A stretch of 63,142 nucleotides of DNA, counting the filler. It is 13 parts of 13 records of this genome, joined end to end, with 100 filler letters (N's around TTAATTAATTAA, not from the genome) between each part and the next. Parts side by side here need not be neighbours in the genome. Positions count along the whole stretch, not along the records: positions 23,607 to 26,439 come from SRR11831585_273; positions 26,540 to 29,370 come from SRR11831585_274; positions 29,471 to 31,536 come from SRR11831585_275; positions 31,637 to 33,835 come from SRR11831585_276; positions 33,936 to 36,031 come from SRR11831585_277; positions 36,132 to 38,252 come from SRR11831585_281; positions 38,353 to 40,886 come from SRR11831585_285; positions 40,987 to 43,605 come from SRR11831585_287; 5 more parts are not named here. One strand, 5' to 3'. The position numbers and the translations under genes were made by a program. Each line of letters opens with the position of its first letter. Position 1 is the first letter of the stretch. The notes under the pieces are model-generated. The model made no database searches. It saw only the letters and a program-made list of their open reading frames with translations, and was not told where the DNA came from. This document shows positions 1 through 63,142 of this stretch, in pieces.

Positions 1-30
1 ATAAGGCGTTTACGCCGCATCCGGCATTTG
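1..30. repeat. REP (palindromic unit) element, partial
   Basis: ATAAGGCGTTTACGCCGCATCCGGCA matches the enterobacterial REP consensus; lies downstream of nrdD. Confidence 0.85.
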
Positions 31-48
31 CTTAGCTCAGAGTGAAGA

Positions 49-2187
49 TTAACCTATCTGCCCATTCCCCAAATGTTTAACGCGGCGCTTAACTTCTTCC
101 TGCTTACCAGCGTTAAACGGACGTGCATCCGGGCTACCTAAATATCCGCACACGCGGCGAGTTACCGACACACGGGAGGCGTCATGGTTACCACATTTCG
201 GGCAAGTGAAGCCTTTGCTGGTGCACTCGAACTCACCGGTAAAGCCACACTCGTAGCACTCATCAATCGGTGTATTGGTGCCGTAATACGGTACATGCTG
301 ATAGCTGTAATCCCAGACATCTTCCAGCGCCTTCAGGTTGTGCTGAATGTTTGGATACTCGCCGTAGCAAATGAAACCACCGTTCGCCAGCGGCGGGTAA
401 GGCGCTTCAAAGTCGATCTTGTCGTACGGGTTCACCTTCTTCTCCACATCGAGGTGGAAACTGTTGGTGTAGTAACCTTTATCGGTCACGCCCGGCACCA
501 CGCCAAACTCAGCAGTATCGAGACGGCAGAAGCGATCGCACAGGTTTTCACTCGGCGTGCTGTAGAGACTGAAACCATAACCCGTTTCTTCTTTCCACTG
601 ATCCACTGCCTGACGCAGACGTTCAACAATGGCGATACCTTTCGCGCGAAGCTGCTCGTTGTCGTAAACATGCTCGCCGCCGAACAGCGCGTTAATGGTT
701 TCGTGGATGCCGATGTAACCCAGCGAAATAGACGCACGACCGTTTTTGAAGATTTCAGAAACATCATCGTCAGCATTGAGACGCACGCCACAAGCACCTT
801 CCATATAGAGGATCGGGGCCACGCGCGCTTTCACGCCTTCGAGACGAGCGATACGGGTCATCAGCGCCTTACGTGCCAGCACCAGACGTTCATCCAGCAG
901 CTTCCAGAAGGTGGCTTCATCGCCTTTTGCTTCCAGAGCAATACGCGGCAGGTTCAGGCTGATCACGCCGAGGTTGTTACGACCATCGTGGATCTGCTCG
1001 CCGTTTTCATTTTCCCACACGCCGAGGAAGCTGCGGCAGCCCATCGGAGTTTTAAACGAACCGGTGACTTTCACTACCTGATCGTAGTTCAGGATATCCG
1101 GATACATGCGCTTGCTTGCGCACTCCAGCGCCAGCTGTTTGATGTCGTAGTTCGGATCGCCTTTTTTATGGTTCAGGCCATCGCGAATCGCAAACACCAG
1201 TTTCGGGAACACCGCAGTTTTACGGTTTTTACCGAGGCCTGCGATACGGTTACGCAGGATCGATTCCTGAATCAGGCGCGATTCCCAGCTGGTGCCCAGG
1301 CCAAAACCAAAGGTTACAAACGGCGTCTGACCGTTGGCGGTGTGCAGGGTGTTTACTTCGTACTCCAGTGACTGGAAGGCATCGTAGCACTCTTTGATGG
1401 TTCGAGAGTTAGCGTAGCCTTCGGCGTCCGGGATGTTCCACTCTTCTGCGGTCTTGCGATGTTTGTTGTAGCTGGCAGTGACAAACGGTGCCAGCACTTC
1501 ATCGATACGGTTAATGGTGGTGCCGCCATAAATATGGCTGGCAACCTGAGCAATAATCTGCGCAGTTACCGCGGTTGCCGTAGAGATCGACTTCGGCGGT
1601 TCAATCTCGGCGTTCCCCATTTTAAAGCCCTGGGTCAGCATGCCTTTCAGGTCGATCAACATGCAGTTGAACATCGGGAAGAACGGTGAGTAATCGAGAT
1701 CGTGATAGTGAATATCGCCACGCTCATGTGCCTGCACCACGTCACGCGGCAGCAGGTGCTGACGTGCATAGTGTTTAGCCACGATCCCGGCCAGCAGGTC
1801 GCGCTGGGTTGGAATCACCTTGCTGTCTTTGTTGGCGTTTTCGTTGAGTAACGAGGCGTTGGTCTGCTCGACCAGACCACGGATCTCCTGGTTCAGGCGA
1901 CCGCGTTTTTCACGTTCAATGTCGCGATCGTGACGGTACTCGATGTAAGCACGAGCCAGTTGTTTGTATGGACCTGACATCAGCTGATTTTCAACTGCGG
2001 TCTGGATCTCATTGATATCCACCTGGTTGCGGCCCTGCATCTGCTCGCTGACAACCGCGGCAACAGTGGCGCAATAATCGGCATCATCGACTTCCGCTGC
2101 TTTAGCTGCACGCAGAATCGCTTCTTTGATGCGCTCTGATTTAAACGGCACTTTGCAGCCGTCTCGTTTCATCACATGCGGTGTCAT
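49..2187 (-). CDS. nrdD: Anaerobic (class III) ribonucleoside-triphosphate reductase
   Basis: 712 aa; N-terminal ATP cone, CYEC...CPKC metal site, glycyl-radical motif RVCGYLG. Confidence 0.99.
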   Translation of the reverse strand: MTPHVMKRDGCKVPFKSERIKEAILRAAKAAEVDDADYCATVAAVVSEQMQGRNQVDINEIQTAVENQLMSGPYKQLARAYIEYRHDRDIEREKRGRLNQEIRGLVEQTNASLLNENANKDSKVIPTQRDLLAGIVAKHYARQHLLPRDVVQAHERGDIHYHDLDYSPFFPMFNCMLIDLKGMLTQGFKMGNAEIEPPKSISTATAVTAQIIAQVASHIYGGTTINRIDEVLAPFVTASYNKHRKTAEEWNIPDAEGYANSRTIKECYDAFQSLEYEVNTLHTANGQTPFVTFGFGLGTSWESRLIQESILRNRIAGLGKNRKTAVFPKLVFAIRDGLNHKKGDPNYDIKQLALECASKRMYPDILNYDQVVKVTGSFKTPMGCRSFLGVWENENGEQIHDGRNNLGVISLNLPRIALEAKGDEATFWKLLDERLVLARKALMTRIARLEGVKARVAPILYMEGACGVRLNADDDVSEIFKNGRASISLGYIGIHETINALFGGEHVYDNEQLRAKGIAIVERLRQAVDQWKEETGYGFSLYSTPSENLCDRFCRLDTAEFGVVPGVTDKGYYTNSFHLDVEKKVNPYDKIDFEAPYPPLANGGFICYGEYPNIQHNLKALEDVWDYSYQHVPYYGTNTPIDECYECGFTGEFECTSKGFTCPKCGNHDASRVSVTRRVCGYLGSPDARPFNAGKQEEVKRRVKHLGNGQIG

Positions 2188-2213
2188 GATCGCTCCATAT
2201 TTTTAAGAACAGG

Positions 2214-2436
2214 TTATCCACAGAAATTGGGAAAGGCGTTTTCCGGTTTTTTCGTTTCGTTTTCCGGTGCTTTCCGCAATCGCCATCCGCTTATCCACAA
2301 CGCCGCACCTTTTTCGTGGGGAGCTGTAGTAGCAATTATAGTCGATTAATACAACATATTGGGTTGGGACGCATTTTAAAGTCTATATATAGTGCTTTGC
2401 ATCAAGGATGTTTGAGCTTTTTTTGATGTAGCTCAA
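2214..2436 (-). promoter_or_regulatory. nrdD upstream region with two DnaA-box 9-mers, NrdR-like boxes and an FNR site
   Basis: TTATCCACA at 2214-2222 and 2291-2299; FNR-like TTGAT-N4-CTCAA at 2423-2436; AT-palindromic NrdR-like boxes near 2350-2395. Confidence 0.7.
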
Positions 2437-2537
2437 AGTAAAAAGCAGAGCGTACGGATGACGGGCGCTACAGCGATATGTAAATTTTTTAATGAATTTG
2501 CTGGTTGAAAAATCAACAAAAACAACATACTGACAGA

Positions 2538-2571
2538 CAAAACCCCGGAATGACCGGCATTACCGGGGCTT
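2538..2571 (-). terminator. Probable intrinsic terminator of treBC
   Basis: CCCCGG...CCGGGG stem followed by a T-run on the minus strand, just after the treC stop. Confidence 0.7.
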
Positions 2572-2580
2572 AGGGAAGAT

Positions 2581-4236
2581 TTACTTCTGTAACCACCAGA
2601 CAGCCTCAAAAGGCCGTAAATTCATGGCACAGGGTTGTGGTGAGGCTTCTTCGTAGTTATGCATCACAAGCTGCCAGTTGCCGCGCATTTGCCCTGCCTG
2701 CCAGGGTTGGATCTCACGGCTAAGGTTGGCAATGACCAGCAAGGTTTGCCCCTTCCATTCACGGCGATAGCACCACAATACAGGGCTGTTTGGCAGCAGA
2801 TCCTGGTAATTGCCCCATGTCAGGATGGCTTCCTGCTTACGCAGTGCGATTAACTTTTGGTAGGTGTAAAACACCGAGGAATCATCGGCCAGCGCGGCTT
2901 CTACGTTGATTTGTTGATAGTTATCGCCCAGGCCAATCCACGGTTCGCCAGCCGTAAACCCGGCATTATCGCCGTTGCTCCATTGCATGGGCGTGCGACT
3001 GTTGTCACGGGATTTACTGGCGAGGATTGCCAATAACTCGTCGGCATCACGCCCATCGTTGCGCAGCTCGGCAAACATATTGAGGCTCTCTACGTCGCGA
3101 TAGTCAGTAATGCGCGTGAAATGCGGGTTGGTCATGCCAATCTCTTCGCCCTGGTAGATATACGGCGTTCCCTGCATGCCATGCAGCACCATCGCCAGCA
3201 TTTTTGCCGCAGGCACGCGGTATTCACCTTCATCACCAAAGCGAGAAACAATGCGCGGCTGATCGTGGTTACACCAGAACAAGGCATTCCATGCTACGTT
3301 GTGCATTCCTTGTTGCCAGTGGCGGAACAATGTTTTCAACGCCACAAAGTCAGGTTTAGCCAGCGTCCATTTTTCACCACCGGGATAATCGACCTTCAGG
3401 TGATGAAAATTAAAGGTCATCGACAATTCACTGCCTGTCAGAGCCGCGTATCGCTGGCAATGCTCAAGGCTGGTGGAGGACATTTCACCTACGGTCATTA
3501 ACCCGCGTGGCGTAAACACATCGCGGTTCATCTCGTGCAAAAACTCGTGTGCTCGTGGCCCGTCGGTGTAGAAGCGACGCCCGTCGCCGTCCAGGTCTTC
3601 AGGGAAACGCGGGTCTTTGGAGATCAGATTCACCACATCCAGGCGCAACCCGTCGACCCCACGATCGGCCCAGAACTCACAGACTTTTTTCAGCTCTGCG
3701 CGTACCGCTGGATTCTCCCAGTTGAGATCCGCCTGTTCTGGTGCAAAGAGATGCAAATAGTACTGTTCGCTTTCCGCATGCCAGCGCCACGCACTACCGC
3801 CAAATTTTGAACGCCAGTTGTTCGGTGGCGTTTCTGGTTCTCCATCGCGCCAGATATAAAACTGGCGGTAAGGGCTTTCTTTGTTCAGCGCCTCGCGAAA
3901 CCAGGCATGTTGGGTAGAGGTATGGTTAAACACCATATCGAGAATGATACGAATCCCGCGCGATTTTGCCTGCGTCACCAGTTCGTCAAAATCGTCCAGC
4001 GTGCCGTAGGTGGGATCAATCGCCGTATAGTTCGCTACGTCGTAACCGTTATCGACCTGGGGAGAGACATAAAAGGGGGTTAGCCAGATGGCATCAACGC
4101 CCAGTTTATGCAGATAGTCCAGGTGTTGGATAACGCCACGTAAATCGCCGGTACCGCTACCCGTGGTGTCCTGAAAACTCTTTGGATAAATCTGGTAGAT
4201 AACGCCGTTTTGCCACCAGTGGGGAAGATGAGTCAT
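2581..4236 (-). CDS. treC: Trehalose-6-phosphate hydrolase (GH13)
   Basis: 551 aa from MTHLPHWWQ; GH13 motifs DGLRLDV, VGEM, NHD. The ORF-track start at 4383 is an over-extension. Confidence 0.98.
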   Translation of the reverse strand: MTHLPHWWQNGVIYQIYPKSFQDTTGSGTGDLRGVIQHLDYLHKLGVDAIWLTPFYVSPQVDNGYDVANYTAIDPTYGTLDDFDELVTQAKSRGIRIILDMVFNHTSTQHAWFREALNKESPYRQFYIWRDGEPETPPNNWRSKFGGSAWRWHAESEQYYLHLFAPEQADLNWENPAVRAELKKVCEFWADRGVDGLRLDVVNLISKDPRFPEDLDGDGRRFYTDGPRAHEFLHEMNRDVFTPRGLMTVGEMSSTSLEHCQRYAALTGSELSMTFNFHHLKVDYPGGEKWTLAKPDFVALKTLFRHWQQGMHNVAWNALFWCNHDQPRIVSRFGDEGEYRVPAAKMLAMVLHGMQGTPYIYQGEEIGMTNPHFTRITDYRDVESLNMFAELRNDGRDADELLAILASKSRDNSRTPMQWSNGDNAGFTAGEPWIGLGDNYQQINVEAALADDSSVFYTYQKLIALRKQEAILTWGNYQDLLPNSPVLWCYRREWKGQTLLVIANLSREIQPWQAGQMRGNWQLVMHNYEEASPQPCAMNLRPFEAVWWLQK

Positions 4237-4285
4237 TACGTTATTCCTGCGAATGCGAGGGGGCGCAATTGCGCCCCGAAGAAAA

Positions 4286-5707
4286 TTAAACAATGTCCAG
4301 CGTGCCCAGGCGGTATTTCCGCTGATAGATAAACGAGGTGAGTACAATCGGGATGATGATGGCGATAGCCATTGCCAGCGCAAACACCTGCCAGTAGCTC
4401 GGTTGAATCGAGAGAATTCCCGGCAGGCCGCCTACGCCGATGCCATTCGCCATAACGCCGTTCAGGCCGCATAGCAATCCTGCCAGACCAGAACCAATCA
4501 TCGCGCACAGCATCGGGAAGCGATATTTCAGGTTGATGCCGTACATTGCAGGCTCAGTGACCCCAAGCCAGGCGGAGATAGCGGCAGGCACGGAGATCTC
4601 GCGTTCATTGTGCTTGCGGCTGGAAATGATAATGCCTATCACGGCGGAGCCCTGAGCGATATTCGACAGCGCAATCAGCGGCCACACTGGCGTACCACCC
4701 ATGCTTTGAATCATCTGCAAATCAATAGCAAGCGTGGTCTGGTGTACACCGGTGATCACCAGCGGGGCGTACAGGAAGCCAAACAATGCTGCGCCAATCG
4801 GAGCAAAGCTGCCGGTCATCAGGTGACGTACCGCAAAGGCAACGCCATCGCCAATCATGCGACCAAACGGACCAATCAGCGCATGGGCGAGGAACACCGC
4901 GAGGATCAGCGAACAGACGGGTACCACCACCAGATAGAGGTAATCCGGCACGATGCGTTTAAGGCGAGTTTCAATAACGCCCAGCGCCAGTCCGGCTAAC
5001 AGTGCCGGGATCACCTGCGCCTGATAGCCTACTTTGGCGATGCTGAACATGCCAAAGTCCCACACTTCCGGCAGCTGCTGCCCGAGCAGATAAGCGTTCA
5101 TCAGCTGTGGAGAAACCAGTGTCACGCCAAGCACGATACCAAGGATCGGCGTGCCGCCCATTTTTTTCACCGCTGACCAGCAAATACCGACCGGCAGGTA
5201 GAAGAAGATCGCTTCACCGATCAACCACAGAAAATCGTAGATCGTTTGCAGGGAAGGGTACATTTGCGCCAGCGTCTGACCGTTGCTCATGGGCAAATCG
5301 CCGATCACATTGCGAAAACCGAGGATCAAACCGCCGCTAATCAACGCGGGCAGCAACGGGAAGAAGATCACCGCGAAATGAGAGATCAACTGCTCATGCC
5401 ATTTCATATTATGCCGGGCGGCTTTTTTTACCTGCTCTTTATCAACCTGCGCCTGTCCGGTTGACGCAATCAGTGCTTGATAGTAATCACCCACGTTGGT
5501 GCCAATCACCACCTGAAATTGCCCGGCATTGGTGAAACAGCCTTTCACCATAGGGAGTTGCTCAATTTCTTTCGGTCTGGCATTGGCCGGTTGGTTGAGG
5601 ACAAAGCGTAGGCGAGTAATACAGTGGCTCACCGTCGCAATATTGCCGCGCCCGCCGACCAGTTCAATCAACCGATCGATATCCGTTTGGTTTATTTTGC
5701 TCATCAT
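4286..5707 (-). CDS. treB: PTS trehalose-specific EIIBC
   Basis: 473 aa; EIIB motif HCITRLRF, hydrophobic EIIC with GVTEPAMYG. Confidence 0.98.
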   Translation of the reverse strand: MMSKINQTDIDRLIELVGGRGNIATVSHCITRLRFVLNQPANARPKEIEQLPMVKGCFTNAGQFQVVIGTNVGDYYQALIASTGQAQVDKEQVKKAARHNMKWHEQLISHFAVIFFPLLPALISGGLILGFRNVIGDLPMSNGQTLAQMYPSLQTIYDFLWLIGEAIFFYLPVGICWSAVKKMGGTPILGIVLGVTLVSPQLMNAYLLGQQLPEVWDFGMFSIAKVGYQAQVIPALLAGLALGVIETRLKRIVPDYLYLVVVPVCSLILAVFLAHALIGPFGRMIGDGVAFAVRHLMTGSFAPIGAALFGFLYAPLVITGVHQTTLAIDLQMIQSMGGTPVWPLIALSNIAQGSAVIGIIISSRKHNEREISVPAAISAWLGVTEPAMYGINLKYRFPMLCAMIGSGLAGLLCGLNGVMANGIGVGGLPGILSIQPSYWQVFALAMAIAIIIPIVLTSFIYQRKYRLGTLDIV

Positions 5708-5771
5708 AAAGCCCCATGGCAGATGACATTTTTGGTTGGCTGCAGAATATATTGCGCGGAAAAATTTAAAA

Positions 5772-5871
5772 NNNNNNNNNNNNNNNNNNNNNNNNNNNNN
5801 NNNNNNNNNNNNNNNTTAATTAATTAANNNNNNNNNNNNNNNNNNNNNNNNNNNNNNNNNNNNNNNNNNNN
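5772..5871. other. Artificial contig linker N44-TTAATTAATTAA-N44 (first of 12)
   Basis: Identical 100-bp linkers start at 5772, 15300, 20923, 23507, 26440, 29371, 31537, 33836, 36032, 38253, 40887 and 43606; the core has stops in all six frames; flanking genes are cut mid-CDS. Confidence 0.99.
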
Positions 5872-6859
5872 TAACGATGCGCCAGTGTTGCTGGACCACT
5901 TCCTCGATGACGCGGTAGAAGTTGACGTGGATGCCATCTGCGACGGCGAAATGGTGCTGATTGGCGGCATCATGGAGCATATTGAGCAGGCGGGCGTGCA
6001 CTCCGGTGACTCCGCATGTTCTCTGCCAGCCTACACCTTAAGTCAGGAAATTCAGGATGTGATGCGCCAGCAGGTGCAGAAACTGGCCTTCGAATTGCAG
6101 GTGCGCGGCCTGATGAACGTGCAGTTTGCGGTGAAAAACAACGAAGTCTACCTGATTGAAGTTAACCCGCGTGCGGCGCGTACCGTTCCGTTCGTCTCCA
6201 AAGCCACCGGCGTACCGCTGGCAAAAGTGGCGGCGCGCGTGATGGCTGGCAAATCGCTGGCTGAGCAGGGCGTAACCAAAGAAGTTATCCCGCCGTACTA
6301 CTCGGTGAAAGAAGTGGTGCTGCCGTTCAATAAATTCCCGGGCGTTGACCCGCTGTTAGGGCCAGAAATGCGCTCTACCGGGGAAGTCATGGGCGTGGGC
6401 CGCACCTTCGCTGAAGCGTTTGCCAAAGCGCAGCTGGGCAGCAACTCCACCATGAAGAAACACGGTCGTGCGCTGCTTTCCGTGCGCGAAGGCGATAAAG
6501 AACGCGTGGTGGACCTGGCGGCAAAACTGCTGAAACAGGGCTTCGAGCTGGATGCGACCCACGGCACGGCGATTGTGCTGGGCGAAGCAGGTATCAACCC
6601 GCGTCTGGTAAACAAGGTGCATGAAGGCCGTCCGCACATTCAGGACCGTATCAAGAATGGCGAATATACCTACATCATCAACACCACCTCAGGCCGTCGT
6701 GCGATTGAAGACTCCCGCGTGATTCGTCGCAGTGCGCTGCAATATAAAGTGCATTACGACACCACCCTGAACGGCGGCTTTGCCACCGCGATGGCGCTGA
6801 ATGCCGATGCGACTGAAAAAGTAATTTCGGTGCAGGAAATGCACGCACAGATCAAATAA
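5872..6859 (+). CDS. carB: Carbamoyl-phosphate synthase large subunit, 3' part (truncated by contig edge)
   Basis: HSGDSAC and EVNPRAART motifs, MGS domain, ends QEMHAQIK. Confidence 0.98.
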
Positions 6860-6911
6860 TAGCGTGTCATGGCAGATATTTTTCATCCGCTAATTTGATC
6901 GAATAACTAAT

Positions 6912-6941
6912 ACGGTTCTCTGATGAGGACCGTTTTTTTTT
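6912..6941 (+). terminator. Intrinsic terminator after carB
   Basis: ACGGTTCTC-TGAT-GAGGACCGT stem-loop followed by a T-run. Confidence 0.8.
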
Positions 6942-7120
6942 GCCCATTAAGTAAATCTTTTGGGGAATCGATATTTTTGATGACATAAGCAGGATTTAGC
7001 TCACACTTATCGACGGTGAAGTTGCATACTATCGATATATCCACAATTTTAATATGGCCTTGTTTAATTGCTTCAAAACGAGTCATAGCCAGACTTTTAA
7101 TTTGTGAAACTGGAGTTCGT

Positions 7121-7516
7121 ATGTGTGAAGGATATGTTGAAAAACCACTCTACTTGTTAATCGCCGAATGGATGATGGCTGAAAATCGGTGGGTGATAGC
7201 AAGAGAGATCTCTATTCATTTCGATATTGAACACAGCAAGGCGGTTAATACCCTGACTTATATTCTGTCGGAAGTCACAGAAATAAGCTGCGAAGTTAAG
7301 ATGATCCCTAATAAGCTGGAAGGGCGGGGATGCCAGTGTCAGCGACTGGTTAAAGTGGTCGATATCGATGAGCAAATTTACGCGCGCCTGCGCAATAACA
7401 GTCGGGAAAAATTAGTCGGTGTAAGAAAGACGCCGCGTATTCCTGCCGTTCCGCTCACGGAACTTAACCGCGAGCAGAAGTGGCAGATGATGTTGTCAAA
7501 GAGTATGCGTCGTTAA
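7121..7516 (+). CDS. caiF: Carnitine-responsive transcriptional activator CaiF
   Basis: 131 aa from MCEGYVEKPL; position between carB and caiE. Confidence 0.96.
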   Translation: MCEGYVEKPLYLLIAEWMMAENRWVIAREISIHFDIEHSKAVNTLTYILSEVTEISCEVKMIPNKLEGRGCQCQRLVKVVDIDEQIYARLRNNSREKLVGVRKTPRIPAVPLTELNREQKWQMMLSKSMRR

Positions 7517-7601
7517 TTTTATCTCGTTGATACCGGGCGTCCTGCTTGCCAGATGCGATGTTGTAGCATCTTATCCAGCAACCAGGTCGCATCCGGCAAG
7601 A

Positions 7602-8192
7602 TCACCGTTTAGGCGTCACATCCGTCGTCCCCTGCAAACGGGGGCGATTTTCCTCCATTTGCCTCAGTGGCTGCGTTTCATGTAACGATACATGACAGCG
7701 CCCGACAAGATCCTGATACTCTTTGGTATTCAACCGTTTCCAGTGTAACTCGTCGTCACTAACATTGCGTACAGCGCGGGCTGGCGTACCCATCAACAAC
7801 TGGCGTTTCTCGCCGCGAAAGCCCGCTTTGACAAAGCTCATGGCGGCAACAATGCTCTCTTCGCCAATGACCGCGCCATCCATAATCACGCTGTTCATCC
7901 CGACCAATGCATCGCGACCAATCAAACAACCATGCAGGATCGCTCCGTGCCCGATATGGCCGTTTTCCCCAACGATAGTGTCAGTGTCGCAGTAGCCATG
8001 CATAATGCAGCCATCCTGAATATTGGCTCCCGCTTGCACGATCAACCGCCCGTAGTCACCACGCAGTGAGGCGAGTGGGCCGATGTAGACACCGGCTCCC
8101 ACAATCACATCGCCAATCAAGACGGCACTGGGATGGACAAACGCCGTCGGGTGAACCACCGGAATTAACCCCTCAAAGGCGTAATAGCTCAC
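7602..8192 (-). CDS. caiE: Carnitine operon protein CaiE (hexapeptide repeat, gamma-CA-like)
   Basis: Hexapeptide repeats, LRGD motif; GTG start inferred. Confidence 0.95.
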
Positions 8193-8197
8193 GGTTG

Positions 8198-8983
8198 TTA
8201 ACGTCCTTTCCACACCGGATCGCGCTTCTCGGCAAACGCCAGCGGCCCTTCAATGGCATCTTCCGAATGCAGAACCGATGGATAGTGTTTCAACACGCCG
8301 CTGCGAATATAGCGATACGCTTCTTCTACCGGCATTTCGCTGGTGGTGCGGTAGATCTCTTTCAGCGCCGCAATCGCCAGCGGGGCGCTGTTAACCAGCT
8401 GCTGAGCCAGTTCGCGGGCGTTATCCATCAGTTCCGCCTGGCTAACCACGCGGTTGACTATCCCCCAACGCAGCGCCTCTTCTGCGCCCATTCGTCTGCC
8501 GGTCATCACCATTTCATTGACGATGGCAGGCGGCAGGATCTTCGGCAGACGCAGCACACCGCCGCTGTCAGGAACGATGCCCAGTTTGGCTTCCGGCAGG
8601 GCGAAGCTGGCGTTATCGGCACAAACAATAAAATCTGCCGCCAGCGCCAGTTCAAAGCCGCCGCCAAAGGCATAGCCGTTCACAGCTGCGATAACCGGTT
8701 TGTCGAGATTGAAAATTTCGGTTAATCCCGCAAAACCACCCGGACCAAAGTCAGCATCCGGTGCTTCGCCTTCTGCTGCCGCTTTTAAATCCCAGCCCGC
8801 GGAAAAGAACTTCTCTCCGGCACCGGTAATAATGGCGACACGTAATTGCGGATCGTCACGGAAATTTAGAAATACTTCGCCCATTTCAAAGCTGGTTTTT
8901 GCATCAATAGCATTCGCTTTTGGACGATCAAGGGTAATTTCCAGAATTGATCCATTGCGGGTCAGATGTAATGATTCACTCAT
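8198..8983 (-). CDS. caiD: Carnitinyl-CoA dehydratase
   Basis: Crotonase motifs [15 protein letters not shown]; starts MSESLHL. Confidence 0.96.
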
Positions 8984-9091
8984 TCCTTTTCTCCATTTTT
9001 GCTTTTTCAGGGACGACAACATCCCTGCAAAAAATGCATATTGTTTTAGAGTGTGATTATTAGCTGGCAGGGTAGTTCCCTGCTGTTTCAT

Positions 9092-10645
9092 TTATTTCAG
9101 ATTCTTTCTAATTATTTTCCCCGAGCAATTACGTGGCAGATCTTTTCTGATCTCCAGATAAGAGGGCACTTTAAATTTCGCCATATTTTGTTCGCAGAAG
9201 CGGAAAAATTCCTCTTCGCTCAATGTTTCACCTTCATTCAGCACCACAAATGCTTTGATGGCTTCATCGCGAATCGAATCTTTAATACCCACAACCACGA
9301 TGTCCTGAATTTTCGGGTGCGCGGCGATAATATTTTCCAGCTCCACGCAGGAGACATTCTCGCCGCCACGTTTAATCATATTGCAGCGGCGATCGACGAA
9401 ATAAAAAAAGTCCTCTTCGTCGCGGTATCCGGTATCGCCGGTATGCAGCCAGCCATCGGCTTCCAGCACTTTCGCAGTGGCTTGTGGGTTGAGAAAGTAC
9501 TCTTTGAAGATGGTTTTCCCAGGTATGCCTTTAATGCAGATTTCACCGATCTCACCAGCCGGGAGCGGGCGATTGTGATCGTCGCGGATCTCCGCTTCGT
9601 AGCAAAACCCCACCCGACCAATCGACGGCCAGCGTCGTTTATCGCCAGGACGATCGCCGATAATGCCCACAATGGTTTCCGTCATCCCATAAGACGTCAG
9701 CAAGCGAACGCCGAAGCGTTCACAAAACGCATCTTTTTCCTGCTCCGACAAGTTGAGATAAAACATCACTTCCCGCAGGCGGTGTTGCTGATCGTTCGCT
9801 GAAGGCGGCTGTACCATCAACGTACGGATCATCATCGGAATACATTCGGTAACGGTGGCGCGGTACTTCTGTACCTGTCCCCAGAAGGCGCGGGCGCTGT
9901 ATTTCTCGACCAGCACAAAGGTGGCCCCGGCAGAAAACGCCGCCATCGCCGCAGTACACTGGCAATCGATATGAAACGCAGGCATTACCGTCAGGTAGAC
10001 GTCATCGTCACGCAGTGCACACTGCCAGGCGGAGTAATATCCAGCGAAGCGCAGGTTGTAATGGGTAATCACCACACCTTTCGGTCGGGAGGTGGTGCCG
10101 GAGGTGAAGAGAATTTCCGCCGTATCGTCAGTCGATAGCGGCGGTGCATAGCACAAGGTGGCAGGTTGTTGATTTTTCAGTTGAGTAAACGAACTCACGC
10201 CATCATCAGCGGGAAGTGCCACATCTGTCAGGCAAATGTGCCGCAATTGAGTGGCATCTTCCTGCTGAATCTGTTGATACATAGGATAGAATTGCGCACT
10301 GGTCACCAGCAGGCACGCCTGGCTATTTTGCAGGATCCACGCGCTTTCCTCGCACAACAGGCGGGCGTTAATCGGCACCATAATCGCGCCAATTTTTGCC
10401 AGCCCGAACCAGCAAAAGATAAATTCCGGGCAGTTGTCGAGATGTAGTGCAACCTTGTCGCCTTTGCGAATCCCCAGCGTATAAAACAGGTTTGCCGTGC
10501 GGTTAATCTCCTGATTTAACTCAAGATAACTATACCGGTTAACGACTCCGCCGCTGGATTCACAAATCAGCGCCGTTTTATGACCGTAAACGTCCGCAAG
10601 ATCGTCCCACATTTGACGTAGATGTTGTCCGCCAATGATATCCAT
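9092..10645 (-). CDS. caiC: Crotonobetaine/carnitine-CoA ligase
   Basis: AMP-binding motifs [19 protein letters not shown]. Confidence 0.96.
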
Positions 10646-10718
10646 TGCACCTCTATCCATTTTTGTTCGTTTGTTATTGGGCGGGCGCTAGTCAGGCAAG
10701 CCGACTGACGCCACGCGT

Positions 10719-11954
<1,236 letters not shown>

Positions 11955-11969
11955 TTATGTAGCGCATGA

Positions 11970-12055
11970 CTGCCGGATGCGGCGTAAACGCTTTATCCGG
12001 CCTACATTCGTGCTCCCGTAGGCCTGATAAGACGCATCAGCGTCGCATCAGGCAG
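11970..12055. repeat. Pair of REP elements between caiA and caiB
   Basis: GCCGGATGCGGCGTAAACGCTTTATCCGGCCTAC and inverted GTAGGCCTGATAAGACGCATCAGCGTCGCATCAGGC. Confidence 0.92.
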
Positions 12056-12064
12056 CGCACGGAC

Positions 12065-13207
12065 TTAGCGGTATTGCTTCAGCACCGCACGACCCAGCGT
12101 CAGGATCTGCATTTCGTCAGATCCCCCGGAGACGCGGTCTACACGCAGATCACGCCAGAAGCGGCTGATGCGGTGGTTGCCCGCAATCCCGACACCGCCC
12201 AGCACCTGCATTGCGCTATCCACAACTTCAAATGCCGCATTGGCGCAGAAGTATTTGCACATCGCTGCATCGCCAGAGGTGATGGTGCCGTTGTCTGCTT
12301 TCCACGCTGCTTCATACAGCATGTTTTTCATGGAGTTTAATTTGATCGCCATGTGGGCGAATTTTTCCTGAATCAACTGGAAACGACCAATAGCCTCGCC
12401 AAACTGCACGCGCTGATTGGCGTAGCGCGCCGCATCTTCAAAGGCGCACATCGCCGTACCGTAGTTGGTGAGGGCTACCAGGAAACGTTCATGGTCGAAC
12501 TCTTCTTTGACGCGGTTAAAGCCGTTACCTTCCCGACCGAACATGTCTTTCTCGTCCAGTTCCACGTCGTCAAAGGTGATTTCACAGCAGCTATCCATAC
12601 GCAGACCGAGCTTTTCAAGTTTGGTCACTTTGATGCCCGGTTTGCTCATATCAACAAACCATTCGGTGTAGACAGGTTTGTCCGGAGAAGCCCCGTCGCG
12701 CGCCATCACCACGATGTACGGGGTGTAGGCGCTGCTGGTAATAAAACACTTACTACCATTAAGATAAATCTTACCATTTCTACGGGTATAAGTCGTTTTC
12801 AGGCTACCCACGTCGGAGCCCGCGCCCGGTTCGGTAATCGCTGAGTTCCACATCTGCTTACCGGTGCCGCGGAAAGCCATAATTTTGTCGATCTGCTCTT
12901 GTGTGCCTTCGCGCAGGAAGGTGTTGAACCCGCCCGGCAACTGGTACAGCACATAGGTTGGTGCCCCCAGACGTCCCAGCTCCATCCACACGGCGGCGAG
13001 AGTAACAAACCCCGCGTCCAGACCACCGTGCTCTTCAGGGATCAGCAGACTGTCGATACCCATATCCGCCAGTGCTTTGACAAAACGTTCCGGGTAGACG
13101 CTGTCACGGTCGCACTCGGCAAAATAGGCCTCCCAGTTTTCGCTGGCCATCAGTTCGCGGATACCGGCGACAAACAGTTCCTGCTCATCATTTAAATTAA
13201 AATCCAT
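12065..13207 (-). CDS. caiA: Crotonobetainyl-CoA reductase (acyl-CoA dehydrogenase family)
   Basis: 380 aa; [18 protein letters not shown]. Confidence 0.97.
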
Positions 13208-13237
13208 CTTTCAACCTCTTGATATTTTGGGGGTTAA

Positions 13238-14755
<1,518 letters not shown>

Positions 14756-14891
14756 TTAATTCCACTGTGAAAACGAATATTTATTTTGCGTTCCCGTTTG
14801 TTTTATTTTTGTTAACATTTAATATAATTATTATTAACCTCGTGGACGCGTTAATGGCTAACTCATAATGGGTATTCAATAAGCTGTATTC

Positions 14892-15128
14892 TGTGATTGG
14901 TATCACATTTTTGTTTCGGGTGAATAGAAGGCGTTTTTTCGTTAATTTTGATTAATAATCAGTTTGTTATGCTCTGTTGTGAGTAAAAAATAACATCTGA
15001 CTTTCAATATTGGTGATCCATAAAACAATATTGAAAATTTCTTTTTGCTACGCCGTGTTTTCAATATTGGTGAGGAACTTAACAATATTGAAAGTTGGAT
15101 TTATCTGCGTGTGACATTTTCAATATTG
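14892..15128. promoter_or_regulatory. cai-fix divergent control region: CRP site plus repeated CAATATTG (CaiF) elements
   Basis: TGTGA-N6-TCACA at 14892-14907; CAATATTG at 15005, 15026, 15062, 15083, 15121. Confidence 0.8.
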
Positions 15129-15223
15129 GTGATTAAAGTTTTATTTCAAAATTAAAGGGCGTGATATCTGTAATTAACACCACCGATATGAACGACGTTT
15201 CCTTCATGATTTCTGGAGATGCA

Positions 15224-15299
15224 ATGAAGATTATTACTTGCTATAAGTGCGTGCCTGATGAACAGGATATTGCGGTCAATAATGCTGATGGTTCATTAG
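15224..15299 (+). CDS. fixA: Electron transfer flavoprotein beta-like FixA, 5' fragment
   Basis: [16 protein letters not shown]; cut by linker. Confidence 0.93.
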
Positions 15300-15399
15300 N
15301 NNNNNNNNNNNNNNNNNNNNNNNNNNNNNNNNNNNNNNNNNNNTTAATTAATTAANNNNNNNNNNNNNNNNNNNNNNNNNNNNNNNNNNNNNNNNNNNN

Positions 15400-15876
15400 C
15401 GCCAGAGAACGGGCTTCTTCATCGTACGCAGGACATGTGTCAGAGATTTCAGTGTCGGAGGACGGTAAACCCAGTTGTTCACGTTTGGCTTCCAGCGCAT
15501 GCATGGCGTCAAAGATAACTTTGTCGATATCCGCCCCCGAGGCCGCGCTGACCGTTGCTGCCAGTGTACCTTCGACCAACGGCGCAGCACACAAACGTAC
15601 TTTTGCGGCGATCTCGGGAGCCAGCAATTCCAGCGCAGTTTCAGCACTCAATAATGCGCTACCCATATCCATCATGACCAGCACATGGTCGGCATCAGCA
15701 ACAGATTCGATGGCCTCCATCACTTTGACGGCATCGGTACCAATGGGATTTTGTGGATCGTCAATTCCCGCGGCAATGGCGATTTTACAACTATCACTCA
15801 TTAACATCTGACGGGCTAATTCACCGACACCTTCTCCCAGTCGGCTGCTATGTGAAACTATGACCAGGTTTACCAT
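15400..15876 (-). CDS. dhaM: Dihydroxyacetone kinase phosphotransferase subunit, 5' part
   Basis: MVNLVIVSHS EIIA-like domain; cut by linker. Confidence 0.96.
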
Positions 15877-15886
15877 CACCAATTCC

Positions 15887-16519
15887 TTACTCTTTTGCGG
15901 CTAACGCCAACATTTGCATCATAAACATCACCGAGGTCGCGCCGGGATCCTGGTGACCAATACTGCGTTCACCGAGATAACTGGCGCGGCCTTTGCGGGC
16001 TTGCATCGTAATCGTACTTTGTGCAGCGGATTCGGCGATGCTACTGGCAGCTTCGAGCGCCACCGGAACAGAGAGATTTTGCTCGCTGGACTGACGTAAC
16101 GATTCCACCACCGGCACCCACACATCACACATGGTTTTATCGCCAGGTTCGGCTTTCCCGCGACTGATTACGCCGTCCGCGCCATCGCGGAACATCTGAT
16201 AAAGCTCTTCCAGTGTCAGGCTTTGCCGTGCCTGGGTCGCCTGTGCGGCGCGGATAAAGAAGGTACCGAACAGCGGACCACTGGCACCACCGACGCTGGA
16301 AAGCAGCGTCATACCGGTATTCTTGAGAATGAAACCGATATCTTTATCTGCGATAGCAGGGAGTTTTTCCACCACTTTGCTAAAGCCTCGGTTCATATTT
16401 AGCCCGTGGTCAGCATCGCCAATTTCGCGATCCAGTCCGGTAAGATACTCGCTCTCGGTGCTGAAAATATCGCCACAACGAGTGAGCCAGTTAACAATTT
16501 GAGTTCTGCTCAGTGACAT
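15887..16519 (-). CDS. dhaL: Dihydroxyacetone kinase ADP-binding subunit
   Basis: 210 aa; GDADHG, GRASYLG, DPGA. Confidence 0.97.
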   Translation of the reverse strand: MSLSRTQIVNWLTRCGDIFSTESEYLTGLDREIGDADHGLNMNRGFSKVVEKLPAIADKDIGFILKNTGMTLLSSVGGASGPLFGTFFIRAAQATQARQSLTLEELYQMFRDGADGVISRGKAEPGDKTMCDVWVPVVESLRQSSEQNLSVPVALEAASSIAESAAQSTITMQARKGRASYLGERSIGHQDPGATSVMFMMQMLALAAKE

Positions 16520-16529
16520 TGCTTTCTCC

Positions 16530-17600
16530 TTATTTACCCCAGTTAAGGGCCGGGGTGTGGACCGGGGCGTCCCAGAGTGCCAGCGTTTCGTCATCAACTT
16601 TCAGTAAGGTGATTGAGAAACCGGTCATATCCAGTGAGGTGCAGTACGCGCCAATTAAATTACGTTCGATAGTCAATCCCGCTTGCTGGCAACGTGTGGT
16701 CAGGCGGTTATAGACGCCGTACAGCTCAGAAAGCGGAGTTGCGCCAAGATTGTTAACCAGCGCAATCACCCGATCGCCAGACTGGAGCGGTTGTTTGGTT
16801 TGTTGTTCTTCCTGCCAACTGCCTTGTTGATAATCCCAGAAACGCAAAGTGCGATGGTATGAGCCATTTACCAGCAGGGTGTCGAACATTTCATCGACGG
16901 TTTGATCAAGGGAAGAGAAGGGGCGGCGGTCAATACCCGGCTCACCATGAATGCCGACGCCAAACTCCATCTCATTATCCGCCAGGGTAAAAGAAGGTTT
17001 GCCCGCGGCAGGAACGGTACAGGCATCGAGAGCGATACCTATTGAGTGGCCTTGATTATTCAGCTTACGCCCCAGTTCCGCACAGGCGTCCAGTGAGTCG
17101 CCACGCTCCGCCGCTGCGCCTACGAGTTTTTCAATTAATACGGTGTTGGCAACGCCGCGTCGCCCGGCAGTATAAAGACTGTCTTTTACCGCAACGTCGT
17201 CATCAATGACCACAGTGGTCACTTTTACGCCGCTATCGTGCAGTAACTCGGTCGCTGTTTCAAAGTTAAGAATATCGCCGGTGTAATTTTTGATAATCAA
17301 CAGTACACCTTCGCCGCCATCAACTTGCATGGCGCATTCAAAGATTTTATCGGGCGTCGGTGAGGTGAAAATTTCGCCCGGACAGGCCCCCGAAAGCATC
17401 CCCTGACCGATATAACCACAGTGCATCGGCTCGTGTCCGCTGCCGCCACCCGACAGCAGGGCGACTTTTCCTGCAACAGGGGCATCAGCTCGGGTGACAT
17501 ACACCGGATCCTGATGCAGTGTCAGCGATGGATGCGCTTTCGCCAGTCCTGCCAGTTGTTCGTCCAGTACGTCTTGCACATCATTGATCAATTTTTTCAT
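16530..17600 (-). CDS. dhaK: Dihydroxyacetone kinase substrate-binding subunit
   Basis: 356 aa; GGGSGHEP, GIHGEPG. Confidence 0.97.
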   Translation of the reverse strand: MKKLINDVQDVLDEQLAGLAKAHPSLTLHQDPVYVTRADAPVAGKVALLSGGGSGHEPMHCGYIGQGMLSGACPGEIFTSPTPDKIFECAMQVDGGEGVLLIIKNYTGDILNFETATELLHDSGVKVTTVVIDDDVAVKDSLYTAGRRGVANTVLIEKLVGAAAERGDSLDACAELGRKLNNQGHSIGIALDACTVPAAGKPSFTLADNEMEFGVGIHGEPGIDRRPFSSLDQTVDEMFDTLLVNGSYHRTLRFWDYQQGSWQEEQQTKQPLQSGDRVIALVNNLGATPLSELYGVYNRLTTRCQQAGLTIERNLIGAYCTSLDMTGFSITLLKVDDETLALWDAPVHTPALNWGK

Positions 17601-17827
17601 TATTTTGCTCCAGCAATTACGGTAGGGCATGGATGATGTTCAACGACACGGCGACCACTGACTGCCGATGAATCCATTGTGCATCAGGCAAGGGAAAAGA
17701 AAATTAGCCCAAATTATGTTTCATAGTGAAACATATGCTTTAATGAATGTTCCATATTGAAACTTTTACGTGTATTAATACTTAAAATTGCGAGCCGGAA
17801 CACCTTTTGTCATAAGGGATGCGGGAT

Positions 17828-19747
17828 ATGAGTGGCGCTTTTAACAACGATGGTCGGGGCATATCTCCCTTAATTGCAACCTCCTGGGAGCGATGCAATA
17901 AGCTGATGAAACGGGAGACATGGAACGTACCACATCAGGCCCAGGGCGTGACATTTGCTTCTATTTATCGGCGTAAGAAAGCGATGCTGACGCTCGGGCA
18001 GGCTGCGCTGGAAGATGCCTGGGAATATATGGCACCGCGAGAGTGTGCGCTGTTTATCCTCGATGAAACCGCCTGCATTCTCAGCCGTAATGGCGATCCG
18101 CAAACCTTGCAGCAGCTAAGTGCACTGGGATTCAATGACGGCACGTATTGCGCCGAGGGAATTATTGGTACTTGTGCGCTATCGTTAGCGGCTATCTCTG
18201 GTCAGGCCGTGAAAACGATGGCCGATCAACATTTCAAACAGGTACTCTGGAACTGGGCCTTTTGTGCAACGCCGTTGTTTGACAGCAAGGGCCGATTGAC
18301 GGGAACAATAGCGCTGGCGTGTCCGGTTGAGCAAACTACCGCAGCTGATTTGCCGTTGACGTTGGCAATCGCCCGCGAGGTCGGAAATTTACTGCTGACG
18401 GACAGTTTGCTCGCTGAAACTAACCGTCATTTAAATCAACTTAATGCCCTGTTAGAAAGTATGGATGATGGCGTGATTAGCTGGGACGAGCAGGGTAATT
18501 TGCAATTTATTAATGCCCAGGCGGCGCGGGTCTTGCGCCTTGACGCGACGGCAAGTCAGGGACGGGCAATCACTGAACTCTTAACGTTACCCGCCGTATT
18601 GCAACAAGCAATAAAACAGGCACATCCGCTCAAACACGTAGAAGCAACCTTTGAAAGCCAGCACCAGTTTATTGATGCGGTGATAACCCTTAAACCGATA
18701 ATAGAAACGCAGGGAACCAGCTTTATTTTGTTGCTCCATCCTGTGGAACAGATGCGGCAGTTGATGACCAGTCAATTAGGAAAAGTCAGCCATACCTTCG
18801 CTCATATGCCACAGGACGATCCGCAAACCCGCCGCTTGATTCATTTTGGTCGCCAGGCGGCGCGCAGTAGCTTTCCTGTCCTGCTTTGTGGAGAAGAGGG
18901 CGTGGGCAAGGCACTGCTAAGTCAGGCAATTCATAATGAAAGCGAGCGTGCTGCAGGTCCTTATATCGCCGTCAATTGTGAGTTATATGGTGATGCTGCG
19001 CTGGCGGAAGAATTTATTGGTGGCGATCGCACGGACAATGAAAATGGCCGTCTGAGTCGGCTGGAACTGGCACACGGCGGCACGCTGTTTCTTGAAAAGA
19101 TTGAATATCTGGCGGTGGAGTTACAGTCTGCTTTGCTTCAGGTTATCAAGCAGGGGGTTATCACGCGACTGGATGCGCGGCGTTTAATACCAATTGATGT
19201 CAAAGTGATTGCAACAACGACCGCGGACCTCGCAATGCTGGTGGAACAAAATCGTTTTAGTCGCCAGCTGTATTACGCGCTGCATGCATTTGAAATTACC
19301 ATCCCGCCTCTGCGTATGCGGCGTGGCAGCATTCCGGCGCTGGTGAATAACAAATTACGCAGTCTTGAAAAACGCTTCTCTACGCGGCTGAAAATTGATG
19401 ACGATGCCCTCGCTCGCCTGGTTTCTTGTGCATGGCCAGGCAACGATTTTGAACTTTACAGCGTCATCGAGAATCTTGCTCTGAGTAGTGATAACGGGCG
19501 CATTCGCGTCAGTGATTTGCCGGAACATCTGTTTACCGAGCAGGCGACAGATGATGTCAGCGCCACCCGCCTTTCCACCAGTCTGTCATTTGCGGAAGTT
19601 GAAAAAGAGGCAATTATTAACGCAGCCCAGGTCACAGGCGGTCGCATTCAGGAAATGTCGGCTTTACTTGGGATCGGCCGCACTACGCTGTGGCGGAAAA
19701 TGAAGCAACATGGCATTGATGCAGGGCAGTTTAAGCGCCGGGTATGA
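17828..19747 (+). CDS. dhaR: GAF-PAS-AAA+-HTH regulator of the dha operon
   Basis: GEEGVGK Walker A, WPGN, C-terminal Fis-type HTH; divergent from dhaK. Confidence 0.96.
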   Translation: MSGAFNNDGRGISPLIATSWERCNKLMKRETWNVPHQAQGVTFASIYRRKKAMLTLGQAALEDAWEYMAPRECALFILDETACILSRNGDPQTLQQLSALGFNDGTYCAEGIIGTCALSLAAISGQAVKTMADQHFKQVLWNWAFCATPLFDSKGRLTGTIALACPVEQTTAADLPLTLAIAREVGNLLLTDSLLAETNRHLNQLNALLESMDDGVISWDEQGNLQFINAQAARVLRLDATASQGRAITELLTLPAVLQQAIKQAHPLKHVEATFESQHQFIDAVITLKPIIETQGTSFILLLHPVEQMRQLMTSQLGKVSHTFAHMPQDDPQTRRLIHFGRQAARSSFPVLLCGEEGVGKALLSQAIHNESERAAGPYIAVNCELYGDAALAEEFIGGDRTDNENGRLSRLELAHGGTLFLEKIEYLAVELQSALLQVIKQGVITRLDARRLIPIDVKVIATTTADLAMLVEQNRFSRQLYYALHAFEITIPPLRMRRGSIPALVNNKLRSLEKRFSTRLKIDDDALARLVSCAWPGNDFELYSVIENLALSSDNGRIRVSDLPEHLFTEQATDDVSATRLSTSLSFAEVEKEAIINAAQVTGGRIQEMSALLGIGRTTLWRKMKQHGIDAGQFKRRV

Positions 19748-19846
19748 AAGACAGAAACGATTTCTGATACATCAGAGTGATCTGTATTTCATTCCGGCGC
19801 ACGCTAACAATTTTCAGCATCGTTTAAGGGCTTGTCTATCCCGCAC

Positions 19847-20922
19847 TTAAAAGCTGAAGCGATATCCTCCGTTGACTTGCTTCTGATCAAAGAGGTTACC
19901 CTGCGTGTAATCCGCTTCGAGATAGAATGTGTGCTGTTTGTTATACTGTGCACTGACTCCCACGCCGTTATTCCAGCCATTACCTTTGAAACTGTACTTC
20001 TCCCGGGAGTTGTTCAACAGATATTCGGTATCCCCTGAAAACTCGCGGATAGCGCCAGTCTTCACATAGACATTCAGCTGGCTGTTGCCTGCGGTGATGT
20101 CATACCCCAGTATCATGCTGGCACGCCCCAGCAGCGATTCGTAGTGATTCAGATGTATATTGAGGCCATTACTCGCCTTCATAGTCATCTCATTCTGGTG
20201 GCTGTATGTAAGCTGGGTTTGCGGCTCTATATAGAACCCATAACCAGTAGGGGACAGGTTGAACCTCTGCCCGGCTTCCAGGGAGATGCTCATTCCATTC
20301 GCAGTGCCGTTGGCGTTAACGCCGTTGTTCTGACTGTCCAGTACGTGGAAACTATTTTTCTGGCGCGATGCTTTTATAACGAGATCGCTGTAAAAACCGT
20401 TTTGTGCCATGTAACTGGCGTACATTCCCATGTAGTCTGAACGTGCGGTACCGTCGCCTCCGCTATAGTCCGGCGATGCATGTGTTGAGCCAATATACAG
20501 ACCGACATACAACGGCATTACATCAGAGAGACGTTTATCCCCACCAAACTGGATACCGCTGTAACCCATGTCAAAGCCGCTCAGTTTGCCACTGGCAAAG
20601 GAGTCCAGGCTTCCCCCACTAACTGCGCAACCAGATATTACCGTCTTTACTCTGATTTCGCAGGTCACCCATCCGTTGCATCAGCGTACGGTTTTCAACA
20701 TAGTTCAATAAGTAACCGACATTGAGATAATTGCCGCCAGCATCTGCGGTCGTGGTGGGTTTAGGCGTGGGAGCGGGTTCAGGCGTAGGATCGGGGTTGA
20801 CTATGGGAGGCTGAGCGGGAGCTGGTGTGGGTTCAGGATTAGGAGTCGGTTCCGGAACTGTCCCGGAAGCGTAAAGCTCCCAGTTAGTGCCATTTTTACG
20901 CACATCGTACAGATATCCCCCC
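19847..20922 (-). CDS. ycgV: Autotransporter YcgV, 3' part, with an apparent 1-nt insertion at about 20619
   Basis: PEPTP linker then beta-barrel ending YRFSF; ORFs 20619-20903 and 19847-20668 join as WLRS-Y-GGSLDSF if one base is removed. Confidence 0.9.
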
Positions 20923-21022
20923 NNNNNNNNNNNNNNNNNNNNNNNNNNNNNNNNNNNNNNNNNNNNTTAATTAATTAANNNNNNNNNNNNNNNNNNNNNN
21001 NNNNNNNNNNNNNNNNNNNNNN

Positions 21023-21052
21023 CAAGCGCTCTCCCAGCTGAGCTATAGCCCC
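21023..21052 (-). tRNA. alaW: tRNA-Ala 5' fragment (alaW position)
   Basis: Minus strand GGGGCTATAGCTCAGCTGGGAGAGCGCTTG; TTGACA/TATGAT promoter upstream; adjacent to yfeC. Confidence 0.88.
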
Positions 21053-21287
21053 GTCACGTAAAGCTTGTCGAGTTGACGGGCGGCATCATATGAATTCCGC
21101 CCGAATGTGTCAACGGCAAATTGCAACGTGTAGTTTCAATCGCTGAAAAATCAGGCAAATGAACAATTTTGGAAAACCGCTCGCATTCAGTAGTTATTCA
21201 TGTCACGGTTTCCTGTAAAGTGGTGTTATAAAATGAACTACTAATAGACCCACATACATTCAGGGAATTGTTATGTTCAAGGAGAGG

Positions 21288-21632
21288 ATGACACCAGATG
21301 AACTTGCCAGACTGACCGGCTATAGCCGCCAGACCATTAATAAATGGGTACGCAAGGAAGGCTGGACAACGTCACCAAAACCTGGCGTCCAGGGTGGCAA
21401 AGCCCGACTGGTTCACGTCAATGAACAGGTTCGTGAATATATTCGCAATGCTGAACGTCCAGAAGGTCAGGGAGAAGCGCCTGCCCTTTCTGGTGATGCG
21501 CCGCTTGAAGTATTGCTGGTGACACTGGCGAAAGAGATGACGCCAGTTGAACAAAAACAGTTTACATCCTTGCTTCTGCGGGAAGGGATTATCGGATTGT
21601 TACAACGCTTAGGGATTCGCGATAGCAAATAA
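21288..21632 (+). CDS. yfeC: Putative DNA-binding regulator YfeC
   Basis: MTPDELARLTG HTH; paralog of the next gene; alternative start 21273. Confidence 0.92.
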   Translation: MTPDELARLTGYSRQTINKWVRKEGWTTSPKPGVQGGKARLVHVNEQVREYIRNAERPEGQGEAPALSGDAPLEVLLVTLAKEMTPVEQKQFTSLLLREGIIGLLQRLGIRDSK

Positions 21633-21633
21633 T

Positions 21634-22026
21634 ATGAAAAGATTACGCAATAAAATGACCACCGAAGAACTGGCTGAATGCCTCGGTGTGGCTAAACAAA
21701 CTGTTAACCGTTGGATCAGAGAAAAAGGCTGGAAAACGGAAAAATTTCCCGGCGTGAAAGGCGGTCGTGCCAGACTTATTCTGGTCGATACGCAAGTTTG
21801 CGAGTTTATTCAGAACACGCCAGCCTTCCATAACACACCAATGTTGATGGAAGCTGAAGAGAGAATTGCTGAATACGCTCCTGGAGCACGCGCCCCGGCG
21901 TATCGACAAATCATCAACGCGATAGATAATATGACAGACATTGAGCAGGAAAAAGTCGCGCAATTTTTGTCACGTGAAGGAATTCGCAATTTCCTCGCCC
22001 GTCTCGATATTGACGAATCAGCATAA
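21634..22026 (+). CDS. yfeD: Putative DNA-binding regulator YfeD
   Basis: 130 aa; HTH MTTEELAECLG. Confidence 0.92.
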   Translation: MKRLRNKMTTEELAECLGVAKQTVNRWIREKGWKTEKFPGVKGGRARLILVDTQVCEFIQNTPAFHNTPMLMEAEERIAEYAPGARAPAYRQIINAIDNMTDIEQEKVAQFLSREGIRNFLARLDIDESA

Positions 22027-22077
22027 ATAAAAAACGGCAGGATATTATCTCCTGCCGTTTATCTTTTTACACGCTAA

Positions 22078-23493
22078 TTACTGCTGATTTTCGCGTTCAG
22101 CAATAAAATCCAGCGCTTTGTTGATACGCTCGATACTGCGGGTCTTACCAATTGCGTGAACGGTAACATCCAGTGCTGGAGACTGCCCCGCACCGGTTAC
22201 GGCGACACGCAGCGGCATACCAACTTTACCCATACCCACTTCCAGCTCATCCGCCGTCGCCTGAATAGCGTGATGAACGTTTTCAGCGGTCCAGTCAGTA
22301 ATCGCGGCCAGTTTGTCACGAACCACTTCCAGCGGCTGACGCGCTACCGGACGCAGATGTTTTTTCGCGGCGTCGGCATCGAACTCAGCAAAATCTTCGT
22401 AGAAATAACGGCAGCTCTGTGCCATCTCTTTCAGCGTCTTGCAGCGTTCGCCCAGCAGTTTCACCAGATCAGCCAGCTGCGGGCCGTTACGGGTATCGAT
22501 ATTTTCCTGCTCAATGTGCCACTGTAAGTGAGTAGCAACATACTCCGGCGGCAGCGCGTTAATGTAGTGATGGTTCAGCCACAGCAGCTTGTCGGTGTTG
22601 AACGCACTGGCAGATTTGCTGACGGCATTCAAAGTGAAGTATTTGATCATCTCTTCACGAGTGAAGATTTCCTGATCGCCGTGGGACCAGCCCAGACGCA
22701 CCAGATAGTTCAGCAGTGCTTCTGGCAAATAACCGTCATCACGATACTGCATTACGCTGACTGCCCCGTGACGTTTGGACAGTTTTTTACCGTCATCGCC
22801 ATTGATCATAGAAACGTGCGCGTAAACCGGCACCGGCGCTTTCAGGGCCTTAAGAATGTTGATCTGGCGTGGCGTGTTGTTGATATGGTCTTCGCCACGG
22901 ATAACGTGGGTGATTTCCATATCCCAGTCATCGACAACCACACAGAAGTTATAGGTTGGGGAACCATCGGTACGGCGGATAATAAGATCGTCCAGTTCCT
23001 GGTTGCTGAACTCGATCGGACCACGGATCTGATCGTCAAAAACAACAGAACCTTCCTGCGGGTTAGCAAAACGTACAACACACGGTTCATCATCAGCATG
23101 ATGCTCATGGCTGTGGCGGCAGCGACCGTCATAACGCGGCTTCTCACCTTTCGCCATTTGCTCTTCGCGCAGCGCTTCCAGGCGCTCTTTAGAGCAATAG
23201 CATTTATAAGCAGTGCCCTCTTCCAGCATCTGATCGATCACCGCGTTGTAGCGATCAAAACGTTTGGTCTGGTAGTACGGACCTTCATCCCACTCCAGGC
23301 TCAGCCAGTTCATGCCATCCATAATGGCTTCGATAGCTTCCGGCGTGGAACGCTCAAGATCGGTGTCTTCAATACGCAGCACGAACTCACCGCCGTGGTT
23401 ACGTGCAAAAAGCCAGGAGTAAAGAGCAGTACGCGCGCCGCCAACGTGCAGATAGCCTGTTGGGCTTGGCGCGAAGCGAGTTTTGATTTTCAT
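22078..23493 (-). CDS. gltX: Glutamate-tRNA ligase
   Basis: [14 protein letters not shown] and KLSKR motifs; 471 aa. Confidence 0.99.
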
Positions 23494-23606
23494 GAAATGG
23501 CCTTACNNNNNNNNNNNNNNNNNNNNNNNNNNNNNNNNNNNNNNNNNNNNTTAATTAATTAANNNNNNNNNNNNNNNNNNNNNNNNNNNNNNNNNNNNNN
23601 NNNNNN

Positions 23607-24485
23607 CCCCCTGTTGGTGGCGTGTCTGAAGAACAACTTTGGGGTGGCGAAGCGGCTGCTGGACTCGGGTGCGAAGGCCACGGTCTCCAACAGCGACGGG
23701 GTGACGCCGCTGCTGGCCGCGATGAACCACGACAACATGGAGCTGTTCCAGGCGTTAGTCGCTGCCAACGCAGACATCAATCATCCGGACAAGGTAGCCG
23801 CTTTTGTGCGCTGGCAGGTCATGCGTGTCTGAGCGTCGTTGCAGGACGGGAACATGTGTCTGCATGTGGCTGCCAGCAAGGGGAACTTGAAGCTGGTGCA
23901 GACGCTAATGGGAGGGCGGGGCCGATGTCAATGTTCGCAACGCCACCAGTATGTGTGTGTGTGTGCGTCGTCCGCCCGCTGATGTTGTGCAGATGTCACA
24001 CCGCTGATGCTGGCTGTGGAATCCAAGCATAGCAAGGTTGTGGATCTTCTGCTCGCGTCCGGCAAGGCGGACTTGAACGCGCGAGATGCTGTACGTTTGT
24101 AATGGGCTTGCGTATTGACTGTATCCGTGACTGATCTTTGTTGCGCAGACGGGGAACACTGCGCTCCATCGATGTTGTGCCAAGGGAGAGCTTGAGATCA
24201 TCAAGCGGTTGCTCAAAGAAAATGCAGACTACACAATTACGAATAATGACGGGCTGACAGCATGCGAAATGAACGATCACCCGCAGATTCTGTATCTCTT
24301 CGACGGTACGCTGTGCATGCTCTCTGATAGAGTGGGCCGCATGATACTAAACGCGTGTAGAGCATCGTCTGATCAACCAAGCGCCCACAACGTCTGACGA
24401 GCTCATACCGTGTGAGTTCTGCAACAAGATGTTCCCCCTGCAAGCGATCATGGCGCACCAGTTTAACTGCAACGGCGGTTCCTAG
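23607..24485 (+). CDS. Eukaryotic ankyrin-repeat protein with C-terminal C2HC zinc finger (5' partial, 4 introns)
   Basis: Spliced repeats GVTPLLAA, GNMCLHVAA, NVTPLMLAV, GNTALHRCC; tail IPCEFCNKMFPLQAIMAHQFNCNGGS*; GT-AG introns (e.g. 23949-23992, 44 nt); needs removal of one G near 23911. Confidence 0.85.
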
Positions 24486-24725
24486 GCGTCTGTTCTCGTG
24501 CAGCGTTATCATATGAGTGGTGTTCGTAAACAGTACCGATAGTTTAATGATCTGCATCTTCGGTCGCACTTCGCAGCAGAGGTCTGACAGCGTGTCAGAC
24601 AGTATCGATAGCGATACACCTCGGAGGAGAACTCCGGAGTCGCGTTCCCTCCGCCAGCGCTTTCAATATGCGGTTCATCAATTGTTATAACACGGCAATC
24701 ATCGTTTCTACGGTACCCATATCAT

Positions 24726-26439
24726 ATGCTCGAAAATTCACTATGTATATCGTCTGCTCTTGCGGCGGCATTTCGCACTGCAATTAGCAAAGCGTTCCCC
24801 GGGTTGCCGCGTCTCGTTGCTCCTGCAATCGCCCATGCTTCTATTGGCGTTCCAGCTGACTATCAATGTAACAATGCTTTTGCGCTCGCCAAATTAACCT
24901 CTCGTCGATCTCCGATCGAGGCCGCAGAACAGCTTGTGCGCCATGTTCCAGGTGTTCCTTGGATTAGAACATGCACAGTGTCACCTCCCGGATTCATTAA
25001 CATCTCCATCTGCGATCGCACCTTGGGCAGCTTTGTGCGACACGTGGCTCTTCACGGGTTTCCTCGTCTTCGGACTGCTTCCCCGCGTCGTGTGCTGATT
25101 GACTTTGCGTCCCCGAATATGTGCAAGGTGTTGCACGTGGGACACTTGCGCTCCATAGTCCTGGGAGACGCTCTTGCTCGTCTCTTCGAGTACCGTGGAC
25201 ACAACGTAGCTCGCATTAGTCACGTTGGTATGCCCAATGTATTTTTCTCATGTCTGTATGTGATGGTTCTGAGCGTACCTGTCCGTAGGGGACTGGGGCG
25301 TCCCTGTCGCAATGGTGTTGGAGTATGTGATGCGCACCTCTCGGGCGCCACTGCTCAGAGAACGTCTCCCACTGAGTGACGAGCTGCTCGCGTGGTATGC
25401 GGATGCGAAACGTCTGTTCGATGCGGACGAAAGCTTCCGCTCTGCCACGCATGCAATGTTGGGCCGGCTGCAAGCGCACGACGAGTCTATCTTGCCGCTG
25501 TGGCGAACGCTCTGTGAGGCCAGCCGTCGAGATTTTCAGCGGGTATGCGGCCGTGGGTTCGATTTCTACTCCATGTTTCGCGACGAACTGCAAACTCACT
25601 CGGGCCTTCCTGTAGATATATGATATGTTGGATGTGCGTGTCGAGGAACGTGGCGAGTCCTCCTACGCAGCGCACATTAAGCCCGTCATCGAAGAATTGG
25701 CTCGCAAGGATTTGATTGTGCGCAGTCAGGTATAGTTGATGTACGACCGTGTTTTCTCAATAAGCAGTCTCTGGGACCCGCAGCAGTGCGCGTGCGATTG
25801 CCACGCATACAGACACACGTGTTTTTACTGCTCTGTTGTTCATCAGTCCACGGTTCGCTGCATAGGGGGCATTGGTGTATGGGTCCGGTGAGCGCGTGAT
25901 GCTGCTCCAGAAATCCGATGGTACTGCACTGTATGCCACAACCGATGTTGCTGCCCTGCGCACGCGCATTGAACAAGGGTTTGAGCAGATCATCTACGTC
26001 ACGGACATGTCGCAAACCGACCACTTCAAGCGTGTGTTTGAGGTACGAGTGTAGCGCCGCCGTATGCAAACGATGTCCTGACAGCTGTGCGTTGTCAGAT
26101 TGGCACCGCAGCGGGTGGGTCTCGGACCGCCACTCCCTGCACCATGTCACCTTCGGAATGGTGCAGGGTGCCAACCGCAGGAAACTCAGGTGCGTCCTGT
26201 TGCGCCGCGTGTCAGCCGAAAGAGCTCTGACGGTTGCTGTGTGTGTGCAGCTCGCGGGACGGCGTTTCGTTGCTGCTGATTGACCTGTTGCAACAAGGTG
26301 CGCAGTGCTCCTCCGATTGCTCGTGTCCGTCACTAACGTCACATGTCGCGGCTGCCTGTAGCGTGCGAAGCGGCACAGAGTGTCCTTGCGGGTGCCCGCG
26401 CCGCCGATCCCGCCATGGCACCGGCTTCCCCCGCGCACA
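24726..26439 (+). CDS. Eukaryotic arginyl-tRNA synthetase (3' partial, 6 introns)
   Basis: DYQCNNA, PGFINI, DFASPN..LHVGHLRS, HVG^DWG across intron 25228-25288, GESSY, KSDG..LYATTD, KLS^SRDG; 1-nt frameshift near 26100-26116. Confidence 0.92.
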
Positions 26440-26636
26440 NNNNNNNNNNNNNNNNNNNNNNNNNNNNNNNNNNNNNNNNNNNNTTAATTAATTAANNNNN
26501 NNNNNNNNNNNNNNNNNNNNNNNNNNNNNNNNNNNNNNNACCAACCAACATGCACTGACACGATCGCACACATGCACAGTCGACAATACTGGTGGCCCTT
26601 ACACACACTGGGCGAACTCAAATCGCAGTGACATAC

Positions 26637-27964
26637 CGCGAGAAGCGGTGTCAGCGCAGACATATCATCACCAACCACAATCTCGGAGGGGGAGAGGCGC
26701 GCCAGGTCCGCGGGAAGGGAGTCCACTGAACGGCCGGCGGTCCAAGAGAACACACAGCAATCAGACAGCGCAGCACAGGGTCACAAATACATACAAACAT
26801 ACAAACATACACATACATCTCCCTACACGCACATACACAGCATGACTCGCTCGCACGCACACAGGACACATCACGCCACAAACTCCCACCGCCGCCCCAC
26901 TCCGCGAGTGTGTACCAGAGGACATGGAGGTGTGAAAGTCTCCTGTGCTCAGGTCCATCCACGCCAGGCCCACCCTCTGTGCGGACGCATCTGTTGCATA
27001 CAGCGCTAGTACATAGTTGTTGATGCGCGGCTGCAGAAAATTCTCCTCGACCAGTGTGCCCGGCGTGACCCTGCAAACGTTGAGTGTAAGCGAACGTGAG
27101 AGACAGAATTTCAGGGACAGAGAGCAAAGAGAAAGGCAGGGATGCAGGGTCACAGGTGTAATTAAGCTAAAAGCGCAAAGAGTATGCCGGTCATCGAGGT
27201 AGCAAACCAGCACTATAACCGTCGCAGATACGAGACACAGTTAACATGACGCTACTGTTTCACATAAATCCTGGTGGAGACACCAATCAAATAGAGGACA
27301 GAGAGATAGTATCGCTATAACAGAAAGTTCGTTCGAAGCGGACGGCGGGCACAACATATAACATAACAGCTAACCGCTTCAAGTCACCTACAGCTGCATC
27401 ATCACCCCAACACGAAACGTACAGGCGTTTTACTTCGCGTCCAACTATCTTGGTGTCTCCTTTCTCGTCCGTTTTCAGCACCTGCTCGCATACCGCCACC
27501 TGCAAAGAGTCATCAGGAACTTGAAAACTCAAATGAAGTGCAAAGGGAGTGTACCCGAAATCCTCGCTTGACAAATCGCTCCAGATATGTGTCCAGCGAG
27601 TGATGCGGTACACCAGCCATGGGAATCGGTTGCCCTTTGAACTTGCCACGCTTCGTGAGCTACATGCCGTGCAAGATTGGCATGCATGACCGGAACGTAA
27701 GAAATCTCGAAGATAAAGGTTGTATTAGATTGTTGTGTGTACCGTAATATCAACGGCTTGTGACGCAGTTACAGCGTCTTCGAAAAACATCTCGTAGAAA
27801 TCGCCCATCCGAAAGAGCAAAATGTAATTCGGGTGTTCGCTTTTCAGCTTCAGGTAATGCATCATGGTAGGAGTCCCTGCTTTCTCCGAGCAAAACCGTA
27901 AATTAAGTCCCAGAGGGAAGGTGCGGGATGAGCGCATTATCTGATATGCAACGAACCGAAACAT
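26637..27964 (-). CDS. Bacterial-type MutS1/MSH1 mismatch-repair protein with probable mitochondrial presequence (3' partial, intron-containing)
   Basis: Spliced: [16 protein letters not shown]...[31 protein letters not shown]^[21 protein letters not shown]^VAVCEQ..REVKR^[19 protein letters not shown]. Confidence 0.9.
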
Positions 27965-28053
27965 TGTTCTCAAAATGTCGTGCACTGCGCATCTATCCTC
28001 TACACAGCCATTATTGTGCGTAGATGAAGTGAAAGCCAAAAGAAAAGAAAATG

Positions 28054-28087
28054 CTACAATGCGGTCAGAAAGTTGACCGCACTGTAG
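28054..28087. promoter_or_regulatory. 14-bp inverted repeat in the MutS/ALDH7 divergent intergenic region
   Basis: CTACAATGCGGTCA-GAAAGT-TGACCGCACTGTAG (13/14 match); regulatory role is inferred. Confidence 0.55.
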
Positions 28088-28162
28088 GCGCCTCTGGCGT
28101 GTCATTCATCTGCGCTTTCCGTTCTCCATTTTCTCCCGGACGACCTCGCTTGTGCGCCCATA

Positions 28163-29220
28163 ATGTTGCGTCTAGGTCGCGTTCTTTCATCATTGTCTCG
28201 CACTGCTGCAGTGGCGCGTGCTTCATCGAAGGCTGAGCCGCTCACATATTCGCAGTATCCTTTTCTCAAAGAGCTTGGTCTGCAAGAGGATAATGCTGGT
28301 GTGTTTGATGGCGAGTGGTATGGTTCTGGGGAGTCCATTACATCGTACAATCCCGCGACCAATCAACCCATTGCTCGCGTTGCAACGGTACGCTCTCCTA
28401 CATTGTGTTGAAAACAACACCCACTCTTGCTGACTCGCACGTTCGTAGGCTACTCCCTCCGACATGGAGCGACTGATGACCAACGTGATGCACGCCAAAA
28501 CCAAGTGGTCGCAGGTCCCTGCCCCCAAGCGCGGCGAAGTTGTGCGGCAGATCGGCGATGCGCTGCGGCAGAACATTGTGAACCTGGGTGCGCTCGTGTC
28601 GCTGGAGGTGGGCAAGATCAAGGCCGAGGGCGTGGGTGAGGTGCAAGAGTTTGTCGACATCTGCGACTACGCGACGGGCCTCAGCCGCATCTTCGCGGGC
28701 AAGTACCTGCACTCGGAGCGGCCCAACCACGCCATGCTGGAGGTGTGGAACCCCGTGGGCGTGCTGGGCGTCATCAGCGCGTTCAACTTCCCCTGCGCCG
28801 TGTTTGGGTGGAACGCGGCTATCTCCATGGTGTGCGGCAACGCGCATGTGTGGAAGGGCGCGCCGTCTACGCCGCTCACGTCCGTGGCGACCACGCGTAT
28901 CGTGGCGGATGTGCTGCTGCGAAACGGCCTGCCCGGGTCCATCTCTGCGCTCGCTACCGGTACGTGTTGGTGAGGACGCGTGTGGCTATGGCTGCGTGGT
29001 TGCGGTCGAATTGCATGGTTGTTGCGGTGATGTGATGCAGAGGTGTGCTGCTTGGTATTGTAATTTGTGATGCTGCTGTTGTGTGCTGTGTCCCCGCTTT
29101 TGTCATATCTCTCCACCCACTCTTATCTCTCTGTGTTGGTGCGTAGGTGGTGCCGATGTCGGTACATTCATTGCGAAGGATCCTCGTGTGAATCTGGTCT
29201 CGTTCACGGGCTCCACAAAG
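28163..29220 (+). CDS. ALDH7: Aldehyde dehydrogenase family 7 (antiquitin-like), presequence-bearing (3' partial)
   Basis: [62 protein letters not shown] introns; Arg/Ser/Leu-rich N-terminus. Confidence 0.93.
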
Positions 29221-29762
29221 GTACATTCATTCACACGGTGGTTGTTGACGGTTTGTTTGTTGACAGTTTGCATGTGTGTTCATGTGATGATGGGTGTGTG
29301 TTGTTGCGCAGCCGTTCTTAACCGTCTGGACCTGTCTCCGCTCAGAATTAGTTTCCCTGCAATTCGCGTCNNNNNNNNNNNNNNNNNNNNNNNNNNNNNN
29401 NNNNNNNNNNNNNNTTAATTAATTAANNNNNNNNNNNNNNNNNNNNNNNNNNNNNNNNNNNNNNNNNNNNAGGGAAAAACACAACAGTTATCAAAGGCTA
29501 TTCGACATCGCCCTCAAGAACGTGAAGAGTGGTACAAGAGTTACTGGCAAAGTGCAGCAGCTTTCGACCGAACTTGTGTAGTTTGTGTGCATGAACAACA
29601 CAAGCACGATGTTGGTGATATTCATAACGCCAGCCCTAACCCTCGGTTCACTGAAAATCTATGACGGCACCACTTCACATGATCAATGGGCGGGGGATTT
29701 AGTGTGTTTCCTCCACAGTCCTCGTCTCTTTTTCATTCTTTTCGTTCTTTCGTTCCCAGAAA

Positions 29763-30433
29763 ATGGGGGAGCGAAAAGGAAATCAACCGCATCATGATGC
29801 GTTCATCAAGTTGTTGCTCATTGGCGACTCAGGTGTGCGGGAGGGATCGTTTCGTGCTCGTGCCTTGACATCAAATTAGGTGTTGGAAAGAGCAGCATGC
29901 TATTGCGCTTTGCAGACGACGCATTCAACGAAACGTACATCAACACCATCGGGATCGATTTCAAAACAAGAATCGTTGATATGGCTGGGAAAAAGGTTAA
30001 GCTTCAGATCTGGGATACGGCCGGGCAGGAGCGGTTTCAGACATTGCAAACACTTTATTACCGCGGTGCCATGGGCATTGTGTTGGTGTATGATATCAGC
30101 GACGCGAAGACGTTCCACGCCATTCGGACGTGGATGGCGCAGGTGAAGGAGCACGCTGCCCCCTCTGTTGCGACGTTGCTTGTGGGGAACAAAGCCGATC
30201 GGGAATCGCAGCGGCAGGTTCCGTACGCGGAGGGCGAGACACTAGCGAATGAGTATCAGATGCCGTTTATTGAGTGCTCTGCGAAGACTGGGTCTGGGGT
30301 GTCGGACGCGTTTGCATCTTTGGGGGAAACGATTCTGAAATCGGGTGTACCTGAAACGCCGAGTATGCAACCTGTGATGCCTCTGCCAACGAAGGAGGAG
30401 GGAGATGGAAAGAAATCGGGATGCTGTGCGTAG
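29763..30433 (+). CDS. Rab GTPase, Rab8/Sec4/RabE-like
   Basis: MGERK..IKLLLIGDS^GVGKS across 47-nt intron 29833-29879; TIGIDFK, WDTAGQERF, YYRGAMGI, GNKAD, SAK, C-terminal CCA*. Confidence 0.93.
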
Positions 30434-31064
30434 TTAGTTGGTCGTGTTGGTGCTATCATCTCGTCGGGGTGATGGTCCGAAGCGAATTCGTCAGATTCGC
30501 TATGTAATGAATAGAACAGGCAGAATATGCTTTGATATAATGATATTTCCTATCTATAAACCCCGTAGCAGTATCGTTCCCTCACATCTGTTCACATATC
30601 TCATCGTGTGATCCCGCTTCGTACCGGATATACGACTGACAGCTGATCCCGTGCTGTTAACACCGTATCAATAACACCCCCGAGGCACCTAAACCCTATC
30701 TCCCACCACACGTGCGAATCTTGCGTTGCGTGCGTGCGTGGCCTCCCCAGCGCGCACCGCTTTGACGCGCATATCCACGTTGGACCGCGTTTCGTGCGCA
30801 CCAAGCGCCGACACACAGCACACACACGGCACACACAGCACAACCGCGCACGTGCGTGTGCGTCGCAGGATCGAGTGGGGTCGCGTCACCGCCCCCCTTC
30901 GTGTCTGTTTGCCCGCTTGCGGGTGCGCGCCGACGTCATAGCGTGTCAGCGCGGTGCGTCAGAGCTGTGGAACACTGGTCGCAGCACCCAGCCCACGGTG
31001 TTTGTGTCTCCGCTGTTGTGTGTGCGTGTGTTTTTACAACAGCGCAGTGAGGGGAAGAAGGACC

Positions 31065-31536
31065 ATGGCCGACTCTGTGCAGCGACCGCGGGCCATGTCC
31101 TGCTTGCCCGTCGATTCCGTGCATCCGTCGACCATCTCGGTGTTGCTGGTGGAAGATGACCGTGTGGCCCGCATGATTGCTACAAAGCTTCTGAGCCAGT
31201 GTCAGTATACAGGTACCCTTGGTTCGCTGCGCGTGTGCATGTCTGCTTATACTGTCTGGGCGTGTGTAGTCGATACGGCGGAGGATGGGATGGTTGCGTG
31301 GAAAAAGCTTCAGAATCAGACGGAGGGCCGTGACTACGATTTAGTTATATCCGATGTGTACATGCCCAATCTGGATGGCCCTGACTTGCTGATGAAGATC
31401 CGAAGTGACCCTAATCTCGCAGATCTGCCCGTGATTAGTATGTGTTTTTCTGCTTTGGAAGTTTGGTTGTGTGCTAATGCGTTCTCCAGTGATGTCTTCG
31501 GCTCAAGATTTGGACGTCGTCGCCAAATGTGTTCGA
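31065..31536 (+). CDS. Eukaryotic response-regulator receiver-domain protein (3' partial, 2 introns)
   Basis: VLLVEDD..CQYT^VDTAEDG..YDLVISDVYMPNLDG..LPVI^MMSS; phosphoacceptor Asp present. Confidence 0.88.
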
Positions 31537-31751
31537 NNNNNNNNNNNNNNNNNNNNNNNNNNNNNNNNNNNNNNNNNNNNTTAATTAATTAANNNNNNNN
31601 NNNNNNNNNNNNNNNNNNNNNNNNNNNNNNNNNNNNGGGAGAGCAATACCACGTAAGTTGCCATAAGAGTGACAGAAGAAGATCACGAAACATGGAACAG
31701 CAGCACGCAACATATACACACACATAAAGTCAAACTCATGAGTGAGCGTAC

Positions 31752-33779
31752 TCGGTCTCGACAATGTCCTGCAGAATGGCGTCCTTCTCGCCTTGAACGG
31801 CAACCACGTCAGCCTCGATCTTCTCTGCAGACTGCTCCAGCTCCTACTCACACACAAGAAAACATCAGCACATATCCATACAAACACAAACCAAACACAA
31901 AACATACACAGCATCTTCTCTCACAAAAAATACACACCCAAACACACAGAGAGATAGATATACGCATCGTACCTTGAGTTTACGCTGGAACTCGACCTCC
32001 ATATTCAGCGAGGCTTCGTTCAGATCCACACGGACTTTCTGGTTGCGGCTGATCAGATCGTTCAAGCGGCCCATATCCGTGTGTGCGTGCCGAATGTCAT
32101 TCTCAATCTCTTTCAGCTCAGCCGATTCTTGTGTGTTGCTATCTGTAAATGCGCGGACGAGAGGAGGAGATCAGCCACGGCATTGTCACACAGATACAAA
32201 AACTCTACATGGATGATTTCGCTCTATGCACTCAAAAAGCACTGACACATGCAACACCCCAACACAACCACCAAAACACCACCACTACAGCACCTCCCAA
32301 ACCCCACAAACGTACTCTCCAAACGCAACCGGCGCTGCGCCTGCACCGTGTACTGCGCCGACAAGTCCTGAATCTTGTCGTTCTCTGTGTTGGCGTCCGT
32401 GGCTGCAGACACAAGCTCTGTCTGTCGCTTGACCCACAGATGCTGCATCTCCTGGCACTCACGATCCTTCTCTGCGATGGACTTGCTGAGGTTGTGGATG
32501 GTGGCTTCGAGAGGGCCGTTGTTCTCGTCCTGCGCGCAAACAACAAACACACACGGGTACACGTGAGCACAGTTGGTTCTGTCGAAGAGAAGGCGTTCCA
32601 TCAACCATAAACACGGAGCCGCAGCAGGTACACACAGTAACAACAACAATCCGATAGAACGCGCAAACCCCAGGCGCCCCACACGTACTGTAACGTTGGA
32701 GGTGAGCGCATCAAACTTGCGGTTGAGAGAGTCCACAAAGGACTGCTTCTTCTCCAGCTCATCATTGCGCCGCCGGATCTCCACCTCGTACTTGTCAATT
32801 AGCCGCTCGCGTTCCTTCAAAACATCCAGCACCGATTGGAGCTGAGATTTGAGCTGTTCGTTGTGTGCAGCGGTATTGAGGGTATCGATTCGGATGCGCG
32901 ATAGCTCGTTTTGGAGCGTGGTTACTTCCATTTCCTATTGAACAAAACCACACAACACACACCAGCATGAGTGACGCGCTCAAACTCACAACTCAATCGG
33001 GCACGCGAAACCACAACATTTCTCACAGAAACGACGAAGAAAGATCACTGAACCCGACACGCATGACAACAACACAAACATCACTGAATTTACACACACA
33101 GCCACACAGCAAACCACACACACACACAAACACAGCAGACCAAAGCATCCACCAGCCCACACTCACACCCATACCTTCTCATGGATCTGCTTGCGAATGC
33201 GCTCCGCACCCTCCTGCGTGGCCTGCGAACATTTCTGCAGCGTGGTCTGATCGGATAACTGACGAGCGACATGCTCCTCCATCTTCTGCGCCTCCGCAGA
33301 GAGCTTCTGCAGCTGCTTGTTCACCATGGCAATCTCATCGGACAGGCCCTTGTGCTCCTACAAAACGCAAACGCAAACACAGAGGCACACACAGCAGTGA
33401 GTGAAGGCAGTACATGGCATAACAGGACGTTGAACAGTGACAACGACAGCGCTCGACGACATGCGTACAGACAGATCCGCCACCCCAAAACACAAACACA
33501 CACACGCACAGTCCGCTTTTTAAAAAACTGCGTACCTGCGAAACCTTGACCATCTGCTCGTCGGTGTGTTCGAGGGACTTTCGCAGCATCGAGTACTGCT
33601 CGTTCAGCTTCTCGCGCTTCTCCTGGTTCATCTGCAGACAGCGCTCCAGGAAGGAGATCTCTGTTTGAATGCGATTGTGTGTGGAGGTGTGTTTCTCGTT
33701 GACCTCCTGCTCGGCACGGATCTGCGCCTTGACACCGGCTGCCTCGGAGTCCAGCACGAGCATTTCCTCAACTTGCTTC
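31752..33779 (-). CDS. CCDC40: CCDC40/FAP172-like axonemal coiled-coil protein (internal fragment, 6 exons)
   Basis: Spliced coiled coil with NELSRIRIDTLN, LIDKYEVEIRRRNDELEKKQ, GPLEATIHNL, LWVKRQTELV. Confidence 0.8.
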
Positions 33780-33967
33780 CTGCACCACACACAAACAGAT
33801 ACACACACAATGTGAGATATGGTCACGACAACATTNNNNNNNNNNNNNNNNNNNNNNNNNNNNNNNNNNNNNNNNNNNNTTAATTAATTAANNNNNNNNN
33901 NNNNNNNNNNNNNNNNNNNNNNNNNNNNNNNNNNNGGAATCATCATCACGGTCATCACACCGCAAGT

Positions 33968-34270
33968 CTCTCTGTGTGTGTATATACCGACCGTACTGTG
34001 TGTGCCAGTGTGTGGGTGGGTGTGTGTGTGTGTGTGTCTGTAGATGGTCGGGGTGGTACTACAACTTCAGTGGTACAAGATGTGATATGCAGCTAGTGTC
34101 TCCCAACAAGCCTTTATAATCATAGCACACGGCCGCACGCCAGCACGTCTCAGACACACACATACAGATACACAGAGACAAGACACACACACACACACCG
34201 ACACAACGCACCCCGTGTCGTTCATAACTCAAAACAGAACGTCGCTAACTTATCCACAACACACAACAGC
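33968..34270. repeat. Imperfect (TG)n tracts followed by (CA)n tracts
   Basis: TG-rich 33968-34040, CA-rich 34150-34270. Confidence 0.75.
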
Positions 34271-34458
34271 AGCGGGCAAAGATCGTCTGGAATGATGCTT
34301 TTGCGGCGACTCACGACAAAACGAAAACACCTTGCTGGAGCGCAGTGCACACACGTGAACGAGAAAAACGCAAAGGCGCCCCCTCATCATCACCATCGTC
34401 TTCGTGTTCATCGTTCATTACCAGCATCACCGCCGCCACCGCGGACTTCACAATCCAC

Positions 34459-34805
34459 TTACGCTGTGCTGGCATCGTCCAATTTGTACTTGTCCGGCAG
34501 AGGCGTCTTGTCATGCTTGGCCTCCCAGTGCAAACGTAGCGTCTTGTTATCTACGGTCTGGAGCTACACAGCAAACATATTTCAGAATCCAAACTCGAAT
34601 AAACGGCTGGGTTCGATGGGAACTCGCATGAACATAGCGGTAAGAGCTATCAACCAACAGAAAACACAGGTAGGTGGGGTACCTTGCAGATATCGCACAC
34701 AACTTTAACCGCCGCGGCGCGGAACGCCAATTGGGATCCTTTCTTTTCCCCGAACCGATCACTGCCCTTCTTTTGGGCCTGCAGCTTTTGTAAACCACGC
34801 GTCAT
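34459..34805 (-). CDS. ZNF706-like small protein (4F5-like basic N-terminus plus C2H2 finger), 75 aa, complete
   Basis: Exons 34805-34683 and 34563-34459: MTRGLQKLQAQKK...VCDICK^LQTVDNKTLRLHWEAKHDKTPLP...*; missed by the ORF track. Confidence 0.88.
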
Positions 34806-35066
34806 TTTGCAGCTTAACACACGCACAGGCAGACACAAACACTGAAGATGATCACAACATTCGAACAGAAGCCGAAATGTCTTCGCGATCTAGGCGGCCG
34901 GTCAGCATTTTGACCTCGAAGTCGAATATCTGACCGTCTCCGGTGATGGCTGCACTGTTACACGCACCCTCGCTATCGACACACGCTCCGCTCAGTTTCA
35001 CGGTCTTCACGCCCACAGCAGCTGTCGGTCCCGTCGCGGGGACTTTATATGTAATTTGCTGTCAAT

Positions 35067-35911
35067 ATGTCGTTCGAACGACGAAAAATCGTGCTTGATG
35101 TGGACGGCGGATTCGAAAGCTGCGTGGCATTAGCGTTTGCGCTTCGCTCGCCAGAGGTGGAGATTCTCGCCGTCACCGTGGTAGCAGGCGTTGTTCCCTG
35201 TACGTTTGCTCTCTCGCTGCTGCATTTGCTTCGCGTTTTCTTACACATACGCCCTCGTTCTGTGTTCTTGTGTGTGTAGTGGACGTGGGTGTGACGAATG
35301 TGTTGCGCATTCTGGCTCTATCGGGCGAGGCTGGGCGTTCCATCATGGTGGCCGCAGGTGAAAAAGCACCGCTCTTCAAGCGATCCTTCAATGCCACGCA
35401 TGTGTATGGGCGCGATGGCATGGGAAATGTTGCGGATGAGCTTTTACCCGCGCCCCGCTTGGAACAGTTCACAACCACGCCTGGGATCGACGTCATTGGC
35501 GATCTGGTCCAGCAGTATCCCGGCAAGATCGCCCTGGTTGTTTGCGGTCCACTGACGAATATCGCCATCTTGGCCGAAACACGACCCATGACACTCAGCA
35601 AAGCCGGCGAAATCATCATCGCGGCCGGATGCCTACTCCCCGATTCCTTCCACATTTTCACCACCGGCTACGAAACGAGCGAGTTCAACGCGTTTGCAGA
35701 CCCCGAGGCCCTCGCCAACGTATTTGACTTTTGCCGGACATTCTCCGTGCCGCTCACACTGGTACCGGCGGACGCACGTGTGTGTGTGCGAGCGGTGGCT
35801 GCACGCTGTGCGTTTGAGGGCTCGCACGATGCGTTTGCGGTGCTGCTGAGCCGGTGCCCCAACGCTCTTGTCAGCTTTTTGCGGACCAACATGCAGCCGC
35901 TGCAGATTGGG
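35067..35911 (+). CDS. Inosine/uridine nucleoside hydrolase-family protein with degenerate active site (3' partial)
   Basis: KIVLDVDGG, SPEVEILAVTVV, YGRDGMGN, GPLTNIA, EFNAFADPEA; intron 35200-35279. Confidence 0.85.
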
Positions 35912-36286
35912 GTACGCCAGGGCGTGTTTGTGTTTGTGTGTGCGTATGTGTGTGGATGTGTGTGTCTGTGCGGCGAATACTAACGTACTTGTCCCGCCGC
36001 GTGTCTGTCTGTCTGTCTGTCTCTCTCTCTGNNNNNNNNNNNNNNNNNNNNNNNNNNNNNNNNNNNNNNNNNNNNTTAATTAATTAANNNNNNNNNNNNN
36101 NNNNNNNNNNNNNNNNNNNNNNNNNNNNNNNCACACACACACACACACACACACAGTGACATACACGGAATGTCCTCTCGCAATGATGCGAGAAGTGAGG
36201 GAAGATGTGATCACGGGACCAGCACAGGAAGAAACGAAAATACGCACGATACACTAAACCAACGATACACATACAAACACACGTAC

Positions 36287-37889
36287 CAAGCCGAGTTGTC
36301 CGTACATGGCATCGCCCCACACATACACCACCCCCGTGTCTGTCAGCGCGGTGGTGACAGTGTTGGAACAAACAACCTGCACAAGACACAGCGGTATGTT
36401 GTGTCAGTGGCGAAGAGCAAGTGTGTATACAGGCATACAGCCAGAAAGACCAGGTGCGCACAACTGCTAATATCAATTGGCAACTTACTGTCGTCGACCC
36501 CCGGCATGTTACACAGCACCACTCATCGAAGCACACAGAGGCATGTTACACAAACACCCACCCCAAAACATACCTGACATATGTTCTGGTCACTCAGCGT
36601 TTTCACGAGCGTAGGTATGAATTTCGCATCTGTATTACCGTGGCCCAGCGCACCACATTTACTCGAACCAAACGTATACAGACGTCCGCTCGCTGCATGA
36701 ATAAATTCACTCAAATCAGCACGAGAGAGAATAAGAGGAAACGTAACAAAAAGAGAAACTTCGGCGACGGGAGAGAAAACCCAACAATCACACAAACACA
36801 CACAAATACACACGCAAACGCACTGGTAATGGTTGCAGTGTGGTTCCATCCCACCGCCACATCGAACGGCATTCCCTCAAACTCAAACGCCACCCGTGTG
36901 GGCCGCATAATGAGAGGGGCACCTGCCACCGGAGGCCCGTGCCCTAGCTGTCCGTTTCTGTTCTCACCCCATGTATACAGACCCTTATCTGCCACAGACA
37001 CAGCACCCCAGGTAAACACAAAGAGAAATAGGTGTGGTGGGGCAACAGAGAGAGAGAGCGCGCGAGGGAGACAACGGACACACGATGCAAACACAACGGG
37101 ACGCACCCGTGATGGCGGCGATGTGATACCGACCGCATGATATCTTGCGAACATGCACATCACCCAATCCGGAGATAGGCGCCGGTACACGCCCCAAGTG
37201 TTCGTGAGAGCCGTGCTGTCCCTGCCCCGCTGTACCCCACGAATACGCAACACCATCGTCTACAACACACATACCCAAATTAGCACACACAAACGCATAC
37301 ACACACACAGGCCATGAAAACATTACACGATAGACAAAGTCACAACGATGTCCGGGCGTTCATACGTACCTGCCACAGCGGCTGTATACGTGCCGGCAGA
37401 CGATATTTGAATGATAGTTTTGCCATCTAACGCAGTAACGCGCTTCAGCTCTATAATAGGCTTATCACGGCGGCGAGGTTCCGCTTCGTCGTCTTCGTAA
37501 CCCAACATCCCGTATTCAGATCTCGTGCCGTAAGTATGCACAGAGCCGTCCTCTGGATAAGAGTGAGTTATGTTAGCGCACATGGATAAAAGGATCGCAA
37601 ACGCCAACCGAGCAAATCACGTACTGGTGAGGATGGCGGTGTGATAGCAGCCACAGCTGATTTGTTTCACATCGTATCCAGAGAAGATAGTAGCCGCTGG
37701 GCTATTCCCATAACCAAAGACAATCACTGCACTGCCTTCCGCCACATCAACGTTGGCGGAACGAAGAACACCGTTGACCCTGGGGGCAGGTTTCTGTATA
37801 ACTTCATCGTACTCCTCGACAACGCCCACGTCCTCCGAGTGAGAGGGGAGCGGGATGAGCTGTTGCAAAAACTGCGAAACTGAGTGCAT
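36287..37889 (-). CDS. RCC1-repeat beta-propeller protein (3' partial)
   Basis: Repeats ISCGCYHT, YSWG..GQHG, ISCGRYH, YTWGENRNGQLGHG, YTFG..GALGHG, YVWG..GQLG over six exons. Confidence 0.88.
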
Positions 37890-38185
37890 CACAGATCATG
37901 CGAACACGAAATCGCAAGCTCTAGCGAAGATTAGAACGAAAAATGTCTTAAGAAGAACCGAATTCACATGAAAGTGCGAAACGTGAATGAGAGTCGAACG
38001 AGAACCGGAAACCACCTGTGGAGTATTGTCGTTGGAACATTTCTCGCGGAGAAAATAAATTCATGTGGCAGTCAGGGCTATGCTGACCCAGTTTAAAACC
38101 AGGATGAGTGGATTGGGGCCGATTTTTGTTCATTTTAGCAAGTAGATTCTGGAGTATCCCTTTTCAGGGTCTTCTCGTGGGGACA

Positions 38186-38252
38186 ATGTCGTCTGATGAG
38201 TATGGGTCAGGCGACAGTGGAGATGAAAGCGACGAAATGCCCATTAAGCGGA
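38186..38252 (+). CDS. 5' end of an unidentified eukaryotic gene with acidic N-terminus
   Basis: MSSDEYGSGDSGDESDEMPIKR open to the contig edge; divergent from the RCC1 gene. Confidence 0.5.
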
Positions 38253-38500
38253 NNNNNNNNNNNNNNNNNNNNNNNNNNNNNNNNNNNNNNNNNNNNTTAA
38301 TTAATTAANNNNNNNNNNNNNNNNNNNNNNNNNNNNNNNNNNNNNNNNNNNNCACACACACATACACACATACACACACACTGCGCAACATCACACGTAC
38401 AACGCGTGATGGAGAGTGGACTTCGTTCCGCACAACCTCACGCCCAGCACACAGAAATATCACAAAGAAAAAAACGAACAGATGCGCATTGCGCACGGAC

Positions 38501-39422
38501 CTGCAGCCGCGACGCATGCCCTTTCAAGCAGTCAAACGTATTCCACACGGTCCTCTCGTTGCGGCATTTGAGGCAGATCGTGATGGCCTTGGGGAAGTCC
38601 TGGTTCGCAATCGCATGGTCCAGCTGCTGCAGATGCTCCAGGATGTTCTTGATGTGCTCCATCAAATTCAGTACCTCCTACAAGAGGACGCACAAGGGGA
38701 GTGTCAGTCAGGATAGATGCAGAGCCCGTGGGGAGACGAGCAAGTGTCTCGAACGGTATTAGGAACTACGCAGGCACGCGCACGCGCACATACACAACAC
38801 GTGCAAGGAGAGAAGCCGAAGATGTGCGAATAAATGCTCACACCACACACTCCTCGCGTACCATGTACATCATTTTCTTGCGATACGAACGCAAAACCTC
38901 GAGACCGTTCGACGTCAGCGCGTCCGAGGACCGAGCGAGCAGTCTGCGCCCATTCGAGCAGATAATAGCGGTAGAGGTGAGGTCCTGTTCGAAATCGTAG
39001 ACCAACTTCATGCCCGCAACTAGAAGAAGATGTCAAGATATGGACATAGAAGAGATCATGTTGGAATGGCATACTGAACTGCTTGTGGTTTCCTTGCACT
39101 TTCGCCGACAATCTCGCACTAAGAACACGCTTGACCGCATCACCTATCTCTTTCGCTTTCAGAAAAAATTCTGGATCGTTGAAATTTGTGAGAGTTGACA
39201 GGATCATTCGTTTGGCGTCACACTACACTACAAGTGAGACACAGACACAAATGAAAGACAGCAATGCCGCACCTCTCCGTAGAATTCCATCGGAATAAGA
39301 TGTAGTAACTCAGGTTCAGTCATTTTCGACAGAGTTGTCACACCCATCCATTTCTGAATCATGGTAGACCCCGCTGATGACGGAGTAGAAGTGGGACCTG
39401 CCCCACCGGAAGTCGACGCCAT
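38501..39422 (-). CDS. VPS50: VPS50/syndetin-like (EARP/GARP Vps54_N-type) protein (3' partial)
   Basis: Spliced: EFYGE^CDAKRMIL..LSAKVQGNHKQF^IAGMKLVYDFEQDLTSTAIICSNGRRLL..^..DFPKAITIC. Confidence 0.75.
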
Positions 39423-39834
39423 TTATACTACTGCAACATACATCAAGCGGAAAACAGACCGCGGATAACTTCACGAAATGTATTCTCCGCAGTGAACGCT
39501 GATCGTATTAATGTAAAATCAGCCGTGACAGTCAGACGGTGCCTGACAGAGTAGTAAACAAGTCGTCTTCAGCCATTTCTTGCATTCATTCACTTGAGCA
39601 TTCATTGGCATGAATCGATACATCGACGTATCTCTTCCGATGAGTAGCAATAGGAACACAATGTAGTGGCCATCCAAAACGTCCACACAGCTTCCATCGC
39701 GGGAAGAAACACACTTTACCATCGCTTCACACTAAACCACTTAGTATGACTTGCATAAATAGCCCAGTCCTATACACAACCTAATTACATTAACAGAAAA
39801 TCCTTTGCTGTCTCAATTGCGAGACAGCGTCCAT

Positions 39835-40886
39835 TTAAACGGCAGGTACATCTGCGTCAGGCTGACACAGAAACCCGTGCAAAACAGCGCTCGTGGGAAA
39901 GAGGCGGGCCGCCGTCTGCAAGAACCTCTCCACCGCCGCCCGACATTCTTCGAGCACACTTGGTGCAAAGCGTCCTACACACGAATATCAGTCGAAGCAC
40001 ACCCACACATACATGCATATACTGTGGTATGTGTATGCACACGCGAGCATTATGTAACCGCAAACGTACCAAAGAAACGAAGCCGAGGCAGCTCGGGCAG
40101 TTCTGACAGAGCGGAGGATTGCGACCACTCTTCGTGCAGGCGCTCACGCAACACACGAAACTCCTCCAGACGCCTCCGTGCTGAGAACACACCCTACAGC
40201 ACACGTATCAGCGATCCGAGCGCGGGAAGACAGCGTGAAAGGCGCGAAAAAGGACCCCAAAACGAAGATTCAAAACGCCCATACGATCATATCATCATCA
40301 CGCAGTCGTGTATACAGCCATTCAACAACACAGTGCGCGTTTCTGTGCGTGACCGTACCATCGCACCGCTGTTCATGGGGGAGTCCATGGATACCTTACC
40401 GGGAGGGCGCGTCACAATCTGCACGAGCAAACCACACGCACCTCCAGTCAGAAACTGAAAAAAAGCGATGCAGCGTGAAAACACGATGTTATCCCCGCGA
40501 GCCACACACAGACACACGCGCACACGAGCACATACAGGTTTGTGAATCGTGTAGCAGACGGTACTGGATACACAGAACTCGAGGTGGTCGAACGGCAGTG
40601 CAGGGACCCGCTTTGGTTCGGTGACTATGATTTGGGGCTACAGCAACAACGATAAGCAAAGCGCCCGCCTCTTCGTAATAGGTAGAGTACACCGATCATC
40701 AGATAAAAGTATGTGAACAACAAACGGACCAAGCATGGGCGGTGTGTATGCGTACCTTACTCAGCAGCCGCAGAACGTGCACCCCGCCGCTGACATCCCC
40801 GCACACGACCAGCCCGGCCCCGCTATTGATCGCCCCCGCCACAATGCGCGTGTCGCAGCAGAACGCGGCCACACAGTGACAGCTGT
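39835..40886 (-). CDS. WD40-repeat protein with C-terminal PX-like domain (5' partial, 4 introns)
   Basis: CVAAFCCDTRIVAGAI..LVVCGDVSGGVHVLRL^PQIIVTEPK..^..^ARRRLEEFRVLRERL..LPELPRLRFF^GRFAPSVLEECRAAVERFL..VLHGFL..*; not visible in the ORF track. Confidence 0.7.
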
Positions 40887-40986
40887 NNNNNNNNNNNNNN
40901 NNNNNNNNNNNNNNNNNNNNNNNNNNNNNNTTAATTAATTAANNNNNNNNNNNNNNNNNNNNNNNNNNNNNNNNNNNNNNNNNNNN

Positions 40987-41645
40987 ACAGATGACTTCAC
41001 TCACTCAGCTGCATCTGAGCCGTATGTAATCCCCTGTTGATTATTTTATCCATGTTTATCCGTTCGTTGTGGCTTGTCTCGCTGTTTGTCTTTCGCTCGC
41101 TCTCGTTCTGTTCTGTCTGAGCCTTGAAGTATCCGCACAGTTGTTGTTTGCGTCTCTGCGATTTATCTGCTTTGTTCATAGAAAGCAAGGTTGGTGATGC
41201 GGGTGCTCAAGCCCTTGCCACAGCACTGCGATCTATGGCGGCTATGACTCTAATGGACCTGCGATGTATGTCGTCCGCCCTTCGTATCGGTGCTGCTCTA
41301 CTGCTTGATCTGTATTGTGTGCCTCACGTTGTTGTTGGGATATGTGCAGTTTCCCATCACGCATGTTTCTGTTAAAGCTCTATTTTACTCAGTGACTAGT
41401 TGCTATGCTTTGTGCGCACAAGGTGCCTGTGCTCCGTCTTGTGTGTGCCTTTTAAGACTGACCACACCCATCATTATGAATATACTGTTCCGTGTTAGCT
41501 TTAACGTTTCTATTTTGATTGCTCACTGTGAGGCCGCGGTGATGTTTTTCATGCAGCGAACATGATCTCTGACGCAGTGAAGACTGAGATTAAAGAGGCG
41601 GGTCCAGCACCGCGTATGTATTGTAACTCCGTGTACCTGCTGTAA
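40987..41645 (+). CDS. RNI-like (NLR-type) leucine-rich-repeat gene, 3' end
   Basis: MTSLTQLHLS^QSKVGDAGAQALATALRSMAAMTLMDLR^SNMISDAVK..; middle exon 41182-41265 is 84 nt. Confidence 0.78.
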
Positions 41646-42833
41646 GTACTGCGGATGGCGTTAGTTTCAGAGTCATCATAGGATAGGCATCTGTTGATAT
41701 AATATATGGACTCTGCAAGTGTGACCGTGCTACGAATCCGGGTCCCTTGGTTTGGTTGTTTGCTTGTGGGCTAGGGGTGACGGATCTTTGTATGTCCGTA
41801 TGCGGGAGTACAGGTGTATAATCCCGACCATACTGAAAGTAGAGCGGTAGACAATGAGTTTAGAACAGGGCTACACATTGAGGAAACGACAACTCGCATA
41901 ACACTGCGACGGGTATGACGGGGTCGTTGCGGTTGGGGTGCATAACTTTTTCGAAACGAACGTTCCTTATACGCAGTGTTCCACACATCACCACCCAAGC
42001 AGCGGGCACACGTCGGTTCCTCGTGCTTCCGGTTGTTAGGATGGGCCTCTCACCGTGGGTAAACCGAGTGCTTCATATAGCCTCACAGCACTAAAGGGCG
42101 GTGTAGCTGCGCTGTTGTCACTGACAACAAATCTGTCGAAGAGTCCTGCATGATTGTCGAAAACTATGGTCATGAGTGGAAGCAACCCAACGCATACACG
42201 CAGCGGAAACGTATTCGAATCTAATCAGTTACGACGAATCCAACGCCGACCGGGTGCATTATCTTTTGAAAAGGGATCGCATGAATCATCACTGCGCGGT
42301 GACTTCGCCGATATTGGAGCGGTCTCTGACAAAGTGCCCAAGCGTGTTGGGAGATACTTGTCCGGTGCCTAATGGAAGTAGGGAGCGAACTATAGCGGAC
42401 ATTGATGTAGATGAACTGAGGAACATAACAACCTGCCAATACGGGGAACCGTACATGACGAGCTAGGCATGCAGTCTAGGCGGACACCGAAAAAAAGAAC
42501 TCGAGTGCACGTAGCGACCATGTGGGCATGCTATATGCGTAGGGTATCGGGTTACTAACCCTAAAAAGCTAATTTGCTGGAAAGAAGAACCAGTGCCTGA
42601 GAACGAGGTGCAGTGCGCGAGTAACACCACCAATCTGACAGCATCGGCAGGCTCCGGCCACCGCGAGTTCTGTTACCATTCCGCAGCTACGATAAGAAAC
42701 ACAAGTGCAAGGTAGGTGTTTTAGCACCACAAAAACGTTCGGTCAACTTGCAATCGGCGTGTATTACAGCGTTCACGAGACTATTGCATTGTCGGCCACC
42801 GTATTATGGTTTCATTGCATGTGGGGTTTACAG

Positions 42834-43605
42834 CACAGGTTAGAGTCTGAGCGCACCATCGTATGTCCACCCTCTGCCTTCTGTCATATGCGTTCGCTGG
42901 TATACCTGGGGGAACTGTTCGAGCTGCATACGTTGCGGCTTTATCAACCTTAGCACGAATCGTAGTGGCAACAAGGAAATGCAACTCGGTAAAGCCGCGG
43001 GTGTTACGGTATCTGGCGCGTTTTGTGTTTTCACGAACGCACACAGGGTAATGACGATGATTTTGCACCATCATTGTTTCATGGATATGTGGTCGTACAC
43101 CACACTCGCTACATGCAGCAACTTGTCCGTCAGATATGCGTTTGTGTCGTGATCCGAGGTTTATGGACACTAATGTCTGTCGTGTCTGTGGTGTACAGGC
43201 GTAACTGCGCCACACTGTTTCGAATTGGAGACGAGTGTTCGTCGTACTTAACAGCAGAGAGGCACGGGCATGTTTGTCAAACAATAAACGACGTATGCCG
43301 GAGCCTGCCTGCTTTCCAATGGACTTGTCTTGTTACATGAGCAATCAAAAGACTTGCAAATTACATTACGGTAGGGACGAGAGGATGTACATGGGAATTG
43401 AACAGGAGGAGAAGTTCGATGTAACCGTCAAAATGAAGACTCGACGCAACGTGACCCTAACCCACACGCACCCTGGTAACAACTTCGCTTCACACACGAA
43501 ACTGATATTGCGGAAGTACGTACCGCGAATCCGGCAGAAACCGCTTAGCCAAGTAGCCGAAAAGCCTTTCGACGCCATGTACTACCCTAACTTGTACTTG
43601 TATGG
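42834..43605 (+). mobile_element. Possible decayed Helitron/Helentron RepHel N-terminal region
   Basis: ERTIVCPPSAFCHMRSL (42849-42899) and QKPLSQVAEKPFDAMYYPNLYLYG (43535-43605) resemble two Helitron motifs, in the expected order, in broken frames. Confidence 0.4.
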
Positions 43606-44057
43606 NNNNNNNNNNNNNNNNNNNNNNNNNNNNNNNNNNNNNNNNNNNNTTAATTAATTAANNNNNNNNNNNNNNNNNNNNNNNNNNNNNNNNNNNNNNN
43701 NNNNNATTTAGAGGCTATTCTTAATTATTTGCGGTAATTCTTTATTCATTCCTCGGTTATTACGTCATATTCAGAGCAATCCTGGTATTAGTGTCACCAA
43801 TTTCATCTGGCGATAATCCTGAAATGTTATGAATAGTTCGAGCAAACTGCTTTTACCTGCTGCGGGTTAGTGCTAGTATGAAAAAGTGAGTCCTGTCCCG
43901 CTTCCTTCCTAATTGTAATTTTTCGTAATAATGCGATGAAAACCTGCAAAGAGTGGCTTATAGTTAAGCTAACAAACGAGAGGGCAAGTCCAGGTCAGTA
44001 AGTTTTTTCCATCCCGAAAGGTGTCCGTTAGTTCAACCGCTAAGAAGGGGACGCGTT

Positions 44058-44432
44058 ATGGATGAATACTCACCCAAAAGACATGATATCGCACAGCTTA
44101 AGTTTCTCTGTGAAACCCTGTATCATGACTGCCTTGCAAACCTTGAAGAAAGCAATCATGGCTGGGTAAACGACCCAACCTCGGCGATCAACCTCCAGTT
44201 GAATGAACTGATTGAGCATATTGCGACCTTCGCACTTAATTACAAAATTAAGTATAATGAAGACAATAAGCTCATTGAGCAGATCGACGAATATCTGGAT
44301 GACACCTTTATGTTGTTCAGTAGTTATGGTATTAATATGCAGGATCTTCAGAAATGGCGGAAGTCAGGTAATCGACTATTCCGTTGTTTTGTCAATGCGA
44401 CGAAAGAGAATCCTGCGAGTTTATCTTGTTAG
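44058..44432 (+). CDS. tomB: Hha toxicity modulator TomB
   Basis: 124 aa, [14 protein letters not shown]. Confidence 0.97.
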
Positions 44433-44457
44433 AATTATTACAACCATAGGTAGAAGT

Positions 44458-44676
44458 ATGTCCGAAAAATTTTTAACGAAAACCGATTATTTAATGCGTT
44501 TACGTCGTTGCCAGACAATTGACACGCTGGAGCGTGTTATCGAGAAAAATAAATACGAATTATCAGATAATGAACTGGCGGTATTTTACTCAGCCGCAGA
44601 TCACCGCCTCGCCGAATTGACCATGAATAAACTGTACGACAAGATCCCTTCCTCAGTATGGAAATTTATTCGCTAA
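44458..44676 (+). CDS. hha: Hemolysin expression modulator Hha
   Basis: 72 aa, [22 protein letters not shown]. Confidence 0.97.
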
Positions 44677-44847
44677 TAAATAATTCGCTTTCGGAGCTAT
44701 AACCGGCTGTTTATTAAGAATTTTATACTTTTTCGCCATGAAGACATACCCTATGTGATCTTTATCACACAGATGTAATGGGAACGTTCTCTTCACTGAC
44801 TTTTCGTCTTACTGTGTTGCCGCATTTTCAGCAACCGGAGGTCAGTA

Positions 44848-45399
44848 ATGAGCACAGAAAAAGAAAAGATGATTGCTGGTGAGTTGTATCGCTCGGCAGA
44901 TGAGACGTTATCTCGCGATCGCCTGCGCGCTCGTCAGCTTATTCACCGATACAATCATTCCCTGGCGGAAGAGCACACATTACGCCAGCAAATTCTCGCT
45001 GATCTATTCGGTCAGGTGACAGAGGCTTATATTGAGCCAACGTTTCGCTGTGACTATGGCTATAACATTTTTCTCGGTAATAATTTTTTCGCCAACTTCG
45101 ATTGCGTGATGCTTGATGTCTGCCCTATTCGCATCGGTGATAACTGTATGTTGGCACCAGGCGTTCATATCTACACGGCAACACATCCCATCGACCCTGT
45201 AGCACGTAATAGCGGTGCTGAACTGGGGAAACCCGTCACCATCGGTAATAACGTCTGGATTGGCGGACGCGCGGTCATTAACCCTGGTGTGACCATTGGT
45301 GATAACGTCGTGGTAGCCTCAGGTGCAGTTGTCACAAAAGATGTCCCGGACAACGTTGTCGTGGGCGGTAATCCAGCCAGAATAATTAAAAAATTGTAA
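44848..45399 (+). CDS. maa: Maltose O-acetyltransferase
   Basis: 183 aa; CDYGYNI and hexapeptide repeats. Confidence 0.97.
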
Positions 45400-45514
45400 T
45401 CGGTTTTTCGCAACTGTTATGCAAAATTGTGGTAGATCTGTTACTTCCCCTCTACTATTCCCACGTTAAAATAGGGTGTTCCCTGGAAAGTTGCAGATAC
45501 CACGAAGGCAAACG

Positions 45515-45985
45515 ATGACCGAAATACAACGCCTGCTGACCGAAACGATTGAGTCTCTGAATACCCGCGAAAAACGCGACAACAAACCCCGCTTTAGTAT
45601 CAGTTTTATCCGTAAACATCCGGGGCTGTTTATCGGTATGTACGTTGCTTTTTTTGCCACCCTGGCGGTGATGTTGCAGTCCGAAACGCTGTCAGGCTCT
45701 GTCTGGCTACTGGTTGTATTATTTATCCTGCTTAATGGTTTCTTCTTTTTCGATGTCTACCCACGCTACCGCTATGAAGATATCGACGTGCTGGATTTCC
45801 GCGTTTGCTATAACGGCGAATGGTACAACACGCGCTTTGTACCTGCCGCGCTGGTTGAAGCCATCTTGAACTCTCCGCGTGTCGCGGATGTTCATAAGGA
45901 ACAACTGCAAAAAATGATCGTCCGTAAAGGTGAACTGTCTTTTTACGATATTTTTACCCTCGCTCGCGCCGAATCAACATCTTAA
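45515..45985 (+). CDS. ylaC: Inner membrane protein YlaC
   Basis: 156 aa from MTEIQRLL; two TM segments; synteny. Confidence 0.92.
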
Positions 45986-46142
45986 GTTAGGGTTACATAC
46001 CAGGCGTAAAGCTCTGCGCCTGGTCAAATGACAATGATCGTTTCCACCCATCACTTCATGAAATACCAGCTCTACCTCCTTATCTCCAGCCAGCCTTTTT
46101 CCACAATCAGATATACTTTCCCTACACTGTGTTAATAAGGAT

Positions 46143-47699
46143 ATGCTGGTGAGAACACGACATCTGGTCGGCCTTATTTCGGGAGTACTGATTCTTTCAG
46201 TATTGCTGCCTGTCGGCTTAAGCATCTGGCTGGCCCATCAGCAGGTAGAAACATCGTTTATTGAAGAGCTGGATACCTATTCCTCCCGCGTCGCTATTCG
46301 AGCCAATAAGGTGGCGACACAAGGGAAAGATGCGCTGCAGGAGCTGGAAAGATGGCAAGGCGCTGCCTGTAGCGAAGCCCATCTCATGGAAATGCGTCGG
46401 GTATCTTACAGTTATCGCTATATTCAGGAAGTGGCTTATATCGATAACAACGTTCCCCAGTGTTCGTCTCTGGAGCATGAAAGTCCGCCCGATACCTTCC
46501 CCGAGCCAGGTAAAATTTCGAAAGATGGTTATCGTGTCTGGTTAACATCGCATAACGATTTAGGCATTATCCGTTACATGGTCGCCATGGGAACGGCACA
46601 TTATGTCGTCATGATCGACCCCGCTTCCTTTATTGATGTCATTCCCTATAGCTCATGGCAAATTGATGCCGCCATTATTGGCAATGCCCATAACGTTGTC
46701 ATAACCAGCAGCGATGAAATTGCTCAGGGAATTATTACCAGGCTACAAAAAACACCCGGTGAGCATATCGAAAATAATGGAATCATTTACGATATCCTGC
46801 CCTTACCGGAGATGAATATTTCGATCATCACATGGGCTTCAACGAAAATGTTGCAGAAAGGCTGGCATCGGCAAGTCTTTATTTGGTTACCGCTCGGGTT
46901 GGTGATTGGCCTGCTGGCAGCGATGTTTGTGCTGCGTATTTTGCGCCGTATTCAGTCACCGCATCATCGGCTGCAGGATGCTATCGAAAATCGTGATATT
47001 TGCGTGCACTATCAGCCGATTGTCTCCTTAGCCAATGGCAAAATTGTCGGTGCTGAGGCACTGGCGCGCTGGCCGCAGACAGACGGTAGTTGGTTGTCAC
47101 CAGATAGTTTTATTCCGCTGGCACAGCAAACGGGCCTTTCTGAGCCATTGACGCTACTGATTATAAGAAGCGTCTTTGAAGATATGGGCGACTGGCTGCG
47201 TCAGCATCCACAGCAGCATATTTCGATCAATCTTGAATCCCCCGTGCTCACCTCGGAAAAAATCCCGCAATTGCTGCGTGACATGATCAATCACTATCAG
47301 GTTAATCCCAGACAGATCGCGCTTGAACTCACTGAACGCGAGTTTGCCGATCCGAAAACCAGCGCCCCGATAATTTCTCGCTACCGGGAGGCGGGCCATG
47401 AAATTTATCTTGATGATTTTGGTACGGGGTATTCAAGTTTAAGTTATTTACAGGATCTGGATGTCGACATTCTGAAGATCGATAAATCTTTCGTTGATGC
47501 GCTGGAATATAAAAATGTCACGCCGCATATCATCGAAATGGCAAAAACACTGAAACTGAAAATGGTAGCGGAGGGAATCGAAACCAGTAAACAAGAAGAG
47601 TGGTTACGCCAGCATGGCGTGCACTACGGTCAGGGCTGGCTCTACAGCAAGGCATTACCGAAAGAAGATTTCTTACGCTGGGCCGAGCAACATTTGTGA
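46143..47699 (+). CDS. pdeB: CSS-EAL c-di-GMP phosphodiesterase PdeB (YlaB)
   Basis: CSS motif, EAL, DDFGTGYSSL. Confidence 0.95.
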   Translation: MLVRTRHLVGLISGVLILSVLLPVGLSIWLAHQQVETSFIEELDTYSSRVAIRANKVATQGKDALQELERWQGAACSEAHLMEMRRVSYSYRYIQEVAYIDNNVPQCSSLEHESPPDTFPEPGKISKDGYRVWLTSHNDLGIIRYMVAMGTAHYVVMIDPASFIDVIPYSSWQIDAAIIGNAHNVVITSSDEIAQGIITRLQKTPGEHIENNGIIYDILPLPEMNISIITWASTKMLQKGWHRQVFIWLPLGLVIGLLAAMFVLRILRRIQSPHHRLQDAIENRDICVHYQPIVSLANGKIVGAEALARWPQTDGSWLSPDSFIPLAQQTGLSEPLTLLIIRSVFEDMGDWLRQHPQQHISINLESPVLTSEKIPQLLRDMINHYQVNPRQIALELTEREFADPKTSAPIISRYREAGHEIYLDDFGTGYSSLSYLQDLDVDILKIDKSFVDALEYKNVTPHIIEMAKTLKLKMVAEGIETSKQEEWLRQHGVHYGQGWLYSKALPKEDFLRWAEQHL

Positions 47700-47740
47700 A
47701 TTTTTGGGCTGACGGCACGCCGCACAGCCCGTCACGCTAC

Positions 47741-48094
47741 CTATTCGTCGATGATTGACTCGAATCCGCCATAGATCATTCGCTTGCCGTCAAACGGCAT
47801 GGACTCGCCGAACTCTTTCATCCGTGGGTCCGACATCATCTTTTGATTAGCAGCGTCGCGGACCTCTTTTGAAGGGTATTCAATCCAGCTAAAGACAACC
47901 TCTTCATTCTCTTCCGCTTTCACCGCCATACGAAAATCGGTCACTTTGCCATCCGGTACATCGCTGGCCCAGCATTCGACAATACGAAGCGCGCCAAACT
48001 CTTTAAACAATGGCGCAGCCTTAGCGGCCATTTCCCGATAGGCATCCTTTTTATCGGCAGGAACGGCAACCACAAAACCATCAACATACTTCAT
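47741..48094 (-). CDS. ybaA: DUF1428 protein YbaA
   Basis: 117 aa; YVDGFVVAVP, PFDGKRMIYGGF. Confidence 0.94.
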   Translation of the reverse strand: MKYVDGFVVAVPADKKDAYREMAAKAAPLFKEFGALRIVECWASDVPDGKVTDFRMAVKAEENEEVVFSWIEYPSKEVRDAANQKMMSDPRMKEFGESMPFDGKRMIYGGFESIIDE

Positions 48095-48204
48095 CAGACA
48101 TACCTCCGAAGCGTACTGCGCAGCCAGACAATTCTTGCGACGTCAGTTGTGGTTAAAGTTTAGCCATGTTGGGATTTTTTGACGAAACGGTGGGAGGCAG
48201 AAAT

Positions 48205-48318
48205 GGGTGGGGGCCCTGCCAGCTACATCCCGGCACACGCGTCATCTGCCTTGGCTGCTTCCTTCCGGACCTGACCTGGTAAACAGAGTAGCGTTGCGGG
48301 AGAACCAACAGAGCCCCC
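48205..48318 (-). ncRNA. ffs: 4.5S SRP RNA
   Basis: 114 nt GGGGGCTCTGTTGG...CAGGTCCGGAAGGAAGCAG...CCCCCACCC with helix-8 GGAA loop. Confidence 0.98.
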
Positions 48319-48394
48319 ATTGAGAGCGTTGAGAACCAACGCGCAGGCGCATTATCACTGCTGCCCCGGCTAATTGCAACCCATCGCGTGCCAG

Positions 48395-48784
48395 ATGCTG
48401 GTTTCTTGCGCAATGCGACTTCACTCGGGCGTTTTTCCAGATTATGCTGAAAAATTACCTCAGGAAGAAAAGATGGAAAAAGAAGATTCATTTCCCCAAC
48501 GCGTCTGGCAAATCGTCGCCGCTATTCCCGAAGGCTATGTCACCACTTACGGTGATGTGGCGAAACTGGCGGGATCGCCCCGCGCCGCGCGCCAGGTGGG
48601 CGGTGTGTTAAAGCGTCTCCCTGAAGGCAGCACCTTACCCTGGCACCGGGTGGTTAATCGCCACGGCACAATTTCGCTAACCGGACCGGATTTACAGCGT
48701 CAGCGACAGGCATTACTGGCAGAAGGTGTGATGGTATCGGGAAGCGGGCAAATCGACTTGCAGCGTTATCGCTGGAACTACTAA
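48395..48784 (+). CDS. atl: Alkyltransferase-like DNA base-flipping protein Atl (YbaZ)
   Basis: PWHRVV motif (Trp in place of Cys). Confidence 0.94.
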   Translation: MLVSCAMRLHSGVFPDYAEKLPQEEKMEKEDSFPQRVWQIVAAIPEGYVTTYGDVAKLAGSPRAARQVGGVLKRLPEGSTLPWHRVVNRHGTISLTGPDLQRQRQALLAEGVMVSGSGQIDLQRYRWNY

Positions 48785-48814
48785 CCCTCTCCGGGCGGAG
48801 AGGGTTAACGTCGC

Positions 48815-49387
48815 TTAATATTGCGTAGGAGCTGGAACTGCCGAAGACGGATTCACCTGAGTTGGTGAAGTCGAAGGTACGGTAGTCGTTGCGCCACCGC
48901 TGGCCTGAACCGGCACGGCGGTTTGCTGTACCGGCACCAATGTCAGGTCGGCTTTAGTTCCGCCCTGGTTGATCACCGGCTGAACGGTATCGGTGATAAA
49001 TACCAGTTTGTCATTCACGGTAATCGCCGCACTCAACAGAATACGCGCGTTCGGCTGAACATCTGCCGGGTTAAATGACAGAACAAAGCTGAATGGTGAC
49101 TGTTTACCTTCAGTACGCACCGCTTTCTGCGCCAGCACTTTTGACGGTGCATCGGCTAACGACGCGTCAGAAAGTGTCACGGTCAGCACAGCATCAGGCG
49201 GCAGTGCGACTTTCTGACGGATCCAGACGGTACCGGAGACATTCGGTTGCTGGATAGCTGGTTGTTGTGTTGCTGAAATAGACGTATTTGCAGCCGGTGC
49301 TGGCGTCTGAATATCCGCGCTTTTATCTGCGCAAGCCGCCAACGCAATCGCAACCGCTAAACCACTGGCCATGTGCACGAGTTTCAT
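48815..49387 (-). CDS. ybaY: Lipoprotein YbaY
   Basis: Lipobox LAAC; 190 aa. Confidence 0.94.
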   Translation of the reverse strand: MKLVHMASGLAVAIALAACADKSADIQTPAPAANTSISATQQPAIQQPNVSGTVWIRQKVALPPDAVLTVTLSDASLADAPSKVLAQKAVRTEGKQSPFSFVLSFNPADVQPNARILLSAAITVNDKLVFITDTVQPVINQGGTKADLTLVPVQQTAVPVQASGGATTTVPSTSPTQVNPSSAVPAPTQY

Positions 49388-49604
49388 TCATTTCTCCTTA
49401 TTATCAATGCACCAGCGGGCTAACTTTCCTCGCCGGAAGAGTGGTTAACAAAATAGTAACGTCAACAAGTGTGGCACACATCACGCATTTCTGCCTGTAA
49501 TTAGCCCGTAATTCAGACCATTGCACCCATCGGACCAGTAGCAAATTTGCGTTATACTCAACTCACTTTGGCTTGCTGCGGCAGCTTTGTTACTGGAGAG
49601 TTAT

Positions 49605-50465
49605 ATGAGTCAGGCGCTAAAAAATTTACTGACATTGTTAAATCTGGAAAAAATTGAGGAAGGACTCTTTCGCGGCCAGAGTGAAGATTTAGGTTTACGC
49701 CAGGTGTTTGGCGGCCAGGTCGTGGGTCAGGCCTTGTATGCTGCAAAAGAGACCGTCCCTGAAGAGCGGCTGGTACATTCGTTTCACAGCTACTTTCTTC
49801 GCCCTGGCGATAGTAAGAAGCCGATTATTTATGATGTCGAAACGCTGCGTGACGGTAACAGCTTCAGCGCCCGCCGGGTTGCTGCTATTCAAAACGGCAA
49901 ACCGATTTTTTATATGACTGCCTCTTTCCAGGCACCAGAAGCGGGTTTCGAACATCAAAAAACAATGCCGTCCGCGCCAGCGCCTGATGGCCTCCCTTCG
50001 GAAACGCAAATCGCCCAATCGCTGGCGCACCTGCTGCCGCCAGTGCTGAAAGATAAATTCATCTGCGATCGTCCGCTGGAAGTCCGTCCGGTGGAGTTTC
50101 ATAACCCACTGAAAGGTCACGTCGCAGAACCACATCGTCAGGTGTGGATCCGCGCAAATGGTAGCGTGCCGGATGACCTGCGCGTTCATCAGTATCTGCT
50201 CGGTTACGCTTCTGATCTTAACTTCCTGCCGGTAGCTCTACAGCCGCACGGCATCGGTTTTCTCGAACCGGGGATTCAGATTGCCACCATTGACCATTCC
50301 ATGTGGTTCCATCGCCCGTTTAATTTGAATGAATGGCTGCTGTATAGCGTGGAGAGCACCTCGGCGTCCAGCGCACGTGGCTTTGTGCGCGGTGAGTTTT
50401 ATACCCAAGACGGCGTACTGGTTGCCTCGACCGTTCAGGAAGGGGTGATGCGTAATCACAATTAA
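49605..50465 (+). CDS. tesB: Acyl-CoA thioesterase II
   Basis: 286 aa; [19 protein letters not shown]. Confidence 0.97.
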
Positions 50466-50513
50466 AAAAATAGCCGGAGGTGAAAACCGTCCGGCTGTTT
50501 TTTGCAGTGCTTG

Positions 50514-51800
50514 TTACGCGTTATAGGCATTCTCGCCGTGGCTGTTGACATCCAGCCCTTCTCGCTCCTGCTCTTCCGGTACACGCAGACCAACCGTCAG
50601 ATCCGCCAATTTGTAGCCGATAAATGCCACAACACCGGACCAGACGATCGTAATGGCGATGCTTTCCAGCTGTACCAGCAACTGATGGCCCATCGTCACA
50701 CCTTCAGCGAAGCCCACGCCGCCCAGCGAGCTGGCGGCAAAAATCCCGGTCATGATACAGCCGACAATGCCACAAACGCCGTGCACACCGAAGACATCGC
50801 AGGGATCATCCACCCGCAGCAAGCGTTTGAGCATGGTAACGCCCCACAAGCCCGCCAGACCAGCTACCACGCCGATAATCAACGCGCCGCCAACCCCAAT
50901 GTAGCCGCAGGCTGGCGTCACGCCGACCAGACCGGCAATCGCGCCAGAACACGCCCCCAGCAGTGAAGGCTTACCACGCAGCGCCCATTCACCGAAGATC
51001 CAGCCAAGAATTGCCGCCGCCGTTGCGACCACAGTATTCACAAATGCCAGTGCCGCGATTTCATTCGCCGTGCCCGCTGACCCGGCGTTAAAGCCAAACC
51101 AACCGATATAGAGAATGGCAGTCCCGGTGAAGACCATCGGCAGGTTGTGCGGTTTAAACGCCTCTTTACCGAAGCCCACGCGTTTTCCTATCAGATACGC
51201 GCCCACCAGACCGGCGATTGCGGCGTTAATGTGCACCACGGTGCCACCCGCGAAATCCAGCGCACCGTGAGAAGCCAGCAAACCACCGCCCCACACCATA
51301 TGCGCAATCGGAATGTAAGAGAGCGTCAGCCATACCACCACGAAAATCAACACAGCTGAGAAGCGGATTCGTTCCGCCAGCGCCCCAACTATCAAGCCGA
51401 CGGTAATGCAGGCAAACGATCCCTGAAACGCCACGTGGATATACTGATAAATGCTGCCCATCACCGCCGTCAGTTCGATGTTTTTCAGCATCAACCAGTT
51501 AATGTTGCCGAAGAAGTTGTTGCCCTCACCAAACGCCAGCGAGTAACCGTAAACCACCCAGAGAATACAGACCAGTGCAAATGTCACCGTCACCTGCGTC
51601 AGCATCGACAGCACGTTTTTGCCGCGAATCAACCCACCGTAAAACAGGGCAATCCCCGGAATAGTCATAAACAGCACCAGCGCAGTACAAATCATCATAA
51701 ACGCATTGTCGGCTTTATCGGCCACCGCAGGTGCAGCCATTACCAGTCCCGGAAGCATCGCCAGTGAAGCAAGCCCAGTTTTTATCGTCGCTATCTTCAT
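50514..51800 (-). CDS. amtB: Ammonium transporter
   Basis: 428 aa; DFAGGTVVH, GWFGFNAGS. Confidence 0.98.
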   Translation of the reverse strand: MKIATIKTGLASLAMLPGLVMAAPAVADKADNAFMMICTALVLFMTIPGIALFYGGLIRGKNVLSMLTQVTVTFALVCILWVVYGYSLAFGEGNNFFGNINWLMLKNIELTAVMGSIYQYIHVAFQGSFACITVGLIVGALAERIRFSAVLIFVVVWLTLSYIPIAHMVWGGGLLASHGALDFAGGTVVHINAAIAGLVGAYLIGKRVGFGKEAFKPHNLPMVFTGTAILYIGWFGFNAGSAGTANEIAALAFVNTVVATAAAILGWIFGEWALRGKPSLLGACSGAIAGLVGVTPACGYIGVGGALIIGVVAGLAGLWGVTMLKRLLRVDDPCDVFGVHGVCGIVGCIMTGIFAASSLGGVGFAEGVTMGHQLLVQLESIAITIVWSGVVAFIGYKLADLTVGLRVPEEQEREGLDVNSHGENAYNA

Positions 51801-51829
51801 TTTTCGTTCCTGTTGCTGTGTGCCAGAGA

Positions 51830-52168
51830 TTACAGCGCCGCTTCGTCGGCTTCGCCGGTACGAATACGAATGACGCGTTGCAATTCAGCGACGAAGATTT
51901 TGCCGTCGCCAATTTTTCCGGTGTAAGCCGCCTTACTGACGATATCGATCACTTCATCGAGTTGGTCATCAGCAATCGCCACATCAATTTTTACTTTTGG
52001 CAGGAAATTGACGCTGTATTCCGCCCCCCGGTACAGCTCGGCATGCCCTTTCTGACGCCCGAAACCTTTCACTTCGGTGACGGTCAGGCCCTGAATACCA
52101 ATGGAAGATAACGCTTCACGAACGTCTTCCAGCTTGAATGGTTTGATTATCACGGTCACCAGCTTCAT
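51830..52168 (-). CDS. glnK: PII protein GlnK
   Basis: 112 aa; GFGRQKG, YRGAEY, GDGKIF. Confidence 0.98.
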   Translation of the reverse strand: MKLVTVIIKPFKLEDVREALSSIGIQGLTVTEVKGFGRQKGHAELYRGAEYSVNFLPKVKIDVAIADDQLDEVIDIVSKAAYTGKIGDGKIFVAELQRVIRIRTGEADEAAL

Positions 52169-52220
52169 AGATCCCCTCCGGTCAGAATTCGGTAATGGTT
52201 CTGCTACACGAAGAAGGTAT

Positions 52221-52305
52221 TGCAAGCGGTGTGCCAGAAATGAAAAACGAGAAAGAGAGCAGGAAGTTAAGAAGTTTGAAAATGAAAACGCACTATGACA
52301 GTGCA
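52221..52305 (-). promoter_or_regulatory. sigma54 promoter and NtrC-like site of glnK-amtB
   Basis: Minus strand CTGGCAC-N5-TGCA-type -24/-12 at 52221-52237; GCACT-N5-AGTGC at about 52290-52304. Confidence 0.85.
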
Positions 52306-52348
52306 CAGTGCGTTACATTTTTGCACCAACGATGAAATATTGCGCTAT

Positions 52349-55895
<3,547 letters not shown>

Positions 55896-55924
55896 GCGTT
55901 GTGTCCTGACCTGATTCTGGATAT

Positions 55925-56383
55925 TTATTCGATGGGTAAAGAAGTGGTGTATTTAATCTGTTCCATCGCGAAGCTGGAAGTGACGTCCGACAGCCCCGGC
56001 ACGCTGTTTACCAGACGCTTATAAAACTCGTCGTAGCGTTTCATGTCGGCAACCTGGACGCGCATCAGATAATCGTATTCACCAGCCATGCGCCAGAACC
56101 CCAGCACTTCTGGCATTTCGGTAACCACCGTGACAAAGCGGCAATACCATTCGCTGCTGTGATGTTGCGTTTTTATCAGCACAAAAGCGGTCAGGCCGAG
56201 GCCTATTTTTTCCGGATCCAGCAGGGCGACTTTGCCGATAAGGATACCGTCGTCCTCCAGCCGTTTCAGGCGCTTCCAGCAAGGGGTGGTTGTCAGATTA
56301 ACGGCTTCAGCCAGTGCCTGCAAAGAGAGGGTGCAATCCTGCTGCAGTAAGGCCAGCAGCTTACGGTCAATTTTATCTAACAT
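55925..56383 (-). CDS. decR: Lrp/AsnC-family regulator DecR (YbaO)
   Basis: 152 aa from [10 protein letters not shown]. Confidence 0.94.
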
Positions 56384-56535
56384 AGCCCTTCCACAGAGAA
56401 TTTTTTTCTCTTTTAATTTTATTTTAAAGGTGAAATCACGACAATTTATTCTGTGCGGTTTAAACACCACGGCACAAAATGACAAATTCAACGCAAAAAA
56501 AACCGGGCAATTGCCCGGTGCTGGAAGGGATCTCG

Positions 56536-57354
56536 TTATTCGGGGGAATAAGGTAGATGTGGATAGTCCAGCCAGTGCGTCAAATAGTGAGAGACAGCCT
56601 GATTTCGGCAATGTCCAATCACCGGTAAATGCGGGAGCTCCGCGCGCAGTTGCGGCATCGCATTGCCCATAATAAATCCGCTACCGACGCTGACTAACAT
56701 TTCGCGATCGTTCATCGCATCACCAAAGGCCATGCAATCGCGCAACGATAAACCTAAATGTTGGGTCAGCACCGTCAATGCAGCGCCTTTATTGCAGCCC
56801 ACCGGCAGCACTTCGAGGCAATCCGTGGCGGAAAAACACAAATGTGCACGCTCGCCTAATGCTTCGTATAGCTGGATCTGCAAGCGTGTAAGATCGTCGT
56901 GATCGCCACAGAAGCAGATCTTGGTGACGCTGCCGAGTGGCATTTTTTTGACATCGATTATCTGATAACGAAAACCGCTATAGACAAATGCCTGCAACAA
57001 CGCAGGGATCTCTTTCCCGGTAAACCAACCGTCGTCATTGAAGATATGCATGCTGGCTCGGGTATCCCATTGCTGATACAGCACCAGCTCCGCGACATCC
57101 GCAGGTAAATCATCACGATGTAAAAGTTCACCTTCCAGAGAATGCACGCGCGTTCCGTTGCCGGTAATCAAATACGCATCCAGCGATAGCGCCCCGAGAA
57201 TATGCTGCATCTCCAGCGCATGACGCCCCGTGGCAAAAGTGAGGGTAATGTCGCGTTCACGCAGTCGCGCCAAAGTAGAGAGGGTTTTCTCACCTAAATG
57301 ATGGTCGGGCATCAATAAAGTGCCATCCATATCAAATGCTGCCAGACGAGCCAT
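56536..57354 (-). CDS. cof: HMP-PP phosphatase Cof (HAD)
   Basis: DMDGTLL, GDAMND. Confidence 0.95.
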
Positions 57355-57453
57355 TTCTTTCTCCACTCTGTGACACGGTTAATGGTGATTGAGTATCACC
57401 TGATATATACGGAAGTAATAGTGAATAGTTAAATAATATTGTTCCGGGTTTAT

Positions 57454-59154
57454 ATGCGATTGCTCAACCGTCTTAACCAGTATCAACGTCTGTGGCAACC
57501 TTCCGCCGGAAAGCCGCAAACCGTCACCGTCAGCGAACTGGCCGAACGCTGTTTTTGCAGCGAACGCCATGTTCGTACGCTGTTGCGTCAGGCACAGGAG
57601 GCGGGATGGCTGGAGTGGCAGGCGCAGTCAGGACGCGGAAAGCGCGGACAATTACGCTTTCTGGTCACGCCGGAATCGCTACGCAATGCGATGATGGAAC
57701 AGGCACTGGAAACCGGAAAGCAGCAAGATGTGCTGGAGCTGGCGCAACTGGCCCCAGGTGAGCTGCGCACTCTGTTACAGCCGTTTATGGGCGGACAATG
57801 GCAAAACGATACACCCACGTTGCGTATTCCCTACTATCGCCCGCTCGAACCGCTACAACCAGGCTTTTTGCCCGGCCGTGCCGAGCAGCATCTCGCCGGG
57901 CAGATATTTTCCGGCCTGACCCGCTTCGATAATAATACTCAGCGCCCGATTGGCGATTTAGCGCATCACTGGGAAACCTCTACTGACGGGTTACGCTGGG
58001 ACTTTTATCTTCGTTCAACCCTACACTGGCATAACGGCGATGCAGTAAAAGCCTCACACTTACACCAGCGATTATTGATGCTGTTACAACTGCCAGCACT
58101 GGATCAATTATTTATTAGCGTGAAGCGTATTGAAGTCACCCATCCGCAGTGTCTGACCTTCTTTTTACATCGCCCTGATTACTGGCTTGCGCACCGGCTG
58201 GCGAGCTATTGCAGCCATCTGGCGCATCCGCAATTCCCACTGATCGGCACGGGTCCTTTTCGCTTAACACAATTCACAGCAGAGCTGGTGCGCCTGGAAA
58301 GCCATGATTATTACCATTTACGTCATCCGCTGCTTAAAGCGGTTGAGTACTGGATAACTCCGCCGCTTTTCGAAAAAGATTTGGGAACCAGTTGTCGGCA
58401 TCCCGTGCAAATCACCATCGGCAAACCGGAGGAGCTGCAACGGGTCAGCCAGGTCAGTAGCGGCATCAGTTTAGGTTTTTGCTATTTGACGTTGCGCAAA
58501 AGTCCCCGACTCTCCCTCTGGCAGGCGCGAAAAGTGATCTCCATTATTCATCAATCCGGTTTATTACAAACGTTAGAAGTCGGAGAAAACCTGATCACCG
58601 CCAGTCATGCATTACTGTCAGGCTGGACTATTCCGCATTGGCAGGTACCGGATGAAGTCAAACTACCGAAAACCTTGACGCTGGTTTATCACCTACCGAT
58701 AGAACTTCATACCATGGCAGAACGCCTACAGGCGACACTGGCAGCGGAAGGCTGTGAACTCACAATTATTTTTCATAACGCAAAAAACTGGGACGACACG
58801 ACCCTACAGGCACACGCAGACCTCATGATGGGCGACAGATTAATTGGCGAAGCACCGGAATATACTCTGGAGCAATGGCTGCGCTGCGATCCGCTGTGGC
58901 CACATGTTTTCGACGCTCCAGCATACGCACATCTACAATCGACACTGGATGCCGTGCAAATAATGCCTGATGAAGAAAACCGATTTAATGCCCTGAAAGC
59001 GGTTTTTAGCCAGTTAATGACAGATGCGACGCTGACGCCGCTGTTCAACTATCACTATCGCATTAGTGCCCCTCCCGGCGTGAACGGTGTGCGACTGACA
59101 CCGCGCGGCTGGTTTGAATTTACCGAAGCCTGGCTTCCCGCGCCATCGCAATGA
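57454..59154 (+). CDS. ybaE: SgrR-family protein YbaE
   Basis: N-terminal HTH with GRGKRG plus solute-binding-like domain. Confidence 0.93.
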   Translation: MRLLNRLNQYQRLWQPSAGKPQTVTVSELAERCFCSERHVRTLLRQAQEAGWLEWQAQSGRGKRGQLRFLVTPESLRNAMMEQALETGKQQDVLELAQLAPGELRTLLQPFMGGQWQNDTPTLRIPYYRPLEPLQPGFLPGRAEQHLAGQIFSGLTRFDNNTQRPIGDLAHHWETSTDGLRWDFYLRSTLHWHNGDAVKASHLHQRLLMLLQLPALDQLFISVKRIEVTHPQCLTFFLHRPDYWLAHRLASYCSHLAHPQFPLIGTGPFRLTQFTAELVRLESHDYYHLRHPLLKAVEYWITPPLFEKDLGTSCRHPVQITIGKPEELQRVSQVSSGISLGFCYLTLRKSPRLSLWQARKVISIIHQSGLLQTLEVGENLITASHALLSGWTIPHWQVPDEVKLPKTLTLVYHLPIELHTMAERLQATLAAEGCELTIIFHNAKNWDDTTLQAHADLMMGDRLIGEAPEYTLEQWLRCDPLWPHVFDAPAYAHLQSTLDAVQIMPDEENRFNALKAVFSQLMTDATLTPLFNYHYRISAPPGVNGVRLTPRGWFEFTEAWLPAPSQ

Positions 59155-59218
59155 ATAGCTGGTCCGGGTTAATCGCAGGCGTTACCATAACGCTTTTATT
59201 GTTCAAGCAGGATTATCT

Positions 59219-59914
59219 ATGAAACGTGCTGTCGTTGTGTTCAGTGGAGGTCAGGATTCCACCACCTGTCTGGTGCAGGCATTACAACAATATGATGAAG
59301 TCCATTGCGTGACGTTCGATTACGGTCAGCGGCATCGCGCAGAAATCGACGTGGCACGCGAACTGGCGCTGAAACTGGGGGCACGCGCGCATAAGGTGCT
59401 GGATGTCACCCTGCTCAACGAGCTGGCGGTCAGTAGCCTGACGCGTGACAGCATTCCGGTGCCTGATTATGAACCTGAAGCCGATGGTATCCCGAATACG
59501 TTTGTCCCAGGGCGTAATATTTTGTTCCTGACGCTGGCGGCAATATATGCGTATCAGGTAAAAGCAGAAGCCGTAATTACTGGCGTCTGCGAAACGGATT
59601 TCTCCGGCTACCCGGATTGCCGCGATGAGTTTGTGAAAGCACTAAACCATGCCGTCAGTTTGGGCATGGCGAAAGATATTCGTTTTGAAACGCCGCTGAT
59701 GTGGATTGATAAAGCGGAAACCTGGGCGCTGGCAGATTATTACGGCAAACTGGATTTAGTCCGTAACGAAACGTTGACCTGCTATAACGGCTTTAAAGGC
59801 GACGGTTGCGGTCATTGTGCGGCATGTAATTTACGCGCCAACGGTTTGAATCATTATCTGGCCGATAAACCGACGGTGATGGCAGCGATGAAGCAGAAAA
59901 CCGGGTTGAGGTAA
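59219..59914 (+). CDS. queC: 7-cyano-7-deazaguanine synthase
   Basis: SGGQDS, YPDCR, C-terminal Cys cluster. Confidence 0.98.
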
Positions 59915-59928
59915 TTATTCCGGGTGTC

Positions 59929-59954
59929 GCCGGATGCGGCTTGAGCATCCGGCA
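59929..59954. repeat. Short REP-like palindrome between convergent queC and fadM
   Basis: GCCGGATGC-GGCTTGA-GCATCCGGC. Confidence 0.7.
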
Positions 59955-59965
59955 CCACAAAACGT

Positions 59966-60364
59966 TTACTTAACCATCTGCTCCAGCTTTTCGCGCAATT
60001 CCCCTTCCAGAGCTAATGCTTTCTGCGTTTTAAGATCAATACAAACAAACGTAATAAGCGCATCCGCTACCACCTGCCCTTCCGGCTCCAGTGTAATGAC
60101 CTGGCTTAAGATGCCGCTTTTACCGTTTAATTGCTGCAACTGACTGGTAATAGTTAACAGGTCACTTAATACCGCTGGGCGACGATAGTTAATATTGATA
60201 TTGACCACGACGAAGGCGATGTTATGGGCCGTCATCCACTGAAAACTGTCGCTATTTTCCAACCCATCCCAGCGGGCTTCTTCGAGAAATTCAAGGTAGC
60301 GGGCGTTGTTGACGTGCTGGTAAACGTCGAGATGATATCCACGAACTTTGATTTGTGTTTGCAT
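59966..60364 (-). CDS. fadM: Long-chain acyl-CoA thioesterase III
   Basis: Hot-dog motif DVYQHVNNARY. Confidence 0.94.
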   Translation of the reverse strand: MQTQIKVRGYHLDVYQHVNNARYLEFLEEARWDGLENSDSFQWMTAHNIAFVVVNININYRRPAVLSDLLTITSQLQQLNGKSGILSQVITLEPEGQVVADALITFVCIDLKTQKALALEGELREKLEQMVK

Positions 60365-60405
60365 AGCGCAATAACCTTACGTTGTTGTTATAAGTACAGA
60401 GGTCA

Positions 60406-62851
<2,446 letters not shown>

Positions 62852-63042
62852 GGTGTAACAACACTCCGCTGTAGATGACTGTGTACCTCACGCAACGTAT
62901 CGATGCGCGCAAAGGCCTATTGTGACAAGAAACGGGGGCAATTGTCAGCCCACAAGACGCAGAAAGTCACCGAATACAAATAAAAAAGGCACATCAGTAG
63001 ATGCGCCCTTGAACTTCGTCACATCCCCACTGGGGACAACGC

Positions 63043-63142
63043 TTAGTTTACCGCGTCTTTCAGTGCTTTACCTGCACGGAAGCTCGGTACTTTAGCAGCA
63101 GCGATGGTGATCTCTTTACCGGTCTGCGGGTTGCGGCCAGTA
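63043..63142 (-). CDS. hupB: HU-beta, 3' fragment
   Basis: [32 protein letters not shown]. Confidence 0.95.

What the first reader, a model, noticed from the sequence alone, without database searches (positions are those of the whole stretch)
23607..43605. About 20 kb of an unidentified intron-rich flagellate eukaryote concatenated among E. coli contigs
Seen: eight linker-bounded contigs carry genes that only read through after removing GT-AG introns (shortest found 44 nt). Established: Rab, VPS50, ZNF706 and CCDC40 are eukaryotic, and CCDC40 is tied to motile axonemes. Inference: the source is a mitochondriate, flagellated protist with two-component signalling, co-sequenced with E. coli (food, cloning host or contaminant). 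I cannot name the lineage. A prokaryotic pipeline would miss these genes.
Basis: partly seen in the sequence, partly recalled or inferred. Interest (0 to 1): 0.8.

Follow-up and report, generated by a model that had tools for sequence, protein, structure and literature searches.

The report
Unknown flagellate's DNA among E. coli contigs
Eight short pieces of nuclear DNA from an unidentified, intron-rich, flagellum-bearing eukaryote sit as separate contigs inside a laboratory E. coli assembly, so this is contamination or co-culture rather than bacterial biology, although no close relative of the eukaryote turned up in the databases searched.

Summary
Window 23607-43605 is eight separate contigs (2.07-2.83 kb), each bounded by N44-TTAATTAATTAA-N44 linkers. 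The contigs on both sides are 100% identical to E. coli K-12 laboratory strains. The 20 kb has no megablast match in 5,426 complete E. coli genomes or 72,556 plasmids.

It carries eukaryotic nuclear genes broken by short GT-AG introns. I modelled 22 (47-352 nt). Removing them gives stop-free reading frames in eight genes: ArgRS, bacterial-type MutS, ALDH7, a Rab1-like GTPase, a receiver-domain protein, CCDC40, a ZNF706-like protein and a nucleoside hydrolase. CCDC40 implies a motile axoneme. Presequence-like N-termini on ALDH7 and MutS suggest mitochondria.

No near-identical sequence was found:
- ALDH7: 72% identity or less
- CCDC40: 46% or less
- nucleoside hydrolase: 38% for the top hit, with no hit at E <= 1e-30 among 1.84 billion representatives
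- no close match in the metagenome or GTDB contig scans

Trees put it outside animals but do not resolve its lineage. The top CCDC40 hits (Diphylleia, Mantamonas) look like slow-evolving sequences rather than kin.

This is a real eukaryotic co-sequenced contaminant. Its source organism is unidentified and possibly unsampled. Interest is moderate to low without rDNA or the rest of the assembly.

The parts
23507..23606 (.). Artificial linker (N44 + TTAATTAATTAA + N44) between the last upstream E. coli contig and the first eukaryotic contig. The same linker bounds all eight contigs; the last one is at 43606-43705.
23608..24328 (+). Ankyrin-repeat gene, 3' part. Exon pieces at 23608-23808 and 24179-24328.
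   Evidence: Ank 2.6e-09 and Ank_2 1.5e-07. The second piece is weak (Ank_5 0.0021).
24726..26439 (+). Arginyl-tRNA synthetase, 7 exons running to the contig end: 24726-25227, 25289-25542, 25616-25729, 25866-26035 (or -26031), 26085 (or 26099)-26189, 26251-26297, 26362-26439. One junction is ambiguous.
   Evidence: tRNA-synt_1d 2.5e-17 and Arg_tRNA_synt_N 1.2e-12; 423 or 417 aa, 0 stops, about 37-39% identity to bacterial-type ArgRS of about 580 aa.
26637..27964 (-). Bacterial-type MutS (MSH1-like), 5 exons: 27964-27743, 27659-27555, 27499-27423, 27070-26916, 26725-26637. It has an N-terminal extension of about 20 residues. Its start lies head-to-head with the ALDH7 start, 198 bp away.
   Evidence: MutS_I 1e-09; 216 aa, 0 stops; 16 of 16 PDB hits are named MutS; query 29-73 aligns to chain 1e3m residues 9-53.
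28163..29220 (+). ALDH7 (alpha-aminoadipic semialdehyde dehydrogenase), first 3 exons: 28163-28387, 28449-28959, 29147-29220. The N-terminus looks like a mitochondrial presequence.
   Evidence: Aldedh 3.1e-35; named ALDH7A1 hits at 61-72% identity; 270 aa, 0 stops.
29763..30432 (+). Rab1-like small GTPase, complete: exons 29763-29832 and 29880-30432 with a 47-nt intron inside the P-loop codons. C-terminal GCCA.
   Evidence: Ras 1.8e-57. Rab-1 clusters at 0.97; 207 aa, 0 stops.
31065..31536 (+). Gene starting with a response-regulator receiver domain, 3 exons to the contig end: 31065-31212, 31270-31437, 31490-31536.
   Evidence: Response_reg 4e-12; exon 2 alone 1.1e-08, 35.6 bits against a cut-off of 30.2; 121 aa, 0 stops.
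31752..33779 (-). CCDC40 (axonemal ruler protein), 6 internal exons covering about residues 290-675 of a roughly 900-aa protein: 33779-33536, 33357-33175, 32934-32689, 32529-32316, 32142-31973, 31843-31752.
   Evidence: PDB CCDC40/FAP172 at 3.8e-23 and 4e-22; 382 aa, 0 stops, gap-free 45.8% identity to Diphylleia.
34459..34805 (-). ZNF706-like small protein (76 aa), 2 exons: 34805-34683 and 34563-34459 including the stop. Its start lies head-to-head with the nucleoside hydrolase start, 261 bp away.
   Evidence: zf-met2 4.1e-06 (27.2 bits, cut-off 27) and SERF-like_N 0.043; 0 internal stops.
35067..35911 (+). Inosine-uridine-type nucleoside hydrolase homologue, 2 exons: 35067-35199 and 35280-35911. 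A further donor site follows.
   Evidence: IU_nuc_hydro 1.2e-27. N-terminal exon 4.1e-07. PDB nucleoside hydrolases at about 1e-12; 255 aa, 0 stops.
36275..37517 (-). RCC1-repeat protein. Several short exons, not fully modelled.
   Evidence: RCC1 3.5e-10; 6e-08 and 3.3e-04; 0.028.
38555..39222 (-). N-terminal part of a VPS50/VPS54-family (GARP/EARP) subunit. Exon pieces at 38850-39023 and 38555-37677 region (38555-38677).
   Evidence: Vps54_N 6.1e-09 and 6.6e-04. The piece at 39091-39222 has no Pfam hit and no PDB hit.
40987..43605 (.). Eighth contig with no recognised gene. A leucine-rich-repeat-like exon at about 41184-41264 was judged by eye only. Its composition is nearer the other seven contigs than E. 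coli.
   Evidence: no Pfam family; mean tetranucleotide r 0.55 to the other seven contigs against 0.15 to E. coli.

Best explanation
Window 23607-43605 is not bacterial DNA. It is eight unlinked shotgun contigs from the nuclear genome of one eukaryote, present in the same DNA sample or sequencing library as a laboratory E. coli K-12 strain. They ended up in the same assembly. The scan's own linkers merely place them next to E. coli contigs.

The eukaryote has a compact, gene-dense genome. Divergent gene pairs lie 198 and 261 bp apart. Introns are many and short: about 3.5 per kb of coding sequence, median around 80 nt, donor GTAYG, acceptor mostly TAG, G+T-rich. It builds a motile axoneme (CCDC40). 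It probably imports proteins into a mitochondrion (ALDH7 and bacterial-type MutS with presequence-like N-termini; this is inferred). It has at least one receiver-domain protein. It is not an animal.

Its lineage cannot be named from these genes, and nothing near-identical exists in the collections I could search.

Shown: the contig structure, the E. coli identity of the flanks, the introns, and the gene identities. Inferred: a single source organism, mitochondrial targeting, and the route of entry (food bacterium, culture mix or library contamination).
For: Structure: 12 identical linkers and 13 contigs.

E. coli flanks: 100% identity to K-12 laboratory strains.

Non-E. coli: the 20 kb has no match in 5,426 E. 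coli genomes or 72,556 plasmids.

Introns: 22 of 22 modelled introns are GT-AG. All 8 spliced genes have 0 internal stops, against 1-18 stops in most unspliced frames.

Gene identities:
- Pfam: ArgRS, Aldedh, Ras, Response_reg, IU_nuc_hydro, RCC1, Ank, MutS_I, Vps54_N, zf-met2.
- PDB: CCDC40/FAP172 at E 3.8e-23 and 4e-22; MutS at 4e-12.

One source: tetranucleotide profiles of the eight contigs correlate with each other (mean r 0.55-0.73) and poorly with E. coli (0.15-0.37), while E. coli contigs correlate at 0.76-0.84 with each other. (TG)n/(CA)n tracts make up 0.3-4.8% of the eight contigs and 0 bases of 19.4 kb of E. coli.

Not an animal: in the ALDH7 tree the query lies outside the 29-row clade (SH-aLRT 95) that holds all 21 named animals. 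A receiver domain is also present.

No close relative:
- ALDH7 exon: 72% or less among the 120 best of 7,635 hits.
- Spliced CCDC40: 46% or less against 105 hits.
- Nucleoside hydrolase: 0 hits at E <= 1e-30 in 1.84 billion representatives, top hit 38% identity.
- Metagenome scan: best 66%, or 74% over 68 residues.
- GTDB contig scans: 0 relatives for Rab; bacterial hits of 42% or less for the hydrolase.
Against: A single source organism is inferred from composition alone. Contig 8 fits least well (r 0.55) and carries no recognised gene.

Mitochondrial targeting was judged by eye from N-terminal composition; no predictor was run.

My three large protein searches used lengths='longer'. Exon-sized ORF fragments called on genomic DNA of the same organism would therefore have been missed.

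I chose the splice sites to be GT-AG, so '22 of 22' is partly by construction. The independent support is the stop-free frames and the gap-free alignments to homologues.

One ArgRS junction is ambiguous: the best-looking donor, GTACGA at 26043, is out of frame.

No eukaryote nucleotide database and no whole assembly (no G000) were available. An already sequenced but unannotated genome could match.
Confidence: 0.88

Rival explanations
1. The source is an ordinary, already cultured organism, such as a bacterivorous flagellate, an amoeboflagellate or a zoosporic fungus. Its sequences are simply missing from, or unannotated in, the collections I could search. The 'no relative' result then reflects database coverage, not phylogenetic novelty.
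For: The E. coli is a K-12 laboratory lineage, which points to a laboratory culture or library rather than an environmental sample. Flagellar genes are often absent from transcriptomes of organisms that are only sometimes flagellated (my own knowledge). The searches used lengths='longer' only. The look-up of sequencing runs lists only part of the SRA. The nearest CCDC40 hits (Diphylleia, Mantamonas, Cyanophora) are also the nearest neighbours of most other taxa, so similarity ranking says little about kinship.
Against: Three unrelated genes all lack any close hit in a 15-billion-protein collection that includes EukProt, NCBI, JGI, ENA and Logan. For scale, CCDC40 is 61-62% identical between Euglena and Diplonema and 74% between two chytrids. 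The query's best is 46%.
Confidence: 0.6
2. The contigs are cloned inserts of a small-insert genomic library carried in an E. coli K-12 cloning host. The E. coli contigs are then host DNA carried over.
For: Top E. coli matches include the cloning strains DH5alpha, NEB 5-alpha, DH1 and HST04 at 100%. All eight contigs fall in the narrow range 2,066-2,833 bp.
Against: No plasmid or vector match anywhere in the 20 kb. The contig ends share no common restriction-site remnant, and several end in CA/TG or CT microsatellites, as expected of assembly breaks at repeats.
Confidence: 0.1
3. The DNA comes from an animal, a plant or a higher fungus, for example host tissue or a reagent.
For: The named top ALDH7 hits are mostly animals at 61-72% identity.
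Against: The ALDH7 tree places the query outside the animal clade (SH-aLRT 95) and apart from the plant sequence. A receiver domain is present, and animals lack two-component proteins (my own knowledge). CCDC40 is absent from higher fungi and seed plants (my own knowledge). Gene spacing of 200-630 bp and median introns of about 80 nt are unlike animal or plant genomes. Any sequenced animal or plant would have given a near-identical ALDH7 hit.
Confidence: 0.03
4. The genes were horizontally transferred into, or are integrated in, the E. coli chromosome or a plasmid.
For: Only their position in the concatenated window.
Against: Every boundary with E. coli is an artificial linker. No contig mixes E. 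coli and foreign sequence. Spliceosomal introns cannot be expressed in E. coli (established knowledge).
Confidence: 0.01

Closest known systems
Eukaryotic contamination or co-culture DNA in prokaryotic genome assemblies
   Same: Short, low-coverage-looking contigs of foreign composition, unlinked to the host chromosome. They carry intron-split genes that a bacterial gene caller breaks into fragments.
   Different: The contaminant here is not one of the usual sequenced organisms. No near-identical protein was found in the collections searched.
CCDC40 of Diphylleia rotans and Mantamonas plastica (CRuMs), Cyanophora paradoxa and Fabomonas tropica (EukProt)
   Same: These are the best-scoring homologues of the spliced 382-aa fragment. 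The alignment to Diphylleia is gap-free, at 45.8% identity; Mantamonas 45.1%, Cyanophora 44.7%, Fabomonas 41.4%.
   Different: The distance is as large as between different major groups. Diphylleia and Mantamonas are 52% identical to each other, and Euglena and Diplonema 61-62%. The tree shows no supported sister: the query sits in a polytomy with SH-aLRT 80, on a long end branch of 0.81.
Axonemal CCDC40 / FAP172 in solved doublet-microtubule structures (PDB 9e5c, 7ju4, 9y6s, 8tek)
   Same: Sequence matches at E 3.8e-23 to 5.8e-12 over two exons, in the same order and register. By my own knowledge, CCDC39/CCDC40 form the 96-nm ruler of motile axonemes, so the gene implies a flagellum.
   Different: Only residues of about 290-675 lie on the contig. 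No CCDC39 or other axonemal gene is in the window.
Mitochondrial MSH1 / bacterial MutS
   Same: The first exon aligns to MutS chain 1e3m residues 9-53 (4e-12). All 16 PDB hits are named MutS.
   Different: The gene is nuclear, has four or more spliceosomal introns, and carries an N-terminal extension of about 20 residues.

Membership tests
Escherichia coli genome or plasmid | Nucleotide similarity to any of 5,426 complete E. coli genomes or 72,556 plasmids | tested here: not met
   No megablast match for 23607-43605. The flanking contigs match at 100%.
Eukaryotic nuclear genes with spliceosomal introns | Removing GT-AG introns restores an open frame that aligns with homologues | tested here: met
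   8 of 8 genes have 0 internal stops after removing 22 GT-AG introns. The CCDC40 alignment is gap-free over 382 aa. ALDH7 aligns over 240-270 aa with 0-5 gaps.
CCDC40 (axonemal ruler) | Significant, collinear similarity to experimentally placed CCDC40/FAP172 | tested here: met
   PDB 9e5c 3.8e-23, 7ju4 4e-22, 9y6s 2.3e-21, 8tek 5.8e-12. Most of the 105 database hits carry PF24161.
CCDC40 (axonemal ruler) | Partner CCDC39 and other axonemal genes in the same genome | not testable with these tools
   The whole assembly is not held.
ALDH7 (alpha-aminoadipic semialdehyde dehydrogenase) | Closest to named ALDH7A1/ALDH7B proteins | tested here: met
   The named hits among the 120 listed are ALDH7 or aldehyde dehydrogenases, at 61-72% identity.
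ALDH7 (alpha-aminoadipic semialdehyde dehydrogenase) | Catalytic Cys and Glu | not testable with these tools
   The contig ends after residue 270, before the catalytic half of the protein.
Rab GTPase | Ras-fold G-domain with P-loop, and a C-terminal double-Cys prenylation motif | tested here: met
   Ras family 1.8e-57. GDSGVGKS is restored across the 47-nt intron, and the protein ends in GCCA. The nearest Atlas clusters are Rab-1.
Two-component response regulator | Receiver domain with acidic pocket and phospho-accepting Asp | tested here: met
   Response_reg 4e-12; exon 2 alone scores 35.6 bits against a cut-off of 30.2. LLVEDD and VISDVYMP were read directly from the sequence.
Two-component response regulator | A cognate histidine kinase or phosphotransfer protein in the same genome | not testable with these tools
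   None in the window, and the whole assembly is not held.
ZNF706 | SERF-like N-terminus followed by a single zinc finger in a protein of about 76 aa | tested here: inconclusive
   zf-met2 at 27.2 bits against a cut-off of 27. SERF-like_N at E 0.043, below its cut-off. Size and domain order fit.
VPS50 (syndetin) | Vps54_N domain plus a syndetin-type C-terminus, which distinguishes it from VPS54 | tested here: inconclusive
   Vps54_N at 6.1e-09 and 6.6e-04. The C-terminal part is not on the contig, so VPS50 and VPS54 cannot be told apart.
Bacterial-type MutS / MSH1 | MutS domain I closest to bacterial MutS rather than MSH2/3/6 | tested here: met
   MutS_I 1e-09. 16 of 16 PDB hits are named DNA mismatch repair protein MutS.
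CRuMs (Collodictyonida + Rigifilida + Mantamonas) | Supported clade with CRuMs members in a gene tree | tested here: inconclusive
   The query, Diphylleia and Mantamonas fall in one unresolved polytomy (SH-aLRT 80) together with fungi, Monocercomonoides and unnamed rows. Diphylleia and Mantamonas are also the nearest neighbours of many unrelated taxa.
Metazoa | Nesting inside the animal clade | tested here: not met
   The ALDH7 tree places the query outside the 29-row animal clade (SH-aLRT 95).

The most novel reading that the evidence does not exclude
The eight contigs come from a flagellate that belongs to no sampled major eukaryotic lineage: an undescribed deep-branching group, possibly near the CRuMs/Amorphea part of the tree. 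It would have been caught by chance because it was grown on, or sequenced alongside, laboratory E. coli. The rest of that E. coli assembly would then hold more of a genome of real phylogenetic value.
Probability: 0.15. Interest if true: 0.75.

Novelty: new member of a known kind. Interest (0 to 1): 0.35.

Why it matters
For the E. coli record it is a quality flag. About 20 kb of this 63-kb window is not bacterial and should be removed before any pangenome or gene-content analysis.

For eukaryote diversity it is a lead. An intron-dense, compact, flagellate genome has three unrelated genes with no close counterpart in a 15-billion-protein collection. If the rest of the assembly holds rDNA, mitochondrial DNA or some hundreds of further contigs, the organism could be placed. 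If it proves to be an unsampled lineage, its genome could be recovered from existing data. Nothing here bears on a new bacterial mechanism.

Tried and rejected
- The look-up of sequencing runs on contig 2 (2,831 bases): no run was listed.
- The fetch from genomes: no G000 is held for this window, so no rDNA or coverage check was possible.
- Rfam at E <= 0.1 and ARAGORN over the 20 kb: 0 RNA families and 0 tRNAs.
- ArgRS as a lineage marker: the 120 best hits are about 35-47% identical and mix bacteria (Chlamydiota, Verrucomicrobiota, Microbulbifer) with animals, so it is uninformative.
- Nucleoside hydrolase as a lineage marker: the ten best representatives I looked up were a tea plant, a tick and unnamed, mostly bacterial-sized contigs, so it is uninformative.
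- Atlas search with Rab: Rab-1 clusters from fungi, arthropods and chordates, with no lineage signal.
- CRuMs affinity, suggested by the top CCDC40 hits: rejected as unsupported after the tree and the pairwise calibration.
- First ALDH7 tree: discarded, because my exon 1 start was one base off and the query was translated out of frame. Redone.
- First intron table: had wrong receiver-gene and ArgRS coordinates. Corrected.
- Literature searches for the TSA prefix GILK01, for a GTACGT donor consensus in flagellates, and for PDB 9E5C: 0 papers each. The organisms behind GILK01 and 9e5c therefore remain unknown to me.
- Leucine-rich-repeat reading of contig 8 (41184-41264) and the N-terminal piece of the Vps54_N-family gene (39091-39222): no Pfam family at E <= 1. 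The 172-aa ORF 38707-39222 has no PDB hit below E 0.4.
- A 44-nt intron was not found. The shortest I could model are 47 nt (Rab) and 49 nt (one of two ArgRS alternatives).

Full report
**Structure of the window**

The window contains 24 runs of exactly 44 N. They pair around the 12-mer TTAATTAATTAA to give 12 identical linkers and 13 contigs. The finding's coordinates match eight consecutive contigs:
- 23607-26439
- 26540-29370
- 29471-31536
- 31637-33835
- 33936-36031
- 36132-38252
- 38353-40886
- 40987-43605

They are 2,066-2,833 bp long with 49-56% G+C. The linker is an all-frame stop spacer, so adjacency in the window says nothing about physical linkage.

**The flanks are laboratory E. 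coli; the eight contigs are not**

- 43706-48706 is 100% identical to ER1709, DTU-1, DH5alpha and HST04, and is found in 5,425 of 5,426 genomes.
- 21023-23506 matches at 100%.
- The largest of the first three contigs, 5872-15299, matches DH5alpha, NEB 5-alpha and DH1 at 100%. Each listed record holds four places for the 1-20922 query.
- Contig 1 alone, and then the whole 19,999-base stretch, gave no megablast match in the E. coli collection or in 72,556 plasmids.
- Tetranucleotide profiles separate two groups. The eight contigs correlate with each other at mean r 0.55-0.73 and with E. coli at 0.15-0.37. E. coli pieces correlate with each other at 0.76-0.84.
- (TG)n/(CA)n tracts of four or more units occupy 0.3-4.8% of the eight contigs and none of 19.4 kb of E. 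coli. Several contigs begin or end in such tracts, which fits assembly breaks at microsatellites.

**Introns**

Stop-to-stop frames in the region are short: there are 196 of 60 aa or more, and the longest is 294 aa. Homology appears in pieces that change frame.

I read the junctions from the sequence and checked them by script. The results were:

| Gene | Introns removed | Spliced length, stops |
|---|---|---|
| CCDC40 | 5 | 382 aa, 0 stops |
| ArgRS | 6 | 423 aa (or 417 with the alternative junction), 0 stops |
| MutS | 4 | 216 aa, 0 stops |
| ALDH7 | 2 | 270 aa, 0 stops |
| Receiver-domain gene | 2 | 121 aa, 0 stops |
| Rab | 1 | 207 aa, 0 stops |
| ZNF706-like | 1 | 76 aa, 0 internal stops |
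| Nucleoside hydrolase | 1 | 255 aa, 0 stops |

The unspliced spans carry 1-18 stops in most frames.

All 22 modelled introns are GT-AG and 47-352 nt long. The 18 tabulated have a median of 76.5 nt and a density of 3.46 per kb of coding sequence. Their composition is 67% G+T and 13.6% A. The donor consensus is GTAYG, and the acceptor is mostly TAG (13 of 18 have T at position -3).

I chose GT-AG sites, so that count is partly circular. The independent evidence is the open frames and the collinear alignments. Spliced CCDC40 aligns to Diphylleia residues 293-674 over 382 columns without a gap. Spliced ALDH7 aligns over 240-270 residues with 0-5 gaps.

One ArgRS junction stays ambiguous. Two in-frame solutions exist, of 49 and 67 nt. 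The best-looking donor, at 26043, is out of frame.

**Genes, by contig**

- Contig 1: an ankyrin-repeat gene (Ank 2.6e-09) and ArgRS (tRNA-synt_1d 2.5e-17, Arg_tRNA_synt_N 1.2e-12).
- Contig 2: a bacterial-type MutS on the minus strand (MutS_I 1e-09; 16 of 16 PDB hits named MutS, query 29-73 on chain 1e3m residues 9-53) and ALDH7 (Aldedh 3.1e-35; named ALDH7A1 hits at 61-72%).
- Contig 3: a complete Rab1-like GTPase (Ras 1.8e-57; Rab-1 clusters in the Atlas) and a gene that starts with a receiver domain (Response_reg 4e-12; exon 2 alone 35.6 bits against a cut-off of 30.2).
- Contig 4: CCDC40 across the whole contig (PDB CCDC40/FAP172 at 3.8e-23, 4e-22, 2.3e-21 and 5.8e-12).
- Contig 5: a 76-aa ZNF706-like protein (zf-met2 27.2 bits against 27; SERF-like_N 0.043) and a nucleoside hydrolase homologue (IU_nuc_hydro 1.2e-27).
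- Contig 6: RCC1 repeats.
- Contig 7: the N-terminal part of a Vps54_N-family protein (6.1e-09). This could be VPS50 or VPS54, because the part that tells them apart is not on the contig.
- Contig 8: nothing recognised.

Sources.

Gene spacing is tight. The MutS and ALDH7 start codons are 198 bp apart head-to-head, and the ZNF706-like and hydrolase starts are 261 bp apart. The Rab stop and the receiver-gene start are about 630 bp apart (coordinates).

**What kind of organism**

By my own knowledge, CCDC40 with CCDC39 is the 96-nm ruler of motile axonemes and occurs only in organisms with motile cilia or flagella. Its presence is therefore good evidence for a flagellated stage.

ALDH7 begins with a stretch of about 22 residues rich in Arg, Ser, Leu and Ala, with no acidic residue. 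The MutS begins about 20 residues before the bacterial start, with a similar composition. I read both as mitochondrial presequences. That is an inference; no predictor was run.

The receiver domain lies on the same contig as the Rab gene and is split by two introns, so it is eukaryotic. By my own knowledge, animals lack such proteins. In a 45-row ALDH7 tree the query falls outside the 29-row clade (SH-aLRT 95) that holds all 21 named animals. It is also apart from the single plant sequence, and it groups at SH-aLRT 90 with two unnamed Logan-derived sequences.

**Attempts to name the lineage**

CCDC40 gave 105 hits. The best were Mantamonas plastica, Diphylleia rotans, an EukProt entry labelled GILK01, Fabomonas tropica and Cyanophora paradoxa. 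This suggested an affinity with CRuMs, but two tests do not bear it out.

- Tree. In a 45-row tree the query sits on a long end branch (0.81). It lies in a polytomy (SH-aLRT 80) with Mantamonas, Diphylleia, Monocercomonoides, all fungi and unnamed rows, and no starred clade holds it. It is not inside the Euglenozoa, green-lineage, haptophyte or Fabomonas clades.
- Pairwise calibration over the same 382 residues. The query's best values are 46% (Diphylleia), 45% (Mantamonas) and 45% (Cyanophora). Those three are also among the nearest neighbours of most other taxa, so they are probably just slowly evolving sequences. For scale, Euglena and Diplonema are 61-62% identical, two chytrids 74%, chytrid and blastoclad 45%, and Diphylleia and Mantamonas 52%.

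On this gene the query is therefore about as far from every sampled taxon as major groups are from each other.

ArgRS (about 38% identity to a mix of bacteria and animals) and the nucleoside hydrolase carry no lineage signal.

**Is the organism in public data?**

Within the reach of my tools, no.
- ALDH7 exon: 72% or less among the 120 best of 7,635 hits.
- Nucleoside hydrolase exon against 1.84 billion representatives: 1,893 hits at E <= 0.001, 66 at <= 1e-10 and 0 at <= 1e-30. The top hit is 38% identical.
- JGI metagenome contigs with the ALDH7 exon: 33 relatives, best 66%, or 74% over residues 21-88.
- GTDB genome contigs: 0 relatives for Rab out of 113 pattern matches. For the hydrolase there were only bacterial relatives at 27-42%, from 109 relatives with the best 80 listed.
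- SRA k-mer index: no run was listed.

Limits apply. The three large protein searches used lengths='longer', so exon-sized fragments from genomic gene calls would be missed. No eukaryote nucleotide collection was available. The assembly itself is not held.

**How it got there**

The E. coli is a K-12 laboratory lineage, and its contigs here are short (2.5-19 kb), which points to a low-coverage mixed sample.

The likeliest routes are a protist culture fed on laboratory E. coli, or cross-contamination of a library. I cannot tell these apart.

Cloned inserts in a K-12 host are less likely. There is no vector or plasmid match, the contig ends share no common end sequence, and several ends lie in microsatellites.

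Integration into the E. coli genome is excluded as far as the window can show. Every boundary is a linker, and no contig mixes the two kinds of sequence.

**Verdict**

As biology of the bacterial genome it is an artefact: co-sequenced foreign DNA.

As a lead it has some value. It shows a compact, intron-dense genome of a flagellated, probably mitochondriate, non-animal eukaryote, with no close counterpart for three unrelated genes in very large protein collections. I put the chance that it represents an unsampled deep lineage at about 0.15. More likely it is a cultured organism that the searchable collections do not cover. Recovering rDNA from the rest of the assembly would settle it.

Noticed in passing
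window 32530-32688 (minus strand): CCDC40 intron 3 is 159 nt, a multiple of three with no stop codon. Two exons and the intron therefore read as a single 236-aa ORF (32227-32934). A bacterial gene caller would report this as one gene with a junk insert.
   Followed up: yes
window 35067-35199: The nucleoside hydrolase homologue begins ...DVDGGFES... where, from my own recollection, the family has a DxDxxxDD aspartate cluster. The last two acidic positions read E and S. It could be a variant or an inactive member.
   Followed up: no
window 27964/28163 and 34805/35067: Two head-to-head gene pairs have only 198 bp (MutS / ALDH7) and 261 bp (ZNF706-like / nucleoside hydrolase) between their start codons. 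This suggests short bidirectional promoters and a very compact genome. Both genes of the first pair look mitochondrion-targeted.
   Followed up: partly
window 24726-26439: The ArgRS is most similar (about 37-39% over about 400 aa) to bacterial-type ArgRS of about 580 aa. One top hit is a Chlamydiae MAG protein. It aligns from its residue 7 and lacks the N-terminal extension of animal cytoplasmic ArgRS. A bacterial origin or an organellar role was not examined.
   Followed up: partly
window 26036-26098: At the ArgRS exon 4/5 junction the best-looking donor (GTACGA at 26043) gives a frameshift. Only the weaker donors at 26036 or 26032 keep the frame. Possible causes are alternative splicing, an assembly indel or a mis-modelled small exon.
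   Followed up: partly
window 33936-34060, 35780-36031, 36132-36155, 38353-38381: Contigs 5, 6 and 7 start or end in (CA)n/(TG)n or (CT)n tracts. TG-rich tracts also fill many introns. The introns are strongly strand-asymmetric on the coding strand (36% T, 30% G, 14% A).
   Followed up: partly
window 41650-43605: About 2 kb of contig 8 shows no coding signal under the codon model trained on the other contigs and has no Pfam hit. Its G+C is somewhat lower and it gives the weakest compositional match to the other seven contigs. It could be intergenic or repeat sequence, or come from a different source.
   Followed up: partly
window 21023-23506: This E. coli contig (the gltX / yfeD / tRNA-Ala region) matches the listed strains in two pieces, interrupted there by IS903B or IS1 copies. 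The window's strain lacks that insertion.
   Followed up: no
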